Of a DNA stretch of 64,000 nucleotides, positions 1 through 64,000 are shown in pieces. The DNA comes from Myxococcota bacterium (GTDB lineage Bacteria > Myxococcota > Myxococcia > Myxococcales > Myxococcaceae): the NCBI GenBank assembly GCA_049322255.1, contig JBMORE010000144.1:1-64000 (forward strand). The letters run 5' to 3'. Every line of letters begins with the position of its first letter. Position 1 is the stretch's first letter. The notes under the pieces were generated by a model. That model did not search any database and had not been told where the DNA came from. It worked only from the letters and a program-made list of their open reading frames with translations. The position numbers and the translations under genes are program-made.

Positions 1-66
1 CATCGGCCCACCGTAGACAGCGATGCCACCCATGTCCACAGCGGGAGTCGACCGCTGCGTCTTCAT
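1..66 (-). CDS. 5' end of an unknown protein or peptide running off the window (MKTQRSTPAVDMGGIAVYGGPM...)
   Basis: ATG at 66-64 overlaps the TGA of the upstream methyltransferase gene (ATGA overlap at 63-66). 22 open codons to the window edge. Not in the ORF track. Confidence 0.55.
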   Translation of the reverse strand, partial: MKTQRSTPAVDMGGIAVYGGPM

Positions 67-923
67 GAGTCGCGTCCGCGGCGGTGAAAGGTGAGAGCGA
101 CCCACGGGCCTTCTCGTCGAGCGGTATACAGGTGCAAGGAGCTGTAGAGCGCCTCCAGCTGCGACCGCTGCGCTTCGAGAAAACCGGCGACGATCAGCTC
201 CCCGCCCACGCGCGCGAGCACATCGACGGCGGCGAAGGGGTGCACATCGCTGGGCAAGTTGGCCACCACCACGGGAAAGACTTCGTCGAGCGCAGCCAGC
301 AGGGTGGTGGCAAAGCGCACCCGCGACACCCGGTGCGCGCGTGCGAGCTGCCGCGCTGCTTTCGCCGCGTTTTCCAGAAGGTCGATGCCCAGCACCGAGC
401 GGGCACCCAGCCAGCGCGCGCCAATGGACAAGACGCCGGCGCCGCAGCCGACGTCCAACACCCGCGCCCCACCCCGGACGTGCTCGCTCTCCTCCAGCGC
501 CTGCAAGCACAGCCGGGTGGTGGGGTGTCCGCGCGAGCCGAACACGGTTTGCGGCGGCACCACCAGTCGCCGCAGCCCCGGCGGCGCCTCCTCCACCGCC
601 CAGGGAGGACCCACCCACAGGGTGCGGGTGCGCATCGGCCGGTACTGGGCTCGGTAGGCCGCGATGTCGTCGTAGTGCGCATGGTCGAGCTCCACCCGGG
701 CGCCGACGACGAGGGACAACAGGCGGCGCTTCGCCTCGATTGCCGCGGCGGCGTCGGCAAAATACGCCAAGATGAGCGCGTGTCCTCTCCGGGGCCGGCG
801 CGCGGTGGAGCGGTCCTGCACTTCGAGGCCCCAGGTGGGAGGCTGGGCGAGCGCGGCCTGGGCCAGCTCCGAGGCGGCGCTTTTCACCTCGGCGCGCAGC
901 ACCACGCAAAATGACCGGAACAT
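63..923 (-). CDS. prmA: PrmA-like (ribosomal protein L11 methyltransferase family) SAM-dependent methyltransferase, divergent, possibly a paralogue
   Basis: GLEVQDR, LWVGPPW, FGSRGHPTTRLCL (canonical FGTGxHPTT), VLDVGCGAGVLSI SAM motif I, VVVANL. Confidence 0.75.
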   Translation of the reverse strand: MFRSFCVVLRAEVKSAASELAQAALAQPPTWGLEVQDRSTARRPRRGHALILAYFADAAAAIEAKRRLLSLVVGARVELDHAHYDDIAAYRAQYRPMRTRTLWVGPPWAVEEAPPGLRRLVVPPQTVFGSRGHPTTRLCLQALEESEHVRGGARVLDVGCGAGVLSIGARWLGARSVLGIDLLENAAKAARQLARAHRVSRVRFATTLLAALDEVFPVVVANLPSDVHPFAAVDVLARVGGELIVAGFLEAQRSQLEALYSSLHLYTARREGPWVALTFHRRGRDS

Positions 924-929
924 CGCCTT

Positions 930-2255
930 TCAGGGCACCTCGAGGAACCCGGAGACGCGCGTGTAGCGCAGGTCGACGAACTCGGAGCACCCTCCGGTCT
1001 GCACGTGCTTGGCTTCGTAGGCCACCCGGGGGTTGCCGTTGGCGTCGAGCACCACTACCGGACGCTCTCCGGGACGCCAGTACGCCTGGGAGCAGCCGGT
1101 AGCGGGGGCGGCGGGAACGCGCTCCTCCATGCTCGCGGCCGTTTCCACCAAGGCGTGGCGCCACTTGGCTTGGTCGGTGCCGCAGCCGTCTTTGCAGCTG
1201 GAGTAGCCGGTGGCGTGAGGCTCGACCCCCACGTGGTAGACCGCCCGCGGGTTGCCTTTGGTGTCGAGGGTGAAGTCGAACCCCCCGCTGCCGTACGCCT
1301 CCGGTAAGCCCAGGCTGGCCTTGCTCCACCCCGCGGCGGCGGTGCACTGGTTGTCGCAGGAGGCGTAGAACAGACGATTCTTCGCCTCGGGGTCGTCGGC
1401 GGCGCCGGCGAAGTAGAGCAACCGTGGCTGGTCGTTGGTGTTGAGGCGCAGCACCACCGAGCCGTCGGCGCCGACGCTGAACAAGCGCACCGAGGCCCAG
1501 TTGGTGGCTTGCTCACACGCTCCGTCGCACACCGCGTAGGCGATGGTTTCGGGGGTCGCCGTGTCTCGGTAGGCCAGGTGCACCCGCCCAATGCTGTCGA
1601 AGGCGAGCGAGAGTTTTTGGGCGGTGGGGGTGAGGGGCAGCCTGGTCTTGGACCAATTGGTGGCCACCGAGCACAGCTGACGGCATTGGCTGTAGTAGAT
1701 GCCTTCGCTGCCCAAGGTGGCGTCACGGTAGACAAAGGCCGACAACCCCGTCGGAGAGATGGCGAAGTACGGTTCGTCGCTGGCCGTTTCGTTGGCGTAG
1801 TGCAGCTGCACGTTGAACCAGCTCGCCTGTTTGGTGCACTGGTCGTCACACATGGAGAAGAACCAGGCCTGAGCGGTTTCGTGGAACCACACCACCCGCG
1901 GCTTGTTGCCGGGGGCCGGGGTGAGCTTGACGCTGGGGCGCGACAGCCCCTGAGCACTGTCGTTGAGCTCGACCACCTTCCAGCTCGACTGCTGGTTGCA
2001 GCCCCCGCCGCAGTACGCGTAGCGCACCGGGTGCCCGTTGGCACCGGAGAGGTTGGTGACGTAGGCCAGGTGCAACCCGCCCGCGGGGTCGATGCTCAGC
2101 GAGGGTAGGTGCGTCCACAGGTTCTGGTCGGGAAACACGTAGTAGGCGCCCTGCACGCCGCCGTCGAAGCTCCCGCCGCCCCCGTCGGTGTTTCCTCCGC
2201 CGGGACAGCCCCACAGCGCGCACGAGAGCGCCGACAGCACCGCAGCCCGCTTCAT
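930..2255 (-). CDS. Hypothetical lipoprotein with Cys-containing repeats (YAxCxxxC...W), probable beta-propeller
   Basis: Start reassigned to ATG 2255 (MKRAAVLSALSCALWGC lipobox). About six repeats of the type LxxDxxGxPxxxY...YAxCDxxCxxAxxW. The ORF-track extension to 3716 is antisense to bioB. Confidence 0.75.
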   Translation of the reverse strand: MKRAAVLSALSCALWGCPGGGNTDGGGGSFDGGVQGAYYVFPDQNLWTHLPSLSIDPAGGLHLAYVTNLSGANGHPVRYAYCGGGCNQQSSWKVVELNDSAQGLSRPSVKLTPAPGNKPRVVWFHETAQAWFFSMCDDQCTKQASWFNVQLHYANETASDEPYFAISPTGLSAFVYRDATLGSEGIYYSQCRQLCSVATNWSKTRLPLTPTAQKLSLAFDSIGRVHLAYRDTATPETIAYAVCDGACEQATNWASVRLFSVGADGSVVLRLNTNDQPRLLYFAGAADDPEAKNRLFYASCDNQCTAAAGWSKASLGLPEAYGSGGFDFTLDTKGNPRAVYHVGVEPHATGYSSCKDGCGTDQAKWRHALVETAASMEERVPAAPATGCSQAYWRPGERPVVVLDANGNPRVAYEAKHVQTGGCSEFVDLRYTRVSGFLEVP

Positions 2256-2320
2256 CGTGAGTACCCCTGGGTAAGAGACGGCGTCGAGTATGCCGGGCCC
2301 GGACGTTCGATGCGAGCAGG

Positions 2321-2542
2321 TCAGGCCGCGGCGGCGAGCGGACGCGCCTTGCGCGCCCGCCCAGCCGGACGCACCCGGGTGGGTGGTGGTAGCCAAGTGG
2401 GGCCGAGCGCGAACACCGCTGCCCAGTAGCGTGCCTTCTCGCGCGAGGCGCAGAGGTACTCGAGCACCGGGCCTTCCGTTGTGTACACCCAGAGCACGAA
2501 GCTCTGTTGACGCCTCGTCACCCGGGTCGCTTTCACGCGCAT
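2321..2542 (-). CDS. Small hypothetical protein (73 aa, [44 protein letters not shown]...)
   Basis: Fills the gap between the lipoprotein gene and the bio promoter, is preceded by a sigma54-like element, and resembles small myxobacterial proteins (from memory). Confidence 0.55.
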
Positions 2543-2556
2543 CGCTTCGGCCCACG

Positions 2557-2572
2557 AGCAGGCGCCATGCCA
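2557..2572 (-). promoter_or_regulatory. Putative sigma54 (-24/-12) promoter for the small ORF at 2542
   Basis: Minus strand TGGCATGGCGCCTGCT has GG-N10-GC spacing and matches TGGCAC-N5-TTGCW with two mismatches. It lies 14 nt upstream of the ATG. Confidence 0.5.
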
Positions 2573-2649
2573 GAAGGCCCAAGCCTGCGTGGCGCGGCTG
2601 GAAGGTCGCTGCGCAGACAGTCCTCCACCCGCCGGTAAGAAGGAAAGCC

Positions 2650-2682
2650 TCGTCAACCGCCGAGCCTACGGTTGGTTGACAA
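2650..2682. promoter_or_regulatory. BirA-type biotin operator
   Basis: tcGTCAACC-N15-GGTTGACaa, with a perfect 7-bp inverted repeat (2652-2658 / 2674-2680), about 30 nt upstream of bioB. Fits the proteobacterial BirA consensus TTGT(C/A)AACC-N14-16-GGTT(G/T)ACAA. Confidence 0.85.
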
Positions 2683-2711
2683 GCAGGAGAGCGGGGGCTA
2701 CGCCGCGCGCC

Positions 2712-3683
2712 ATGTCCCACGCCCACTTCTCCTCGCCGTCGCGGCACGACTGGACCCTCCCCGAAGTCCGGGCGCTGCACGACTTGCCGCTGATGGACTT
2801 GGTCTTTTTGGCGCAGTCGACGCACCGGGCGGTCTTCCAGGACAACAAGGTGCAGCTGTGCTCGCTGCTCTCCATCAAGACCGGCGGCTGCCCAGAGGAT
2901 TGCGGCTACTGCCCGCAGTCGGCGCGGTACCAGACAGGGGTGCAGGCGGAGAAGCTCATGGACGTGGGCGAGGTGCTGGCGGCGGCACGGGAGGCACGGG
3001 CGGCGGGCGCCACCCGCTTTTGCATGGGAGCGGCTTGGCGGGAGGTGAAAGACGGCCCGCAGTTCGACGCGGTGCTGCAGATGGTGAAAGGAGTGCGCGC
3101 GCTGGGGATGGAGGCCTGCTGCACCTTGGGCATGCTCACCCACGAGCAGGCCCGGCGGCTCAAGGAGGCCGGGCTGTCGGCCTACAACCACAACCTCGAC
3201 ACCTCGGCCGAGCGCTATGGCGACATCATCTCCACCCGTACCTACCAAGAGCGGCTCGACACCCTGAACCGGGTGCGCGAGGCAGGCATCTCGGTGTGCT
3301 CGGGAGGCATCATCGGCATGGGCGAGTCGGTGGACGACCGGTGCCGCATGCTCATCACCCTGGCCAACCAGCCCACCCACCCCGAGTCGGTGCCCGTCAA
3401 CGCCCTGGTGGCGGTGAAGGGGACTCCGCTGGAGAACCAGCCGCCGGTGGAGCCCTTCGAGCTGGTGCGGATGATTGCCACCGCGCGCCTTTTGATGCCC
3501 ACCGCGCGGGTGCGCCTTTCCGCCGGGAGGCAGGCGCTGTCCCCCGAGGCGCAGCTTTTGTGCATGCTCGCCGGAGCCAACTCCATCTTCTTCGGCGAGC
3601 GGCTGCTCACCACCGCCAACCCCGAGTACCAGGAGGACATGGCGCTCTTTCACAAAGCTGGGGTGGAGCCGCTGGCGTGGTAG
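2712..3683 (+). CDS. bioB: Biotin synthase
   Basis: [16 protein letters not shown] radical SAM motif, [28 protein letters not shown]. Start set at ATG 2712. Confidence 0.97.
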
Positions 3684-4816
3684 CGGCCGCTTGGGCCGAG
3701 GAGGAGCTCTTCGCACTCGAAGCCCACGGCCTGCGCCGCCAGCTCGAGCCGCTCTCCTCTCCCCAGGGCGCCACGGTGCAGCTTGGCGGGCAGACGCTGG
3801 TCAATTTCTCCTCCAACGACTACCTGGGGCTGGCCTCCCATCCGCAGCTGGCGGCGGCGGCGATGCAGGCGCTGCGCCGGCACGGGGTGGGCTCGGGCGC
3901 CTCGCGGCTCCTCGTGGGCGACACCACCGCGCACCATGCCCTCGAGGAACGGTTGGCGGACTTCACCGGCGCGAAGGCGGCGCTGCTCTTCAACAGCGGG
4001 TACGCCGCCAACGTGGGAGTGCTCTCCACCCTTTGTGGCCCGGACGACGTGGTCTTCTCCGACGCCCTCAATCACGCCTCGCTCATCGACGGCTGTCGTC
4101 TCTCCCGAGCCCAGGTGGTGGTCTATCCGCACGCCGACGTCGGAGTGCTCGACGCCCTCCTTTCGCGCCACCCCGCTCGCCGCCGGCTGGTGTGCACCGA
4201 GGCGGTGTTCTCGATGGACGGCGACTTGGCGCCGCTTCGCGAGCTGGTGGAGGTGTGCCGCCGCCACCAGGCCGCGCTCTTGGTGGACGAGGCCCACGCG
4301 CTGGGGGTGTTTGGCCAAACGGGCGCCGGTCTGTGCGAAGCCCTGGGGGTGGCGGCTCGAGTGGACGTGCGCATGGGCACGCTGGGCAAGGCCCTGGGCG
4401 CGTACGGCGCCTTCGTGGCCTGCGCGAAGCCTCTGCGCGAGCTCTTCTTCAACCGCGCCCGCTCGCTGGTGTTCTCCACCTCGCTGCCGCCAGTGGTGTG
4501 CGCGGCGGCCCAAGCGGCGGTGGACTTGGTGGAGGAGGGCGAGCTGCGCCGGCGCCTGTGGAGGAACGTCGAGCGCTTCGCCGCCGGCATTGGAGCCTCT
4601 CCCCCAAGCCCCATCTTCTCGGTGGTGCTCGGCTCGCCCGAGCGGGCGCTTTGGGCCTCGCGCACCTTGCGCGCGCAAGGCTTGTTGGCCAAGCCCATTC
4701 GTCCGCCCACGGTTCCCGAAGGCACCAGCCGCTTGCGCTTGGCGGTGAGCGCGGCGCACTCCGAAGAACAGCTCGACTGGGCCGCACGCGCGGTCAAAGA
4801 GGTGCTCGATGGCTGA
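3677..4816 (+). CDS. bioF: 8-amino-7-oxononanoate synthase
   Basis: [49 protein letters not shown] (PLP Lys), IRPPTVP. GTG start overlaps the bioB end. Confidence 0.96.
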
Positions 4817-6170
4817 TGCTTCCCACCCGCTGGAGCCGACCTACATCTCCAAAGCCAGCACCCGGGAGCGGCATGAAGAGCTGCTCGAGCTCGACCGGCG
4901 CCACGTCTGGCACCCCTTCACCCAGATGCAAAGCTGGCCCAAGGACGATCCGCTGCTCATTGTCCGCGGCAAGGGCAACTACCTCTATGACGACCTGGGG
5001 CGCCGGTATTTCGACGGTGTCTCCTCGCTGTGGGTGACGGTGCACGGGCACCGCAAGAGGGAAATTGACGCGGCGATTCGCGCGCAGCTCGACAAGTTGG
5101 CCCACTCCACCCTCCTGGGGCTGGCGCATGAGCCGTCCATCGAGCTGGCGGCGAAGCTGTGTGCGCTGGCGCCCGAAGGGTTGACGCGGGTGTTCTACTC
5201 CGACAGCGGCTCCACCGCGGTCGAGGTGGCGCTGAAGATGGCGTACCAGTACTGGGCGCAAAAAGGGCGCCCGCGGAAGCGGCGCTTTGCCGCCCTCGGC
5301 GAGGCCTACCACGGCGACACCGTGGGCGCGGTTTCGCTCGGAGGCATCGATCTCTTCCACGCCACCTTCCGAGGGCTGCTCTTCGACGTCGAGCGGCTGC
5401 CCACGCCTTCCAAGGAGTGTCTGACGGCGGCGAAGCGGTTGTTTCAAGAGAAGGGCGAGGAGCTCGCTGCGTTGGTGGTGGAGCCCTTGATACAGGGCGC
5501 AGCCGGCATGCAGGTGCAGCCACCTGGCTTTCTCGCCGAGCTGGAGAAGCTGTGCCGCGCGCACCAGATACTGCTGGTGTGCGACGAGGTGGCGACAGGC
5601 TTTGGCCGCACGGGGACGATGTTCGCGGTAGAGCAGGAGAAGGTCCGCCCCGATTTTCTCTGCCTCGCCAAGGGGCTCACCGGCGGCTACCTGCCCTTGG
5701 CCGCGACCCTCACCACCGACGAGGTGTACTCGGCCTTTTTGGGCACGGTGGGAGAGAAGAAGGCCTTCTTCCACGGGCACACCTACACCGGCAACCCGCT
5801 CGCCTGCGCCGCGGCACTCGCCAACCTGGAGCTCTTCGAGAGCGAGGGCACCCTGGAGAAGATGAAGCCCACGGTGGCCGCCTTGGCCAAAGCGCTGGAA
5901 GAGGTCGCCGGGCTCGCCCACGTCGGCGAGGTGCGCCGCAAAGGGTTGATGGTGGGCATCGAGCTGGTGAAGGACCGCGCCACCCAAGAGGAGTACCCCT
6001 ACGGCGAACGCAAGGGCTTCGCGGTGTGCCAGGCGGCGCGAAAAAAGCGCATGCTCTTGCGCGCGTTGGGGAACGTGGTGGTGCTGATGCCGCCCTTGTC
6101 CACCACGCCGACCGAGGCACGCAAGCTGGTGGAAGTGGTGCGCGGCGCCATCGTCGAGGTGTGCGGGTGA
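4809..6170 (+). CDS. bioA: Adenosylmethionine-8-amino-7-oxononanoate aminotransferase
   Basis: [69 protein letters not shown]. Confidence 0.97.
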
Positions 6171-6889
6171 AGCTTCGCCTCTTCGTCACCGCCACCGATA
6201 CCGGAGTGGGGAAGACCGAGGCGGCGTGCGCGTTGCTCTCCTTGCTCGCCGAGGCGGGAGAGCGACCTGCACCCTTCAAGCCGTACGAGAGTGGCTGCGC
6301 CGACCTCGCCCGTCCCCCCGATGCGCTGGCCCTGCAGGCCGCGGCGGGGAGCGACCTGCCGCTGGAGCGCGTGTGTCCCCATCGCTTCACTGCGCCCCTT
6401 GCTCCTGGAGTGGCCGCGCGAAGGTTGGGCGAGGAGCCGGACTTCGAAAAGACGCTCGCTGCCTTTCGCTCGTTTGAAGGGCGCTCGCTGGTGGTGGAAG
6501 GGGCGGGTGGCCTGTTCGTGCCCATCGACTCGCAGCGCGACGTCATCGACCTCATCGAAGCGCTGCGCCTGCCGGTGCTCCTGGTGGCGCGCGCCGGCCT
6601 GGGCACGCTCAACCACACCGCACTCTCCCTCGAGGCGCTGGCGCACCGTCGCATCGAGGTTCGAGCGGTATTGCTCAGCAAAAGCTCACTCACCCCTCTC
6701 CCCGTGGGAGAGGGCAAGGGTGAGGGACCCATGAACACAGAGGATCCGTCGGAGGCGGACAACGCCGTTCTCCTCGAGGAGCGCCACCGCATGCGAGTGC
6801 TCGGACCGGTGCCGTTCATCGCTGACGCGAAGGCGCGGAGGTTGGCGTTTCGCGCGACGCTCGCTGGGCTCGTCGGCGTCAGTGGCTGA
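6167..6889 (+). CDS. bioD: Dethiobiotin synthase, carrying an in-frame repeat-derived insertion
   Basis: [41 protein letters not shown] overlap with the bioA stop. Confidence 0.95.
6694..6726 (+). repeat. 33-bp BoxC-like palindromic/G-tract element, copy 1 (in bioD)
   Basis: CCCTCTCCC-CGT-GGGAGAGGG-CAA-GGGTGAGGG, translated as [11 protein letters not shown]. Confidence 0.9.
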
Positions 6890-7025
6890 CGATGATGGCC
6901 ATCACCGCGATGAGGAAGACCAACAAGAGCACCGTCGCCACCAGCACCAGCTGCGTATAGCCCGGTGCGCGCGGTTCGATTGCACCGGGTGCTACAGAGG
7001 TGAACCTCGTACCTGTGCGCAGCAA
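6879..7025 (-). CDS. Possible small single-pass membrane peptide
   Basis: Hydrophobic stretch [21 protein letters not shown] just before the stop. Only a TTG start (7025) is available, so uncertain. Confidence 0.3.
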   Translation of the reverse strand: MLRTGTRFTSVAPGAIEPRAPGYTQLVLVATVLLLVFLIAVMAIIVSH

Positions 7026-7088
7026 ATTTTTGTCGGATGCGGTCGCGAATTGGACGGCGGTGGTGATCCGCGCGACAACGCTTCGCGC

Positions 7089-7367
7089 ATGGCAGAGATC
7101 ATCGACCTGTCCCTCATCGCCGACGCCAAGCGCTACTTCCACAAGCTCCTCGACGCCCGCGGCATCAATTACTTCCTCCGCAAGGACGCGCGGCGGCCGT
7201 TTCAGATCGAGCAGTCGAAAGTGGAGATGGTGGTGCGCACCGCGGCCCGCTGCAGACCTCCCCACCTGCGCCGGCCGCCTCTGCCGGCGGTCGACCGCGC
7301 GCGAAGGGAGATTCGCCGCGAGCTGATTCGCCGGGTGGTGGAGGAGATGCTCCAGACCGGCTTGTAG
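7089..7367 (+). CDS. Small basic hypothetical protein (92 aa, MAEIIDLSLIADAKRYF...)
   Basis: Strong GC3 codon bias and plausible composition from ATG 7089. Confidence 0.7.
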   Translation: MAEIIDLSLIADAKRYFHKLLDARGINYFLRKDARRPFQIEQSKVEMVVRTAARCRPPHLRRPPLPAVDRARREIRRELIRRVVEEMLQTGL

Positions 7368-7493
7368 ACGCTCGTTCAGGCCGAGCCTCACGAGCATGTC
7401 GAGGGACGAGGCCCGGCTTCGCCCACGAATTGAACGCCGCGCAGAGGCGATGATACAGACGCCCCTGGCCGGTCGCGTACGAGGTCCTTTCCG

Positions 7494-9772
7494 ATGCAGC
7501 TCAGGCTGGTCGTGTGCCTCGCAGTGGTGAGCTGTACTTGTCGGCCGGGCCAGCTGGGTCAGGTGGAGGAGGCGCAGCTGCGCGCCTCTCCGATGCACCT
7601 GGTTCTCCCCGCCGCCTACGTCGGCTACCCCACTTCCGGTGTGGTCGAGGTTGCCAACGTGGGCGGGACACCGGCCTCGGTCGAGGTATCGGCGGCAGAG
7701 CCCTTCTCGGTGGAGACGGGTCAGCTCGAGCTGGTGACCGGGGAATCTCGTTCCTTGGTGGTGCGCTTTGCGCCGACGGCGGCGGGGCTCTTCGACGGGG
7801 TGCTGCGGATAGGAGCACTGGAGGTGACGCTGGCCGCCGAGGGGCTGGAGGTGCCGGTGTGCAGCGTACCGGCCAACGTCTGCGAGGAGACCCGCTTCGA
7901 AGCAGAAGCCGGGCAGTGCGTGACGACGCTCAAGGAGGAGGGCAGCTCTTGTCAGACGCGATGCATCGCCTCGGGCTCCTGTTTGGCGGGCGCGTGCCGC
8001 GGCCAGCTCGCCGACTGCGACGACGGTAACGCCTGCACCGTGGATGCGTGTGGCGAGGCCGAAGGCTGCGTCCACTCGTCCCGGGTGTGCCCAGCACCGG
8101 CAGGTCGGTGCCAAATTGCTCGCTGCGACCCTCTCACCGGGTGCGGAGCGGAGGAGGCGCCGGACGGCACGCTCTGTGGGCCAGATGACTGCAAGGCGAG
8201 CGAAGTCGACGTGTGCATCGCGGGGAAGTGCGTCCGCCGGCAAAGACCGGATCAGGGCCGCTGCGTCAACACCTGGGTTCCGGTCAACACGCCGGCGCGC
8301 TCGAGGCACGCGATGGCGTACGACCTGACTCGCCAACGCGTCGTTCTCTTTGGTGGGGGAAGTAGCGGCCACTTCGGCGACACCTGGGAGTGGGATGGAA
8401 CCACGTGGGTACAGCGGACGCCCGCGATGTCTCCCCCCGCGCGCGCCGGGCACGCGATGGCGTACGACACCGCTCGGCAACGCGTCGTCCTCTTTGGTGG
8501 ATGGAATGGCGTTCAATCTCTCGCCGACACCTGGGAGTGGGATGGAACCACTTGGGTGCAGCGGGCACCCACCACGTCTCCCCCCGCAGTCTCGAACCAT
8601 GTGATGGCTTATGACGTCGCTCGCCAGCGCGTCGTTGTCTTCAGTCGGGACTTTGGCGCCGTCCCGATCGGCACCTGGGAGTGGGATGGAACCACCTGGG
8701 TGCAGCGGATGCCCACCACGTCTCCTCCCGCGCTCATCAATCCTGCGCTGGCGTATGACATGGTTCGCCAGCGCGTTGTCCTCTTTGGTCATGAAGTTGG
8801 CGGCCTCGCCGATACCTGGGAGTGGGATGGAACCACCTGGGTGGAGCGGACGCCGGCGATGTCTCCCCCCGTGCGTACGAACCATGCCATGACCTACGAC
8901 GCGGTCCGGCAACGAGTAGTCCTCTTCGGGGGATATAACGGTTTCCAAGCCCTCTCGGACACNNNNNNNNNNNNNNNNNNNNNNNNNNNNNNNNNNNNNN
9001 NNNNNNNNNNNNNNNNNNNNNNNNNNNNNNNNNNNNNNNNNNNNNNNNNNNNNNNNNNNNNNCCTGGGTGGAGCGGACGCCGGCGATGTCTCCCCCCGTG
9101 CGTACGAACCATGCCATGACCTACGACGCGGTCCGGCAACGAGTAGTCCTCTTCGGGGGATATAACGGTTTCCAAGCCCTCTCGGACACATGGGAATGGG
9201 ACGGAACCACCTGGGCAGAGCGAACGCCCGCGGCGTCTCCCCCCCAGCGCTATGAGCACGCGCTCGCTTATGACACGACTCGCCAGCGCGTGGTCCTCTT
9301 CGGTGGCAACGGTGCCCAACCTCTGTCGGACACTTGGGAGTGGGATGGAACGACCTGGGTCCAACGGACGCCCACGACGTCGCCTCCCGCTCGCTATTTA
9401 CACGCGCTCGCCTACGACATGGCTCGCCAGCGCGTGGTTCTCTTCGGCGGAATCGGTACCCAACCTCTGTCAGACACTTGGGAGTGGGACGGAACGACCT
9501 GGGTGCAGCGAACGCCCGCGATGCCTCCCCCCGCACGGTTTGGGCACGCGCTCGCCTACGACACAGTTCGCCAGCGTGTTGTCCTCACCGGTGGGGTCAA
9601 TAGCGTTGTGCTCGCCGACACCTGGGAATGGGACGGAACCACATGGGTAGACCTGGCTCCGACCCGGTCGCCTGCGGTCGCGTATCATTCATTGGCTTAC
9701 GACGCCGCTCGCCAACGCCTCGTCCTCTTTGACGGCTCGAATTCCGCTGATACGTGGCTCTATCTTCCCTAA
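7494..9772 (+). CDS. Secreted protein or lipoprotein with an Ig-like domain, Cys-rich myxobacterial-type repeats and Kelch/galactose-oxidase-like repeats; spans the assembly gap
   Basis: Signal with Cys (LAVVSCTC), CDDGNACTVDAC-type repeat, and ~47-aa repeats HAMAYDxxRQRVVLFGG...DTWEWDGTTW on both sides of the gap. Collapsing the duplicated 127 bp joins the two ORFs in frame (683 aa). Confidence 0.8.
8963..9062. other. Scaffold gap (100 N) flanked by an identical 127-bp overlap
   Basis: 8836-8962 is identical to 9063-9189. Confidence 0.97.
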
Positions 9773-9788
9773 AGAAAAAGCCTGTCCA

Positions 9789-10592
9789 TCAAAAACGCAT
9801 CAAGACGCCGGCGCCATCGAGCGAGGGCACCAGGACCACCGAGACATCCTTCTTCGGCTCCTCACCGCCTTTGGGCCAGAACACCACGGTGGCGACGGCC
9901 GCGGCCAGGCCCACTCCAAAACCGATGTCCGCGAGGAGGGCCGAGCTCTGGGTGCGCTGCTGCGACTGTTGCTTCTGCGCCACCGTGCTCGCCTCGGTGA
10001 AGCGCCGCTTCTCTGCTTGCGCCTGTAAGCCAAAGAAGATTCCGGCACCCGCGCCCGCCGCCGCGACACCGCTGCTGACGAAGGCCAAGGTGCGCCCCCG
10101 GCTTTTCGCCTGCGCCTTCGCCTCTGCTTCCGCGCGCTGCTTGGCTTCGTATTCTTCGCGTTGCTTCTTCGCTGCCTCCGCCTCGGCGCGTGCCTTCTCC
10201 TCCAGCCGTTTTCGCTCCGCTTCCTGGGCGGTGCGGACCGCCTCTTCTTTGGCGATCAGCGAGCGCAGCCGGTCGAGAGCGAGGTTGGCCCTCTTTAACA
10301 GCGAAGGCTCGGTCTCCTCCGGGGCGGCGACGTAGCGCTGGTAGTACTCGACGGCTGCCTTGAGGTCTCCCGCCTGGTCGTACGCGCGGGCGATGTTGTA
10401 GAGGAGCTGCGGGTGCGGGTCGAGCGTGTTGGCCTCCTCGAGCTTGGCGGCGGCCTCGCGGTATGAGCCGCCGGTGTAGAGCTTCTCTGCTTCCTTCACC
10501 AAGGCCGCGGCCTTTTTGGACTTGGGTGAGGTGGCGGCGAAAGACGGTGCTGCGAGCAACACACCGACACAAAGGAGGAGGGTGTTTCGCAT
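9789..10592 (-). CDS. Exported tetratricopeptide-repeat protein with coiled coil and C-terminal hydrophobic segments
   Basis: Signal peptide, TPR motif LLYNIARAYDQAGDLKAAVEYYQRY, E/K/A-rich coil, two hydrophobic segments. Confidence 0.8.
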   Translation of the reverse strand: MRNTLLLCVGVLLAAPSFAATSPKSKKAAALVKEAEKLYTGGSYREAAAKLEEANTLDPHPQLLYNIARAYDQAGDLKAAVEYYQRYVAAPEETEPSLLKRANLALDRLRSLIAKEEAVRTAQEAERKRLEEKARAEAEAAKKQREEYEAKQRAEAEAKAQAKSRGRTLAFVSSGVAAAGAGAGIFFGLQAQAEKRRFTEASTVAQKQQSQQRTQSSALLADIGFGVGLAAAVATVVFWPKGGEEPKKDVSVVLVPSLDGAGVLMRF

Positions 10593-10614
10593 GAGGGGAA
10601 GAGTAGCGCGGGTT

Positions 10615-11406
10615 TCAGCGCGGGGACAGCTCGGCGGCGAGCAGGTCTGGCCGGTCGGTGATGAGGCCGTCGACGCCGATGGAGAGAAGCTCGCGCATCT
10701 TTTTCGGCTCGTTCACCGTCCAGACAAACACCGGGCAGCCGAGGCGGTGCGCGGCTTGGACGAGCTGCACGTCCACCAGACGTTTCCCCTCGTGGAAGTG
10801 CGGCAGCTCGAAGACGTGGTAGCGAGGATCGGCGAAGGAAGAGCCGCTGTGCATCCCCGCGATGAAGGCGGCGACCGAGTCGTGGGGGAAGAAGCGGCAG
10901 GCCTCGGGTAGAAGCTCCGCCACGTGCGCGGCCACGCCGTCGAGCTCGCTGCCCACCAACACCCGCTCCACCGCGTGCGTCTTGCGCAATACCCTGGCCA
11001 GCTCCTCGGCCGCCTCGGGGTACTCGGGTTTGACCTCGATGTTCAGCGGAACCTCGGGCAGCGCGTCGAGCACCTCATCGAGGCGAGGAATGCGCACGCC
11101 CTTGCCACGAAACGGGAAGGTCGCCCCACGGTCGATGGTGAAGCGGTGGCCGGCATCCAGCTTGGAAAGCTCAGCGTAGGAGAAGCACACCACCGGCCCT
11201 TCGCCGTCGGTGCAGCGCTCGACGGTGGCGTCGTGAGTCACCACCAATACTCCGTCGCGGGAGAGGTGCACATCGAGCTCGAGTGCGTGCGCTCGATGGA
11301 GACGTACCTCCGCCTCGAAGGCGACGAGGGTATTCTCCGGGTAGAGCCCGGCCCCGCCGCGATGGGCGATGTTCGCGGGCCGCGGCAGCCGGTCGAGGAA
11401 ACCCAC
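10615..11406 (-). CDS. Glycerophosphodiester phosphodiesterase
   Basis: IAHRGG, PENTL, ELDVHLSRDG, THD, NIEVK, WTVN, GVDGLITDRP. GTG start overlaps the pckG stop. Confidence 0.92.
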   Translation of the reverse strand: MGFLDRLPRPANIAHRGGAGLYPENTLVAFEAEVRLHRAHALELDVHLSRDGVLVVTHDATVERCTDGEGPVVCFSYAELSKLDAGHRFTIDRGATFPFRGKGVRIPRLDEVLDALPEVPLNIEVKPEYPEAAEELARVLRKTHAVERVLVGSELDGVAAHVAELLPEACRFFPHDSVAAFIAGMHSGSSFADPRYHVFELPHFHEGKRLVDVQLVQAAHRLGCPVFVWTVNEPKKMRELLSIGVDGLITDRPDLLAAELSPR

Positions 11407-13154
11407 TACAGGCGGGAGAGGAGGAGCTGGCGCTGCAACTCCAGCGTGCGAGGGAGCTTGTCCCCGAACTGTTTGAAGAACTCGCCGATCGACTCCAGCT
11501 CCGTCTTCCACTCGCCGATGTCGATATGGGTGGCGGCGTCGACGCGCTCAGGGGGAATATCGAGACCGGAGAGGTCGATGTGGCCCTCCTTGGGCACCCA
11601 GCCCAGCCGCGTCTCCTGCGCGCCCACCGAGCCGTGCGCGCGGTCGATGATCCACTTGAGCACGCGCATGTTCTCGCCGTAGCCCGGCCAGAGAAATTTC
11701 CCCTCCTTGTCCTTGCGGAACCAGTTCACCACGAAGATTTTCGGCGGGTAGGGGATGTGCTGCTGCATGTGGAGCCAGTGCTGCATGTACTCGCCCATGT
11801 GGTAGCCGCAGAAGGGCAACATCGCCATCGGGTCACGGCGGATGACGCCCACTTTTCCGGTGGCGGCGGCGGTGGTCTCGGAACCCAAGGTCGCGCCCAA
11901 GAACACCCCGTGCCCCCAGTTGAACGACTGCATCACCAGGGGCACCGTGTCCGAACGGCGGCCGCCGAAGATGATGGCGGAGATGGGCACCCCTTCGGGG
12001 TCGTTGACGTGCTTGGAGAGCACCGGGTTGTTGGTCATCGGGGAGGTGAAGCGGCTGTTGGGGTGAGCCGCTTTCTCCGCCGAGCCCTTCTTCCACGGGC
12101 GCCCCTGCCAATCGATGAGCTCCTCGGGAACCTCGCCGTCCATCCCCTCCCACCACACCGAGCCGTCCTTGGTGAGGGCGACGTTGGTGAAGATGGTGTC
12201 GCGGCTGATGGTCTTCATCGCGTTGGCGTTGGAGGAGAAGTTGGTGCCCGGAGCCACCCCGAAGTAGCCGGCCTCGGGGTTGATCGCCCACAGGCGCCCG
12301 TCCTCGCCCACCCGCATCCAGGCGATGTCGTCGCCCACCGTCCACACTTTCCAGCCGGCGAAGCGCTTGGGCGGAATCAGCATCGCGAAGTTGGTCTTGC
12401 CGCAGGCCGAAGGGAAGGCCGCCGCCACGTAGGTCATTCGCCCCTCTGGGTTCTCCACTCCGAGGATGAGCATGTGCTCGGCGAGCCATTCCTCCTTCTT
12501 CCCTAAGTAGCTGCCGATGCGCAGCGCCAGACACTTCTTGCCCAAGAGCGCGTTGCCCCCGTAGCCCGAGCCGTAGGACCAGATGGTGTTGTCCTCGGGG
12601 AAGTGACAGATGTAGCGCTTGTTGGGGTCGAGCTCGCCAGTGCAGTGCAGCCCGCGGTTGAAGTCGTCGGAGTCCCCGAGCATCTCCAGCGCCGGCTTTC
12701 CCATGCGGGTCATGATCCGCATGTTCAGCGCCACGTAGATGCTGTCGGTGAGCTCGATGCCCACCTTGGCGTGCTCCGAGCCCAAGGGCCCCATCACGTA
12801 CGGCACCACGTACAGGGTGCGGCCCTTCATCGAGCCGGCGAAGAGCTTGCCCAGCTTGGCGTAAGCCTCTTCGGGCGCCATCCAGTTGTTGGTGGGGCCG
12901 GCGGCTTCCTTGGTCTTGGAGCAGATGAAGGTGAGGTGCTCCACCCGCGCCACGTCGTTGGGGTTGGAGCGGTGCAGATAGCTGCCGGGGTGCTTGGAGG
13001 GGTTCAAGGGATTGAGAATGCCCTTGGCCACCGCTTCTTCGGTGAGGCGGCGCTTCTCTTCTTCGGAGCCGTCGAGCCAGACCACCCGGTCGGGTTGGCA
13101 CAGCTTGGCCATCTCACTCACCCAGCCGGTGAGGTGAGGGTTCTGCGAAGCCAT
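11406..13154 (-). CDS. pckG: Phosphoenolpyruvate carboxykinase (GTP)
   Basis: [70 protein letters not shown]. Start at ATG 13154. Confidence 0.97.
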
Positions 13155-13284
13155 CGAAGTGCTCCTTTCGACGAGCGAAAAGGGCAATCTACGTAGCTTG
13201 GTCGGCTGCCACCACGTCGGTTTTTGTCGGCGCGCCCGCTGGTGGACAGGTGGGCTCATCCCTTCCATCAGCGCGGGTGGGCTT

Positions 13285-13491
13285 TCAGTGAGGCCGAACT
13301 GCCGCGAGGAAGTCTCGAATGCGCCCCAAATCGAGCGTCGCCGCATGTACCCGGGCCCAGTCGATGTCCTCGTACCCGTGGAGGATGGCGTTTCTCATTC
13401 CCCCTGCCTCGGCCATCCGTTGCGCGAGCGCCGAGGAAATGACTCCGTGGTCGGCCAGCAATCTTCGCATGGCTCGAGCCGCTTTTATCAA
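13285..13491 (-). pseudogene. C-terminal remnant of a HepT/DUF86-like HEPN ribonuclease toxin
   Basis: [35 protein letters not shown] contains the RNxxxHxY motif. Only ~68 codons, with an in-frame stop just upstream and no intact nucleotidyltransferase partner. Confidence 0.65.
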
Positions 13492-13572
13492 GTCACAAAA
13501 GCCGCGGTGTCAGTGCCCGACCGGCCCGAGCCGTCGGAGCTCAACGTCACCTCGTCCCCCGGCCGCGCCTGG

Positions 13573-14739
13573 TTAGTCTGCCGGGCGGCGAAGGCCGGCG
13601 AGCTCCTCCGAGCGGGCAAGAATCGGCGCCAGCTCGGCGCGCTCGCGCTCCACGAAGCGCCGCACCGCCGCCTCCAACTGAGGGTGGAAGATACGGTGCG
13701 CGCTGTGAATGGGAGTGGGCTGGAAACCCCGCGAGACTTTGTGCTCTCCGCCCGCGCCTGGTTCGAACACTTGGCGCCCCAGCCGGATGCAGTCGTCGAT
13801 GGAGTGGTACAGGCACACGTGGAAGTGGAGGAAGGGGTGCTCTTCGAAGGCGCCCCAGTACCGGCCGTACAGCCGCTGCGCGGTGGCGAGATTGAACGCG
13901 CCCGCCACCACCTGGCCCGCGCGCTCGGCGAGCACCAGCTCGATGGCCTGCGGCAGCGAAGCGAAGACGCGCGTGAAGAAGCCCCGGTTGAGCTGAACGC
14001 GCCCCCAGGCGTACTTGCTGCAGGTCGACTCGTAGAAGCGGTAGGCCAGCTCGGCATGGGCGTGGGTGAGCTCCGAGCCACGCACGGTGCGCAAGGTAAG
14101 GCCCTGCTCACTCGCCGCACGCCGCTCGCGCCGAAGCTGGTGGCGGCGCTTGGCGTCGAAGCGCGCCAGGAAATCGTCGTAGGTGCGGTAACCGGGGTTG
14201 CGCCAGTGGTACTGCATACCCGTGCGGCGGGCGAGGCCGAGCTCTTCGAGCGCGGCCGCCTCCTCGGCAGTGGGAAAGATGACGTGGACTGACGAGCAGC
14301 TCGTTTCCTCCGCGGAAGCAAGCGCACCGGCGAGGAGCTCTTTGCGTACCACCTCGAGCGACTCTCCCGGTGCGGCGTGAAAACGCGGCGCGGTGAGCGG
14401 GCTCAAGGCCGGCCCCACCAAGAGCTTGGGGTAGTAGCGCACGCCCATCGCCTCGGCGGCGTTGGCCCAGGAGAAGTCGTACACGTACTCGCCCATGCTG
14501 TGGTGCTTGCGGTAGGCGGGCGCGAGGCCGACGAGGGCGCTGCCTCGCCACAGGGTGAGGTGGTGCGGCTCCCAGCCCGTCTGGAGCGAGGCACTGCCCG
14601 ACGCTTCGAGCGCCAAGAGCCACTCGTGGCGCAGCACCGGCACCGCGGTCTCTCCCACCAGCGCGTTCCACGCCGACGCTTCCACCTCCCTCACCGAGGT
14701 GAGCACCCGAAAGCGCGTCGCTGCGGCTTCGGCTCGCAT
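13573..14739 (-). CDS. GNAT/FemAB-like protein (DUF482 type)
   Basis: HSMGEYVYDFSWA, YYPKL, QYHWRNPGY, LYGRYWG, LHFHVCLY, FEPGAGGEHKVSRGF. Confidence 0.9.
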   Translation of the reverse strand: MRAEAAATRFRVLTSVREVEASAWNALVGETAVPVLRHEWLLALEASGSASLQTGWEPHHLTLWRGSALVGLAPAYRKHHSMGEYVYDFSWANAAEAMGVRYYPKLLVGPALSPLTAPRFHAAPGESLEVVRKELLAGALASAEETSCSSVHVIFPTAEEAAALEELGLARRTGMQYHWRNPGYRTYDDFLARFDAKRRHQLRRERRAASEQGLTLRTVRGSELTHAHAELAYRFYESTCSKYAWGRVQLNRGFFTRVFASLPQAIELVLAERAGQVVAGAFNLATAQRLYGRYWGAFEEHPFLHFHVCLYHSIDDCIRLGRQVFEPGAGGEHKVSRGFQPTPIHSAHRIFHPQLEAAVRRFVERERAELAPILARSEELAGLRRPAD

Positions 14740-14767
14740 GGGCTCCCAAGGCGCTTTCGCAAAAAGG

Positions 14768-15716
14768 CTACGCCGCCGTCCTTAGGCGCAAGAGAGCACG
14801 GGCGAGCAGCAAAAGAAGACCGATGCCCACCCAGGGCCCCCTCCCCGCAGCGCCGCAGCCGCAGGAGGTGTCGAAGGCCAGCTCGCTGGGACAAGCGACT
14901 TCGACCGAGAAAGTCTGCACGTCCACCCCCGCAGGACTGCGCACCTCGAGCGAGACGTCGTGCACGCCCCGATGGGAGGGAAGCACCGGCCAGCTCACGC
15001 TTCCGGTAGAGGGGTCGATGAAGAAGCCCTCGGGAGCGGTCTTCGCGGTCCAGGTGAACGGGCCGTCGCCTCGGGCGCGTGCGGCCCCCGCGTCGTCATA
15101 CGCGTAGGTGGCGCCACAGGCCGCCGAGCCCAAGGGAGTGGAGACGATGCGCGGGGGGACGCCCGAGGGCGACAGCGCGGTGACGACGACTTGGTCGCGG
15201 CACGACAGGCCGGCGGCGTCTTGGACTTCGAGCGTCACCGGGTGGCGGCCGGGCTCGTCGAAGCGCCGCTGGACGATGCGCTCGGTGCGCTCCTCGGAGG
15301 GGCCGAACACCCAGCGGATGGAGCCGACGGCGCGCGAGCCGGGCGCGGTGTGCGCGGTGAGAACGGTATCGAGCGGCGCGGCGCCAGCGGGAGGGTCGGC
15401 GGCGGCGAGGCACTCCGGCGGCTCCTGGTCGCCGTCGGTCACCACCACCTCTATTTTGTCCCACGCCGCCAGCCCGTGGGCGTTCACCACTTCGAGCGCG
15501 AGGTGGTGCCGGCCCGGGCCGAGGTTCACGGTGGTGGTGGGCCCCGAGGCAGTCGAGCCGTCGCCGAAGTCCCACCGGTAGGCGACGAGGGGGGCGGACT
15601 CAGAGGCACACTCGCAAGAAAGGTCGACGGACAAACTTCCACGGCCGCGCGTGGCCGAGGCGATGATGCGGGCGGTGGGAGGCGCTTGCCCCCCGGCGTT
15701 GGTCACCGCGAGCAGC
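14768..15716 (-). CDS. C-terminal part of the giant surface protein (two PKD domains, Ig/He_PIG-like domain, MYXO-CTERM-like tail), out of frame with the main ORF
   Basis: YRWDFGDGS and IRWVFG PKD motifs; tail SCGCGAAGRGPWVGIGLLLLLARALLRLR. No credible start of its own; protein-like sequence begins right after the G17 tract. Confidence 0.75.
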
Positions 15717-18700
15717 GGGGGGGGGGGGGGGGGCCCGCCCCGAGGGTGTCGAAGGCGGTGAGCACGGTACGGTAACCTCCCGCGAGAAGGAAGCGGCGAG
15801 AGGTGGCGACGCCTTCGCCGGGTGAGCTGCCGTCGCCGAAACGCCAATGGAAGAGCAAGGGAAGCGCGCTGGGGTCACCCTTCGACGCCGAAGCGTCGTA
15901 GGCCACCGTCAGCGCCGCTGGGCCGGTGGTGGGAGTGGCGGTGAAGGCAGCGACCACCGGGCTGGGCGCCGCGCCGGAGGCGACATCGACGGCGAGCTCG
16001 TAACGGTCCTCCCCCTCGGGGTTCGACACCCGCACGCACAGCGCGGTGCTCCCCGGAGCGGCGGGCGTCCAGCGAACCGCGCCCGAAGCCGCGTCGACTT
16101 GGAAGCCAGCGGGTCCGCCGCAACGCTCGTAGAGGAGGGGAGGCGTCCCCACGGCGCGTACGCTTCCGCTCGCGTTGTAGCGGTAGGGGACGTTCACCGC
16201 GGCGCGGAGGTTGGCGTCTTCGAGGATGACCGGCCCGGGCGCGGGGGCCACCACGATGCCCGACTGGGTGCCGCGCACCGCCGCGTTTCCCACCACGACG
16301 ACGGTGACGTCGAAGGTGCCCGGTGAGCCGAAGGAGAGCGCGGCCGTAAACAGGTGCAGCCCGGCGTCGGCGGGGGTGAAGGCGAAGCTGGGGGGAAGCA
16401 CCGCGGTGGCATCGGTCGATTGGAACTGCACCGTGCCGGTAAAGCCGGTGACCCGGTTGCCCGCCGTGTCCACCACCTCCACGGTGACGTCGTGGGGTGC
16501 TCCCACCTGGGTGGGGGAGGTGATGCCGCTCACCCGTAGCGCCGCCGCCGGTCCGGGGTCGACCTGAATGCCCACTTGCTTTCCGGTGACGGAGGCGTTG
16601 GCGAGGTCGGTGGCTTCGAGCTCGTGCACCCCGACGGTGTTCAAGGTGGCAAAGAAACCGCGCGTGCCCATGTCGGCGGCGGTGAAGGAGTAGTCGGGCG
16701 GTCGCTGCGCCGCGGAATCCGTCGAGAAAAAGCGCACCGTGCCCTGGTACGAGGTCGCCACGTTTCCGAAGGCGTCATGGGCGGTGACGGTGAAGGCACC
16801 GGCCACCCCGCGGGCGATGGGAGAGGGGAAGCCAGCCACCCTCAGCACCGCCGCCGCGCCCGGGTCGATGCGGGCGACTTGAGTGGCGGAGGTCAGGTTG
16901 GTGGCCGAGGCGGTGAGGGTGGGGGCTCCCGCGGTCGTGTCGCGGTAGTACACCGGGGAAGCTTGCGCCTGGCCGGCCGGCACCGTCGTCGAAGGGGTGG
17001 CGGTCTGGCAGTTGACGTCGGTGAAGAAGCCGCCGTTGGCGGAGGTGGTGGAGAGAGAAATGGGGGTGCTCGTTCCCACCGCGGCGCTCTGCCCGAGCGT
17101 GTTTCTCACCTCGAGCTGAATGGGCCCAGAGCAGGCTCCTGCCGAAAGCTGTGGCGCCGCGGAGAGGAAGACCAAGCTGGAAGCAGGCGCAGGGGTGATG
17201 GTCTGCACCTGAACCGCGCTGCTCGCCGCGAAGCTGGGGGCGACGGTGAGGGAGGGGTTGCCGGGAGTCACGTCGCGGAAGCGGAAGCTCGCCGTGGCCA
17301 CGCTGCCGTCGAGCAGCACGCTGGGCGCCAGCGCCAGGGCGCAGGTGGCGTCGCTGGCGGCGAAGAAGCCTAAGGTGGCGGAGGAGGCGCTCAAGGTGAG
17401 TGTTCCCGCCGTGGGGCTGGGGTTGCCCAGCGCGTCCCGTACCTCCACGGTGGCCACCGCCGAGCAATCACCGGCCTGCACCGTCTGCGCCACGGTGGTG
17501 AAGACGACGGCGGCCGCCGGGCCGGGGCCGACGTCGAACGGGCCGCTGGTCTCGCTGGCAAGTCCGGTGGAGGAGGCGACCAAGGTGTAGCCGTTGCCGG
17601 TGCGGTTCAAAGAAGCGGCGGCGAAGCTCGCGATGCCAGCGACGGCTGCTTGGGGACCTCCGCCGCTGAGCGTCGCTCCGGTGGGGTTGTTGCCCAGCGT
17701 CAGGGTGATGCTCGCCGTCGAGCTGTCGACCCGGTTGCCCACGGCGTCGCGCACCTCGACTTGCAGAGGCGACAGCGGAGCGCCCGCGGTTCCGCTAGCG
17801 GGCGAGGCGGTGAAGGCGAGCACCGCCGCAGGCCCGGGGACGATGGTCTGTACTTGGTCGATGGAGGTGAAGCCGGGCGCGCTCACGGTGATGGTCGGCG
17901 TGCCCAGCCGGGTGTCGCGGAAGTAGAAGGTGACCGCGTCGGCGCCTGCGCCGATGGTGGCGGAGGTGGTGGTGCTGGTGCAGCCCGAGTCCGCATAGAA
18001 GGTGTTGCCGGTGGAGCTGCTCGCCAGCCCCAAAAGGAGCGCCTGCGCGACGGTGGTGGGTGAGTCGCTCGGGTCTCTCACGGCGACGCTGATGGACGTG
18101 CACACGCCCGCCCCCGCCGTCCGCGGCGGCGAGGTGAAGACCAGGGCCGTGGGGCCCCAGACGATGTTGCCGGGGGTTTGCCCGCCGAAGTCGAGGTCGA
18201 ACGGCTCCCCCGCCAGCGGCCCCGAGGCGAATTCGAAGCGCAAGGGCGAGGGGTTGAGCGAGCCGTTCACGCTCACCGCTCCGTTCACCCCTGACTCGTT
18301 GAGGAATTGGCAGTTGGTGCTGGCGGAGGGAAGGGCGGTGGCTCCCAAGGTGAGCAGGGCCCCGGCGGCAGGCGGGCGATGAAAGGTCCCGTCGTCGAGC
18401 TGGAGCACCTGGCACCCGGCGGCGAGGTTCAAGCCCTGCGCGTTGGCGTAGTCGATATCGAAGTACTGACCGCGGAAGCTCCCGGTGACGGTGAGGGCGT
18501 AGCGGCCTGGGGTCACCACGTCGGTGGAGGTGACCGACGACGGCGAAGCGCTCGTTCCCAAAAGCTCCAAGAGCCCGCGGATCGTCAAGGAGGTGTTGCC
18601 GGAGAGCGCGAGGCGGGCTCCTGGCTCGATGTCCAGGGTGGTGCCGGCGCTCGACGAGGAGGAGAAGGCCGACACGTTGTCAATCGCCAGGGTCTTTCCG

Positions 18701-21700
18701 CCTGCCACGCGCAGTGTGCCCGCGGCGAGGTTGAGCGCGCCTCCCACTTGAAAGGTGTTGGTGGCGTTCGAGGGCTGGAGTGTCTTGGTTCCCCCGCCGG
18801 AAATCGACAGGTGGCCGACGCCGTCGGTGCCCGACTCCAAGCGCACCTCGTCGACGTAGACATAGTTGCCTATCTGGCCGGTGAAGCTGTGGAAGCGGAA
18901 CTGAAAGTTGGGGTTGTTGTCCACCGCCGGGTCGAGCGCCGAGAGGTTGATGGAATCGGTGACGTAGGTGAATTGGCCGGCGATGGACTGGGCCCGCTTC
19001 CAAGTCGCTCCCCCGTTGGTGCTGTATTCGGCGTCGAACCCGTAGGTTCCAGCGGCGGTGCTGGTCGCCCGCCCGTAGGAGAGGAAAATGCCGTACCTCC
19101 CCGAGGTGCTGACGGCCTTGGTGATCCAGTTGTCCAGCCACTGGTCTCCGGCCGCGAGATTGGCCACGCGGGAGCCGACCCCGGGCGGGGTGTTGACCAC
19201 CTGGGAGTCGGGAGGAGTGCTTCCCGCGGTGCGCACCCAGCCGCCGGTGGTGAAGTTGCCCGATTCGAAGCCGTCGTAGAACACCGCTGCGCGGAAGGCC
19301 GACTGGCGATACCCGCCGCCGCCTGAAACCGTGGTCGCGCCCGAGCCGGTGAGGGCCAGGGTCGCGGTGCCGACGTCGATGGCGCCGCTGTTGGACAGGT
19401 TGCCCGCGACGGTGAGGGAGCTGCCCCGCGCATGGAAAGCTCCGCCGTTGGAGAGGTCTCCATTGACGGTGACCGTGTTGTCGCCGCTGCGGAAGGTACC
19501 GGCGTTGTTCACGCTGGCAGCGGTGAGGGTGCCTATGTCCCCCAAGAAGGTGCCGCCGTTGACCAGCGGCCCCACCGTGACCGAGCCGGTGCCCGCGTAG
19601 AAGGTGCCGCCGTTGGTGAAGGTGCCCCCCACGTAGAAATTGCCGCCCGGCCCACGGTCGAGAATGCCGGCGTTGGTGACGTTCCCGTTCGCCGATAGGC
19701 CGGCGCCGCCCAGAGCCAGTTGGTTCACCGCCGTGGAGAGGTCGAGGTTTCCGCCGAGCTGTAGCTGCGCATAGGAGGCGACCTGCGCCTGGTCGCTCAG
19801 CCTCAGGTGGTTGAAGCCCAGCTGCCCTTCGTCGGCGGTGACCAGCACGTCGTCGATGTAGACGCCTTCGTAGGGAGAGAAGTCGTTGCAGTTGTCCCAC
19901 CCCACGGCAAAACGGATGAGGACACTGGCGTTGCCGACGTATGGCGTCAGGTCGACCGACTCTTGCACCCAGGCGGGTTGCTCCCCGGCGAACAGGCCGC
20001 CCGGGGCGGGGGTGACTGTGTTGCCGGTATGGCTGCCGGTGCCTGAGCAGAGGCCGGAGAGGAGCTTGGGGGCGCTTGGCGCGACGCTGGTGGAGCTAGG
20101 AGCGATGGAGGTCCACGTGGCGCCGTTGTTGGTGCTGACCTCCACCACGTAGCCATCGGCGGCTTCCGGGCCCACCCCATCTGCCAAATTGATGCGGAAA
20201 CGGTGCTTCCAGCGAAGCGTGGCCGTGCTCCTGCCCACGAGGCTGAAGGGACTGAGCGGGGTCAGGCGCGCCACCCCGGCGGACGTCTGGTTCCCCTGCT
20301 GGTAGTAGGCTTGGCTGGGTGAAACGGAGTACTTGGACTGCACCGTCCAGGGAAACGCCGCGCCGGTGGTCGTGGAGCTCCACGGGGGAGAGGGCGATTC
20401 GAAGTCGTCAGCGAGGACTCGGCCGCGGCTGAGCACCGTTCTTCTTCCCGGCGCGGGGTTGTTGAATTCGACCGTCCCCGTTCCCGCGTTGAACGTGCCG
20501 CCGCCCTGAAAAAAGTGACCTCCCACGTACAGGGTGCCGCTGCCCATGGTGAGCGTGCCCGACTCCACCGAGATGTCCTGGGCGACCGTGAGTGAATTGC
20601 CCAGCGTCGACAGCTGTCCGCCGGTGAGCTGAAGGGCGTGCACCGAGGCGCTCGCGTCGAGGTTGCACGGAGGCGTCGAGCTGGGGACGACCACCAGCGA
20701 GGACGGGGTGGGGACTCCCGCCGGAGTCCAATTCGCCGCCGCCGACCACGACGAAGAGGCGGAGCCGTTCCACGTCTTGAGGGTGGTGACGGTGAAGCGT
20801 GCCGCGGGGCTGGAGGCCGAGGTCCCTCCCGAGGTCGTCGCCAGGACGTCGTAGACACCGGCGGCCAAAGAGCCGGGGATGGCAATCTGCACCTCCGAGG
20901 CGCTGACGTAGCTGACCGTCACCACGGTGGAAGCGCCGCCACCCACCGGAGTGAGGGCCACGGTGGTGCCCGCCTGCCCGCGAAAGCCGGTGCCCCGCAC
21001 GAGGGCGTTGACGCTGCTCCCTGCGCTCGCCGACGAAGGAGAAACGCGCGTCACCGTGGGAGCGCCGGTGGTGAAGTCGACGTACAGCTCCGGCTCGTTG
21101 GGGTCGAACATCCCGTGGGGAACCGCGTAGCGATTGTTCGAGTAGCTGGGAACGTGCATGCCCAAAAAAAAGCTGCCTCGGGACAAGGCGTTCTGAAGGT
21201 CGGCAACACCGGTGGCTCCGAGGCTCGTTCCACTCTGGGTGAGGGGGTTGCCGCCGTTGATCCAACAGCCGCAATTGAGGGTCTGACCGGTGATGGTGGC
21301 GTAGTCGGGCTGCGCCAGATGCACCCCGTCGGCGAAGAGCGCCCCCGCCTCGGTGGTCTGTGGGTCCACCGTGAGGCGGGCGAGGTGGATGTCGTAGCTT
21401 CCGCCGCTCCCCGAAGCGGCGAAGAAGACGTTGAGGGCGACGGAGGTGACGGTGGTCGAAGGCGGGAGCGCCCTCACGTCGAATTTCAGCGCCAGCTGGG
21501 AGTACTCGCCTCCAATCCGTCCCAGTGAAAGCGCGTTGGGGCCGGCCACCAGCGAGCCGGGTCCGGTGGGGCCGCTACCGACCACCTGCGCCGAATACGA
21601 GCTCAAGACCGTCGCTGGTGGGTCGACCGCCACCGGGTACTGCCGCTCAGGAGCCAAAAGCCAGGCTTCGTCCACCTCGACCGCCAGCACTCCGGTGGCC

Positions 21701-22455
21701 GCATTCCACCGGTACCTTGCCCGGGTGGACACCGTGGGGCGGCCGACTTCATAAGCGCTGGGGGCGGGAAGAACGAACAAAGCCCCTTGCGGGCCCACCA
21801 CGTCGAGCGCCTCGCCGCGGGCCTCCAATCGAATCTCAGGGTCCAGCTGAAGCTGTCCCTCGCTCGCCCGCACGCCCTCGGTCACCCGCCGCAAGGTCCG
21901 CTGGGCCGCCTCTGGAGAAGAGAGGATGAGGTTGTGCTTGAGTCCGCCCCTGAGCACTTGGAACTCCTCCACGCAGCCCGGCTCTGCGAGCTCGTAGAGG
22001 GCCCACGCCCCTTGGGCGCGAACGGGCTCGCTCCTTCCCTGCGAGGGCATCGGCCGCCAAGAGAAGCCGAACCCGCTTCGGCGCTCCTCGATGCGCACCG
22101 GCTCGTCTGCTCCCAGCACGCGGGGGAAGCGCGCCCGCACCAGGTTTCTTTCCATCGCCAGCCCGCCGCGCTCGGTCGGCGCCAACGCGGGGATGATGTC
22201 CTTCCACGTCCCGTCATCGTCGAGATAGCCGCGCGGTCCCAAGGAGATGGCGGCGGTGGTGGTGCCGTCGGCGCGGTGCAAGAGCTCGGTGGTGGCGCTC
22301 ACCCGCTCGCGGAAGAGCACCGCGGCGCTGGACGAGGGAAGGGTCGTCTCCTCCGGGGACCGATCGCAGGAGGTGAGCGCTCCCGCCCAAAGAGCGAAGA
22401 ACGGAAAGGTGGTGAAGACGGCCCAGCTGCGCAAGCGTCGACGACGTTGCTTCAT
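15703..22455 (-). CDS. Giant secreted or lipoprotein multi-domain surface protein (IPT/TIG, beta-helix-like Gly/Asn/Thr repeats, jelly-roll domains, multiple Ig-like, PKD), frameshifted at the G17 tract
   Basis: 2250-aa ORF. Lipobox-like GALTSC, APTVTRVSPSS (IPT), WSAAANWTPAGVP, DDFES...YIDDV domains, repeated PGPAAxLxF Ig-like units. The PKD domain (WRFGDGS) is cut by the homopolymer. Confidence 0.85.
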   Translation of the reverse strand: MKQRRRRLRSWAVFTTFPFFALWAGALTSCDRSPEETTLPSSSAAVLFRERVSATTELLHRADGTTTAAISLGPRGYLDDDGTWKDIIPALAPTERGGLAMERNLVRARFPRVLGADEPVRIEERRSGFGFSWRPMPSQGRSEPVRAQGAWALYELAEPGCVEEFQVLRGGLKHNLILSSPEAAQRTLRRVTEGVRASEGQLQLDPEIRLEARGEALDVVGPQGALFVLPAPSAYEVGRPTVSTRARYRWNAATGVLAVEVDEAWLLAPERQYPVAVDPPATVLSSYSAQVVGSGPTGPGSLVAGPNALSLGRIGGEYSQLALKFDVRALPPSTTVTSVALNVFFAASGSGGSYDIHLARLTVDPQTTEAGALFADGVHLAQPDYATITGQTLNCGCWINGGNPLTQSGTSLGATGVADLQNALSRGSFFLGMHVPSYSNNRYAVPHGMFDPNEPELYVDFTTGAPTVTRVSPSSASAGSSVNALVRGTGFRGQAGTTVALTPVGGGASTVVTVSYVSASEVQIAIPGSLAAGVYDVLATTSGGTSASSPAARFTVTTLKTWNGSASSSWSAAANWTPAGVPTPSSLVVVPSSTPPCNLDASASVHALQLTGGQLSTLGNSLTVAQDISVESGTLTMGSGTLYVGGHFFQGGGTFNAGTGTVEFNNPAPGRRTVLSRGRVLADDFESPSPPWSSTTTGAAFPWTVQSKYSVSPSQAYYQQGNQTSAGVARLTPLSPFSLVGRSTATLRWKHRFRINLADGVGPEAADGYVVEVSTNNGATWTSIAPSSTSVAPSAPKLLSGLCSGTGSHTGNTVTPAPGGLFAGEQPAWVQESVDLTPYVGNASVLIRFAVGWDNCNDFSPYEGVYIDDVLVTADEGQLGFNHLRLSDQAQVASYAQLQLGGNLDLSTAVNQLALGGAGLSANGNVTNAGILDRGPGGNFYVGGTFTNGGTFYAGTGSVTVGPLVNGGTFLGDIGTLTAASVNNAGTFRSGDNTVTVNGDLSNGGAFHARGSSLTVAGNLSNSGAIDVGTATLALTGSGATTVSGGGGYRQSAFRAAVFYDGFESGNFTTGGWVRTAGSTPPDSQVVNTPPGVGSRVANLAAGDQWLDNWITKAVSTSGRYGIFLSYGRATSTAAGTYGFDAEYSTNGGATWKRAQSIAGQFTYVTDSINLSALDPAVDNNPNFQFRFHSFTGQIGNYVYVDEVRLESGTDGVGHLSISGGGTKTLQPSNATNTFQVGGALNLAAGTLRVAGGKTLAIDNVSAFSSSSSAGTTLDIEPGARLALSGNTSLTIRGLLELLGTSASPSSVTSTDVVTPGRYALTVTGSFRGQYFDIDYANAQGLNLAAGCQVLQLDDGTFHRPPAAGALLTLGATALPSASTNCQFLNESGVNGAVSVNGSLNPSPLRFEFASGPLAGEPFDLDFGGQTPGNIVWGPTALVFTSPPRTAGAGVCTSISVAVRDPSDSPTTVAQALLLGLASSSTGNTFYADSGCTSTTTSATIGAGADAVTFYFRDTRLGTPTITVSAPGFTSIDQVQTIVPGPAAVLAFTASPASGTAGAPLSPLQVEVRDAVGNRVDSSTASITLTLGNNPTGATLSGGGPQAAVAGIASFAAASLNRTGNGYTLVASSTGLASETSGPFDVGPGPAAAVVFTTVAQTVQAGDCSAVATVEVRDALGNPSPTAGTLTLSASSATLGFFAASDATCALALAPSVLLDGSVATASFRFRDVTPGNPSLTVAPSFAASSAVQVQTITPAPASSLVFLSAAPQLSAGACSGPIQLEVRNTLGQSAAVGTSTPISLSTTSANGGFFTDVNCQTATPSTTVPAGQAQASPVYYRDTTAGAPTLTASATNLTSATQVARIDPGAAAVLRVAGFPSPIARGVAGAFTVTAHDAFGNVATSYQGTVRFFSTDSAAQRPPDYSFTAADMGTRGFFATLNTVGVHELEATDLANASVTGKQVGIQVDPGPAAALRVSGITSPTQVGAPHDVTVEVVDTAGNRVTGFTGTVQFQSTDATAVLPPSFAFTPADAGLHLFTAALSFGSPGTFDVTVVVVGNAAVRGTQSGIVVAPAPGPVILEDANLRAAVNVPYRYNASGSVRAVGTPPLLYERCGGPAGFQVDAASGAVRWTPAAPGSTALCVRVSNPEGEDRYELAVDVASGAAPSPVVAAFTATPTTGPAALTVAYDASASKGDPSALPLLFHWRFGDGSSPGEGVATSRRFLLAGGYRTVLTAFDTLGAGPPPPPRCSR
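15717..15733 (+). repeat. G17 homopolymer (C17 on the coding strand) at the frameshift
   Basis: 17 consecutive G. A run of 15 or 18 would fuse the two ORFs. Confidence 0.95.
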
Positions 22456-22580
22456 GTGGCGCCCCCTTGGGTCGGGCCCCGAGTATACCGAGGTCGCGCG
22501 CGATCTACTTTGCTCAGATGTGAGTGCGCCGCTTGGAGCGGGCGGAAGTATGATGGCGTCGCACCTCGGGGGACTACCAC

Positions 22581-24134
22581 TTGTTCCGAGCGCTCACACT
22601 GGCCGTTGGATTGATTGCCACTTTCGCTTTTGCAGAGGAGGAAGTCTCCGCGCGGCTTCCTGACGCGAGCACGGAGCTCTTTCGCCTTTCCCTTTCCGCG
22701 GGGCTTTCTGCGCGCGCGTCGCAGCAGAACGACGGAGCGCTGCCCGTGCGAATGGGCGGCAGCTCTCCTACCCAGCTTCGACTCTCGGCCGCGTACTTCC
22801 TCGCTCCTCGGTGGGGTGTGGCGGTGAATGCGGGAGGTGACTGGTTCGTTGCCACCGGAGCGGACACCCGCGGGCAGCCGGCGTCGGTCGGGGTGGCGGG
22901 TATGCGGCTGAGTGGAGCGCTCGCCGCCCGAATGCCGCTCACCTCCGCTGTCTCCGCCGAGGCACAGCTAGGGTACGGCGTGGGCGCGCTGCCTGCGCTC
23001 AGCGCCTCCACGGGCGAGGTGGTCTCTTCGCCAGTCACCTTTCACGGCCCCCTCGCCGCGGTGGAGCTGGCCTACGACGCGGAAACGTTCTTCTCGGGCC
23101 GTCTCTACGCTCGGGTCCTGCCGTTCGCGTTGAGCGCGTCTGTGGGCGGCTTGCCCGTTCAGGCCTCTTCTTACGCGGGCGGCGCCCAGCTGGGGCTTGG
23201 CCGCTTCGACGCCGGCAGCCTTCGTTTTTCACCGGTGGTCGACTACGAGTTGGGCCTTTCTTCGGCAGCGCGAGAGACCTTCACCCTCTCCCAGACCGTC
23301 CATCGCTTCGGGGTGGGCCTTCGGGCCTCACATTCTCCGAAAGAATTCTCGGTGGCGAAGGTCGAGCGGCCACGCACGGGCCCCGGGCGACTCCGCGGGC
23401 GGGTGCTCTTTGCCGAAGGGCAGCGTCCCGCGGTCGGTGCGAGCGTCGAGGTCGCCGGCAGTCCTTCGGTGAAAACCGACGCGCGCGGCGAGTTCTTCAT
23501 CCCCCAAGTCGGTCCGGGGCCGGTGCAGCTCAAAGCGCTCGCTCCAGGACACCGGCCGCTGACGCAGGAGGTGCACGTCACCGCGGAAGAAGAGGTGGCG
23601 GTGACGCTCGAGCTGGTCAAGCCCACCGGCCCTGGCGTCATTCGCGGAGTGGTTCTCTTGGAGAAGCCGGAGGGTCCCCTCGCCGACGTCGAAGTGGCCG
23701 CGGAGGGGGCGGAGCCGGTTCGTTCGGGGCCCGACGGCTCCTTCGTGCTCACCGCCGTCGGCCCAGGCCCGGTCACGGTGACTGCGCGCGCCCAGGGCTT
23801 TCAGGCGGCGGAGGAGATTGTTCAGGTGCCTCCCGAGGCGGAAGCCACGGTGACGCTCCTGGTGCGCAAGAAAGACCAGCCCAAGCCGCTCGCCACCCTG
23901 CGTGGGCTGGTACGCTCGGCGTCGGGACGGCCGGTGCCAGCCGTGGTGCGCATTCCCGAGGCGAAGGTGAGCACCCAGGTGAACGCCGACGGACGGTTCG
24001 TGATTCGGCTCCCCGGGGGGCGGTACACGCTGGTCATCGAGGCCCAGGGCTTCGTGGGACAGACGAAGTCGATTGACGTCGCCGACGGAGACCAAGCCAT
24101 TCTCCACTACGACTTGCGGCCGGTGACGCGATGA
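22581..24134 (+). CDS. Exported protein with a probable N-terminal outer-membrane beta-barrel and three carboxypeptidase-regulatory-like (prealbumin-fold) domains
   Basis: Signal peptide, alternating amphipathic strands, then three GxLRGxV...DGxF...A(P/Q)G(F/H) repeats. Confidence 0.7.
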   Translation: MFRALTLAVGLIATFAFAEEEVSARLPDASTELFRLSLSAGLSARASQQNDGALPVRMGGSSPTQLRLSAAYFLAPRWGVAVNAGGDWFVATGADTRGQPASVGVAGMRLSGALAARMPLTSAVSAEAQLGYGVGALPALSASTGEVVSSPVTFHGPLAAVELAYDAETFFSGRLYARVLPFALSASVGGLPVQASSYAGGAQLGLGRFDAGSLRFSPVVDYELGLSSAARETFTLSQTVHRFGVGLRASHSPKEFSVAKVERPRTGPGRLRGRVLFAEGQRPAVGASVEVAGSPSVKTDARGEFFIPQVGPGPVQLKALAPGHRPLTQEVHVTAEEEVAVTLELVKPTGPGVIRGVVLLEKPEGPLADVEVAAEGAEPVRSGPDGSFVLTAVGPGPVTVTARAQGFQAAEEIVQVPPEAEATVTLLVRKKDQPKPLATLRGLVRSASGRPVPAVVRIPEAKVSTQVNADGRFVIRLPGGRYTLVIEAQGFVGQTKSIDVADGDQAILHYDLRPVTR

Positions 24135-26044
24135 GGGTCTCGAAGGCCTTTGGGGTCCGCGCCGGCTCTATCTGGCTGGTCCTCGCCGCCTTGGGTTGCT
24201 CCAAAGACGAGCCCGACGCGCCTCCCGTCGCCCAGCTGGCGAGCCTGTCGGGCCCGGTGTCTTTGGCGCGCAAAGAAGCCTCCGCGCGCCCAGCGCAGGT
24301 CGAGCCCCTCTTCGCCGGAGACCTCCTCTCCACCGGCGAAGGCGCGCGGGCACTTTTGCGAGCCATGGACGGGCGCGAGCTCGAGCTGGGTGAGCGCACC
24401 ACCTTTCGGCTCGGCGCCACCTTAGGAAGGGTCACGGTGGAGCTTCAGGAAGGCGTGATTTCGGTGTTGCCGGGCGTCGGGGGCAGCGCCGAGCCCTTGC
24501 CCATCGACACCCCTTACGGCCGCACGCTGCTCACCCCCGACGCGAAAGCCAAGCTGGCGTTGGAGCCCAAGGGGCTGGTGGTCGATTTGGCGATGGGCTC
24601 CATCAGTGTCGTCGACGAGGACGGAGGAACCCACTCCGCTCACGCCGGACAGCGCATGCGCTTCACCGTGGGAGCCATCGAAATCCTCGACGAAGCAGAA
24701 GACGCGCCCAAGAAGGTCGAGCTGGCCATGCTCGGGGTGGAGCTGATTCCCGAGGCGGGCACCCCGCGGCTTCGCGCCAAGGGCGCTCGCAAGTACACCG
24801 CTGCCGCCAAGGGCCCGCAGGTGTTGGGAGAAGGGACCTCCTTCTTGCTCCCCAAGGCTTCGCGGGCGCGCCTGGTCACCGACGGGCTGGCGGTGCGGCT
24901 GCGCTCGGAGGCGGTGGGCACGATGAACCGGGCGACGGCCAGCGACCGGGGACGGGAGCTGGAGGTCAAGCTGGACAAGGGAGCCGCGTCGGTCGTCTTC
25001 GCGGGCAAGGGGCCCACCGCGCTGAAGCTGCTCGGGGCGGCGGCGTCCGCTCGTGTCGTAAGCTCGCAGGAGGCGGCGGTGGAAGTGCTGCACACCAGCG
25101 CAGGTCCCCGGCTGGAGGTGATTGCGGGAGAGGTCGAGGTCGACTCCGGCGGCAAGACCCAACGGGTGCGCGCGGGCGAGACGGCGTCGGTGGGAGCGTC
25201 GGCAATCACCGTGCAGGCGGGCGCTCGGCCGCTTCTGGTGCTTCCGGTGGAGAAGCGTGTGCGCGTCTACGGGCTGGGGCCTCGCGAGGTGGGGCTGGCG
25301 GTGCCCGGTGGGCCGCAGCGGGTTCAAGTGGCGACGGACGCGGAGCTCTCCGACCTGCTCGCTTCGGGCCAGGCGGGTGAGTGGGTGACCGTCACCGCGC
25401 CCGCCGTCGGTGCGCTCCACTGGCGCGTGCTCGACGCCGCGGGGGCGGTCGCCCACACCGGCTCGGCGCAGTTTCTTGCCGACCGCACCGCGAGTCGTGA
25501 TACCGGCGCACGCAGCGATACCGTGGCCGAGACCGGCCTCAAGGCGACGGTGTACTTCCAGAGCGCGCTGCCCTCGCTCACCTTCACCTTCCCCGCTCAG
25601 GAGGAAGCGAAGGGGTACCGGCTCAAGGTCTTCCGCGCGTCCGACCTCAAGGTGCCGGTGGTGGAGCGGGATTCGCGGGAGAACCGTTGCACCGTCGAGT
25701 CGGGCGCGCTCTCCGAGGGCAGCTACGTGTGGTTCGCCAGCCCGCTGGACGAGGCAGGCAACGAGACGGCCGGCGGGCGGATGAACAAGATGGAGATTCT
25801 CTACGACAACTCGCTCACCACCCTCTCCATCACCCGGCCGCGCCCGGGGGAGCGGCAGTCGGCGAGCGCGCAGGCCGCGGGGGTGGCACCCCTCAAGTCC
25901 AAACTTTACGTCAACGGCAAGCCGGCTCCCCTCGATGCCCAAGGCCGCTTCGAGGCGCCCATCGGCAAGGTCGCCACGGTGGTCTTCCACCTGGTGGCGG
26001 CGGATGGCGGGGAGAGCTATTGGGTGCGCCGGCTGGCCCGCTGA
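24131..26044 (+). CDS. FecR-like domain lipoprotein
   Basis: Lipobox LAALGC, LFAGDLLSTGEGARALL...LELGERT FecR-like pattern, LEVIAGEVEV. ATGA overlap with the upstream gene. Confidence 0.65.
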   Translation: MRVSKAFGVRAGSIWLVLAALGCSKDEPDAPPVAQLASLSGPVSLARKEASARPAQVEPLFAGDLLSTGEGARALLRAMDGRELELGERTTFRLGATLGRVTVELQEGVISVLPGVGGSAEPLPIDTPYGRTLLTPDAKAKLALEPKGLVVDLAMGSISVVDEDGGTHSAHAGQRMRFTVGAIEILDEAEDAPKKVELAMLGVELIPEAGTPRLRAKGARKYTAAAKGPQVLGEGTSFLLPKASRARLVTDGLAVRLRSEAVGTMNRATASDRGRELEVKLDKGAASVVFAGKGPTALKLLGAAASARVVSSQEAAVEVLHTSAGPRLEVIAGEVEVDSGGKTQRVRAGETASVGASAITVQAGARPLLVLPVEKRVRVYGLGPREVGLAVPGGPQRVQVATDAELSDLLASGQAGEWVTVTAPAVGALHWRVLDAAGAVAHTGSAQFLADRTASRDTGARSDTVAETGLKATVYFQSALPSLTFTFPAQEEAKGYRLKVFRASDLKVPVVERDSRENRCTVESGALSEGSYVWFASPLDEAGNETAGGRMNKMEILYDNSLTTLSITRPRPGERQSASAQAAGVAPLKSKLYVNGKPAPLDAQGRFEAPIGKVATVVFHLVAADGGESYWVRRLAR

Positions 26045-26673
26045 AGTGCTTTGGCCACCACCCTTTTCCACCCGCGGGCTTGCCCGGCGCTGACGAAGCG
26101 CAAATTGATTCCGATGGCGTACTCCTCCTCGAGCTGGAAACAAGACGTCACCCGCCCGCGGAGCAGCGGCGGCCAGACGAAGGCGAAGGGAAGCGGCCAC
26201 ACGCGCATGGAGATGTCGGCGTTCACCGCGTAGGGGCTCTTGGTCACCAGACACAGTCCCTCGTCGCTCACGTTGATGGTGTGGGCGCGCGTGCGCCGGC
26301 CCTCCCGATGGACCGTCGCCGAGAGCATGACGGGCACGCGCTTGCTGCGGCGTTTGCCCCAGGGCACTTGGTCTCCGCGGGCCAGCGCGAGCAAGAGCTC
26401 GCGGCGCCCTTCCTGGCCGGCGGCGAACTCCAACCTCCAGCCCGCTGGATTCGCCGCGAGCCGCTCAATCACCCGGCAGTGGGCGATGACCTCCAGGGCG
26501 CGGTCTTGGAGGCGCGCCCGAAACTCGACCAACTCCCCCACCACCGGTTGGGCGGGGAGCACTCCTCCCGGCGCCGGGGCGATGACTCGGCCCGCGGTGA
26601 GGTCGAAGGCGGAGAGCAGCTCATCGCCGTTCTTCCAGCTGACCTCGAGACGCGCTGGGCTTCGTGGGCTCAA
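26017..26673 (-). CDS. PilZ domain protein
   Basis: KRRSKRVPV (RxxxR) and INVSDEGLCL ((D/N)xSxxG) c-di-GMP-binding motifs. Confidence 0.75.
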   Translation of the reverse strand: MSPRSPARLEVSWKNGDELLSAFDLTAGRVIAPAPGGVLPAQPVVGELVEFRARLQDRALEVIAHCRVIERLAANPAGWRLEFAAGQEGRRELLLALARGDQVPWGKRRSKRVPVMLSATVHREGRRTRAHTINVSDEGLCLVTKSPYAVNADISMRVWPLPFAFVWPPLLRGRVTSCFQLEEEYAIGINLRFVSAGQARGWKRVVAKALQRASRRTQ

Positions 26674-27167
26674 GGTTTGGCTCCGGAGCGGAGGCGGCCC
26701 ACCAGCGCCTCGGTGTCGTAGAAGGTCAGCTGCGCCCCGCCCAGGTCGAGCCGTGCTCCGGAGTGCAGCTGCACCTTGGCACCAAAGGCCACCACTTGGT
26801 CCTGACAGCGAACCGGGCGCTCACTGGAAGTGGGCTGAGCCCACCAGGCGCCGGCGGCGTCTTTTTCCAGTCGAAGGTGCTCGCGCGACACGGTGGCGTC
26901 GTTGAGCACCACGTCGCACCCCGGGTCTCTACCCACCTTGAGGCTCGGCTTGCTCGCCGCCAGCTGAAAGCAGAGGGCGTCACCCTTGGCCGGCGCGGAG
27001 GGGTTCTTCTCGAGGATGATGGTTTTGACCGTCGCGGCCCGGCCCAGGGGCGCGTGCCAGTCGCCCGGTTCCCAGACCAGCCACGGCCCCGCGTGCTGTG
27101 CCCCGAACTTCTCCTTGAGCAGGAGCAGCCGGTTGGTGAGAAACGACATCATGTACGACCGAATCAT
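26670..27167 (-). CDS. FHA domain protein
   Basis: KVGRDPGCDVVLNDATVSREH (GR...SxxH) and LHSGARLDLG. Confidence 0.85.
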   Translation of the reverse strand: MIRSYMMSFLTNRLLLLKEKFGAQHAGPWLVWEPGDWHAPLGRAATVKTIILEKNPSAPAKGDALCFQLAASKPSLKVGRDPGCDVVLNDATVSREHLRLEKDAAGAWWAQPTSSERPVRCQDQVVAFGAKVQLHSGARLDLGGAQLTFYDTEALVGRLRSGAKP

Positions 27168-27256
27168 CTCGCCCTCGACAACGGGCAGGAAAACGATGCC
27201 CCGCTGGGGAAGTCAAGGGGTGATCCACGCTCCCATCTTGGCTAGGCTCGCCGTCC

Positions 27257-29602
27257 GTGGATGCCGCCCGCCAGGAGTCGGAGACGTTCGCGGGGTTTCG
27301 TTCGCTCCGTTCACTGGGGCTTTCCGGGCCGCTGCAGACGTTCTCCGCATGGTCGGACGTGCTTCAGCGTGACGTGTCGCTGACGGTCATCGCTCCCGAA
27401 GCGCTGGGCGACGCGGTGGCGGCTGCCCGGTTCGCGGAGGCAGTCAAGGCGGCAATGGGGCTTCAGCACCCGCAGGTGGCGCAGACATTTTCGGTGGCGC
27501 AGCTGCCGGACGGCCGCTGGTACGTGGCCACCGAGGCGGTGGGAACGCACACGCTGGCCACCCACCTGGCGACGGAGGGCCCCTTCAACGGCGATGACGC
27601 CGTGCAGCTGTGCTCGATGCTCTGCGAGGGGTTGAGCGCGCTTCACCACCGCGGGCTGGTGCTGCGCGACCTTCGGCCGGAGAGTGTGGCGCTCCCCGGA
27701 GGGCTTTCGGCCAACCAGCCCAAGCTCACCGGGTTGGTGTTTTCCCGGGTGCGCGTCCCCGGCCGGTCCATCACACCCAGCGGGGAGGTGCTGCCCGCCC
27801 CCGAGTACGCCGCCCCGGAGTGCGTGCGGGGCGAGCCGGCGACCCCCAGCTCGGACGTGTATGCGATGGGGGTGCTTTTGCACACCCTGCTCACCGGGCG
27901 GCCTCCGTTCACCGCGGCGCAGCCAGCCGAGGTCTTGCGCATGCAGCTGGAGGCCACCGTGCCGGTGCTGCCCTCCGAGCACGCCCACCTCGCCAGCGTC
28001 ATCGGCCGTTGCTTGGAGAAAGACCCGGCCCGCCGTTTTTCCAGCGCGCAGGAGCTCGCTCTGTCGATGGTCAACTCCAGCGGCACCTTGGTCTCCGGCG
28101 GCCGCTCCGCGGCACCTTTCGTTTCGGCGGCGGTCACCATCACCGACGAACGGGCTCGCCGGCCCGGTCAGGAGCGGGCGGGGGACGTGCTCGGGGTCTA
28201 CGAGCTGGTGCGCTTGTTGGGCGAAGGGTCGATGGGCCGGGTATTCCTCGCGCGGCACGCGCTCTTGGGCCGGCAGGTGGCCCTCAAGATTCTCCGACCC
28301 GAGCAATACCACAGCGGAGAGCTGATTCAGCGCTTCTTCCAGGAGGCGCGCACGGTCAACCAAATCAACCACGAGCACATCGTGGAGATTTTCGACTTCG
28401 TGCAGGAGATGGGGCCCGAGGGGCCCTCGCTGGTCTACTGCGTGATGGAGCTGTTGCAGGGGCAGAGCCTCGCCGAGCGGCTCGAAGAGGGGCCGCTGCC
28501 CATCCGCCGGAGCGTGGGCATCATGCTGCAACTGTGCGACGCGCTCGAGGCCTCGCACCGAGTGGGGGTGGTGCACCGAGACATCAAGCCCGACAACATC
28601 TTTCTCACCGAGCGCAGCGGGCAGCACGACTACGTCAAGGTGCTCGACTTCGGGGTGGCCAAGCTGACCCGGCCGGAGAACGACGCGCCCCTGGTGTCCA
28701 CCATGGATGGCGCGATCATCGGGACGCCCACGTGCATGGCTCCCGAGCAGGCGGCGGGGATGACCGTCGACCACCGCGCCGACATCTACGCCGCCGGCGT
28801 CATTCTCTACCTGATGCTCTCCGGCAAGCTGCCCTTCGAGGGGAAGACCTTCGGCGCGCTGGCGGCCCAAGTCATCACCCAACCTCCGCCTTCGCTTCCT
28901 GACGCCAGCCCGAGCGGAGAGCACCTTCCGCCCAAGCTGAAGGCGGTGGTGCTCAAGTGCTTGGAGAAGGACGTCGCTCACCGGCCGCAGTCGATGGCCG
29001 AGCTGAAGGCGGCGCTGGCGCCGTTCGCCGCCACCGAGGCCGAGCGGTACGAGCATCGTCCGGCCGGGCGTTGGAAGACGTTGGCCCTCGCCGGACTGGG
29101 AGTGGCGATTCTGGGAGTCGCTGCGGTAGCGGTGATGCGTGCGCGCCCCTCGAGCATTGAGCCGCCGCCGGCGGTGGTGCCTTCCCCCGCGCAGGTGGCC
29201 CCGCCCAGGCCGCCCGAGCCTTCGCCGCCGCCAGCGCCTCCGGAGCCACCGCCACCCGCAGCGAAGGTGGCGGTCTCACCGGCGAAGGCTCCGCCACCCG
29301 CGAAGGTCGGCCCTCTGACCTCAGCGGAGATTGCGCCGGTGATGGCCGCGGCCAAGAAAGACATCTCCCGCTGCATCGAGCGCCATCGAACCCAGCTCGG
29401 CTCCGAGGCGGGCCAGGTGGACATCATGTTGACCATCGCCCCCACGGGGTTGGTCACCGCCGCCCGGGTTCCCACCGCGGGGCTGGAAGGAACGCCGCTC
29501 TCGGCGTGCATCGTCAAAGAGGTCAAGCGCTTGCGCTTTCCCCGTCACACTGCCAAGCCGATGACCATCAACGTGCCCTTCGGCTACCGCGTGGGCGACT
29601 GA
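27257..29602 (+). CDS. Membrane Ser/Thr protein kinase with tandem pseudokinase and kinase domains, TM helix, Pro-rich linker and TonB-C/AgmX-like C-terminal domain
   Basis: Domain 2 has GEGSMGRV, VALK, HRDIKPDN, DFG and APE. Domain 1 is degenerate (VSLT, LRDLRPES, no DFG). C-terminus ACIVKEVKRLRFP...INVPF. Confidence 0.9.
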   Translation: MDAARQESETFAGFRSLRSLGLSGPLQTFSAWSDVLQRDVSLTVIAPEALGDAVAAARFAEAVKAAMGLQHPQVAQTFSVAQLPDGRWYVATEAVGTHTLATHLATEGPFNGDDAVQLCSMLCEGLSALHHRGLVLRDLRPESVALPGGLSANQPKLTGLVFSRVRVPGRSITPSGEVLPAPEYAAPECVRGEPATPSSDVYAMGVLLHTLLTGRPPFTAAQPAEVLRMQLEATVPVLPSEHAHLASVIGRCLEKDPARRFSSAQELALSMVNSSGTLVSGGRSAAPFVSAAVTITDERARRPGQERAGDVLGVYELVRLLGEGSMGRVFLARHALLGRQVALKILRPEQYHSGELIQRFFQEARTVNQINHEHIVEIFDFVQEMGPEGPSLVYCVMELLQGQSLAERLEEGPLPIRRSVGIMLQLCDALEASHRVGVVHRDIKPDNIFLTERSGQHDYVKVLDFGVAKLTRPENDAPLVSTMDGAIIGTPTCMAPEQAAGMTVDHRADIYAAGVILYLMLSGKLPFEGKTFGALAAQVITQPPPSLPDASPSGEHLPPKLKAVVLKCLEKDVAHRPQSMAELKAALAPFAATEAERYEHRPAGRWKTLALAGLGVAILGVAAVAVMRARPSSIEPPPAVVPSPAQVAPPRPPEPSPPPAPPEPPPPAAKVAVSPAKAPPPAKVGPLTSAEIAPVMAAAKKDISRCIERHRTQLGSEAGQVDIMLTIAPTGLVTAARVPTAGLEGTPLSACIVKEVKRLRFPRHTAKPMTINVPFGYRVGD

Positions 29603-29673
29603 AACGTTTTCCCAAACGCTTTCAGCTCCTTTCTCCTTGTCAGCTCGCCCTCCTCCTCGGTAGCTCGGGCGTC

Positions 29674-30804
29674 GTGAACGAACCGCGCGTGGTCGGCCCC
29701 GAGCAGCTGAGCATCCTGCTGAGGCAGCTTCGAGACGATGGGTTTCAGCTCATCGGTCCCACGGTGCGCGACGGAGCCATCGTTCACGGTGAGCTGCGCG
29801 GCGCCGAGGACCTTCCCATCGGCTGGACGGAAGAGCAGGAGGCGGGTCGTTACCGCCTGGTTCGACGCGAGGACGACGCCTGGTTCGGCTATTCCGTGGG
29901 GCCACAGTCGTGGAAGCAGCTTCTCTTCGTTCCGCGGCTGAAGCTGTGGAGTGCACGGCGGGAGAACGGTGGCTTTGTCGTGGAGACGCCGTCCGGTGAG
30001 GCTCCCCGGCTGGCGCTGATTGGCGCGCGTTCTTGCGACCTCCACGCCATCGAGGTGCAGGACCGCACCTTCCTCCGCGGCCCTTATGTCGACTCAGACT
30101 ACGCCGCGCGGCGCCAAAGCCTCTTCGTGCTGGCGGTGCACTGCGGCCAGGCGGGGGGGACTTGCTTCTGCGTCTCGATGAAGACCGGGCCGCGGGCTAC
30201 CTTCGGGTTCGACATCGCGCTCACCGAGCTGTTGAACCCTCACCGCTTCCTCGCCGAAGCGGGCAGCGACCGGGGGCGCGAGATGCTCGCGCGGCTGGGA
30301 GCGCAGCGAGCCGATGAGCAAGAACGCGCCGAGGCCGATGCGGTGGTGGCCCGCACCGCTGCGTCGATGGGCCGTCAGATGAACACGACGGACATCAAAG
30401 AGCTCCTCTACCGCAACCCCGAGCACCCCCGGTGGGACGACGTCGCCCAGCGCTGCCTGGGCTGCACCAACTGCACCCTGGTGTGTCCCACGTGCTTCTG
30501 CGCGAGCGTGGAGGACGTGAGCGATTTGCAGCAGGAGAACGCGGAGCGCTGGCGCCGGTGGGACTCCTGCTTCACCCTCGACCATTCCTATCTGCACGGT
30601 GGCCCGGTGCGCGCAAGCATCAAGTCGCGCTATCGCCAGTGGCTCACCCACAAGCTGGCGAGCTGGATTGATCAGTTCGGCACCTCGGGGTGCGTCGGTT
30701 GCGGCCGCTGCCTCACCTGGTGCCCGGTGGCCATCGACATCACCGAAGAAGTGGCGGCGATTCGGGCCACCGATGGCGCGGTGAGCGAAGGGAGTGTTTC
30801 ATGA
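29674..30804 (+). CDS. hydB: Group 3b [NiFe] hydrogenase (sulfhydrogenase) beta subunit, 4Fe-4S
   Basis: [59 protein letters not shown]. Confidence 0.92.
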
Positions 30805-31262
30805 CCGCCCCGCTGAACGAGCTCACCTCCCATCCATTCGTGAAGGAGCTCACCGAGGAGCAGCTGCGCCGGCTTTTCCCTTGCGCGCGGGTGATTCGTT
30901 TCGCGCCGGGCGCCTACGTCTTTCGCGAGAACGCCAGCGCCGACACCTTGTATCTGCTTCGCAGCGGGCGGGTCACCCTCGAGCAGCAGATTCCCGGCCA
31001 GGGCACGGTGCAGCTGGAAAACCTGCGCACCGGTGACGTGCTCGGGCTCTCGTGGATTTTTCCCGGTGGACGTTGGGTAGCCGACGCGCGCGCGGTGGAG
31101 ACCACCGAGGCGGTGGCGGTGGACGCCAGCTGCTTGCACGCGACGATGAACGCCGACCCGGGGTTGGGGTTGGCCCTCGCCAAACAACTCATCTACCAGC
31201 TCTACCATCGCCTGGAGCGCGCACGGCTGCAGCGGCTCGATGTGTATCGGGAGGGTGCGTGA
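30801..31262 (+). CDS. Cyclic-nucleotide-binding (Crp-type sensor domain only) protein
   Basis: [31 protein letters not shown]. 153 aa with no HTH. Confidence 0.88.
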
Positions 31263-32149
31263 CAGCGCCTGACCCCATGCTGCCCACGCCGGTGAAAGTC
31301 GTTGGCGTTCGGCGCGAGGCCCCCGGGGTGGTGACGCTCACTCTCCAGCCAGGGAAAGAACGACGAGCGAGCGCGGTGCGGTCCCCTCTCCCTCTGGGAG
31401 ATGAAAAAGGTGAGGGGCGTCCTCTTCGCGCATTTGCTCCTGGTCAGTTCAACATGACCTACGTCTTCGGAGTGGGCGAGGTGCCCCTCTCCTGCACCGG
31501 AGACCCGGGACGCTCCGAGGTGGTGGAACACACGGTGAAGGCGGTGGGCGCGGTATCGAGCGCGCTGTGCCAGCTGAAAAAGGGCGCTTGGCTGGGACTG
31601 CGCGGGCCCTTTGGCCGGCCTTGGCCGATGGCACAGACGCGGGGAGAGGACTTGGTGCTCATCGCCGGCGGCATCGGTCTGGCACCGTTGATGCCGGTGG
31701 TGCATCAGGTGCTCGCCCAGCGCAGCGACTACGGGCGGGTGCAGCTCTTGGTCGGCGCGCGCAGCCCGAAGGGGCTGCTCTACCCGCTGCAACTGGAGCG
31801 ATGGGCGCGCGAGGGCAAAATCGACGTGCGAGTCACGGTGGACCACGCGGGGACGGAGTGGACGGGAAGGGTGGGAGTGGTGCCGGCGCTCATCGACGAG
31901 CTCAACCTGGAAACGTCACGAACGGCGGTCTTCGTCTGCGGCCCGGAAATCATGATGCGCTTCTGTGTGCGCGCCCTGCTTCGCCAAGGCGTCCGTCCGG
32001 CGCGGGTGTTTCTCTCCCTGGAGAGGAACATGAAGTGCGCGGTGGGCTTTTGCGGCCACTGCCAATACGGGCCGAGCTTCGTGTGCAAGGACGGGCCGGT
32101 GCTCTCTTACGAACGCATCGAACCGCTCTTTTGGCGACGGGAGGTGTGA
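31259..32149 (+). CDS. hydG: Group 3b hydrogenase gamma subunit (FAD/NAD(P)-binding, 2Fe-2S)
   Basis: [57 protein letters not shown]. Confidence 0.92.
31384..31416 (+). repeat. 33-bp element, degenerate copy 2 (in the gamma subunit)
   Basis: CCCTCTCCC-TCT-GGGAGATGA-AAA-AGGTGAGGG, translated as [11 protein letters not shown]. Confidence 0.8.
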
Positions 32150-32926
32150 GTGGCGCGCCGACGCAAACCGAAGCTGGCGGTGTTCAAGTTCGCGTCCTGC
32201 GACGGTTGCCAGCTGAGCCTGCTCGACCTGGAAGACCACCTGCTCGAGCTGGCCGGAGCGGTGGACATCGCCTATTTCAAGGAGGCGACCAGCCGCGAGT
32301 CGCGTGGTCCGTTCGACCTCACGCTGATTGACGGCTCCATCTCCACCCCGGAGGACAAAGAGCGCATCTACGAGGTGCGCCGTCGCTCGCGCCGCCTGGT
32401 GGTGCTGGGGGCTTGCGCCACCTCGGGCGGCATTCAGGCGCTACGCAACTTCGCCGACATGGAGGAATACCGCGCGGCGGTCTACGCCAAGCCGGAGTAC
32501 ATCGCGACGCTTACCACCTCCACCGGGGTGGCCGACCACGTGCCGGTGGACTTCGAGCTGCGCGGCTGCCCGCCGAACAAGCACCAGCTGCTGGAAGTGG
32601 TGAGCGCCTTCCTCGCCGGACGCAAGCCCTCCATCGCCTCCCATTCGGTGTGCGTGGAGTGCAAGCTCGAGGGCAACGTCTGCGTGATGGTCACCGGCAC
32701 GCCCTGCCTGGGCCCGGTGACCCACGCCGGGTGTGGAGCGCTCTGTCCCAGCTACCTGCGCGGGTGTTACGGCTGCTACGGGCCGATGGAGGCGCCCAAC
32801 ACCGCTTCCCTCGCGCGTGCCTTCGCCGCCGTCGGCTATTCCCAAACCGAGCTTTTGCGGGTGTTTCGCACCTTCAACCCCAACGCTCCTGCGTTTCGCG
32901 CCGAGAGCCAGAAGCATGAACGGTAA
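32150..32926 (+). CDS. hydD: Group 3b hydrogenase delta (small) subunit
   Basis: [52 protein letters not shown]. Confidence 0.93.
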
Positions 32927-34211
32927 GAGCCGCACCCTCCGGGTGAATTACCTCGCCCGCGTGGAAGGCGAGGGACGGCTCGTCGTGCGGCTGAAGGGAA
33001 ACCGCGCCACCGAGGTGCAGCTCTCCATCTTCGAGCCGCCGCGCTTCTTCGAGGCCTTCTTGCGCGGGCGCTCGTACCGCGAGGCCCCGGACATGACCTC
33101 GCGCATCTGCGGCATTTGTCCGGTGGCGTATCTGATGAGCGCCTGTCACGCGATGGAAGACGCGGTGGGGATTCGGGTGGAGGGCCCCTTACGTGCGCTT
33201 CGCCGGCTGATCTACTCAGGCGAGTGGATCGAGAGCCACGCCTTGCACGTCTTCCTTCTCCATGCGCCCGACTTCCTCGGCTACCCCGACGCGATGGCGA
33301 TGGCCAAAGAGCACGGGGAATGGGTGAAGAAGGGCCTGCGAATGAAAAAGGCGGGCAACGCGGTGATGGAGCGGCTGGGTGGAAGAGAGATTCACCCCAT
33401 CAACATCCAGGTGGGCGGCTTCTACCGGGTGCCGGGGCGCGGGGAGCTGGACGAGCTTCTCCCCGAGCTTCGGTGGGGGCGCGAGGCGGCGGCGGAGTGC
33501 CTGGAGTGGGCGAGCAGCTTCACCTACCCCGTCCTCGAGCGCGACTACGAGCTGGTCGCCTTGCGCCATCCCCAGGAGTACCCGATGTGCGAGGGCCGGG
33601 TGGTCTCCTCGCGTGGGCTGGACATCGAGGTGCGGGAGTACGAGCAGCACTTCGCGGAGGAGCAGGTGCCGCACTCCCATGCGCTCCACACCCGGAGAGT
33701 AGGCGGCGGCTCGTGCTTGAGCGGGCCACTGGCGCGCTACCACCTCAACTTCGACCGGCTGCACCCGTGGGTCCAACAGCTCGCCCGGCGCATGGGGCTT
33801 TCGCCGCCGGTGAAGAACCCCTTCCGCAGTCTGCAGATAAGGCTGTTGGAGATTGCTCAGGCGTTCCAACAGGCAATCGAGATCATCGAGGCGTACGTCC
33901 CGCCCACGGAGGCATTCGTCCCGGCCACCCCGCGAGCGGCCATCGGCCATGGCGCGACGGAGGCTCCCCGCGGGCTGCTCTACCACCGGTACGCGCTCGA
34001 CGAGACGGGCACCATCGCCGAGGCGCGCATCGTGCCGCCCACCTCGCGTAACCAACTGGCCATCGAAGAAGACTTCTTCGCCATCGCCCCCGAGCTGGCC
34101 GCGCTTCCCCACGCCAAGGCCACTCACCGCGCCGAACAGGTGGTGCGTAACCACGACCCCTGCATCTCCTGCGCGACCCACTTCCTCACCTTGCGAATCG
34201 AGAGAGACTGA
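32916..34211 (+). CDS. hydA: Group 3b [NiFe] hydrogenase alpha (large) subunit
   Basis: [16 protein letters not shown]1 motif [21 protein letters not shown]2 motif DPCISCATH followed by a cleavable tail. Confidence 0.95.
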
Positions 34212-34212
34212 A

Positions 34213-34677
34213 ATGCGCGCGCGCGTCATCGCTTTGGGACAGAGGGCTGCCGGGGACGACGGGGTGGGCTTGTCGGTGTTGGAGTGGCTGCGCGCGTACG
34301 GTGTGCCCGCGCAGATGGAGCTGCGGCAGGCAGCCGAGGCAAGCGCGCTCTTGGAGCTGTTGCAGACTCCCTCGCCCACGGTGGTGGTGGACGCGGTGCT
34401 GGCCACTCCGGCGGGCCGGGTGCTGGTGCTCACTCCCGATGAGCTCGATGCCCGAGGGCTTCTCGCCGCGTCCAGTCACGGCTTGGGCGTCGGACAGGTG
34501 GTGCAGCTTGCGCGCACCCTGCATGCCGAGGCGGTCTCTCCGCACATCACCATGGTCGCGGTGAGCATCGAACGGCCCGAACGTTACGGGTTGGGGCTCT
34601 CGCCCCAAGTGGCGGCGGCGGTTCCCCAGGCGGGCGCGCGGGTGATGGCTCTGGCAGGAGTGGAATGCGATGCATGA
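34213..34677 (+). CDS. Hydrogenase maturation protease
   Basis: ALGQRAAGDDGVG, VVVDAV, SSHGLG. Directly follows the large subunit. Confidence 0.88.
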   Translation: MRARVIALGQRAAGDDGVGLSVLEWLRAYGVPAQMELRQAAEASALLELLQTPSPTVVVDAVLATPAGRVLVLTPDELDARGLLAASSHGLGVGQVVQLARTLHAEAVSPHITMVAVSIERPERYGLGLSPQVAAAVPQAGARVMALAGVECDA

Positions 34678-35011
34678 ATCGGCGCTGTCGAAACAAATTC
34701 TCGACGCAGTGTTGGAGCGGACACGGGCCGAGGCGCCCTCCCGCATTCGCCGCGTGTTGGGCTGGGTGGCGGAGACGGAAACCCTCTCGGCGCAGAGCTT
34801 GAGCTTCCATTTTTCTGCCCACGCGCGTGGCACCCCTGCCGCCGAGGCGGTGCTCGAGCTTCGGCTCGTCCATGTCGAGGCACGCTGTAGCGGTTGCGCC
34901 CACGTGTACCGCCCGGAGCACCACCTCCTGCTCTGTCCTCGGTGCGGCGCGACCGAAGGGGAGCTGCTCGGCCAAACCGGCTTGGGGGTAGACGCGGTGG
35001 AGGTGGAGTAG
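34670..35011 (+). CDS. hypA: Hydrogenase maturation nickel metallochaperone
   Basis: N-terminal MHE and two CxxC motifs (CSGC, CPRC). Confidence 0.93.
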   Translation: MHESALSKQILDAVLERTRAEAPSRIRRVLGWVAETETLSAQSLSFHFSAHARGTPAAEAVLELRLVHVEARCSGCAHVYRPEHHLLLCPRCGATEGELLGQTGLGVDAVEVE

Positions 35012-37353
35012 TGGAACGACGGCTCGCCATCTCCATCGGGGGCGTGGTGCAAGGGGTGGGGTTTCGCCCCTTCGTCTTCACCGCGGCGGCCGAGCACGGC
35101 CTCTCCGGCTGGGTGCGCAATGGACCGGACGGGGTGCGCCTGGAGGTGCAGGGCCCGGAAGGAGCGGTGCAGACGTTCGTCGATCAGCTTCGCCGGGCGC
35201 CCGCCCCCGCGCGCGTGGAGACGGTGGAGATAGAGGACCGCCCGCTCTCTTCCGGCCGAGGGTTCTTCATCGAAGAGAGCGAGCTCGATGCCGCGCCTCG
35301 TCCCTCATTGCCCGCCGACCAAGCCACCTGCTCGCTCTGCGTGGACGAAATCCTCACTCCCGGCACCCGGCGTTTCCACTACCCCTTCACCAATTGCGCC
35401 CGATGTGGCCCGCGCTACTCGCTGATTGAGGCGCTCCCTTACGACCGCGCTCGTACCACCATGAAGGGCTTCGGCCTCTGCGCGGAATGCGAGGCGGAGT
35501 ATTGCCGCCCGGCCGATCGGCGCTTCCACGCCCAGCCCATCGCCTGTCCCCAATGTGGGCCTGCCCTCTCCCTCTGGGAGAGGGAAAGGGCGAGGGGTGT
35601 CAGCTCGGGGAATTCACGCCCCTCACCCCGACCCTCTCCCAGAGGGAGAGAGAGCGGGGACGCGCTGGCCAAAGCGACGCAGGCGCTGGGCGAGGGAAAG
35701 GTGCTCGCGTTGCAGGGCCTGGGCGGATTTCAGCTCTTGGTAGACGCCACGTCTCCCGATGCCGTGATGCTTTTGCGAAAGCGCAAGCACCGAGAGGAGA
35801 AGCCCTTCGCGGTGATGGTACGCACCTGCGAAGAAGCGCGCGCGCTGTGCGAGCTGAGCGCCGCGGAAGAGGAAGCCCTTCGCTCCCGAGAAGCTCCCAT
35901 CCTTCTCCTCCGGCGACTCCCTCTGGGAGAGGGTGGGGGTGAGGGGCGCGTAGCATGTCCAGAAGTCGCCCCCAACAATCCTCGCCTCGGAGTCATGTTG
36001 CCGTACACGCCGCTCCACCGCTTGCTTTTGGAGGCGGTGAGCCGCCCGCTGGTGTGCACGAGCGGAAATCTTTCCGAGGAGCCGATGTGCATCGACGTCG
36101 GCGAGGCGCTCGCACGCCTCAAAGACGTCGCCGACGTCTTCCTCGTTCACGACCGTCCCATTGCCCGGCCGGTGGACGATTCGGTGGCGCGCGTCGGGCC
36201 CGATGGCTTGGAGCTGCTCCGCCGCGCCCGCGGGTTCGCCCCGCTTCCTTTGCGGCTTTCACGCCCGGCTCCTTGCACCTTGGCGGTGGGGGCGCAGCTC
36301 AAGAGCACGGTGGCGCTCCTGCAGGACGATCAGGTGGTGGTGAGCCAGCACCTGGGGGACCTCTTCAGTCTCGAAGGCCGAGCGCTGCTCGAACGCACGG
36401 CGCGGGACTTGGTGCGCTTCTTTTGCGCGCGCCCGATGGTCATCGCGTGCGATGCGCACCCCGACTACGCCTCGACGCAGCTCGCCGAGCAGTTGGGGCG
36501 GGAGTGGGACGTTCCACTCGTGCGGGTGCAGCATCATCACGCCCACGTCGCTGCGTGCGTGGCGGAGCACGGCCTTTCCGGCTCGGTGCTGGGGCTCGCC
36601 TGGGACGGGGCGGGGCTAGGCGACGATGGGACGCTGTGGGGCGGGGAGGCGCTGGTGGTGAACGAGACGGGCTTTCGCCGAGCCGGTCATCTTCGTCCCT
36701 TTCGTCTCCCCGGTGGTGAGCGGGCGATGCGCGAGCCAAGGCGCGCGCTCCTGGGGCTTTTGCACGAAGTGTTCGGAGCGCAGGCGCCCGCCGTGGGTGG
36801 CCCACACCCACGCGCGCTGTTCACCTTGCTCGAGCGGGGCACCCACGCCCCTCGCACCACCAGCGTGGGGCGGCTCTTCGACGCGGTCGCCGCGTTGCTC
36901 GAGTTGCGCCGTGAGCCGGGGTTCGAAGGACAGGCGGCGATGCTCGTCGAATTCGCGGCCGATTCGGCGACGGACGTCGAGCCGTATTCGTTTCCGCTGA
37001 GCGACGAGGCTCCGTGGATTGCCGACTGGGAGCCGCTCATTCGTGAGCTGCTCTACGACCGGGAGCGCGGCACCTCGGTGGCGGTCATGTCGGCGCGCTT
37101 CCACGAGTCGCTCGCTGCGCTGGCGGAGGCCTTCGCCCTGCGCGCGGGCTTGCCAAACGTGGTGCTCTCGGGTGGCTGCTTTCAGAACCTTCGCCTGGCC
37201 ACTCGGGTGAAGGAGCGCCTGCGGGCCCGAGGTTTCCGAGCGTTCACGCCGCGGCTCTTTCCTCCGAACGATGGAGGAATCTCCCTCGGGCAAGCAGTCG
37301 TGGCGTCGAGACTCCCTCTCCCCCTGGGAGAGGGGAGGGGTGAGGGGCAATAG
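35011..37353 (+). CDS. hypF: Carbamoyltransferase HypF, carrying four repeat-element copies
   Basis: [12 protein letters not shown], CxxC zinc fingers ([24 protein letters not shown]), [26 protein letters not shown]. Confidence 0.96.
35564..35652. repeat. Inverted doublet of the 33-bp element, copies 3 and 4 (in hypF)
   Basis: 35564-35596 is CCCTCTCCC-TCT-GGGAGAGGG-AAA-GGGCGAGGG on +. 35620-35652 is CCCTCACCC-CGA-CCCTCTCCC-AGA-GGGAGAGAG, a reverse copy. Spacer is 23 nt. Confidence 0.9.
35917..35945 (+). repeat. 33-bp element, 5'-eroded copy 5 (in hypF)
   Basis: CTCCC-TCT-GGGAGAGGG-TGG-GGGTGAGGG, translated as [10 protein letters not shown]. Confidence 0.88.
37314..37346 (+). repeat. 33-bp element, copy 6 (encodes the HypF C-terminus)
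   Basis: CCCTCTCCC-CCT-GGGAGAGGG-GAG-GGGTGAGGG, translated as [11 protein letters not shown], followed by Q and the stop. Confidence 0.9.
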
Positions 37354-37371
37354 CTCTTGCGAGGTGCCTGC

Positions 37372-37604
37372 ATGTGCCTAGGAGCTCCTGGAGAAGTGTT
37401 GACCATCGAAGAGGGACCGCTGCGCACGGGGAAGGTGCGCTTCGGCGGCGCGGTGAAGTCGGTGTGCCTGGCGTACACGCCGGAGGCCGCGGTGGGAGAC
37501 TTCGTGGTGGTGCATGCCGGCTTTGCCATCAGCCGCATGGACCGCTCAGCGGCGGCCCGCGTCTTCTCATACCTCGAGCAGATCGACGCCGTGGAGGACG
37601 ACTG

Positions 37605-37605
<1 letters not shown>
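37372..37605 (+). CDS. hypC: Hydrogenase assembly chaperone HypC/HupF
   Basis: N-terminal MCLGAPG and [13 protein letters not shown]. Confidence 0.95.
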
Positions 37606-38694
<1,089 letters not shown>

Positions 38695-38708
<14 letters not shown>

Positions 38709-39747
38709 CTTTGCCTGGAGCTGTCCGCGTCCTTTGTCCCGACACCAGACGGTTCAGCTCGCGCACGGAGGGGGCGGGCGTCTGTCGCGGGAGTTGCTGG
38801 AGCACCTGGTGCTACCGGCGTTCGGCCCCCCAGGCGGCGGCGAGCGGCACGACAGCGCGACCTTGGAGGTCGGCGAAGGCCGCCTGGCCTTCACCACCGA
38901 CAGCTACGTGGTTCACCCGCGGTTCTTTCCCGGGGGCGACATCGGGAAGTTGGCGGTCTTCGGTACGGTGAACGATCTGGCGATGGCCGGCGCGCGCGCG
39001 CGGTGGCTGAGCGTGGGGTTCATTCTCGAGGAAGGGCTGGCGCTGAAAGAGCTGGCCCAGGTGGCCGCTTCGATGCGCACGGCGGCCGAGACGTGCGGTG
39101 TGGCGCTGGTCACCGGTGACACCAAGGTGGTCGACCGCGGCAAGGGCGACGGGTTGTTCATCAACACCTCCGGCGTCGGCGTGGTTGCTCCCGGACGCAA
39201 GCTTGCTCCTAAGAAGGTGCAGCCGGGTGATGCAGTGCTCGTCTCCGGCGACATGGGACGGCACGGCATCGCCGTCCTCACCGCGCGCGAGGGGTTGGAG
39301 TTCGAGAACCCGGTGGAGAGCGATTGTGCTCCGCTCGGCTCGTTGGTGGAGGCGCTGCTCGTCGCGGGGGTGGAGGTGCACTGTCTGCGAGACCCCACCC
39401 GCGGCGGCCTGGCTTCGGTGCTCAACGAGATTGCGCTGGACGCCGGCGTGGCGATGGAGGTCGACGAGTCGGCCATCCCGGTGCACGAAGGAGTGGCCGG
39501 CGCCTGCGAGGTCCTCGGGTTGGATCCGCTCTACGTCGCCTGCGAAGGACGCGTGGTGGCCTTCGTTCCGGAAGGAGAAGCGCAGCGCGCTTTGGAGGCG
39601 CTCCGGGCTCATCCGCAGGGGCGCGGCGCGGCTAAAATTGGCCGCGTTACCCACGCGCCCCAAGGGCTGGTGGCGCTGCGCACCCGGCTCGGGGGAACCC
39701 GCGCGCTGGATTTTCTCTCCGGCGAGCAGCTCCCCCGCATCTGCTAG
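38695..39747 (+). CDS. hypE: Hydrogenase expression/formation protein HypE
   Basis: [36 protein letters not shown] and C-terminal LPRIC. Start is approximate (GTG 38695). Confidence 0.96.
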
Positions 39748-40265
39748 CGGATCGCCTTCTTGTCCAGGCTGTGCGCCCCGCCGCCGTGAGCGATGAGCAG
39801 CATCATCGCGGCGATGAAGGCGAGGGTGAGCAGAGCGAAGGAGCGGTTGAGCTCCACCCGCAGGTCCGAGTGCAAAATCAACGTGAGCAGCGCGAGGTAG
39901 GCGGCCAGCCCGACACCGACCCGGCGCACCTGGTAACCGATGGCGAGCAAGAGCCCTCCGAAAAACTCGATGGCGATGGCGCCGGCCAGGAGCGCTCCAG
40001 GGGCGGAGAGCCCGAACGCATCGAGCGCGGCGCGGGTGGCGTTGAAGGTCATCACCTTTCCAATCGCGCCAGCCATGAGCACGGTGCCCAGGAGCGCCCG
40101 GCCTGCGGCGTAGAGCCACGAGCGGACGCGCTTGGCGCGCTCCTCCTTGGCCCGCCAGCTGTCTTCCATTTCGGCGACGAACCTCGCAGCGCTCTGTGGA
40201 TCATGATGGTGGGCATGATGCAGGGGGTGATGAATGACGTTCGCTCCGGTGGTCGATGAGCTCAT
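39744..40265 (-). CDS. DoxX family membrane protein with a His-rich N-terminus
   Basis: GRALLGTVLMAGAIGK, IEFFGGLLLAIG, HGGGAHSLD. SD GGAGG precedes ATG 40265. Confidence 0.85.
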   Translation of the reverse strand: MSSSTTGANVIHHPLHHAHHHDPQSAARFVAEMEDSWRAKEERAKRVRSWLYAAGRALLGTVLMAGAIGKVMTFNATRAALDAFGLSAPGALLAGAIAIEFFGGLLLAIGYQVRRVGVGLAAYLALLTLILHSDLRVELNRSFALLTLAFIAAMMLLIAHGGGAHSLDKKAIR

Positions 40266-40296
40266 GGTGTTCCTCCGCGGGTTTTTCTCTCCACGA

Positions 40297-40312
40297 AGCA
40301 AGCGCGATGCCG
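40297..40312 (-). promoter_or_regulatory. Putative sigma54 promoter of the doxX-family gene
   Basis: Minus strand CGGCATCGCGCTTGCT (GG-N10-GC with TTGCT), about 30 nt upstream of the ATG. Confidence 0.6.
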
Positions 40313-40504
40313 AGCTTGGCTTCAGGGGGGAAAGCGGGTCGCCGCGCAACCCTTTCGCGCATTCGGCTACGGGCGCAATCCTGACGGAATGTGACCGGAG
40401 CCCGATGCCAGTGGGGCCCGGAGGATGCTGGCTTCTCCGGCTGGTTGGTCTGTCAGACGCCCATGTATGATGGCAGTCGCCATAGCTCAAAACAGGAGGA
40501 GGAC

Positions 40505-40903
40505 ATGGCAACGGCGGAAGGTGGAGACCTGATGGTTCAGGTCCTGGACGAAGTGAAGAAGGTGGGTGCCGAGTTGAAGGACTTCCGGCAGGAGGTCGAC
40601 CGACGGTTCGAACAAGTCCAGCAACGATTCGAGCAAGTCGACCAGAGGTTCGAACAAGTCCAGCAACGGTTCGAGCAAGTCCAGCAACGGTTCGAGCAAG
40701 TCCAGCAACGGTTCGAGCAAGTCCAGCAACGGTTCGAGCAAGTCGATCGTGGTCTCGAGGAAGTACACCGGCGAATCGACAACACCAACGATACGCTCAC
40801 CCTCATCGGAGGTGTGCTGCATCGTGCGGTGGCCACCGTGAAAGAGCGCATCGAGGATCACGAGCGTCGGATCCGCGACGTGGAGGACGAGCGGCCTGAC
40901 TGA
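40505..40903 (+). CDS. Heptad-repeat coiled-coil hypothetical protein
   Basis: Strong SD AGGAGGAGG before ATG 40505; (RFEQVQQ)x7. Confidence 0.8.
   Translation: MATAEGGDLMVQVLDEVKKVGAELKDFRQEVDRRFEQVQQRFEQVDQRFEQVQQRFEQVQQRFEQVQQRFEQVQQRFEQVDRGLEEVHRRIDNTNDTLTLIGGVLHRAVATVKERIEDHERRIRDVEDERPD
40601..40747 (+). repeat. 21-bp coding tandem repeat, 7 units
   Basis: Consensus CAACGGTTCGAGCAAGTCCAG. Units 4-6 are identical. Confidence 0.95.
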
Positions 40904-40965
40904 GCTGCTGCCTTCATCGAGTCGTAGCCACGCGCGTCATGCACGTTCGCTGACCTCGCCAACCC

Positions 40966-41631
40966 CTAGAAGAAGCCGCCTACGCCGAACGACACGCCGC
41001 GTCCATCGCGGGTGGAAGCAGCGGTGGGAACGAACAAGGCGCGCGAGGGAAGGCGCTGGGGTTGGTCGCCCGTCGAGGTCCACTCGTAGCCGACGATGGC
41101 GCCCACCACGGGGAGCGTCAGCAGCGCCACTCCCCCCACGACCGCGCCCGCGTCATTGGCTGAAGCCAGGGCGGCGATGAGGAGGCCTCCGGAAAGAAGG
41201 CCAATGACCGAGCCCCCCAAGGCGCCAATGAAGAGTCCCTCCCTCCCGAAGAGAGCACCTGCGGCCGTGACCCCGAGCGCCGCCCCAATCGTCCCGCCGA
41301 TGAGAGCTCCGCCCACCGCTGCTCCGAGGCAGCCGAAAACATCGCCCGTGGGAGGCGTCACCGCGCACCCGGTGTAGGCGCCCACCACACCCAGGCCCAT
41401 TTCGCCCAGGCCCCCCAAGAGCAGCTCGAGCCCGATGCGCAGTACGTCATTTCTTTGAGGCTCGGCGAAGGAAGTCGCCGACGGCGGCGAGGCCACACCC
41501 TCGGAGGGCAACGGTGCCCGCGGCTCGGGCTCGTCAGCGGGCAGCAGCGGCGGTGGGGAGGGTTCTGGCAGTGGCGACTGCGCGAAGGCGGCGCTGGTCC
41601 ACAGCGCGGCGAACAAGATGAAGGCCTTCAT
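40966..41631 (-). CDS. Exported or membrane hypothetical protein with glycine-zipper helices
   Basis: Signal peptide, Pro-rich linker, GxxxG-rich hydrophobic segments, C-terminal Phe. Confidence 0.7.
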   Translation of the reverse strand: MKAFILFAALWTSAAFAQSPLPEPSPPPLLPADEPEPRAPLPSEGVASPPSATSFAEPQRNDVLRIGLELLLGGLGEMGLGVVGAYTGCAVTPPTGDVFGCLGAAVGGALIGGTIGAALGVTAAGALFGREGLFIGALGGSVIGLLSGGLLIAALASANDAGAVVGGVALLTLPVVGAIVGYEWTSTGDQPQRLPSRALFVPTAASTRDGRGVSFGVGGFF

Positions 41632-41749
41632 GGGTGACGAAGTTAACACTTCTTCAGCGGGCCGCTGGGCGCCCCTTTACGCACGCCCCCGCGTTTCCGT
41701 CCGAGGACCAACCTCTGTTATGGAGCGCCTTCCTTTTCTGGGAGGCCCC

Positions 41750-42667
41750 ATGAAGCGTTCTTCTTTTTTCGCCTTCGCCCCCGTCGTTCTGCTCGCGTGC
41801 GGTCCAGGCGAGCCTCCTCCGGTGGAGGTCAAGGACGTGCGTGTCTCGGTTCCCGCGGCTGATCCCGCGTTTCTCGATTTCGTCACCCCCGAGGCCGAGG
41901 TGCCGCCTGGCGAGGAGCGAATGATCTGCACCGACGTCGTCTACGAGGGGGAGGACACCGCGTTCGGCGAGTTCCAGGGGTTGCAGGGCAAGTACGGCCA
42001 CCACCTCGTGCTCTTGGCCACCAAGGCGCCCAGGCCCAACGGCACCACCTATGACTGCACCGACATTCGCACCATGGGAGCCTTCGAGCCGTTCGCCTTT
42101 CCCATCGGCGACAACCTGCCCGCGGGGCACGGCTCGTTCCTGCCCAAGGGCAAGGCGATGGTCATTCAGATGCACTACGTCAACACGGGTGCCGCTCCCC
42201 TCCTGGTGCGCGATGTGATTCGGTTACGGCGGATGCGGCTGGATGAGGTCAGCACCTGGGCGAGCATCTACGTGAACAACCACGCCGGCTTCGTCGTGCC
42301 TCCCCAATCCACCGGCTCGGCGGTGACCTTCGACTGCGTGGTGCCGGCGGACATGAAGCTGCTCGTGCTCGGCGGTCACATGCACGAGTACGGCGCCAAG
42401 TACAAAATCGAGCTCGGACCCGACGTGAATAGCTTGCAGCCGCTGTACGAGGTCGATGCGTGGCGCGCCGAGTTCCGCGACAGCCCGCCCACCAACCTCT
42501 ATCTGCAAAACCCGATGAGCCTCTCCCAGGGCACCGTCATTCGTACCACCTGCACTTGGGACAACCCGACCGACAAGGAGCTCCGCTTTCCGGAGGAGAT
42601 GTGCGCCACCTTCGGGTTCGTCGCCGGGTGGAAGGACCCGGTCGTTTGCTCGCTGGGGACCTGGTGA
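41750..42667 (+). CDS. Copper type II monooxygenase-like (PHM/DBH fold) lipoprotein
   Basis: Lipobox VLLAC. GHHLVL and QMHY give the CuH ligands; GHMHEYG and EEMC give the CuM ligands. Confidence 0.8.
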   Translation: MKRSSFFAFAPVVLLACGPGEPPPVEVKDVRVSVPAADPAFLDFVTPEAEVPPGEERMICTDVVYEGEDTAFGEFQGLQGKYGHHLVLLATKAPRPNGTTYDCTDIRTMGAFEPFAFPIGDNLPAGHGSFLPKGKAMVIQMHYVNTGAAPLLVRDVIRLRRMRLDEVSTWASIYVNNHAGFVVPPQSTGSAVTFDCVVPADMKLLVLGGHMHEYGAKYKIELGPDVNSLQPLYEVDAWRAEFRDSPPTNLYLQNPMSLSQGTVIRTTCTWDNPTDKELRFPEEMCATFGFVAGWKDPVVCSLGTW

Positions 42668-43128
42668 AGGGCCTCTTCGCCGTCTTCGTGCTTGCAGCCG
42701 CCGCCTGTGGACCGACATCCGAAAGGTTGCCCGCGGGCACGGTGCAGCTGCGCTTCTCCGCCGCTGACTCGGTGCGGCGCAGTAGCCAGCTCACCAGCCC
42801 GCTGGTGGGCACGGTCTACGGAGCCCTCTTTCTCGCGGAGGACGTGGGCGTGACAGGTCCGCGCAGCGGGGCCGAACAAGTCTCCTCGGTGGAGGTCGCC
42901 GACGTCGATTTGCGTACCTCCACTACCAGCGACACAGGTTGGACCAGTGAGGCGCTGCGGGTGGGCGACTACGTGTTTCTGGGGTTCATGGACGTGAACG
43001 GCAACGGCGCCGGGGAGCGGAACCCCGATGCGGGCGACCCGGTGACCCAGGCCCTCGCCAACAAATTCACCATCCAAGACAACGCCGAGGCCAAGCGCAT
43101 CGTTCTCTTCGAGCTGGTGTTCAATTGA
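42664..43128 (+). CDS. Hypothetical lipoprotein with a DxNGNG Ca-binding-like loop
   Basis: GTGA overlap with the upstream gene, lipobox AAAAC, FMDVNGNG...PDAGDPV. Confidence 0.7.
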   Translation: MKGLFAVFVLAAAACGPTSERLPAGTVQLRFSAADSVRRSSQLTSPLVGTVYGALFLAEDVGVTGPRSGAEQVSSVEVADVDLRTSTTSDTGWTSEALRVGDYVFLGFMDVNGNGAGERNPDAGDPVTQALANKFTIQDNAEAKRIVLFELVFN

Positions 43129-43502
43129 TGCTTCGGACGAGTTTGGGGTTGACCGCGCTCTTCATTGCCGGCTGTCAGGCTCCGCCGCCGGTATACGCCG
43201 AGGTTCGCAGCGAGGTGTTCACCCCCAGCTGTGTCTTCTCCAGTTGCCACCGTGGCGCCAACCCCGCGGGGGGCCTGGGGCTGGAGGGAGACGCTTACGA
43301 GCAGCTCGTGGGCGTGGTAGCGGCAGGAGCTCCTTCGAAAACCCGGGTGGTACCCAAGGACGTGGCTGCCTCATTCCTGGTGGAGAAGCTGGAAACCCCC
43401 TCTCCTTCGGCCGGGGAGCAGATGCCTCCCGACGCGCCCCTCGAGCCCGAGCGAGTGGAGCTGGTGAAGAGCTGGATTCGCGGCGGCGCCTTGCGCGAGT
43501 GA
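43128..43502 (+). CDS. Small lipoprotein, c-type cytochrome-like (CX4CH with distal MPP)
   Basis: TGATG overlap, lipobox IAGC, VFTPSCVFSSCH, SFLVEKL, QMPP, VKSWIRGGA. Confidence 0.65.
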   Translation: MLRTSLGLTALFIAGCQAPPPVYAEVRSEVFTPSCVFSSCHRGANPAGGLGLEGDAYEQLVGVVAAGAPSKTRVVPKDVAASFLVEKLETPSPSAGEQMPPDAPLEPERVELVKSWIRGGALRE

Positions 43503-43510
43503 AGCTTTGC

Positions 43511-43936
43511 CTACTTCACGTCCAGCAGCACCAGCTCTCTGGCCATCAGCTCTCCATCCACCACCGCCAGTGACGCTCGCACGACCGAGCCCTCGGGCAG
43601 GCTCTCCACCTCGATGCGCCGCGCCCCCTCGAAGGCGCGGGTCCCCGAATCCACCCCCAGCTCGTAGATTTTTCCCTGCGCGTCCCGCACGCGCACCTCG
43701 CCGTCGCTCACCGACTCCACGCGGGCGGGGAACTGGGCGGACAAGAGCTCGGTCGGAGGTTCCTCGAGCATGCCGGCTTCAGCGAGGAGCGTCTCCAGCT
43801 CGAGCTGGGCCCCGGCGAGCTCGACTTGTAGCTCCTCGAGCTCGACGCGCAGCGCCTGCAGCTCGTCTGGCGAAGTCTTTTGTCCTCCCAACGCGAAGAG
43901 GAACACTGCTGCCAGCGCCATTCGCACGGCCATCAT
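43511..43936 (-). CDS. Exported hypothetical protein (short coiled coil plus OB-fold-like domain)
   Basis: SD AGGAGG, signal peptide, Leu/Glu heptads, GSVVRAS...ARELVL. Confidence 0.65.
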   Translation of the reverse strand: MMAVRMALAAVFLFALGGQKTSPDELQALRVELEELQVELAGAQLELETLLAEAGMLEEPPTELLSAQFPARVESVSDGEVRVRDAQGKIYELGVDSGTRAFEGARRIEVESLPEGSVVRASLAVVDGELMARELVLLDVK

Positions 43937-44053
43937 TGTTGCCTCCTGCCGTGTCTCAAGCTGGTGGCCGATGGCGTTCGAGCAACGGTGAGGCGAAAGA
44001 GCGACTGGCGTGACGGCCGTGGAGCGCCGCGCCTGGGAGTATGCTTGGCGACC

Positions 44054-44761
44054 ATGATGGGTCTTCCTCGGGTGGTCGGCTTGCTCGCTCTTTTGCTCCC
44101 CGTCGCGGCCTTGGCGGCGCGGGTGCGGGTTCCGGTGGACGTCGGCGTGGGCCCCGCGGCCTACTACTTCTTCGGTCCGGTCGCCGACGAGCGCTGGCCG
44201 GTTCCCCACTTCGGGCTCAAGCTCAACGTCGAGGCGGTGATCGACCAGAACGTCATCCGCGAGAACCGCCGCGCCATTCCGCCCAAATACTTGAAGCAGG
44301 CAGAGAAAATCACCGAGCTGCGCGTCTCCCCCTCCCTCTTCATCCCCGACGCGCTGATTCTCTCCCCGCAGACGCCGTACACCGGAGGCACCGGCATCTA
44401 CGGCATCACCTGGCGGCCGCTGGCGCTCACCGTTCCCCTCTTCGGGCGCAAGCCGGCGGGCTCATGGAAGAAGAGCCGCGGCGCGCTCGACTTCGAGGCG
44501 GGCTTGCTCCTCACCTACGCCTTCCTCCACTCGGAGACGTTGCCCACCACCCACTTCCTCCGCCCGGGAATCGACCTGACGCTCGAGCTCGAGCTCGCCG
44601 CCAGCGACAGCTTCCTGGTCAGCATGGGTTGGGCTTCACAGCTTTACGTGCCTCAACAGTTGGGAAGCTTCGACGTCGGTCAGTGGAACACCGGCATCTT
44701 CCATGTGGGGCAGGCGTTCTTGCAGCTTCACGTGCGCTTTCCCTACGAGACCAGCTTCTGA
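44054..44761 (+). CDS. Exported hypothetical protein, possible outer-membrane beta-barrel
   Basis: Signal peptide, amphipathic strands, aromatic C-terminus, strong GC3 bias. Confidence 0.65.
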   Translation: MMGLPRVVGLLALLLPVAALAARVRVPVDVGVGPAAYYFFGPVADERWPVPHFGLKLNVEAVIDQNVIRENRRAIPPKYLKQAEKITELRVSPSLFIPDALILSPQTPYTGGTGIYGITWRPLALTVPLFGRKPAGSWKKSRGALDFEAGLLLTYAFLHSETLPTTHFLRPGIDLTLELELAASDSFLVSMGWASQLYVPQQLGSFDVGQWNTGIFHVGQAFLQLHVRFPYETSF

Positions 44762-44779
44762 GCTAGGGTCCGCCCCCTG

Positions 44780-46093
<1,314 letters not shown>

Positions 46094-46096
46094 CTC

Positions 46097-46594
46097 TCAC
46101 TTTCGCCGAAGCCGCCGTTTGGGCGCCCACTTGCGTTTCCGCGGAGCTCGGCCCAACAGGTGGCGCAGTGCTTTGTCCAGGCGCGCCTGGCGGGCGGTGG
46201 CCGAGGGTGCCTCAGCGATGTAACGAAGCAGCTCACGCCGGTGGGAGGGCGAAAGCTTGGCGAAAGCCGCCCGGGCTCCTCGGGTACGCCGCAACGCCGC
46301 CGCGACGTCTTTGGAAGGCGCGACCTCCGCTTGGGTGAGGGCCTCCAAAGCAATGATCACCGCGTCGCCGACGTCGACCTTCGCGGAAGCGCGCACCGAG
46401 GGGTCCAGGTAGAGGCGGTGGCGGCCTGTCTGGGTGGGAACGAGGGTGGCGCGAAAGCCAGTGCCGCGCAAAGTGCCTTTCACCGTGATGCGTCTGGAAC
46501 CGCTCTGCACGGCGTAGCGTGCCGTCACGCGTTTGGGGACGTCGACATAGGCGTTGGGCCCAAGCTGGCGGATCTGAGCGTGGAAGCGCTCCAT
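46097..46594 (-). CDS. YdeI/OmpD-associated (DUF1905 plus OmdA) family protein
   Basis: YVDVP...VKGTL...FRATLVP, FAKLSPSHRRELLRYIAEA...TARQARL. Start set at ATG 46594. Confidence 0.8.
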   Translation of the reverse strand: MERFHAQIRQLGPNAYVDVPKRVTARYAVQSGSRRITVKGTLRGTGFRATLVPTQTGRHRLYLDPSVRASAKVDVGDAVIIALEALTQAEVAPSKDVAAALRRTRGARAAFAKLSPSHRRELLRYIAEAPSATARQARLDKALRHLLGRAPRKRKWAPKRRLRRK

Positions 46595-46706
46595 GCGGCG
46601 GCGCAACCTAGCCGCTGGCGTCGCCGTCGTCGCGATCTTCTCACGCCCGGTCGCGGCTTTTTGTTGACCGCTCAGCCGCTCCTGCGTGTTGTCGGACAGA
46701 TCTGCG

Positions 46707-47726
46707 CTATGACCTGAACCACCACACAGGTTCTCCCTGCCGGTCGACATAGCCCCATCCGCTTTCATCGCTTACGTTCGCCAGGGGGCCGTCAAACGGA
46801 GTCGCGTTCTTGAAAAGTCGATCGAACAGCTTTTTGCCTTGCCGATCGATGAAACCGTATCCCGTGGTGTCAATCGCAATGACCGCGACTCCATCCTCGA
46901 ACGGCATACCTCCAAGTGCGCCTGACGCGAATGGCTCGATCTCCCACTCGCCCAATCTGTTTAAGTACCCATAACGCTGCGACCGGTCATCGAGTGCGCA
47001 AGCCAGTCCCTCCGAGAAACCGCCCCCAGCGACTCGACAGGTTCTGTCGAACAGCCGCTCGCCATGCGTATTGATCCAGCTGAAGGCCTTTCGAATCCCT
47101 GCACCTTCTGCAACCACCGCCGCGCCCTCTGAAAACGCCCTGGCTTCGACAAATCGCGGCTCGATGACGACCTTCCCCGAGCGGTCTACGAACCCCATGC
47201 CGGGCCCAGGTTCATCGAACGAAGTGGGTTTGGGTGGTTCTCCCTTGAGACGAACCGCGGCCATACCCTCGCTGAAACGAGTGATGCTGAGACCCAGGTT
47301 TGACTTGGTCTGCTCCCGTTCAAGGAGGAACGCGTCGTTGCCGTCGGTGTCAATGAATCGCCAGACACCCTTCTTCTTGACCAACGCCAATCCCTCGGAG
47401 AAGCCCTCGGCGACTTCGAAACCACCAAAGGCGACTCCTCCGCTGAGATTGACGTAGTCGTAGGTCGCGCTCCCCGAGAGCTTGCACGGCATTAGACCGT
47501 CCTGGAATTTGAGCCAGTAGGGGAGCGAGATGTTCAGGCTCCATTTGGGTTCGACCACCCAGTCACCGTTTTCGTCGATGACCCCGGCTTTGCCATCAAT
47601 AGCTACCGTGGCGTAGCCGTCATGAAACCCGGCAAATACGTCGTCGAAACGAGCGGCGATGATCACATCGCATTTCTCGTCGATAAAGCCGAGCTTGCCA
47701 TTCTCTTTGATTGCATAGCGGTACAT
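46707..47726 (-). CDS. WG-repeat (KWG) protein
   Basis: Repeated G(F/Y)ID..G..VIEP.F...F.EG.A.V units. Start at ATG 47726 or 47783. GC is lower than in the flanks. Confidence 0.85.
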   Translation of the reverse strand: MYRYAIKENGKLGFIDEKCDVIIAARFDDVFAGFHDGYATVAIDGKAGVIDENGDWVVEPKWSLNISLPYWLKFQDGLMPCKLSGSATYDYVNLSGGVAFGGFEVAEGFSEGLALVKKKGVWRFIDTDGNDAFLLEREQTKSNLGLSITRFSEGMAAVRLKGEPPKPTSFDEPGPGMGFVDRSGKVVIEPRFVEARAFSEGAAVVAEGAGIRKAFSWINTHGERLFDRTCRVAGGGFSEGLACALDDRSQRYGYLNRLGEWEIEPFASGALGGMPFEDGVAVIAIDTTGYGFIDRQGKKLFDRLFKNATPFDGPLANVSDESGWGYVDRQGEPVWWFRS

Positions 47727-47886
47727 GGATGTCGCTCCAGAGTAGCCCAAGCGCGTAAGCGATGGGTTTGTCCCCTGGGACATGTGCGAAAGGGAAGGAG
47801 GGCGCCCCGAAGTAGGCCCCGCTGAGTCGAGCTCTCCGTGCCGCCCAACCTTGGCCCCGGCTCTTTTCGACGCTAGAAGGCGCTCA

Positions 47887-49593
47887 ATGAAAATGAACCT
47901 GCACGCGCTGTTCATCGCCATGCTCTCCGTTGCCCTCTCGTCACCGGCGGTCGCCGCTCCCGATGCGGCGCAGCTCCAAAAGCTCTCCGCCCGCCTGACG
48001 CCGGTGGAGCTGACCGCCGATGTTTCCAAGCTTCCCGAGAGCGAGCGCGCGGCGCTGGTGAAAATCCTCCAGGCGGCTCAGCTGATGGACCCGCTCTTTT
48101 TGCGCCAGGTGTGGGCGGGCAACGAGGCGCTCTTGATGCAGCTGTCGCAGGACAGCTCGCCCTTGGGCAAAGCACGGCTGCACGCCTTCTTGCAGAACAA
48201 AGGCCCTTGGCTGCGGCTCGACGAGGACCGGCCGTTTCTCCCCGCGGTGGGAGAAAAACCGGCAGAGGCCAACTTCTATCCCGCAGGCGCGACCAAGGCA
48301 GAGGTGGAGCAGTGGCTGAAGGGGCTCTCCGACGCCGAACGTGCCAAGGCGACTGGCTTTTTCACCACCCTGCGCCGGACTCCGGAGGGCAAGCTGACCG
48401 CGATTCCCTACAGCGTGGAGTATCAAGGGGAGCTCGCCCGTGCCGCGGCGCTCTTGCGCGAGGCGGCCGCGCTCACCCGAGAGCCCACCCTCAAGGACTT
48501 TCTGGAGAAGCGGGCGGCGGCCTTCTCGAGCAACGACTACTACGCGAGCGACGTGGCGTGGATGAAGCTCGACGCGTCGATCGAGCCGACCCTCGGCCCC
48601 TATGAAGTGTACGAAGACGACTGGTTCAACGCCAAGGCGGCCTTCGAGGCCTTCGTCACCGTGCGCGACGACGCCGAGACCGCCAAGCTGGCCAAGTTCG
48701 CCGCCGGGCTGCAGGACATCGAGAACCACCTACCCATCGACGCCAAGTACAAAAACCCCAAGCTGGGGGCGATGGCGCCCATCCGGGTGGTGAGCTCCCT
48801 CTACTCCTCGGGTGACGCCAACCGCGGGGTGCAGACGGCGGCGTTCAACCTGCCCAACGACGAGAAGATCGGCAAGGAGATGGGCACCAAGCGCACCATG
48901 CTCAAGAACGTGCAGGAGGCGAAGTTCCAGAAGGTGCTCATCCCCATCTCCGGGGTCGCGTTGGCGCCGGCCGACCGCAAGCGCATTGCCTTCGACGCCT
49001 TCTTCACCCACATCTTGATGCACGAGCTGATGCACGGTTTGGGGCCGCACACGGTGAGCGCCGGGGGCAAGGAAGTCACCGTGCGCGAGAAGCTGCAGGA
49101 GACCTACAGCGCCATCGAAGAAGCCAAGGCGGACATCTCCGGCCTGTTCGCTCTGCAGTACCTGGTGGACAAGGGAGTCATCGACAAGGCGATGGAGAAG
49201 ACGATGTACGTCACCTTCCTCGCCAGCTCCTTTCGCTCCATTCGCTTCGGAATCCACGAGGCGCACGGCAAGGGACAGGCGCTCCAGCTCAACTACCTGC
49301 TCGACGCCGGCGCCTACCGGGTGAACGAGGACGGCACCTTCTCGGTCGATTCCACCAAGGTGAAGGACGCGGTGAAGAAGTTGACCGCCGAGCTGATGAC
49401 CCTCCAGGCAGAAGGCAACAAGACCAAGGCGCTCGAGCTTTTGGCGCGGTTGGCGGTCATTCGCCCCGAAACCCAGAAGGTGCTCGACAAGCTTCAGAAG
49501 GTCCCGGTGGACATCGAGCCGAAGTTCGTCACCGCCCAGAAGCTCCTCGAGGAGGCTTCACGCGCCGCCGCCCCCAAGGCCGCCAGACCGTAG
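47887..49593 (+). CDS. Exported peptidase family M49 (dipeptidyl-peptidase III-like, HExxH type)
   Basis: Signal peptide, NKGPW, NFYP, GPYEVYED, AFNLPND, HELMHGLGP, EEAKAD. Confidence 0.88.
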   Translation: MKMNLHALFIAMLSVALSSPAVAAPDAAQLQKLSARLTPVELTADVSKLPESERAALVKILQAAQLMDPLFLRQVWAGNEALLMQLSQDSSPLGKARLHAFLQNKGPWLRLDEDRPFLPAVGEKPAEANFYPAGATKAEVEQWLKGLSDAERAKATGFFTTLRRTPEGKLTAIPYSVEYQGELARAAALLREAAALTREPTLKDFLEKRAAAFSSNDYYASDVAWMKLDASIEPTLGPYEVYEDDWFNAKAAFEAFVTVRDDAETAKLAKFAAGLQDIENHLPIDAKYKNPKLGAMAPIRVVSSLYSSGDANRGVQTAAFNLPNDEKIGKEMGTKRTMLKNVQEAKFQKVLIPISGVALAPADRKRIAFDAFFTHILMHELMHGLGPHTVSAGGKEVTVREKLQETYSAIEEAKADISGLFALQYLVDKGVIDKAMEKTMYVTFLASSFRSIRFGIHEAHGKGQALQLNYLLDAGAYRVNEDGTFSVDSTKVKDAVKKLTAELMTLQAEGNKTKALELLARLAVIRPETQKVLDKLQKVPVDIEPKFVTAQKLLEEASRAAAPKAARP

Positions 49594-49621
49594 GCAGCTT
49601 GCGGAGATCACTTTGAGGCCC

Positions 49622-50200
49622 TTACCCGGAGCGGTGCAGCTCGATGCCCGCATAAATCTTGTCCACGTCGAGCTCGCACCCCAGCGACTCGAGCCGGGCC
49701 TTGGCCTTGGTGCGAGCCTCGGAGCGGGTCCACTCGTTGTGCTCTCCGCGGCGGAAAACCTCGATCAGTCGTTCGCGATGGGAGACGAGGATGTACTCCA
49801 TGAGCGAGGGAATTCCGCGGTAGCTCTCGAACTTCTGACCGCGGTCATAGGCTTCGGTTGAATCGCTGAGTACTTCGACCAGCAAGGTCGGGTTGGTGAG
49901 GGTGTCCTTGGCGTCGGGGTCGTATTCGGGTTTCCCGCAGACCACGGTGACGTCGGGATAGGTGGCGAGGCCGGAGCCGACTGAGCGAATTCGGAGGTCT
50001 GAAGAGTACGGGCGACAGGGCTTGCCGTCGAGCTGCCGGTGTAGCTCGCCTGTCACCGCTGCCGCGAGCGCTGCGTGCTCGGGAGTCCCGCCCGCCATGG
50101 CGAAGATTTCGCCCTCGAAGAACTCGTGCTTGACGTTGCTCGTTCGCTCGAAGGACAGGTACTGCTCCCACGAGTATCGGTGGTGGGAAGGCAAACGCAT
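49622..50200 (-). CDS. Uma2 family endonuclease
   Basis: KHEFFEGEIFAMAGGTPEH, YPDVTVVC, LLVEVLSDSTEAYDRGQKF, YILVS. Confidence 0.93.
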   Translation of the reverse strand: MRLPSHHRYSWEQYLSFERTSNVKHEFFEGEIFAMAGGTPEHAALAAAVTGELHRQLDGKPCRPYSSDLRIRSVGSGLATYPDVTVVCGKPEYDPDAKDTLTNPTLLVEVLSDSTEAYDRGQKFESYRGIPSLMEYILVSHRERLIEVFRRGEHNEWTRSEARTKAKARLESLGCELDVDKIYAGIELHRSG

Positions 50201-50209
50201 GCATCATCA

Positions 50210-52825
50210 TTATGTGCCGGGCCTCGTCATGACAACCCTCCCGCTCGATTTGCGACGGCTCGCAAGCCGTACTGCGGCCAGCAGCACCACGCACGTTGCC
50301 GCCAACTCGCCCGGGGCCGCGGCGCACCCTTGTGCGGGAGCGGGGAGAACTTCATTTTCCTCGGGGCGCCTCGCCACCGTCGGTGTGCGCCAAGTCGCCT
50401 CGCTCACGTGCCCGGCCTCGTCGCGCACCCGTACCAGCACGCCGCCTCGCGCTTCGACGGCGGAGAGGGCGATGAGCCGCGCCGGCCCGAAGTCGCTCCA
50501 CGTTTGCTCGTCGGCCAATCGGTAGGCGAACTGCAGCGCGGCCTCCGAAGTCAGCCGGTCGGACGCCTCCACCACCAGCCGGTCGTTCAACCGGTCTTCA
50601 CGGAGCGAGAGTGCCGGCGCCTCCTGGTCGACGGTGAAGCCGACCTCGACCGGGGCAGACAGCCCGTGGGGCTCCTCGGCGACCCGGGCGCGCACCTCGA
50701 TGTGGTGGCGGCCCTGGAGGAGGAAGGCGGGGTGGGTGACCTCCAGCTCTCCTTGCGCATTGGGGCGGTAGAGCTCCGACCACAAACCGCGGTTTATCCG
50801 CACCGAGTACTCCGCGGTGCCCGGACGGCCTTCGGTGGATACTCGAAGGAAGGCGCTGGGCCACACCGACGGCGGCGAAGCGCCCAGCGGTGGAATCACC
50901 GAGCGCGCCAGCTGCGCCCGAACCGACAGCCCTGATACCGCGCAGGCTGCCGAGGTGCGTAAGAGGTGCGCGTACAACCCCAGGTGCTCGTAGCTCTGGG
51001 TGCCGGGGACGTTGCCCACCCCGCGCGCCTCCAAGAGCTTGAGCTTGAAGACGCCGAAGGGCGGGATGTCGAACCTCGTCAGCTGGGTGGACAGCTGCGG
51101 CTCGGCCAGGGCGATGAAGGTCGGCACCAGGCTCTCGAGCACCGTCAGGTCTTCGGCGAGAATCTCGCTGTTGATGGCGGTCACCCGGGTGACGGCGCCG
51201 CGCAAGTCTCCCAGCACGGGCGAGAGCGACGAGCAGCCCTGGATGACCAACGACATCGGCAGGGACACATCGGCGGTGAGGGTGAACAGGCGCACGAACC
51301 GGTCGTCGAGGAGCGCGTAGAAGTCGACCTCCAGATTCTTCGCGTCCACTCGCAAGAGTGGGTCGATGGGCTTGTTGGTGACCGGGTCGTAGGTGCCGCG
51401 GCCGACATGAACGGTGGGCGGCTCCTGCGGCCTCAAAACCACCTGCATGGGCACCTCCACCCCAGAGCCAACCAACTTGCCCAAGGAAGGTAGGACGGGG
51501 CGGAACAGCCCGGAGTCGAGCTGGGCGAAGGTGGCGGAGGAAACGGTCAAGCACATCGCGCCGGATTGGTGGGCGTGGTGGAAAAGGTGGTCCATGAACT
51601 GACGCGACACCGACACGCCGGCGGCGTAGAGGCCGGGGGCGTCGGCGTCGAACAGCGGCGGTGCGAGCGACTGTAGCGGAGGAGCGGGAAGCGGCTTGAC
51701 GCAGCTGGGGACGAACAGGGCGCGGGCGCCGCCGCGAAGCCCCAGATTGAGCCCGGTATCCGCCGAGGCGCTGCCGCCGAGCGCGAGTGAGAGGTCGAGG
51801 GCCGAGCCGGTCGGCACACCCGCGGCGGACATCAGTGTGCCCACCGGCAGCCTTCCGTCGGCGCCGAAAATCGCGGGCACGCATTTTTGGGTGGTGGTGT
51901 CCACACACAGGCCCCCACTACAAGTACTGCTCGCGCCGGGCAGCTGCGGACAGGGAGGCAGGCCGGTGCCGCAGGTCTGGCAGGTCTGCTCGTCGAGCGT
52001 CTCCTGGAGGGTCTTCTTGATTTGGTTGACCACGAAGCCCAAGACGAACGCCTTCACCGGCTCCCAGTCGACGGCGTCGCAGGGCGAGCCCAGCCCGGTG
52101 CACGCCGCCTCGGAGCTGATGACCAAGTCGGCCGGATCGAGGCAAGCGGGCTTGGGCAACGCCCCCGCGCTGCCGCACACCTGGGAGCCGCCCACGGTGG
52201 TGACGGTGAGGCGCATCAGCCGGTCCCAGCGGGTGTCGATGGCGAACTGGAGGGCGAGGCGAAGCTCGTTGTAGGTGACGTCGGCGCGGCGGGTGTCGAA
52301 GTCCACGCCGCACTTCATCGGATTCTGGAAGGCGCACAGCAGATGGTTGCGGCTCACGGTGTCCACCATGATTTTTCCGGTGGCGACGGTGGCGTTGACG
52401 GTGACCTCGACCTCGTCGGGGGACTTGGGGTCCAGCCGCAGGCTGCTGAAGGTGACTGGAATTTGTCGCGGCACGTCTTGGGCGTCGCAGCGGCCGTCGA
52501 GCTGCCCGCACGACTCGGCGGTGCAGCCCATGCTGCCTTCGTCGGCGATGGCCACGTTGCCGAGGAGGGAAAAGCTTTGCAGGGTGCAGGGCAGGGGGAC
52601 GACCAGCTGCTGCCCGGGAGCGACCTGGCCGAGAACGACCTGCCAGTTGGAATTGAGGACGCCGAAGCCCGCATCGGTGATGCGGACGTTCATCGCGTTG
52701 TCCATCTTCTCGCCGACGAAGCGCCCCCCGTCGGGGAAGGGCTCGAGCGAGCCGCAGCCTTCGCAGCTGGTGCCGCACCCCACGAGCCAAAAGAGGGCCA
52801 GGGTCGAAACGAGCGTGCGTCCCAT
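50210..52825 (-). CDS. Cys-rich myxobacterial lipoprotein with a MYXO-CTERM-like tail
   Basis: Lipobox WLVGC, many paired Cys, C-terminal QGCAAAPGELAATCVVLLAAVRLASRRK. Confidence 0.75.
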   Translation of the reverse strand: MGRTLVSTLALFWLVGCGTSCEGCGSLEPFPDGGRFVGEKMDNAMNVRITDAGFGVLNSNWQVVLGQVAPGQQLVVPLPCTLQSFSLLGNVAIADEGSMGCTAESCGQLDGRCDAQDVPRQIPVTFSSLRLDPKSPDEVEVTVNATVATGKIMVDTVSRNHLLCAFQNPMKCGVDFDTRRADVTYNELRLALQFAIDTRWDRLMRLTVTTVGGSQVCGSAGALPKPACLDPADLVISSEAACTGLGSPCDAVDWEPVKAFVLGFVVNQIKKTLQETLDEQTCQTCGTGLPPCPQLPGASSTCSGGLCVDTTTQKCVPAIFGADGRLPVGTLMSAAGVPTGSALDLSLALGGSASADTGLNLGLRGGARALFVPSCVKPLPAPPLQSLAPPLFDADAPGLYAAGVSVSRQFMDHLFHHAHQSGAMCLTVSSATFAQLDSGLFRPVLPSLGKLVGSGVEVPMQVVLRPQEPPTVHVGRGTYDPVTNKPIDPLLRVDAKNLEVDFYALLDDRFVRLFTLTADVSLPMSLVIQGCSSLSPVLGDLRGAVTRVTAINSEILAEDLTVLESLVPTFIALAEPQLSTQLTRFDIPPFGVFKLKLLEARGVGNVPGTQSYEHLGLYAHLLRTSAACAVSGLSVRAQLARSVIPPLGASPPSVWPSAFLRVSTEGRPGTAEYSVRINRGLWSELYRPNAQGELEVTHPAFLLQGRHHIEVRARVAEEPHGLSAPVEVGFTVDQEAPALSLREDRLNDRLVVEASDRLTSEAALQFAYRLADEQTWSDFGPARLIALSAVEARGGVLVRVRDEAGHVSEATWRTPTVARRPEENEVLPAPAQGCAAAPGELAATCVVLLAAVRLASRRKSSGRVVMTRPGT

Positions 52826-52846
52826 GGCTTGACCTTCTAGCAGGGT

Positions 52847-55639
52847 CTAATGCCGCTTGGCTTCCTGGAAGGTCACCTCGAGGGAGACCTCCTTGCCTTC
52901 GCGCAGCACCACCGCGGTGACCGTCTCCCGCGGCTTGTGCGCGTTGAGCGCGTACATCAAGTCTTGCACGCTGCCGATGGAGTGGGTGCCCAGGCGCACC
53001 AGGATGTCCCCGCGCTTCAGCCCCCCTAAGTCGGCGCCGCCGCCGGGCCGCACGCCCGCGAGCAGCACGCCTTTTTGTCCGCCGGGCGGACCTGAGTAGT
53101 CGGGGATAGTGCCCAGGGAGGCGTTGAAGCTCCGCAAATCTCCCTTGGGCTCGGGCGCGGCGACTTGCTGATAGGTGAGCTGGTCGGCGTGGGCTGCCTC
53201 GACCGTCAGCGCCGAGACAATCTCCGCTACCTTCGCCATCCCCGCGGCGTTCAGCTTCCAGGCCTCGTCGGAGGGCTTGTGGTAGTCGGCGTGGGCGCCG
53301 GTGAAGAAGTGCAGCACCGGCACCCCCGCGGCGTAGAAGGGCGTTTGGTCGCTGGGCCCGTAGCCATCGCCGCTGGCGGAGCACTCCACCCGCGCCGTCT
53401 GACAGGCCGCCTCGATGCGCGCGGCCCACTCCTTGGCCGAGTCGCTCCCCAGCACCGACAGCTTGTTTCCCCGCAGCCGTCCCACCATGTCCAGGTTGAG
53501 CATGGCGAAGAGCTCCTTCATCCCCTCGTCGCCGCGCGCGCGGGTGAAGTGGGTCGAGCCGAGCACGCCCGCTTCTTCGCCGGAGAAGGCGACCACGTAG
53601 ACATCGCGCCCAAGCTTCTCGCGCTGGGCCGAGAGGAGGCGGGCAATCTCCAAGAGTGTTGCCGTACCCGAGCCGTTGTCGTCGGCCCCCAGGTGCGGCT
53701 CGTGCTTGTCGGGAGCGAGCGAGTCGCGGCCTCCCAAGCCCAGGTGGTCGTAGTGCGCTCCCACCACCACCGCCCCCGCCCGCTTCTCTCCTTGCGCCTC
53801 GATGCGGCCGACGACGTTGAAGGCCTGGGTCTTTTCCGCCTCCAGCGCCACGGAAAGCGAAGCGCTCGCCCTTTTCTTCGCCAAAAGCGTCGGCCACAGC
53901 TTCTCCACCGCGGCCCGCTTCACCATCACCACCGGCAGCCCGCCGTCCCCCGGTCCTTCTGGCAGGGGCGTGGGCAGCCTGGCTTCGGGAGGCAGCTGCC
54001 AGTCCTTGGGTGCGTTGGGCGGTGGCTCGGGCCAGTCGACCACGAGGAGGGCCGCCGCGCCCCGCTCGCGCGCCACCCACGCCTTGTGGCGCAAGTCTCC
54101 AGAGCGGCGCTTCTTCTCGGTGTCGGCGAAGGCTTCGGTCTCGGGGACGAAGCGGCGCACCACCACCACCTTCCCTTTCACGTCGAGCTGGGCGTAGTCG
54201 TCGATGCCCAGCTTCTCGTCGCGAAGGCCGTAGCCCGCCAGCACCAGCGCTCCCTTCACCGTCGTCGATGCCGAGAAGCCCAGCGGAACAAACGCGTCGG
54301 GCGCGACCTCTTTTCCATCGAGACGCAGCTGGGTGGCCGCGCCCACCTTCACCGAGGTCACCACCGGGAAGAACTGCCGAAAGCCGTTGTCCCCCGCGGG
54401 AAGAAGGCCCAGCTCGGCGAAGCGGGCCTCCAGCCAGTCGCCGGCCGCTTCCAGGCCTTTGGTGCCGATGCCCCGGCCCTCCCGCTCGGCAGAAGCGAGC
54501 CACTGGACGTCCTTCATCAGGCGATCGGGCGGGCGCTCGTCGGCTCGAGGCGGCGTCTCCACCCAGCGGGCGACGAAGACGTTGGTGTCGTGCGCTCCCG
54601 GAGCGGTGGCTCGGTTGGAGGAAAAGGCGAGCCATTTCCCGTCGGGGCTGAACATGGGAAACCCGTCGAAGCCGGGGGCGTAGGTGATGCGCTGAAGCTG
54701 GGTGCCGTCGATGTTCACCGCCCAGAGGTCGAACTCCCGGCCTCGGGGGTCGCCGGCGTTGCTGGAGAAGAGAATGCGCCGGCCGTTGGGGTGGAAGAAG
54801 GGCGCGAAAGACGCGGCGTCGAGGTAGGTCACCTGTACCGGGTCGGAGCCGTCGGCGTTGGCGACGAAGATTTCCAGCTTGCTGGGGCGCACCAAGCCGC
54901 GCGCGAGGAGGGCCCGGTAGTCCTCGAGCTCCTTGCCCGCCTTTGGCCGCGAGGCGCGCCACACCAGCTTGGAGCAGTCAGCGGAAAAGAACGCGCCGCC
55001 GTCGTAGCCGGGGGTGTGGGTGAGGCGGCGCACGTTTTTGCCGTCCTTGTCCATGCGGTACAGCTCGAGGTCGCCGTCGCGCACCGAGGTGTAGACGATG
55101 CTGCCGTTCTTGGCGCACACGGTGGCCTCGGCGTCGTAGCCGGGCTCGGTGGTGAGTCGGACGAGGTTCGAGCCGTCGGCCCGCGCGCGGTAGATGTCGT
55201 AGCTGTCATAGAGCGCCCACACGTAGCCCATGCTCCTGTCGGGCTTGGGCGGGCAGGCGGCGCCCTCTAAATGCGTGGAGGAAAAGACCAGCTCCTCGTC
55301 GCCGGGGAGAAAATGGGCGCAGGTGGTGGCGCCCTGGCCGTTGGAGACCTGCACCGGCTGAGGCGGCTCCTCGCCCAGGGCCATGCGGTAGATGCGGTCG
55401 CACGCCGCTCCCGGTGCCCGCGCTTGGAAGGAGAGCTGGCGGCCGTCGAACGACCAATACGCTTCGGCGTTTTCGCCGCCGAAGGTGAGCTGGCGCAGCT
55501 CGGCCAGGTGCGTCTCCTCGGCCAGGGGGGTGACGGAAGCGGGGGGAGCGCTGGGGGACGTGGAGGGAAGAGCAGTCGCACAGCCGGACAGCGTCAGGGC
55601 GGCGGCGCCGAACAGAACGAGTCTCATGACGGGGAACAT
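52847..55639 (-). CDS. Lipoprotein with TolB-like (PD40) propeller, PA domain, M28 peptidase and PDZ domain
   Basis: GGENAEAYWSFDG, PGYDGGAFFS, FDGFPMFSPDG, GAHYDHLG, GADDNGSG, FSGEE, NLDMVG, SD, DYH, GLKRGDIL. Confidence 0.9.
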   Translation of the reverse strand: MFPVMRLVLFGAAALTLSGCATALPSTSPSAPPASVTPLAEETHLAELRQLTFGGENAEAYWSFDGRQLSFQARAPGAACDRIYRMALGEEPPQPVQVSNGQGATTCAHFLPGDEELVFSSTHLEGAACPPKPDRSMGYVWALYDSYDIYRARADGSNLVRLTTEPGYDAEATVCAKNGSIVYTSVRDGDLELYRMDKDGKNVRRLTHTPGYDGGAFFSADCSKLVWRASRPKAGKELEDYRALLARGLVRPSKLEIFVANADGSDPVQVTYLDAASFAPFFHPNGRRILFSSNAGDPRGREFDLWAVNIDGTQLQRITYAPGFDGFPMFSPDGKWLAFSSNRATAPGAHDTNVFVARWVETPPRADERPPDRLMKDVQWLASAEREGRGIGTKGLEAAGDWLEARFAELGLLPAGDNGFRQFFPVVTSVKVGAATQLRLDGKEVAPDAFVPLGFSASTTVKGALVLAGYGLRDEKLGIDDYAQLDVKGKVVVVRRFVPETEAFADTEKKRRSGDLRHKAWVARERGAAALLVVDWPEPPPNAPKDWQLPPEARLPTPLPEGPGDGGLPVVMVKRAAVEKLWPTLLAKKRASASLSVALEAEKTQAFNVVGRIEAQGEKRAGAVVVGAHYDHLGLGGRDSLAPDKHEPHLGADDNGSGTATLLEIARLLSAQREKLGRDVYVVAFSGEEAGVLGSTHFTRARGDEGMKELFAMLNLDMVGRLRGNKLSVLGSDSAKEWAARIEAACQTARVECSASGDGYGPSDQTPFYAAGVPVLHFFTGAHADYHKPSDEAWKLNAAGMAKVAEIVSALTVEAAHADQLTYQQVAAPEPKGDLRSFNASLGTIPDYSGPPGGQKGVLLAGVRPGGGADLGGLKRGDILVRLGTHSIGSVQDLMYALNAHKPRETVTAVVLREGKEVSLEVTFQEAKRH

Positions 55640-55688
55640 TTCATAAGTGCCCGGAAGGCCGCGTCACAATCGACGCGCACAAGCTGGC

Positions 55689-57086
55689 TCACCGGCTCTC
55701 CTTGAGCCGGGTCGAGCGGCGCCTGGCTGGCTTGGGCCTGAGCGCGGGCTTTTTCACCAGCGGGTGCTTCACCTCCACCACCGGTCCCGGGCCGGCGGCG
55801 ACGATGGAGGAGGGAAGGTAGCCCTCCAGCGAGAAGAAGAGCGTCGCTGATGCTTCTCCGTCGGCTCCCGGCGGCAGCCGCAGCTCGACCGGAGTGGGGC
55901 CCAGGTCCTCGCCGTTCATCGTCACCTGCGCACCCGGGGGAATGGTTTCGATCGAAAAGCGCACCGGCTCCGGCGGGGAGGGTGAGGGCTCCCGGTCCAG
56001 CGCGAGAGGCAGGGGAGGAGCCTCGATGGGGGCCGGCTTCGTCTCCCCCCAAAGCATCACTGCCGCCCCTCCCGCCAAGAGGGCGCCAGCGAAGACCAGC
56101 ACCGCCCACCTCCGGTGGACGCGTGGCGCCGGTGGCGTCACCTTTGCCTTGGGGTCGGAGACGGCCGGCGAGCGCGGGTTACTGAAGCCCCCGACCACGC
56201 CGGCGGCGGCGAGGCATGCGCGGACGGCCTCCATCAGCTCGTCCATGGTCTGGAAGCGCTTGGCCGGGTCCTTCTCCAGACAGCGCATCACCAGCATCTC
56301 CACCTCGGGAGGCAGCCCGGGCTTGAGCGTGCTGAGGGCCGGCGGCGGCTGGCGAACATGCTGGAGGATGACCTTGAGCGGCTCTTTGCCCAAAAAGGGT
56401 GGGCGGCCGGCGATCATTTCGAAGAGCACCACTCCCAGCGAGTAGACGTCGCTGCGTGGATCGGCTTGATGCTTGGCCTGCTCGGGCGCCATGTACAGGG
56501 GCGAGGCGAGCAGCACGCCCGGTTGGGTGAGCTCGGCGTCTTCGGGCGCAGGGAGCGCCTCGGGGAGAAACGACTTCAAAAGCCCGAAGTCGAGCACCTT
56601 GACCATGTCGTGGTCGGTCTCCTCGTTGAGGATCATCACGTTTGCCGGCTTGAGGTCGCGGTGGACGATGCCCAGCTTGTGTGCCTCGCGCAGGGAGCGG
56701 ACGATCTGCTGGCCGATGTGGAAGGCCCGGGGCCAGGGCAGCGCGCGTTCGGCCGCGAGCACCTTTTCCAGCGTGCGCCCCTCGAGGTACTCCATCGCGA
56801 TGTAGAAGATGCCGTCCCCCGTCCTGCCGTAGTCGTGAACGGTGATGGTGTTGGGGTGACGGAGCTTGGAGGTGAGCGAGGCCTCGAGGAAGAAGCGCTT
56901 CTGAAAGCCAGGGTCCTTCTTCGCGTTGTATCGAGGGTTCAAAACCTTGAGCGCCACCAAACGGCCGAGAGGCGCCTGCAGCGCTTTGTAAACCTTGCCC
57001 ATCCCTCCGGAGCCGATGGGCTCGAGGACCTTGAAGCGGCCGCTGAGCACCTTCCCCACGAGGGGGTCTTCGGAGGGTGTTTCCAA
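55689..57086 (-). CDS. Membrane Ser/Thr protein kinase with a C-terminal PEGA-like domain
   Basis: IGSGGMGKVY, VALK, HRDLKPAN, DFG, MAPEQ, TM helix, TIPPGAQVTMNG.DLG.TP. Confidence 0.92.
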   Translation of the reverse strand: METPSEDPLVGKVLSGRFKVLEPIGSGGMGKVYKALQAPLGRLVALKVLNPRYNAKKDPGFQKRFFLEASLTSKLRHPNTITVHDYGRTGDGIFYIAMEYLEGRTLEKVLAAERALPWPRAFHIGQQIVRSLREAHKLGIVHRDLKPANVMILNEETDHDMVKVLDFGLLKSFLPEALPAPEDAELTQPGVLLASPLYMAPEQAKHQADPRSDVYSLGVVLFEMIAGRPPFLGKEPLKVILQHVRQPPPALSTLKPGLPPEVEMLVMRCLEKDPAKRFQTMDELMEAVRACLAAAGVVGGFSNPRSPAVSDPKAKVTPPAPRVHRRWAVLVFAGALLAGGAAVMLWGETKPAPIEAPPLPLALDREPSPSPPEPVRFSIETIPPGAQVTMNGEDLGPTPVELRLPPGADGEASATLFFSLEGYLPSSIVAAGPGPVVEVKHPLVKKPALRPKPARRRSTRLKESR

Positions 57087-57134
57087 GGGGACGGGCCAGG
57101 TCTAGCACAAGGCTCGCCGCCCCTTGCGCGACGC

Positions 57135-57404
57135 TTACTTACCGGGGCAGCCAGAGCCGCCGGTGGTCTGATAGAGGAAGGCTCCCTGGCGCGCGAAGAT
57201 TGCCCGCTGCTTCTCATCAGGGGTGATGAGGGTCTTGAGCGTGGCGGTGGCCTTGGGCTTCTCCATCGGCACCGGGGCGTACTCGACCTGCTGCTGCAAG
57301 GTACCGACGGGGTTCCCGTTGACGTCGGTGCCGTCCATCTCGCCGCCGCAGCCCACGGCCAGCACGAACAACGATCCCGCCGCGAAGGCACGAACCAGCT
57401 TCAT
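57135..57404 (-). CDS. Small hypothetical lipoprotein (89 aa)
   Basis: SD AAGGAGG and lipobox LAVGC. Confidence 0.7.
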   Translation of the reverse strand: MKLVRAFAAGSLFVLAVGCGGEMDGTDVNGNPVGTLQQQVEYAPVPMEKPKATATLKTLITPDEKQRAIFARQGAFLYQTTGGSGCPGK

Positions 57405-57570
57405 ACGACCCCTCCTTCATTCGGATTCGAGTGAATGACGGTCGAACGACGCGCGACCGACGGGCGCCACATTAGAAGCCCGCCTCCCGAGCCGTCAATA
57501 GATCAAGCGGCTGCTTGTTGGCGACGGTGCTGGCCTGGTGTGCCCGGGAGCGCATATGTAGCCGCCCACG

Positions 57571-59517
57571 ATGACCAAACCGTCGAAGGTCGAGGCGCCC
57601 AGGCCGGGGAGCCAGGAGGCTTCCGAGCCGAGCGCCGTCGAAGAACCCCCGGAAGCGACTGGCCGCAAGCTCTTGCCTCTGGCGATCGGCGCCCTGGGGG
57701 TGGTGTACGGCGACATCGGCACCAGCCCGCTGTACGCGGTGAAGGAGTGCTTCACCGGCGCCCATGCGGTGGCTCCCACGCGGGACAACGTCTTAGGGGT
57801 GCTCTCGCTGATGTTCTGGCTTTTGGTGCTGGTGGTGACCGTGAAGTACCTGGTCTTCATCATGCGCGCCGACAACAAAGGAGAGGGGGGGCTCCTCTCG
57901 TTGATGGCGCTCATCCCCGGCAAGCTCGACCCCTGGTCTGCCCGGCTGAAGGGGGGGGCGGTGATGCTCGGCTTGTTCGGGACGGCCCTGCTCTACGGCG
58001 ACGGGGTCATCACGCCGGCCATCTCCGTGCTCTCGGCGGTGGAGGGGCTGGCCGTCGCTACCACCGCGCTGGAGCGAGTGGTCGTCCCTCTGACCTGCCT
58101 CATCCTCTTCGGGCTGTTCGTGGTGCAAAGACGCGGCACGGGAGGAATCGGCAAAATCTTCGGGCCGATGATGGTGGTGTGGTTCGTCACCTTGGCGGGG
58201 CTGGGAGCGCGCTACGTGCTCAAGAACCCCACGGTGCTGCACGCGCTCAACCCCTACTGGGCGATGGCCTTCTTTCAAGTGCACAAGGCGCATGCCTTCG
58301 TGCTCTTGGGTTCGGTGCTGCTGGTGGTCACCGGCTCCGAGGCGCTCTATGCGGACATGGGTCACTTCGGTAAATCGGCCATTCGCTTCTCGTGGGGGCT
58401 GGTGTTCCCCGCGCTGGTGACGAACTACTTCGGCCAGGGCGCGCTCTTGCTCGAACAGGGAGTGGTCGAGAACCCGTTTTATGCGCTCGTCCCGCGGTTC
58501 ATGCTCTACCCGATGGTGGTGCTGGCAACGGTGGCGACGGTCATTGCGTCGCAAGCGATGATCTCCGGAGCCTTCTCCATCACCCGCCAGGCGGTGCAGC
58601 TCGGTTACTGCCCGCGGGTCACCATCGTGCACACCTCGAGCACCCTCGAAGGGCAGGTCTACATTCCCGAGGTGAACCAGGCCTTGATGGTGGCGTGCAT
58701 CGGGTTGGTCTTGGCGTTCCGCTCCTCCAGCGGGCTGGCGGCGGCCTACGGCATCGCGGTCACCGGCGCGTTCACCATCACCTCGTTCGTGTTCTACGTG
58801 GTCGCGACGCGGACCTGGAAGTGGCCGCTCTTCAAGGCGTTGCCTTTGGTCGTGGGCTTCCTCGCGGTCGACTTGGGGCTTTTTGGCTCGACCTTGCTCA
58901 AGTTCGAGGAAGGCGGCTGGTTTCCCATGGCGTTGGCGGCGGCGGTCTTCACCTCCATGGTCACCTGGAAGGACGGGCGGGCCGAGCTGGCCAAGCGCTT
59001 CGCCAAGAACACCATGCCCTTGTCCAACTTCCTGGAGGACGTGGCGGCGACCCAGCCGCACCGCGTTCGAGGGACGGCGGTCTTCATGTCCTCGGCCCCG
59101 ATGGGTACCCCGCCGGTGCTGCTCCACCACCTCAAGCACAACCAAGTGCTGCACCAGCAGGTGGTGGTGCTCTCCATTCTCTCGGCGGACGAGCCGGTGG
59201 TGTCGCCGGAGTCACAGCTCTCGGTGGAGCAATTGGGCAACGGCTTCTACCGGGTGATTGCCTACTTCGGCTTCATGCAGACTCCCAACGTGCCCGAAAT
59301 TCTCTCTGCCTGCCGCGTCCAGGGGCTCAAGGCCGAGCCCAACACCACCAGCTACTTCTTGGGTCGTGAAACCCTGCTCACCACCGGGCACTCGAAGATG
59401 ATGAGGTGGCGCAAGGCGCTGTTCGCCTTCATCTCGCGAAACGCCCGCAGCGCCACCTCGTACTTCGGCATTCCGCCGGGCCGGGTGGTCGAATTGGGCA
59501 TGCAGGTCGACCTCTGA
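57571..59517 (+). CDS. kup: Potassium uptake transporter Kup
   Basis: LGVVYGDIGTSPLY, ADNKGEGG, GDGVITPAISVLSAVEG, EALYADMGHFG, GQVYIPEVN, AYGIAV, SYFLGRE. Confidence 0.97.
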   Translation: MTKPSKVEAPRPGSQEASEPSAVEEPPEATGRKLLPLAIGALGVVYGDIGTSPLYAVKECFTGAHAVAPTRDNVLGVLSLMFWLLVLVVTVKYLVFIMRADNKGEGGLLSLMALIPGKLDPWSARLKGGAVMLGLFGTALLYGDGVITPAISVLSAVEGLAVATTALERVVVPLTCLILFGLFVVQRRGTGGIGKIFGPMMVVWFVTLAGLGARYVLKNPTVLHALNPYWAMAFFQVHKAHAFVLLGSVLLVVTGSEALYADMGHFGKSAIRFSWGLVFPALVTNYFGQGALLLEQGVVENPFYALVPRFMLYPMVVLATVATVIASQAMISGAFSITRQAVQLGYCPRVTIVHTSSTLEGQVYIPEVNQALMVACIGLVLAFRSSSGLAAAYGIAVTGAFTITSFVFYVVATRTWKWPLFKALPLVVGFLAVDLGLFGSTLLKFEEGGWFPMALAAAVFTSMVTWKDGRAELAKRFAKNTMPLSNFLEDVAATQPHRVRGTAVFMSSAPMGTPPVLLHHLKHNQVLHQQVVVLSILSADEPVVSPESQLSVEQLGNGFYRVIAYFGFMQTPNVPEILSACRVQGLKAEPNTTSYFLGRETLLTTGHSKMMRWRKALFAFISRNARSATSYFGIPPGRVVELGMQVDL

Positions 59518-59534
59518 AACGGGGTAGGCAGAGC

Positions 59535-61268
59535 GTGCGCGCCGGCTTCACTGCGCTGCTCGTCCTTTTCGCGCAAGCAGCCTTCGCCGACGTCGGTTAC
59601 GAGGAACGCCTGGTGCAGTGGGCGCTGAACCTGCACCAGCGCGAGCTCGAGCCGAGCCCCGAGGGAAAAACCCTCGAGGAGGTGCTGATCGCCTCCGAGG
59701 AGGTCTTCGCCCCCAGCGACCCCTACCCCTCGTGGTTCAACGCGGTGCACATGCGCACCCGCGAGGTGGTCATTCGCCGCGAGCTTTTGTTCGCCCAAGG
59801 GGAGGCGTTCGACTCCAAGAAAGTCGCCGAGACCGAGCGCAACCTACGCAGCCTCTTCATCTTCTCCATCGCCAAGGTTTTGCCGGTGAAGGGCAAGCGA
59901 GGCGGAGTGGCGCTGCTCGTCGTCACCCAGGACCGCTGGAGCCTGCGCCTCAACAGCGAATTCAACGTCGTCGGTCCGCTGCTCCAGTTCTTGCGGCTTC
60001 GGCCGACCGAGCAGAACTTCCTCGGGCTCAATCAGCAGGTCTTGCTCGACCTGGTGCTACGGCTCGACACCCTGTCGGTGGGTCAGCTCTACCAGGACCG
60101 GCGCTTCCTAGGCAGCGAGCTTTCTTTTGGCGAGACGGCGGCGATCATCCTCAACCGGCAGACGGGCGAACCAGAGGGTTCGGCGGGCGCGGTGGTGCTG
60201 GGCAAGCCGCTCTTTCATTTGGAGTCGCGCTGGGGGTTCTCGGTGGGCGCCGACTGGAGCGTGCGCACCCGCCGCATCTTCCGCGGGGCCGAGGTGTGGC
60301 AACTGCCCTACCCGAACGAAGAAGCCCCCCTCTCCCAGGTGCCCTACATCTATCTGCAGCGGGTCGCGGGCTGGAACGCGCTCTACACCCGTTCCTTCGG
60401 GCGCGCGCTGAAAGCCGACGTGAGCGCCGGCGTGGGCGGCTTCTTTCGCCGCTACGCGCCGCCGTTGGCCTTGGGGCTCGACCCAGCCCAGAGCGCCTGG
60501 TTCGCCTCCGAGTACTTGCCTCGCAGCGAGGACGCGAGCTTTTTGCAGGCATCGGTGGCGGCCTACGTGCCGGACTACCGGGTCTTACGTGACGTGGACA
60601 CGTTCGAGCTTTCCGAAGACGTTCAGGTTGGCCCCTCGGCGTACCTCGCCGCGCGCTGGGCGCACCCGGCGTTTTTCTCTCCCTCGCGCTTTGTCGAGCT
60701 CGGCGCCCGCCTGCGTTACCAACTGCTCGCCGCCGACGACCTCGCCACCCTGACCGTTGCGGGAGCGAGTCGTTACCTTCCCGGCGAGGCGCGGTGGGTC
60801 AATCAGCGTCTCGCCGCCGAGGTGAAGAACGTCACGCCGCAGACTTTTCTCGGCCGGCTGGTGACACGGGCGGTGGTGGACCTGACGCGCGAGCGGCTCG
60901 ACAACCGCCAGGCGCTGCTCGGCGGAGGCAACGGTTTGCGCGGCGCTGCTCCCGAATCGCTCGCCGGGCGGAACTACTTTCTCGCCAACGTGGAATGGCG
61001 CAGCCGCTCCTTCGAGGTGAAGACGCTCTTCTTGGGGCTGGTGCTCTTCTATGACACCGGCTCAGCATGGGACGTGGCGCCGGCCTTCACCCACACCGTG
61101 GGCGCCGGCCTTCGGCTACTCATCCCGCAGTTCAATCAAGAGACCATTCGCGTCGACGTGGGCTGGGTGCTCAGTCAGCCTGCTGGTTTCTCCATCGACC
61201 GGTTCAGCGGAAGTTTCGGCCAAGTCACCGACTACCGCCCGGCCTTCCTCGATCAGCCGCTCGAGTAA
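59535..61268 (+). CDS. BamA/TamA-like outer-membrane protein (POTRA plus beta-barrel)
   Basis: Signal peptide, TREVVIRRELLF..GE...ETERNLR (POTRA), LGGGNGLRG, FYDTG, VGAGLR. GTG start at 59535. Confidence 0.75.
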   Translation: MRAGFTALLVLFAQAAFADVGYEERLVQWALNLHQRELEPSPEGKTLEEVLIASEEVFAPSDPYPSWFNAVHMRTREVVIRRELLFAQGEAFDSKKVAETERNLRSLFIFSIAKVLPVKGKRGGVALLVVTQDRWSLRLNSEFNVVGPLLQFLRLRPTEQNFLGLNQQVLLDLVLRLDTLSVGQLYQDRRFLGSELSFGETAAIILNRQTGEPEGSAGAVVLGKPLFHLESRWGFSVGADWSVRTRRIFRGAEVWQLPYPNEEAPLSQVPYIYLQRVAGWNALYTRSFGRALKADVSAGVGGFFRRYAPPLALGLDPAQSAWFASEYLPRSEDASFLQASVAAYVPDYRVLRDVDTFELSEDVQVGPSAYLAARWAHPAFFSPSRFVELGARLRYQLLAADDLATLTVAGASRYLPGEARWVNQRLAAEVKNVTPQTFLGRLVTRAVVDLTRERLDNRQALLGGGNGLRGAAPESLAGRNYFLANVEWRSRSFEVKTLFLGLVLFYDTGSAWDVAPAFTHTVGAGLRLLIPQFNQETIRVDVGWVLSQPAGFSIDRFSGSFGQVTDYRPAFLDQPLE

Positions 61269-61270
61269 CG

Positions 61271-63394
61271 TTAGGGAAGGGTCGCCGCGTACAACCCGTC
61301 GCGCTGGCTGTCCGGGTAGGCGCCAGACCGGCGCACGTAAACCACGGTGCGCGAGTTGCCGGTCGTCGGCGCAAGCATATTGGTGACCGCCAAGTCGAGC
61401 GTCAGCGCTTGCGATGGCGGACCACCGATGGGCAAGTGGTAGAGGGTGCTGGTGTTCGTCTGCCGGGTCAGCACCCCGGAGCCCGACGGCAGCAACACCG
61501 GCGTCGTCCAGGAAGAGCCGGAGGGGGGGCTGATGGCGACGGGTTGCGCTCCCGGCTTCACCGAATAGATGCTCCCCGCGCTCAGGATGAAAGTCGACCC
61601 GTCGGGCGCGATGTTTGGGTACCAGGTGTCCACCCCCGTCGCCAGCAGCCCGGAGGTGCCCCCCACCGGCAGGACATGAAGCGCGCTCGGCGTACAGGTG
61701 CGGTAGTAGAGATTTGCGCCACCGTCGTCCAGGCGAGGAGTGCCGCACAGACCGGTGTTGGGCAACAAGGTGGTCGTTCCTGAGCCGTTGAGCATGATGC
61801 GTAGATAGTTGCCGCCCGAGAATGTCAGCACGGAGCTCGTGGTCGCCTGATAGATGGGAAAGAAGCCCAGCCCCAGCGGGGTGGGGGCAAACACCGGGCT
61901 GGTGGCGGCTTGAAGCTCCACTCCGCTTCCGAAGTTTCCCGTGTAGACAACGGTCTTCGAATCGGTGGACCAAACCTGCAAGTTGGTGACCCCGCTGGCC
62001 TGAACGGTGACTGGAGCCCCCCCGCTCATGGGGACAACCTTGAGCGCGCCTGTGTCGATGAACGCCACGCTCGTTCCATCTGGGGAGGCGAGGCGGGTGG
62101 GACAGAGCGTGAGGTTGGAAAGAAGGGTGTTGACCGCCGAACCGGCCACCTGGACCGACACCATCGAGTAGGTGAAGGGCGCCGTTGCGGTCTCACGCCG
62201 GCACACCAGCCAGCTCGTCCCATGGAATGAGAAACCAGCCACCCCTTCTCCGCCGATGGCCAGCGACCCTCCGGGCCCGCCGGCCACCGGCGCCCAGCGT
62301 ACTTCGGAGCCCGAGGTCGCGCTCCACAAGTAGGTGGCGTATGCGCCGTCGGAGGTGAGGGAGGGGGCGGTGCCGACGTAAGGAAGCTCCACCGAGGCCA
62401 CGCCCGAACCCGAAGGGCTCACGCTGCGAAAGCTGTAGGAGGAGTCGAGGAAGAAGACGCGCGAGCCGTCCGGGGTCAGCTGCGGGTTCATCGCCGCCAA
62501 CGGAGCTTCGGCGATTCGCCGCCCCACACGAAGCTGGAGGTTGGGCGCCATGACGTCGGGTCCGGTCACCACCACGTCACGCAGGATGTCGTCCCCCATC
62601 CCCGCGGCCGAACCCACCAAGGTATAGACGCCTGCAGGGACGCTGGGGATGGAGTAGGTGCCATTGGTGGCGGTGGTGGTCGAGAATTCGGTGCCCATCA
62701 GCCTCACCGTGATGCCCGAGTGGTCGGTTCGACCCAAGAGAGTGGCGACGCCCCGCAGGGTGGCCGTCGCGCCACTCAGCGCCCGGGTCAGTGTCGCGGT
62801 GGGTGCGGTCTCGGTCTGGCCGAAGCTGACCACCACCGTGACTTTGGCCGGGGTGTAGCCCTCGGCGGTGACGAGCAAATCCGCCGGGCTGGCGGGAACG
62901 CCGTCGAGCGTATAGTTGCCCAAGACATCGGTGGACGTCGCCGCGGAGTGTCCCGCCACGCGCACGATGGCGCCTTCTTGAGTGGTGGCCCCCTCGAGAA
63001 TCACCTGGCCGCGCACGCTGCCCACCGCCGTCAGGTTGATGGTCCCCTTCTCCACCTGCCCTCCAGCCACCACGGCGGAGAGCGTGGCTCGCTCGGCAAT
63101 CGAGCCGGTGAAGCTGATGACGTAGGCCCCATCGGGCAGGTTCTTGACGAGAAACTCCCCGTTGGAGCTGCTCGCCGCCGACGCCACGACCGGGCCTGCG
63201 GCGTGCACGATGATGCCCGCAGCGCTGTTGGCGCCCTGCAAAACAATCTGTCCGTGGATGCTTCCGGGTGCCTCGCACCGGCCGTTCACGGCCGTGAACC
63301 CCTCGTCGCACGTCAGGCCGCCGCCGCACGCGAAGAGTGAAGCGATGGTGCTGGTGAAAACACCGACGACCAAGACCCGTAGTGGTGATGCCAT
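61271..63394 (-). CDS. Lipoprotein with three carboxypeptidase-regulatory-like domains and a TolB-like propeller
   Basis: Lipobox LFAC, GSIHGQI/GSVRGQV/ATLRGVA repeats, (T/S/A)PDG blade motifs. Confidence 0.75.
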   Translation of the reverse strand: MASPLRVLVVGVFTSTIASLFACGGGLTCDEGFTAVNGRCEAPGSIHGQIVLQGANSAAGIIVHAAGPVVASAASSSNGEFLVKNLPDGAYVISFTGSIAERATLSAVVAGGQVEKGTINLTAVGSVRGQVILEGATTQEGAIVRVAGHSAATSTDVLGNYTLDGVPASPADLLVTAEGYTPAKVTVVVSFGQTETAPTATLTRALSGATATLRGVATLLGRTDHSGITVRLMGTEFSTTTATNGTYSIPSVPAGVYTLVGSAAGMGDDILRDVVVTGPDVMAPNLQLRVGRRIAEAPLAAMNPQLTPDGSRVFFLDSSYSFRSVSPSGSGVASVELPYVGTAPSLTSDGAYATYLWSATSGSEVRWAPVAGGPGGSLAIGGEGVAGFSFHGTSWLVCRRETATAPFTYSMVSVQVAGSAVNTLLSNLTLCPTRLASPDGTSVAFIDTGALKVVPMSGGAPVTVQASGVTNLQVWSTDSKTVVYTGNFGSGVELQAATSPVFAPTPLGLGFFPIYQATTSSVLTFSGGNYLRIMLNGSGTTTLLPNTGLCGTPRLDDGGANLYYRTCTPSALHVLPVGGTSGLLATGVDTWYPNIAPDGSTFILSAGSIYSVKPGAQPVAISPPSGSSWTTPVLLPSGSGVLTRQTNTSTLYHLPIGGPPSQALTLDLAVTNMLAPTTGNSRTVVYVRRSGAYPDSQRDGLYAATLP

Positions 63395-63424
63395 CGAGCT
63401 CTCCTGGGGGATGGGAGCGCTACC

Positions 63425-64000
63425 CTACATGGAGATGGAGCCCTTGCGGAACTCCGTGCGCGCGATGTGGGCGTTGATGCACACCGGCTTGCCGCTTCGG
63501 GCAATCTCCTTGGCTCGGTCGAGGGTGGCGTCGATTTTCTCCGGGTCGTCGAGCAAGAGCCCCTTGCCGCCGTAGCCTTCGGCCACCTGGTGGTAGTCGC
63601 AGCGGCGCAGCACCGTGCCCACGTCGTCGCCCAGAATCTCCACTTGGTCGCGGGCAATCTGCGCCCAGGAACCGTCGTTGCCAATCACCGCGATGGGCGC
63701 CAGCCCATGCCGAGCGAAGGTGTCGAGCTCGGCCAAGCTGAAGGCCGACGAGCCGTCGCCCCAGATGAGCCACAGCTCCTTGCCCGGCCGCACCAGCGCC
63801 GCACCGGTGGCGAAGCCGCCGCCTGCGCCCAGGGTGCCGAACACCCCGGCATCGAGCCATGACAGCGGTGCGCGGGGCCGCAAGATGTAGGAGCCGGTGG
63901 CCACGAAGTCGCCTCCGTCCACCACCAGCACGGCGTCGTCGGAGAGCTTCTCCTCCAGCCGGAGGAAAAAGTGCAGCGGGTTGATGGGCCCTGGACCCTG
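63425..64000 (-). CDS. C-terminal part of a thiamine-diphosphate enzyme (acetolactate synthase-like / ILVBL-type acyloin lyase family); 5' end lies outside the window
   Basis: DGGDFVATGSY, WLDAGVFGTLG.GGGFA, GDGS...GND ThDP motif. The frame stays open to base 64000. Confidence 0.88.
   Translation of the reverse strand, partial: QGPGPINPLHFFLRLEEKLSDDAVLVVDGGDFVATGSYILRPRAPLSWLDAGVFGTLGAGGGFATGAALVRPGKELWLIWGDGSSAFSLAELDTFARHGLAPIAVIGNDGSWAQIARDQVEILGDDVGTVLRRCDYHQVAEGYGGKGLLLDDPEKIDATLDRAKEIARSGKPVCINAHIARTEFRKGSISM

Follow-up and report, generated by a model that had tools for sequence, protein, structure and literature searches.

Palindromic repeats that survive in frame within protein genes, adding peptide segments to the products, are known from Rickettsia (RPE). 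To our knowledge, no nuclease cassette has been described for RPE or for the enterobacterial RU/ERIC units. The latter were also found intragenically (Delihas 2007, PMC2759123). For BoxC/TM_ECO repeats the published pattern is CCCTCNCCC-N3-6-GGGNGAGGG-N3-GGGNGAGGG, with 23 copies in E. coli MG1655, described as always intergenic, a maximum of 143 copies among the surveyed genomes, and triplex formation studied by CD/NMR (Holder 2015, PMC4666352). The main text of this dedicated paper does not contain the word "intragenic" and, as far as it goes, describes no link to a mobile element, no origin and no mobilising agent (Holder 2015, PMC4666352).

In the 64-kb window, which is the whole stretch of DNA analysed, six copies of CCCTCTCCC-N3-GGGAGAGGG-N3-GGGTGAGGG were found at ≤3 mismatches (Table 1), compared with 0 in 100 dinucleotide-preserving shuffles of the window. 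This upheld the six copies in bioD, a hydrogenase gamma gene and hypF listed by the initial annotation; its fifth copy is real, and the start given as 35917 was moved to 35913, the first four bases being degenerate. A looser scan (≤5 mismatches) gave nothing extra except self-overlap of the palindrome, and these 64 kb therefore contain 0 intergenic copies. The motif, in the window as in the genome, fits the published BoxC/PIT/TM_ECO pattern, and 165 copies genome-wide are exact; the likeness to the E. coli BoxC/intrastrand-triplex repeat had been noticed before. As in the published BoxC/TM_ECO description, a C arm, a 3-nt loop, a G arm, a second 3-nt loop and a mirror G arm follow each other, copies are dispersed and numerous, related genomes differ strongly in copy number, and inverted pairs join two subtypes, the two tails here differing within pairs.

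Table 1. Positions of the repeat copies and their host genes in the 64-kb window.
Feature	Position	Strand	Remarks
bioD, dethiobiotin synthetase	6161..6889	+	Pfam AAA_26, E 3.5e-34; homologues named dethiobiotin synthase
BoxC/TM_ECO copy	core 6694-6726, unit 6689..6733	+	0 mismatches; in frame in bioD
Hydrogenase gamma-like oxidoreductase subunit	31277..32149	+	NAD_binding_1, DHODB_Fe-S_bind; start uncertain
Degenerate copy	31384..31416	+	3 mismatches; keeps the frame of the FAD/NAD-binding hydrogenase gamma-like gene
hypF, carbamoyltransferase	35011..37353	+	Acylphosphatase, zf-HYPF, Sua5_yciO_yrdC, HypF_C, HypF_C_2; three insertion loci
Left half of inverted doublet in hypF	35564..35596	+	1 mismatch; 11-residue reading
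Doublet spacer, 23 nt	35597..35619	.	reverse complement GCGTGAATTCCCCGAGCTGACAC
Right half of hypF doublet, reverse orientation	35620..35652	-	1 mismatch; 11-residue reading
hypF copy with degenerate 5' arm	35913..35945	+	3 mismatches; 10-residue reading
Copy forming the HypF C-terminal tail	37314..37346	+	0 mismatches; 12 residues, then stop 37351-37353

The unit is not 33 bp long, as first assigned, but about 42-45 nt, composed of a 9-bp hairpin and a third G block. This length follows from the sequence logo, which reaches background about 3-5 nt upstream and 4-10 nt downstream of the core, and from the insert in BioD, which is exactly 15 residues (45 nt). For a single unit only the hairpin is predicted (-12.7 kcal/mol, z -2.3), the intrastrand triplex being putative here, and the hypF doublet is predicted to fold as one long hairpin of -34.4 kcal/mol (z -4.75); the reverse-complemented spacer of this doublet follows the genome-wide doublet spacer consensus. 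By description only, the behaviour is like that of RPE and RU/ERIC, in-frame palindromes adding peptide segments, whereas those repeats are about 100-170 bp long, with RPE at about 100-150 bp.

Translation confirmed that the six copies are read in three ways in total and that none disrupts the frame; the reading PLPxGEGxGEG is common to four of them. The orthologues carried no inserts at these sites: 13/13 for BioD, 10/10 for HypF, and 2/2 for the hydrogenase gamma-like protein, which lacked about 15-22 residues at the copy site (the start of this gene was taken from a conserved MLPTP and is uncertain). The inserts are therefore lineage-specific, in line with the earlier proposal that the palindrome adds peptide loops to housekeeping enzymes; the peptides were missing from all orthologues examined. 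In 115 of 119 database BioD homologues a 20-residue segment was found where this protein has 35 residues. When mapped onto the predicted structure, as the initial annotation had advised, the BioD insert sits in a low-confidence surface loop, modelled as coil at pLDDT 54-78, with strand 167-177 before it and helix 196-209 after it. The HypF doublet contributes about 22 residues between the zinc-finger and YrdC-like domains, also absent in the 10 orthologues, the copy at 35913 gives a net gain of 7 residues, and the tail copy begins directly after the conserved GQAVVA, with the stop 7 nt past the copy. The closest BioD homologues in a search of 5.8 billion proteins showed ≤70% identity; because no close relative exists, no empty site at nucleotide level and no insertion event was seen. 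Nor was any empty allele near enough for a comparison with homing-endonuclease-type selfish genes, which cleave an empty target site-specifically and are copied into it.

Assembly support was drawn from Logan contigs of the one public run in which this DNA occurs, probably its source. Contigs spanned the copies at 31384, 35564 and 37314, the first within a 9.5-kb contig reading G for T at 31402; at 6694, 35620 and 35913 they broke off within the repeat. On either side of each window copy the sequence belongs to neighbouring parts of a single gene, and at these last three sites the two sides align next to each other in orthologues, which argues against a chimeric join. That the copies are assembly artefacts, as the three contig ends could suggest, or that the peptides are selected Pro/Gly-rich protein modules, as the reading shared by four copies could suggest, is most improbable: three copies are spanned, the flanks are continuous, the peptides are missing from orthologues, and the repeat DNA is translated in five different frames, from both strands. 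Five of the six frames of the unit are stop-free, and internal singlets in the genome used all five, roughly 9:4:5:7:2 (hand tally, 27 peptides listed). Mean mismatches were alike for internal (0.47) and intergenic copies (0.51). Both results suggest that conservation acts at the DNA level rather than the protein level.

The 4.85-Mb myxobacterium-like genome contains 277 copies at 235 loci (≤3 mismatches), and five scrambled control patterns gave 0 copies at the same threshold. By our home-made codon-usage gene caller, 33 loci were internal to ORFs, 71 overlapped gene 3' ends and 131 were intergenic, class counts that are only approximate because the caller mistakenly put two loci of this window in the intergenic class. 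The statement that copies occur only inside genes is thus true of the window and fails for the genome, and the all-intragenic pattern of the window is a local cluster. Pfam families were recognised in 24 of 30 further ORFs with internal copies, e.g. MoaA, Mur ligase, FtsI-type PBP, TsaB, PilQ and Lhr. The internal and gene-end loci differ from E. coli BoxC, for which "always" intergenic describes one strain and is not a definition; the copy number, the copies that supply stop codons and a DUF559 cassette with a unit at both ends also set this genome apart from BoxC as published (Holder 2015, PMC4666352).

Across the genome, most copies were located either at the 3' end of a gene or in a short spacer of an operon. 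A same-strand stop codon was contained in, or lay ≤12 nt before the start of, 113 of the 277 copies (offsets from the stop: 39 at -30, 2 at -25, 2 at -24 and 70 at 0 to 12 nt), a nearness partly forced because the median operon spacer is only 19 nt; for 39 copies the upstream gene terminates at a TGA supplied by the repeat itself. These positions would suit a host-selected structural or regulatory element, such as a 3' hairpin or triplex stabilising mRNA, punctuating operons, or giving a stop or Shine-Dalgarno-like sequence, with the intragenic copies accidental. Such an element would also suit the orientation bias in tandem (operon) spacers (77 same vs 36 opposite), the under-use of divergent (promoter) spacers (13/192 classifiable loci vs 608/4005 spacers genome-wide) and the GGAG/GAGG-rich block that terminates the unit in either orientation. 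However, the next start lay within 13 nt similarly often for same-orientation (32/77) and opposite-orientation copies (11/36), and at least 33 ORFs carry in-frame copies. The repeat is moreover absent from 22 of 31 relatives, a patchiness unexpected for a core function, its variants differ from genome to genome and are linked to a nuclease cassette, and E. coli copies are stated to have no promoter or terminator activity (Holder 2015 citing earlier work, PMC4666352). We regard selection by the host as an unlikely explanation.

The genome's single full-length DUF559 gene (G000:C47:17869-18222, a 117-residue product) is flanked by inward-facing copies, + at C47:17834 and - at 18240, so that a DUF559/Vsr-like gene bracketed by two units, which the initial annotation had proposed to look for, exists. 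The gene matches PF04480 (E 1.6e-37, 128 bits against a cut-off of 20.6, profile positions 5-108 of 109) and its protein matches PDB 3hrl "endonuclease-like protein" (E 1.9e-23); no transposase domain was recognised in it by Pfam. A copy at both ends was found for 7 of 4359 called genes, and inward-facing single copies for the DUF559 gene only. The end-repeats of this cassette are imperfect (1 and 2 mismatches) compared with the 165 perfect dispersed copies, and the doublet spacers show a two-tail asymmetry matching that of the cassette ends.

This arrangement resembles REP/REPIN-RAYT systems: the hairpins are short and GC-rich, units occur singly or as inverted doublets (39 "+-" pairs among the 235 loci), they lie at gene ends, their cognate variants are specific to each genome, and one single-copy gene has its own repeats on either side. 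Movement by a RAYT (Y1, IS200/IS605-like) transposase would agree with the hairpin architecture and with the lack of a target-site duplication, none standing out at fixed offsets (best 15/193 for 3-mers, median 4). We consider it very unlikely: the genome-wide check for RAYT/TnpA-Y1 proposed earlier gave 0 PF01797 matches here (completeness 99.6%) and matches in 6 of 14 control genomes, and the gene truly flanked by units encodes a PD-(D/E)xK-type DUF559 fold. The third mirror block of the unit is a further difference from REP. The doublets also resemble MITEs, being like the autonomous cassette minus its ORF and, with the other copies, far outnumbering the coding element; unlike in MITEs, no target-site duplication was found and the coding element is the small nuclease. 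The lack of a fixed target duplication makes classical cut-and-paste chemistry unlikely.

Among 31 related genomes, nine contained the general pattern, eight with 21-344 exact matches and one with a single match, and 22 had none. Full-length DUF559 loci in relatives were bracketed in 10 of 11 cases, in a phylum sample 21 of 27 DUF559 loci scored above all 48 shifted controls, and in other phyla three of six sampled loci were bracketed (Deinococcus, Azospirillum, Sphingomonas); the E. coli DUF559 locus had units downstream only. The variant at the cassette ends tracks the dispersed copies of the same genome: in G013 both cassette ends and most of the first 100 of its 232 dispersed copies match a TCGTA-loop variant, in G005 both ends and most of the first 100 of its 182 dispersed copies match a GCGA-loop variant, and in G009 long-loop variants likewise match their own cassette ends.

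Homogeneous copies in the hundreds also occur in two relatives that gave no DUF559 by HMM or protein search, G007 with 250 copies (completeness 86%) and G017 with 125-164 (completeness 99%); in G017 a PemK/MazF gene lies within the sole bracket of cassette size. An E. coli control genome had no PF04480 match, though E. coli K-12 has 23 copies. G007 and G017 could mean that the units are mobile and moved by another agent, host recombination or repair acting on non-B DNA or another element, with DUF559 cassettes merely lying in or carried by doublets, and the motif has been tied to local rearrangement (Holder 2015, PMC4666352). The frequencies of bracketing in relatives and in the phylum sample, against the background of 7/4359 genes, and the match of cassette ends to the dispersed variant in three genomes make this rather unlikely. 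The DUF559 nuclease probably drives the spread of the repeat, a role that stays inferred because two repeat-rich relatives gave no DUF559; the mobile, non-autonomous palindrome of the initial annotation is supported, with the nuclease as its probable driver.

The six copies belong to the BoxC/PIT/TM_ECO family and likely represent here a selfish, non-autonomous mobile unit derived from the inverted end-repeats of a DUF559 (Vsr-like) cassette of about 0.44 kb. Copying would be started by a nick or cut that the nuclease makes at the hairpin or triplex structure; doublets may be cassettes after loss of the ORF, and singlets solo ends. Insertion would be widespread, with selection purging all but the harmless insertions. 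The surviving copies would then be those located at gene ends, together with intragenic ones that contain no stop, have a length divisible by three and fall in linkers or surface loops, where they encode Pro/Gly-rich coil.

BoxC/TM_ECO repeats are widespread across bacterial phyla, and the exact 33-nt pattern was found in Planctomycetota, Chloroflexota, Verrucomicrobiota, Cyanobacteria, Acidobacteriota, Pseudomonadota and others. With slightly less than even confidence, we suggest that these BoxC/triplex repeats, unexplained since the 1990s, may be the ends of a minimal selfish element that encodes only a DUF559 nuclease of about 110 residues, and that hundreds of solo and paired ends provide stop codons where genes end and settle in frame within essential genes, which stay intact. 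Such an element would represent a novel type of mobile DNA driven by a nuclease, each nuclease lineage being matched to its own variant. Beyond the main text of Holder 2015 (PMC4666352), the present genome adds a heavy in-frame colonisation of housekeeping genes, a repeat TGA that routinely serves as stop codon, and a nuclease cassette that has the repeat at both ends, in a variant that agrees with the dispersed copies. This match between cassette and variant makes the old question of BoxC origin testable at the bench. The in-frame copies matter for annotation, where they lead to starts set in the wrong place and to spurious Pro/Gly-rich stretches, and they bear on how proteins gain new loops.

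The repeat motif CCCTCTCCC-N3-GGGAGAGGG-N3-GGGTGAGGG was matched six times in the window at up to three mismatches and never in 100 shuffles, and a looser scan of the window for extra copies found none. By translation and Pfam, all six copies lie within the open frames of bioD, a hydrogenase gamma-like FAD/NAD subunit gene and hypF. Scan and translations confirmed the six in-frame copies and the peptide readings of the initial annotation; its fifth copy was real, but starts at 35913 instead of 35917. The motif matches the published TM_ECO pattern (alias BoxC or PIT), as the initial annotation had supposed in linking it to the BoxC/triplex repeats. An Rfam search of the window at gathering thresholds returned no family. 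The feature is genuine and is a member of a known repeat family.

Coordinates of the repeat copies, their host genes and the DUF559 cassette (C47 is another contig of the same genome)
Feature	Position	Strand	Basis and details
Repeat copy	6694	+	pattern scan
Repeat copy	31384	+	pattern scan
Repeat copy	35564	+	pattern scan
Repeat copy	35620	-	pattern scan
Repeat copy	35913	+	pattern scan
Repeat copy	37314	+	pattern scan
bioD	6161-6889		translation, Pfam
Hydrogenase gamma-like FAD/NAD subunit gene	ends 32149		translation, Pfam
hypF	35011-37353		translation, Pfam
DUF559 gene, sole full-length one in the genome	C47:17869-18222		117 residues; Pfam E 1.6e-37; PDB relative 3hrl
Cassette end unit	C47:17834-17866	+	pattern scan
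Cassette end unit	C47:18240-18272	-	pattern scan

Logan contigs of one public run, which contains the window region and is probably the source of the DNA, bridged three of the six copies and broke inside the other three; the gene is continuous across each copy, which argues against misassembly. No RNA data set is listed as containing this DNA. At 31402 in the gamma-like gene, the Logan contig has G where the window has T, and G restores one position of a degenerate GGGAGAGGG arm; the discrepancy reflects strain variation or a difference in assembly. Elsewhere in the window, a run of N at about 8,900-9,100, read as X in the ORFs of both strands, splits a Kelch-repeat/Cys-rich protein gene and is masked sequence or a scaffold gap.

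The window lies on contig C144. The whole genome (4.85 Mb, 196 contigs, 66.5% G+C, 99.6% complete) is small compared with most family relatives (4.4-11.5 Mb). The best identity of its BioD to any database protein was 70%, and the genome probably represents a new genus-level lineage. The best-named BioD homologues belong to Myxococcaceae genera, so the source organism is probably a myxobacterium without a close sequenced relative.

An exhaustive scan found 277 copies in this genome (165 exact, 85 with one mismatch, 17 with two and ten with three), and five scrambled patterns gave no match in the same scan. The copies form 235 loci: 194 singlets, 39 inverted '+-' pairs with start-to-start distances of 41-62 nt, one '-+' pair and one triplet. 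In a logo of 267 copies, conservation fades over about 3-5 nt upstream and about 4-10 nt downstream of the 33-nt core; the unit is therefore about 42-45 nt long. Two subfamilies are told apart by their tails. The unit is predicted to fold as a 9-bp DNA hairpin (-12.7 kcal/mol) and the hypF doublet as one long hairpin (-34.4 kcal/mol, z -4.75). The exact 33-nt pattern was present in many phyla among the matches listed (one genome per species).

As far as the alignments show, the intragenic window copies are insertions. In HypF, a doublet insert of about 22 residues in the linker between the zinc-finger and YrdC-like regions and seven extra residues at 35913 were absent from all ten orthologues (44-63% identity), whose C-terminal tails were also unrelated at the site of the 37314 copy. 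About 15-22 residues of the gamma-like subunit were absent from both orthologues compared, and the BioD insert from 13 of 13. Among 119 database homologues of BioD (61-70% identity), 115 have a segment of 20 residues against 35 here, making the insert exactly 15 residues, or 45 nt; a near-identical BioD lacking it was sought in the database, and none exceeded 70% identity. In the AlphaFold model of BioD (mean pLDDT 91.5) the insert is predicted as a coil between strand 167-177 and helix 196-209, with pLDDT 54-78. The HypF orthologue of genome G030 (L009) has a different insert, about 40 residues long (…PRCAGEGEP…PRSCGEGWEG…), in the same linker, aligned to window 35564-35652, which suggests that this linker repeatedly tolerates repeat-derived inserts. 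Four BioD homologues (P0038, P0081, P0082 and P0114, one named Archangium gephyra) contain repeat-type peptides (PHPxPLP at residues 8-10; LSAWER at 115), probably because the annotated start takes in an upstream unit, or because the inserts are independent.

Placement over the genome was classified with our own codon-usage gene caller (4359 genes, 91.5% coding). Units were internal to an ORF, with same-frame coding signal on both sides, at 33 of 235 loci (40 of 277 copies), and at 71 loci (94 copies) an ORF continues into the unit and stops there or no more than 15 codons on; both counts are lower bounds, because the caller wrongly classed the window copies at 31384 and 37314 as intergenic. 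The remaining 131 loci (143 copies) were intergenic. With 91.5% of the DNA coding, these counts mean that the repeat is strongly depleted inside genes. The initial annotation, which described an in-frame mobile palindrome found only inside genes, was largely right, but not in taking intragenic location as the rule: the four internal loci of the window are a local cluster.

The ORFs that host internal units are real genes. Outside the window, 24 of 30 have Pfam families, including MoaA, Mur ligase, FtsI-type PBP, TsaB, PilQ, Lhr, MacB, LolA, TonB-dependent receptors, a siroheme-synthase-like protein and a Ser/Thr kinase. The internal units are often located between domains. By hand tally of 27 internal singlet peptides, orientation was unbiased and all five stop-free frames were used (about 9:4:5:7:2), and internal copies were not more diverged than intergenic ones (mean mismatches 0.47 versus 0.51). 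The use of five frames and the equal divergence indicate conservation at the DNA level.

Many copies were found at gene ends: 113 of 277 hold a same-strand stop codon or start within 12 nt downstream of one. In 39 the unit's own TGA ends the ORF with the tail PSPxGRGxG, in four more the ORF stop lies elsewhere within the unit, and in 70 the stop is 0-12 nt upstream, often abutting the unit when subfamily-specific 5' extensions are counted. The nearest gene end on either strand gave the same peak (39 at -30), with 59 in the same versus 25 in the opposite orientation at 0-9 nt. TAA was commoner among adjacent stops (24/69) than genome-wide (645/4274). The 192 classifiable non-internal loci comprised 141 in tandem spacers (77 same orientation, 36 opposite, 28 multi-copy, of which 27 '+-' and one '-+'), 38 in convergent and 13 in divergent spacers, and the whole genome has 2783, 614 and 608 such spacers, respectively. 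The closeness to stops is partly forced, since the median tandem spacer is only 19 nt, and we read the gene-end pattern as survival of harmless insertions and not as proof of targeting. Donation of a Shine-Dalgarno sequence was rejected as an explanation: both orientations end in a G-rich block, and the distance to the next start differs little between them. At nine tandem-spacer loci of this genome our caller set the start of the next gene at a GTG inside GGGTGAGGG; annotation pipelines may make the same call and add repeat-derived residues to proteins.

A Y1/RAYT transposase was sought in our genome, and none was present. A gene for a DUF559 (PF04480, Vsr-like) nuclease with flanking copies, one of the candidates that the initial annotation proposed looking for, was found between convergent genes. 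Of the 4359 called genes, only seven carry a copy at each end, and the DUF559 gene alone among them has single inward-facing copies. Inverted units of this type, spaced by an inner distance of about 350-450 nt, enclose 10 of the 11 full-length DUF559 loci in 30 relatives and our genome. In a phylum sample of 150 further genomes (151 searched with our own), 21 of 27 evaluable DUF559 loci scored above all 48 shifted controls. Beyond the phylum, six DUF559 loci were compared: those of Deinococcus, Azospirillum and Sphingomonas are bracketed, the E. coli one has downstream units only and two have no units. Of the phylum-sample DUF559 loci, 28 had not been counted with the relatives (L170 and L173 were excluded), and seven of these 28 (L255, L257, L259, L260, L261, L265 and L266) lie no more than about 700 nt from where a contig begins. 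Assemblies that break at the flanking repeats would give this pattern, which means that draft genomes may yield too low a count of DUF559.

Relatives apparently repeat-free by the fixed pattern contained variants of it. Of the 232 copies in G013, the first 100 listed are mostly a TCGTA-loop variant, as are both ends of its DUF559 cassette; G005 has 182, most of the first 100 listed being a GCGA-loop variant that matches its own cassette; and long-loop variants in G009 match the DUF559 cassette there. These matching variants are the most telling pointer to DUF559 as a possible mover. Doublet spacers share a two-tail asymmetry with cassette ends, so doublets look like cassettes minus the ORF.

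Other observations weigh against DUF559 as the mover. DUF559 was looked for and not found in relatives G007 and G017, with 250 and 125 exact copies. A PF04480 search of the E. coli control genome gave no match. The end-repeats of our own cassette are slightly degenerate, target duplications were sought at fixed offsets and none stood out, and no nucleotide-level empty site was found for the inserts or the cassette. The pilB-like gene upstream of the cassette has 11 orthologous loci, which were rejected as a clean empty site because the downstream gene is syntenic in none of the 11. A PemK/MazF-type toxin gene in G017 (L244, G017:C35:141-572) lies exactly between two inward-facing units, the only cassette-sized bracket there; a small gene flanked in this way need not, therefore, belong to the element itself. 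The DUF559-repeat link is a well-supported association, short of a demonstrated mechanism.

The accessible text of Holder et al. (2015, PMC4666352) counts 3610 TM_ECO copies over 262 proteobacterial genomes, with a maximum of 143 in any one genome, and places the 23 copies of E. coli MG1655 'always' between genes. It also describes five inverted pairs, each made of two different subtypes, and triplex formation in vitro, and it gives no mobile-element link. Intragenic copies of other repeats (RU/ERIC) are described in the accessible part of Delihas (2007); the literature searched, with subscription journals outside it, yielded no intragenic BoxC copies and no DUF559-repeat link. Beyond what that text of Holder et al. 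covers, in-frame colonisation of genes, donated stop codons and a cognate DUF559 cassette are confirmed here for this genome and its relatives.
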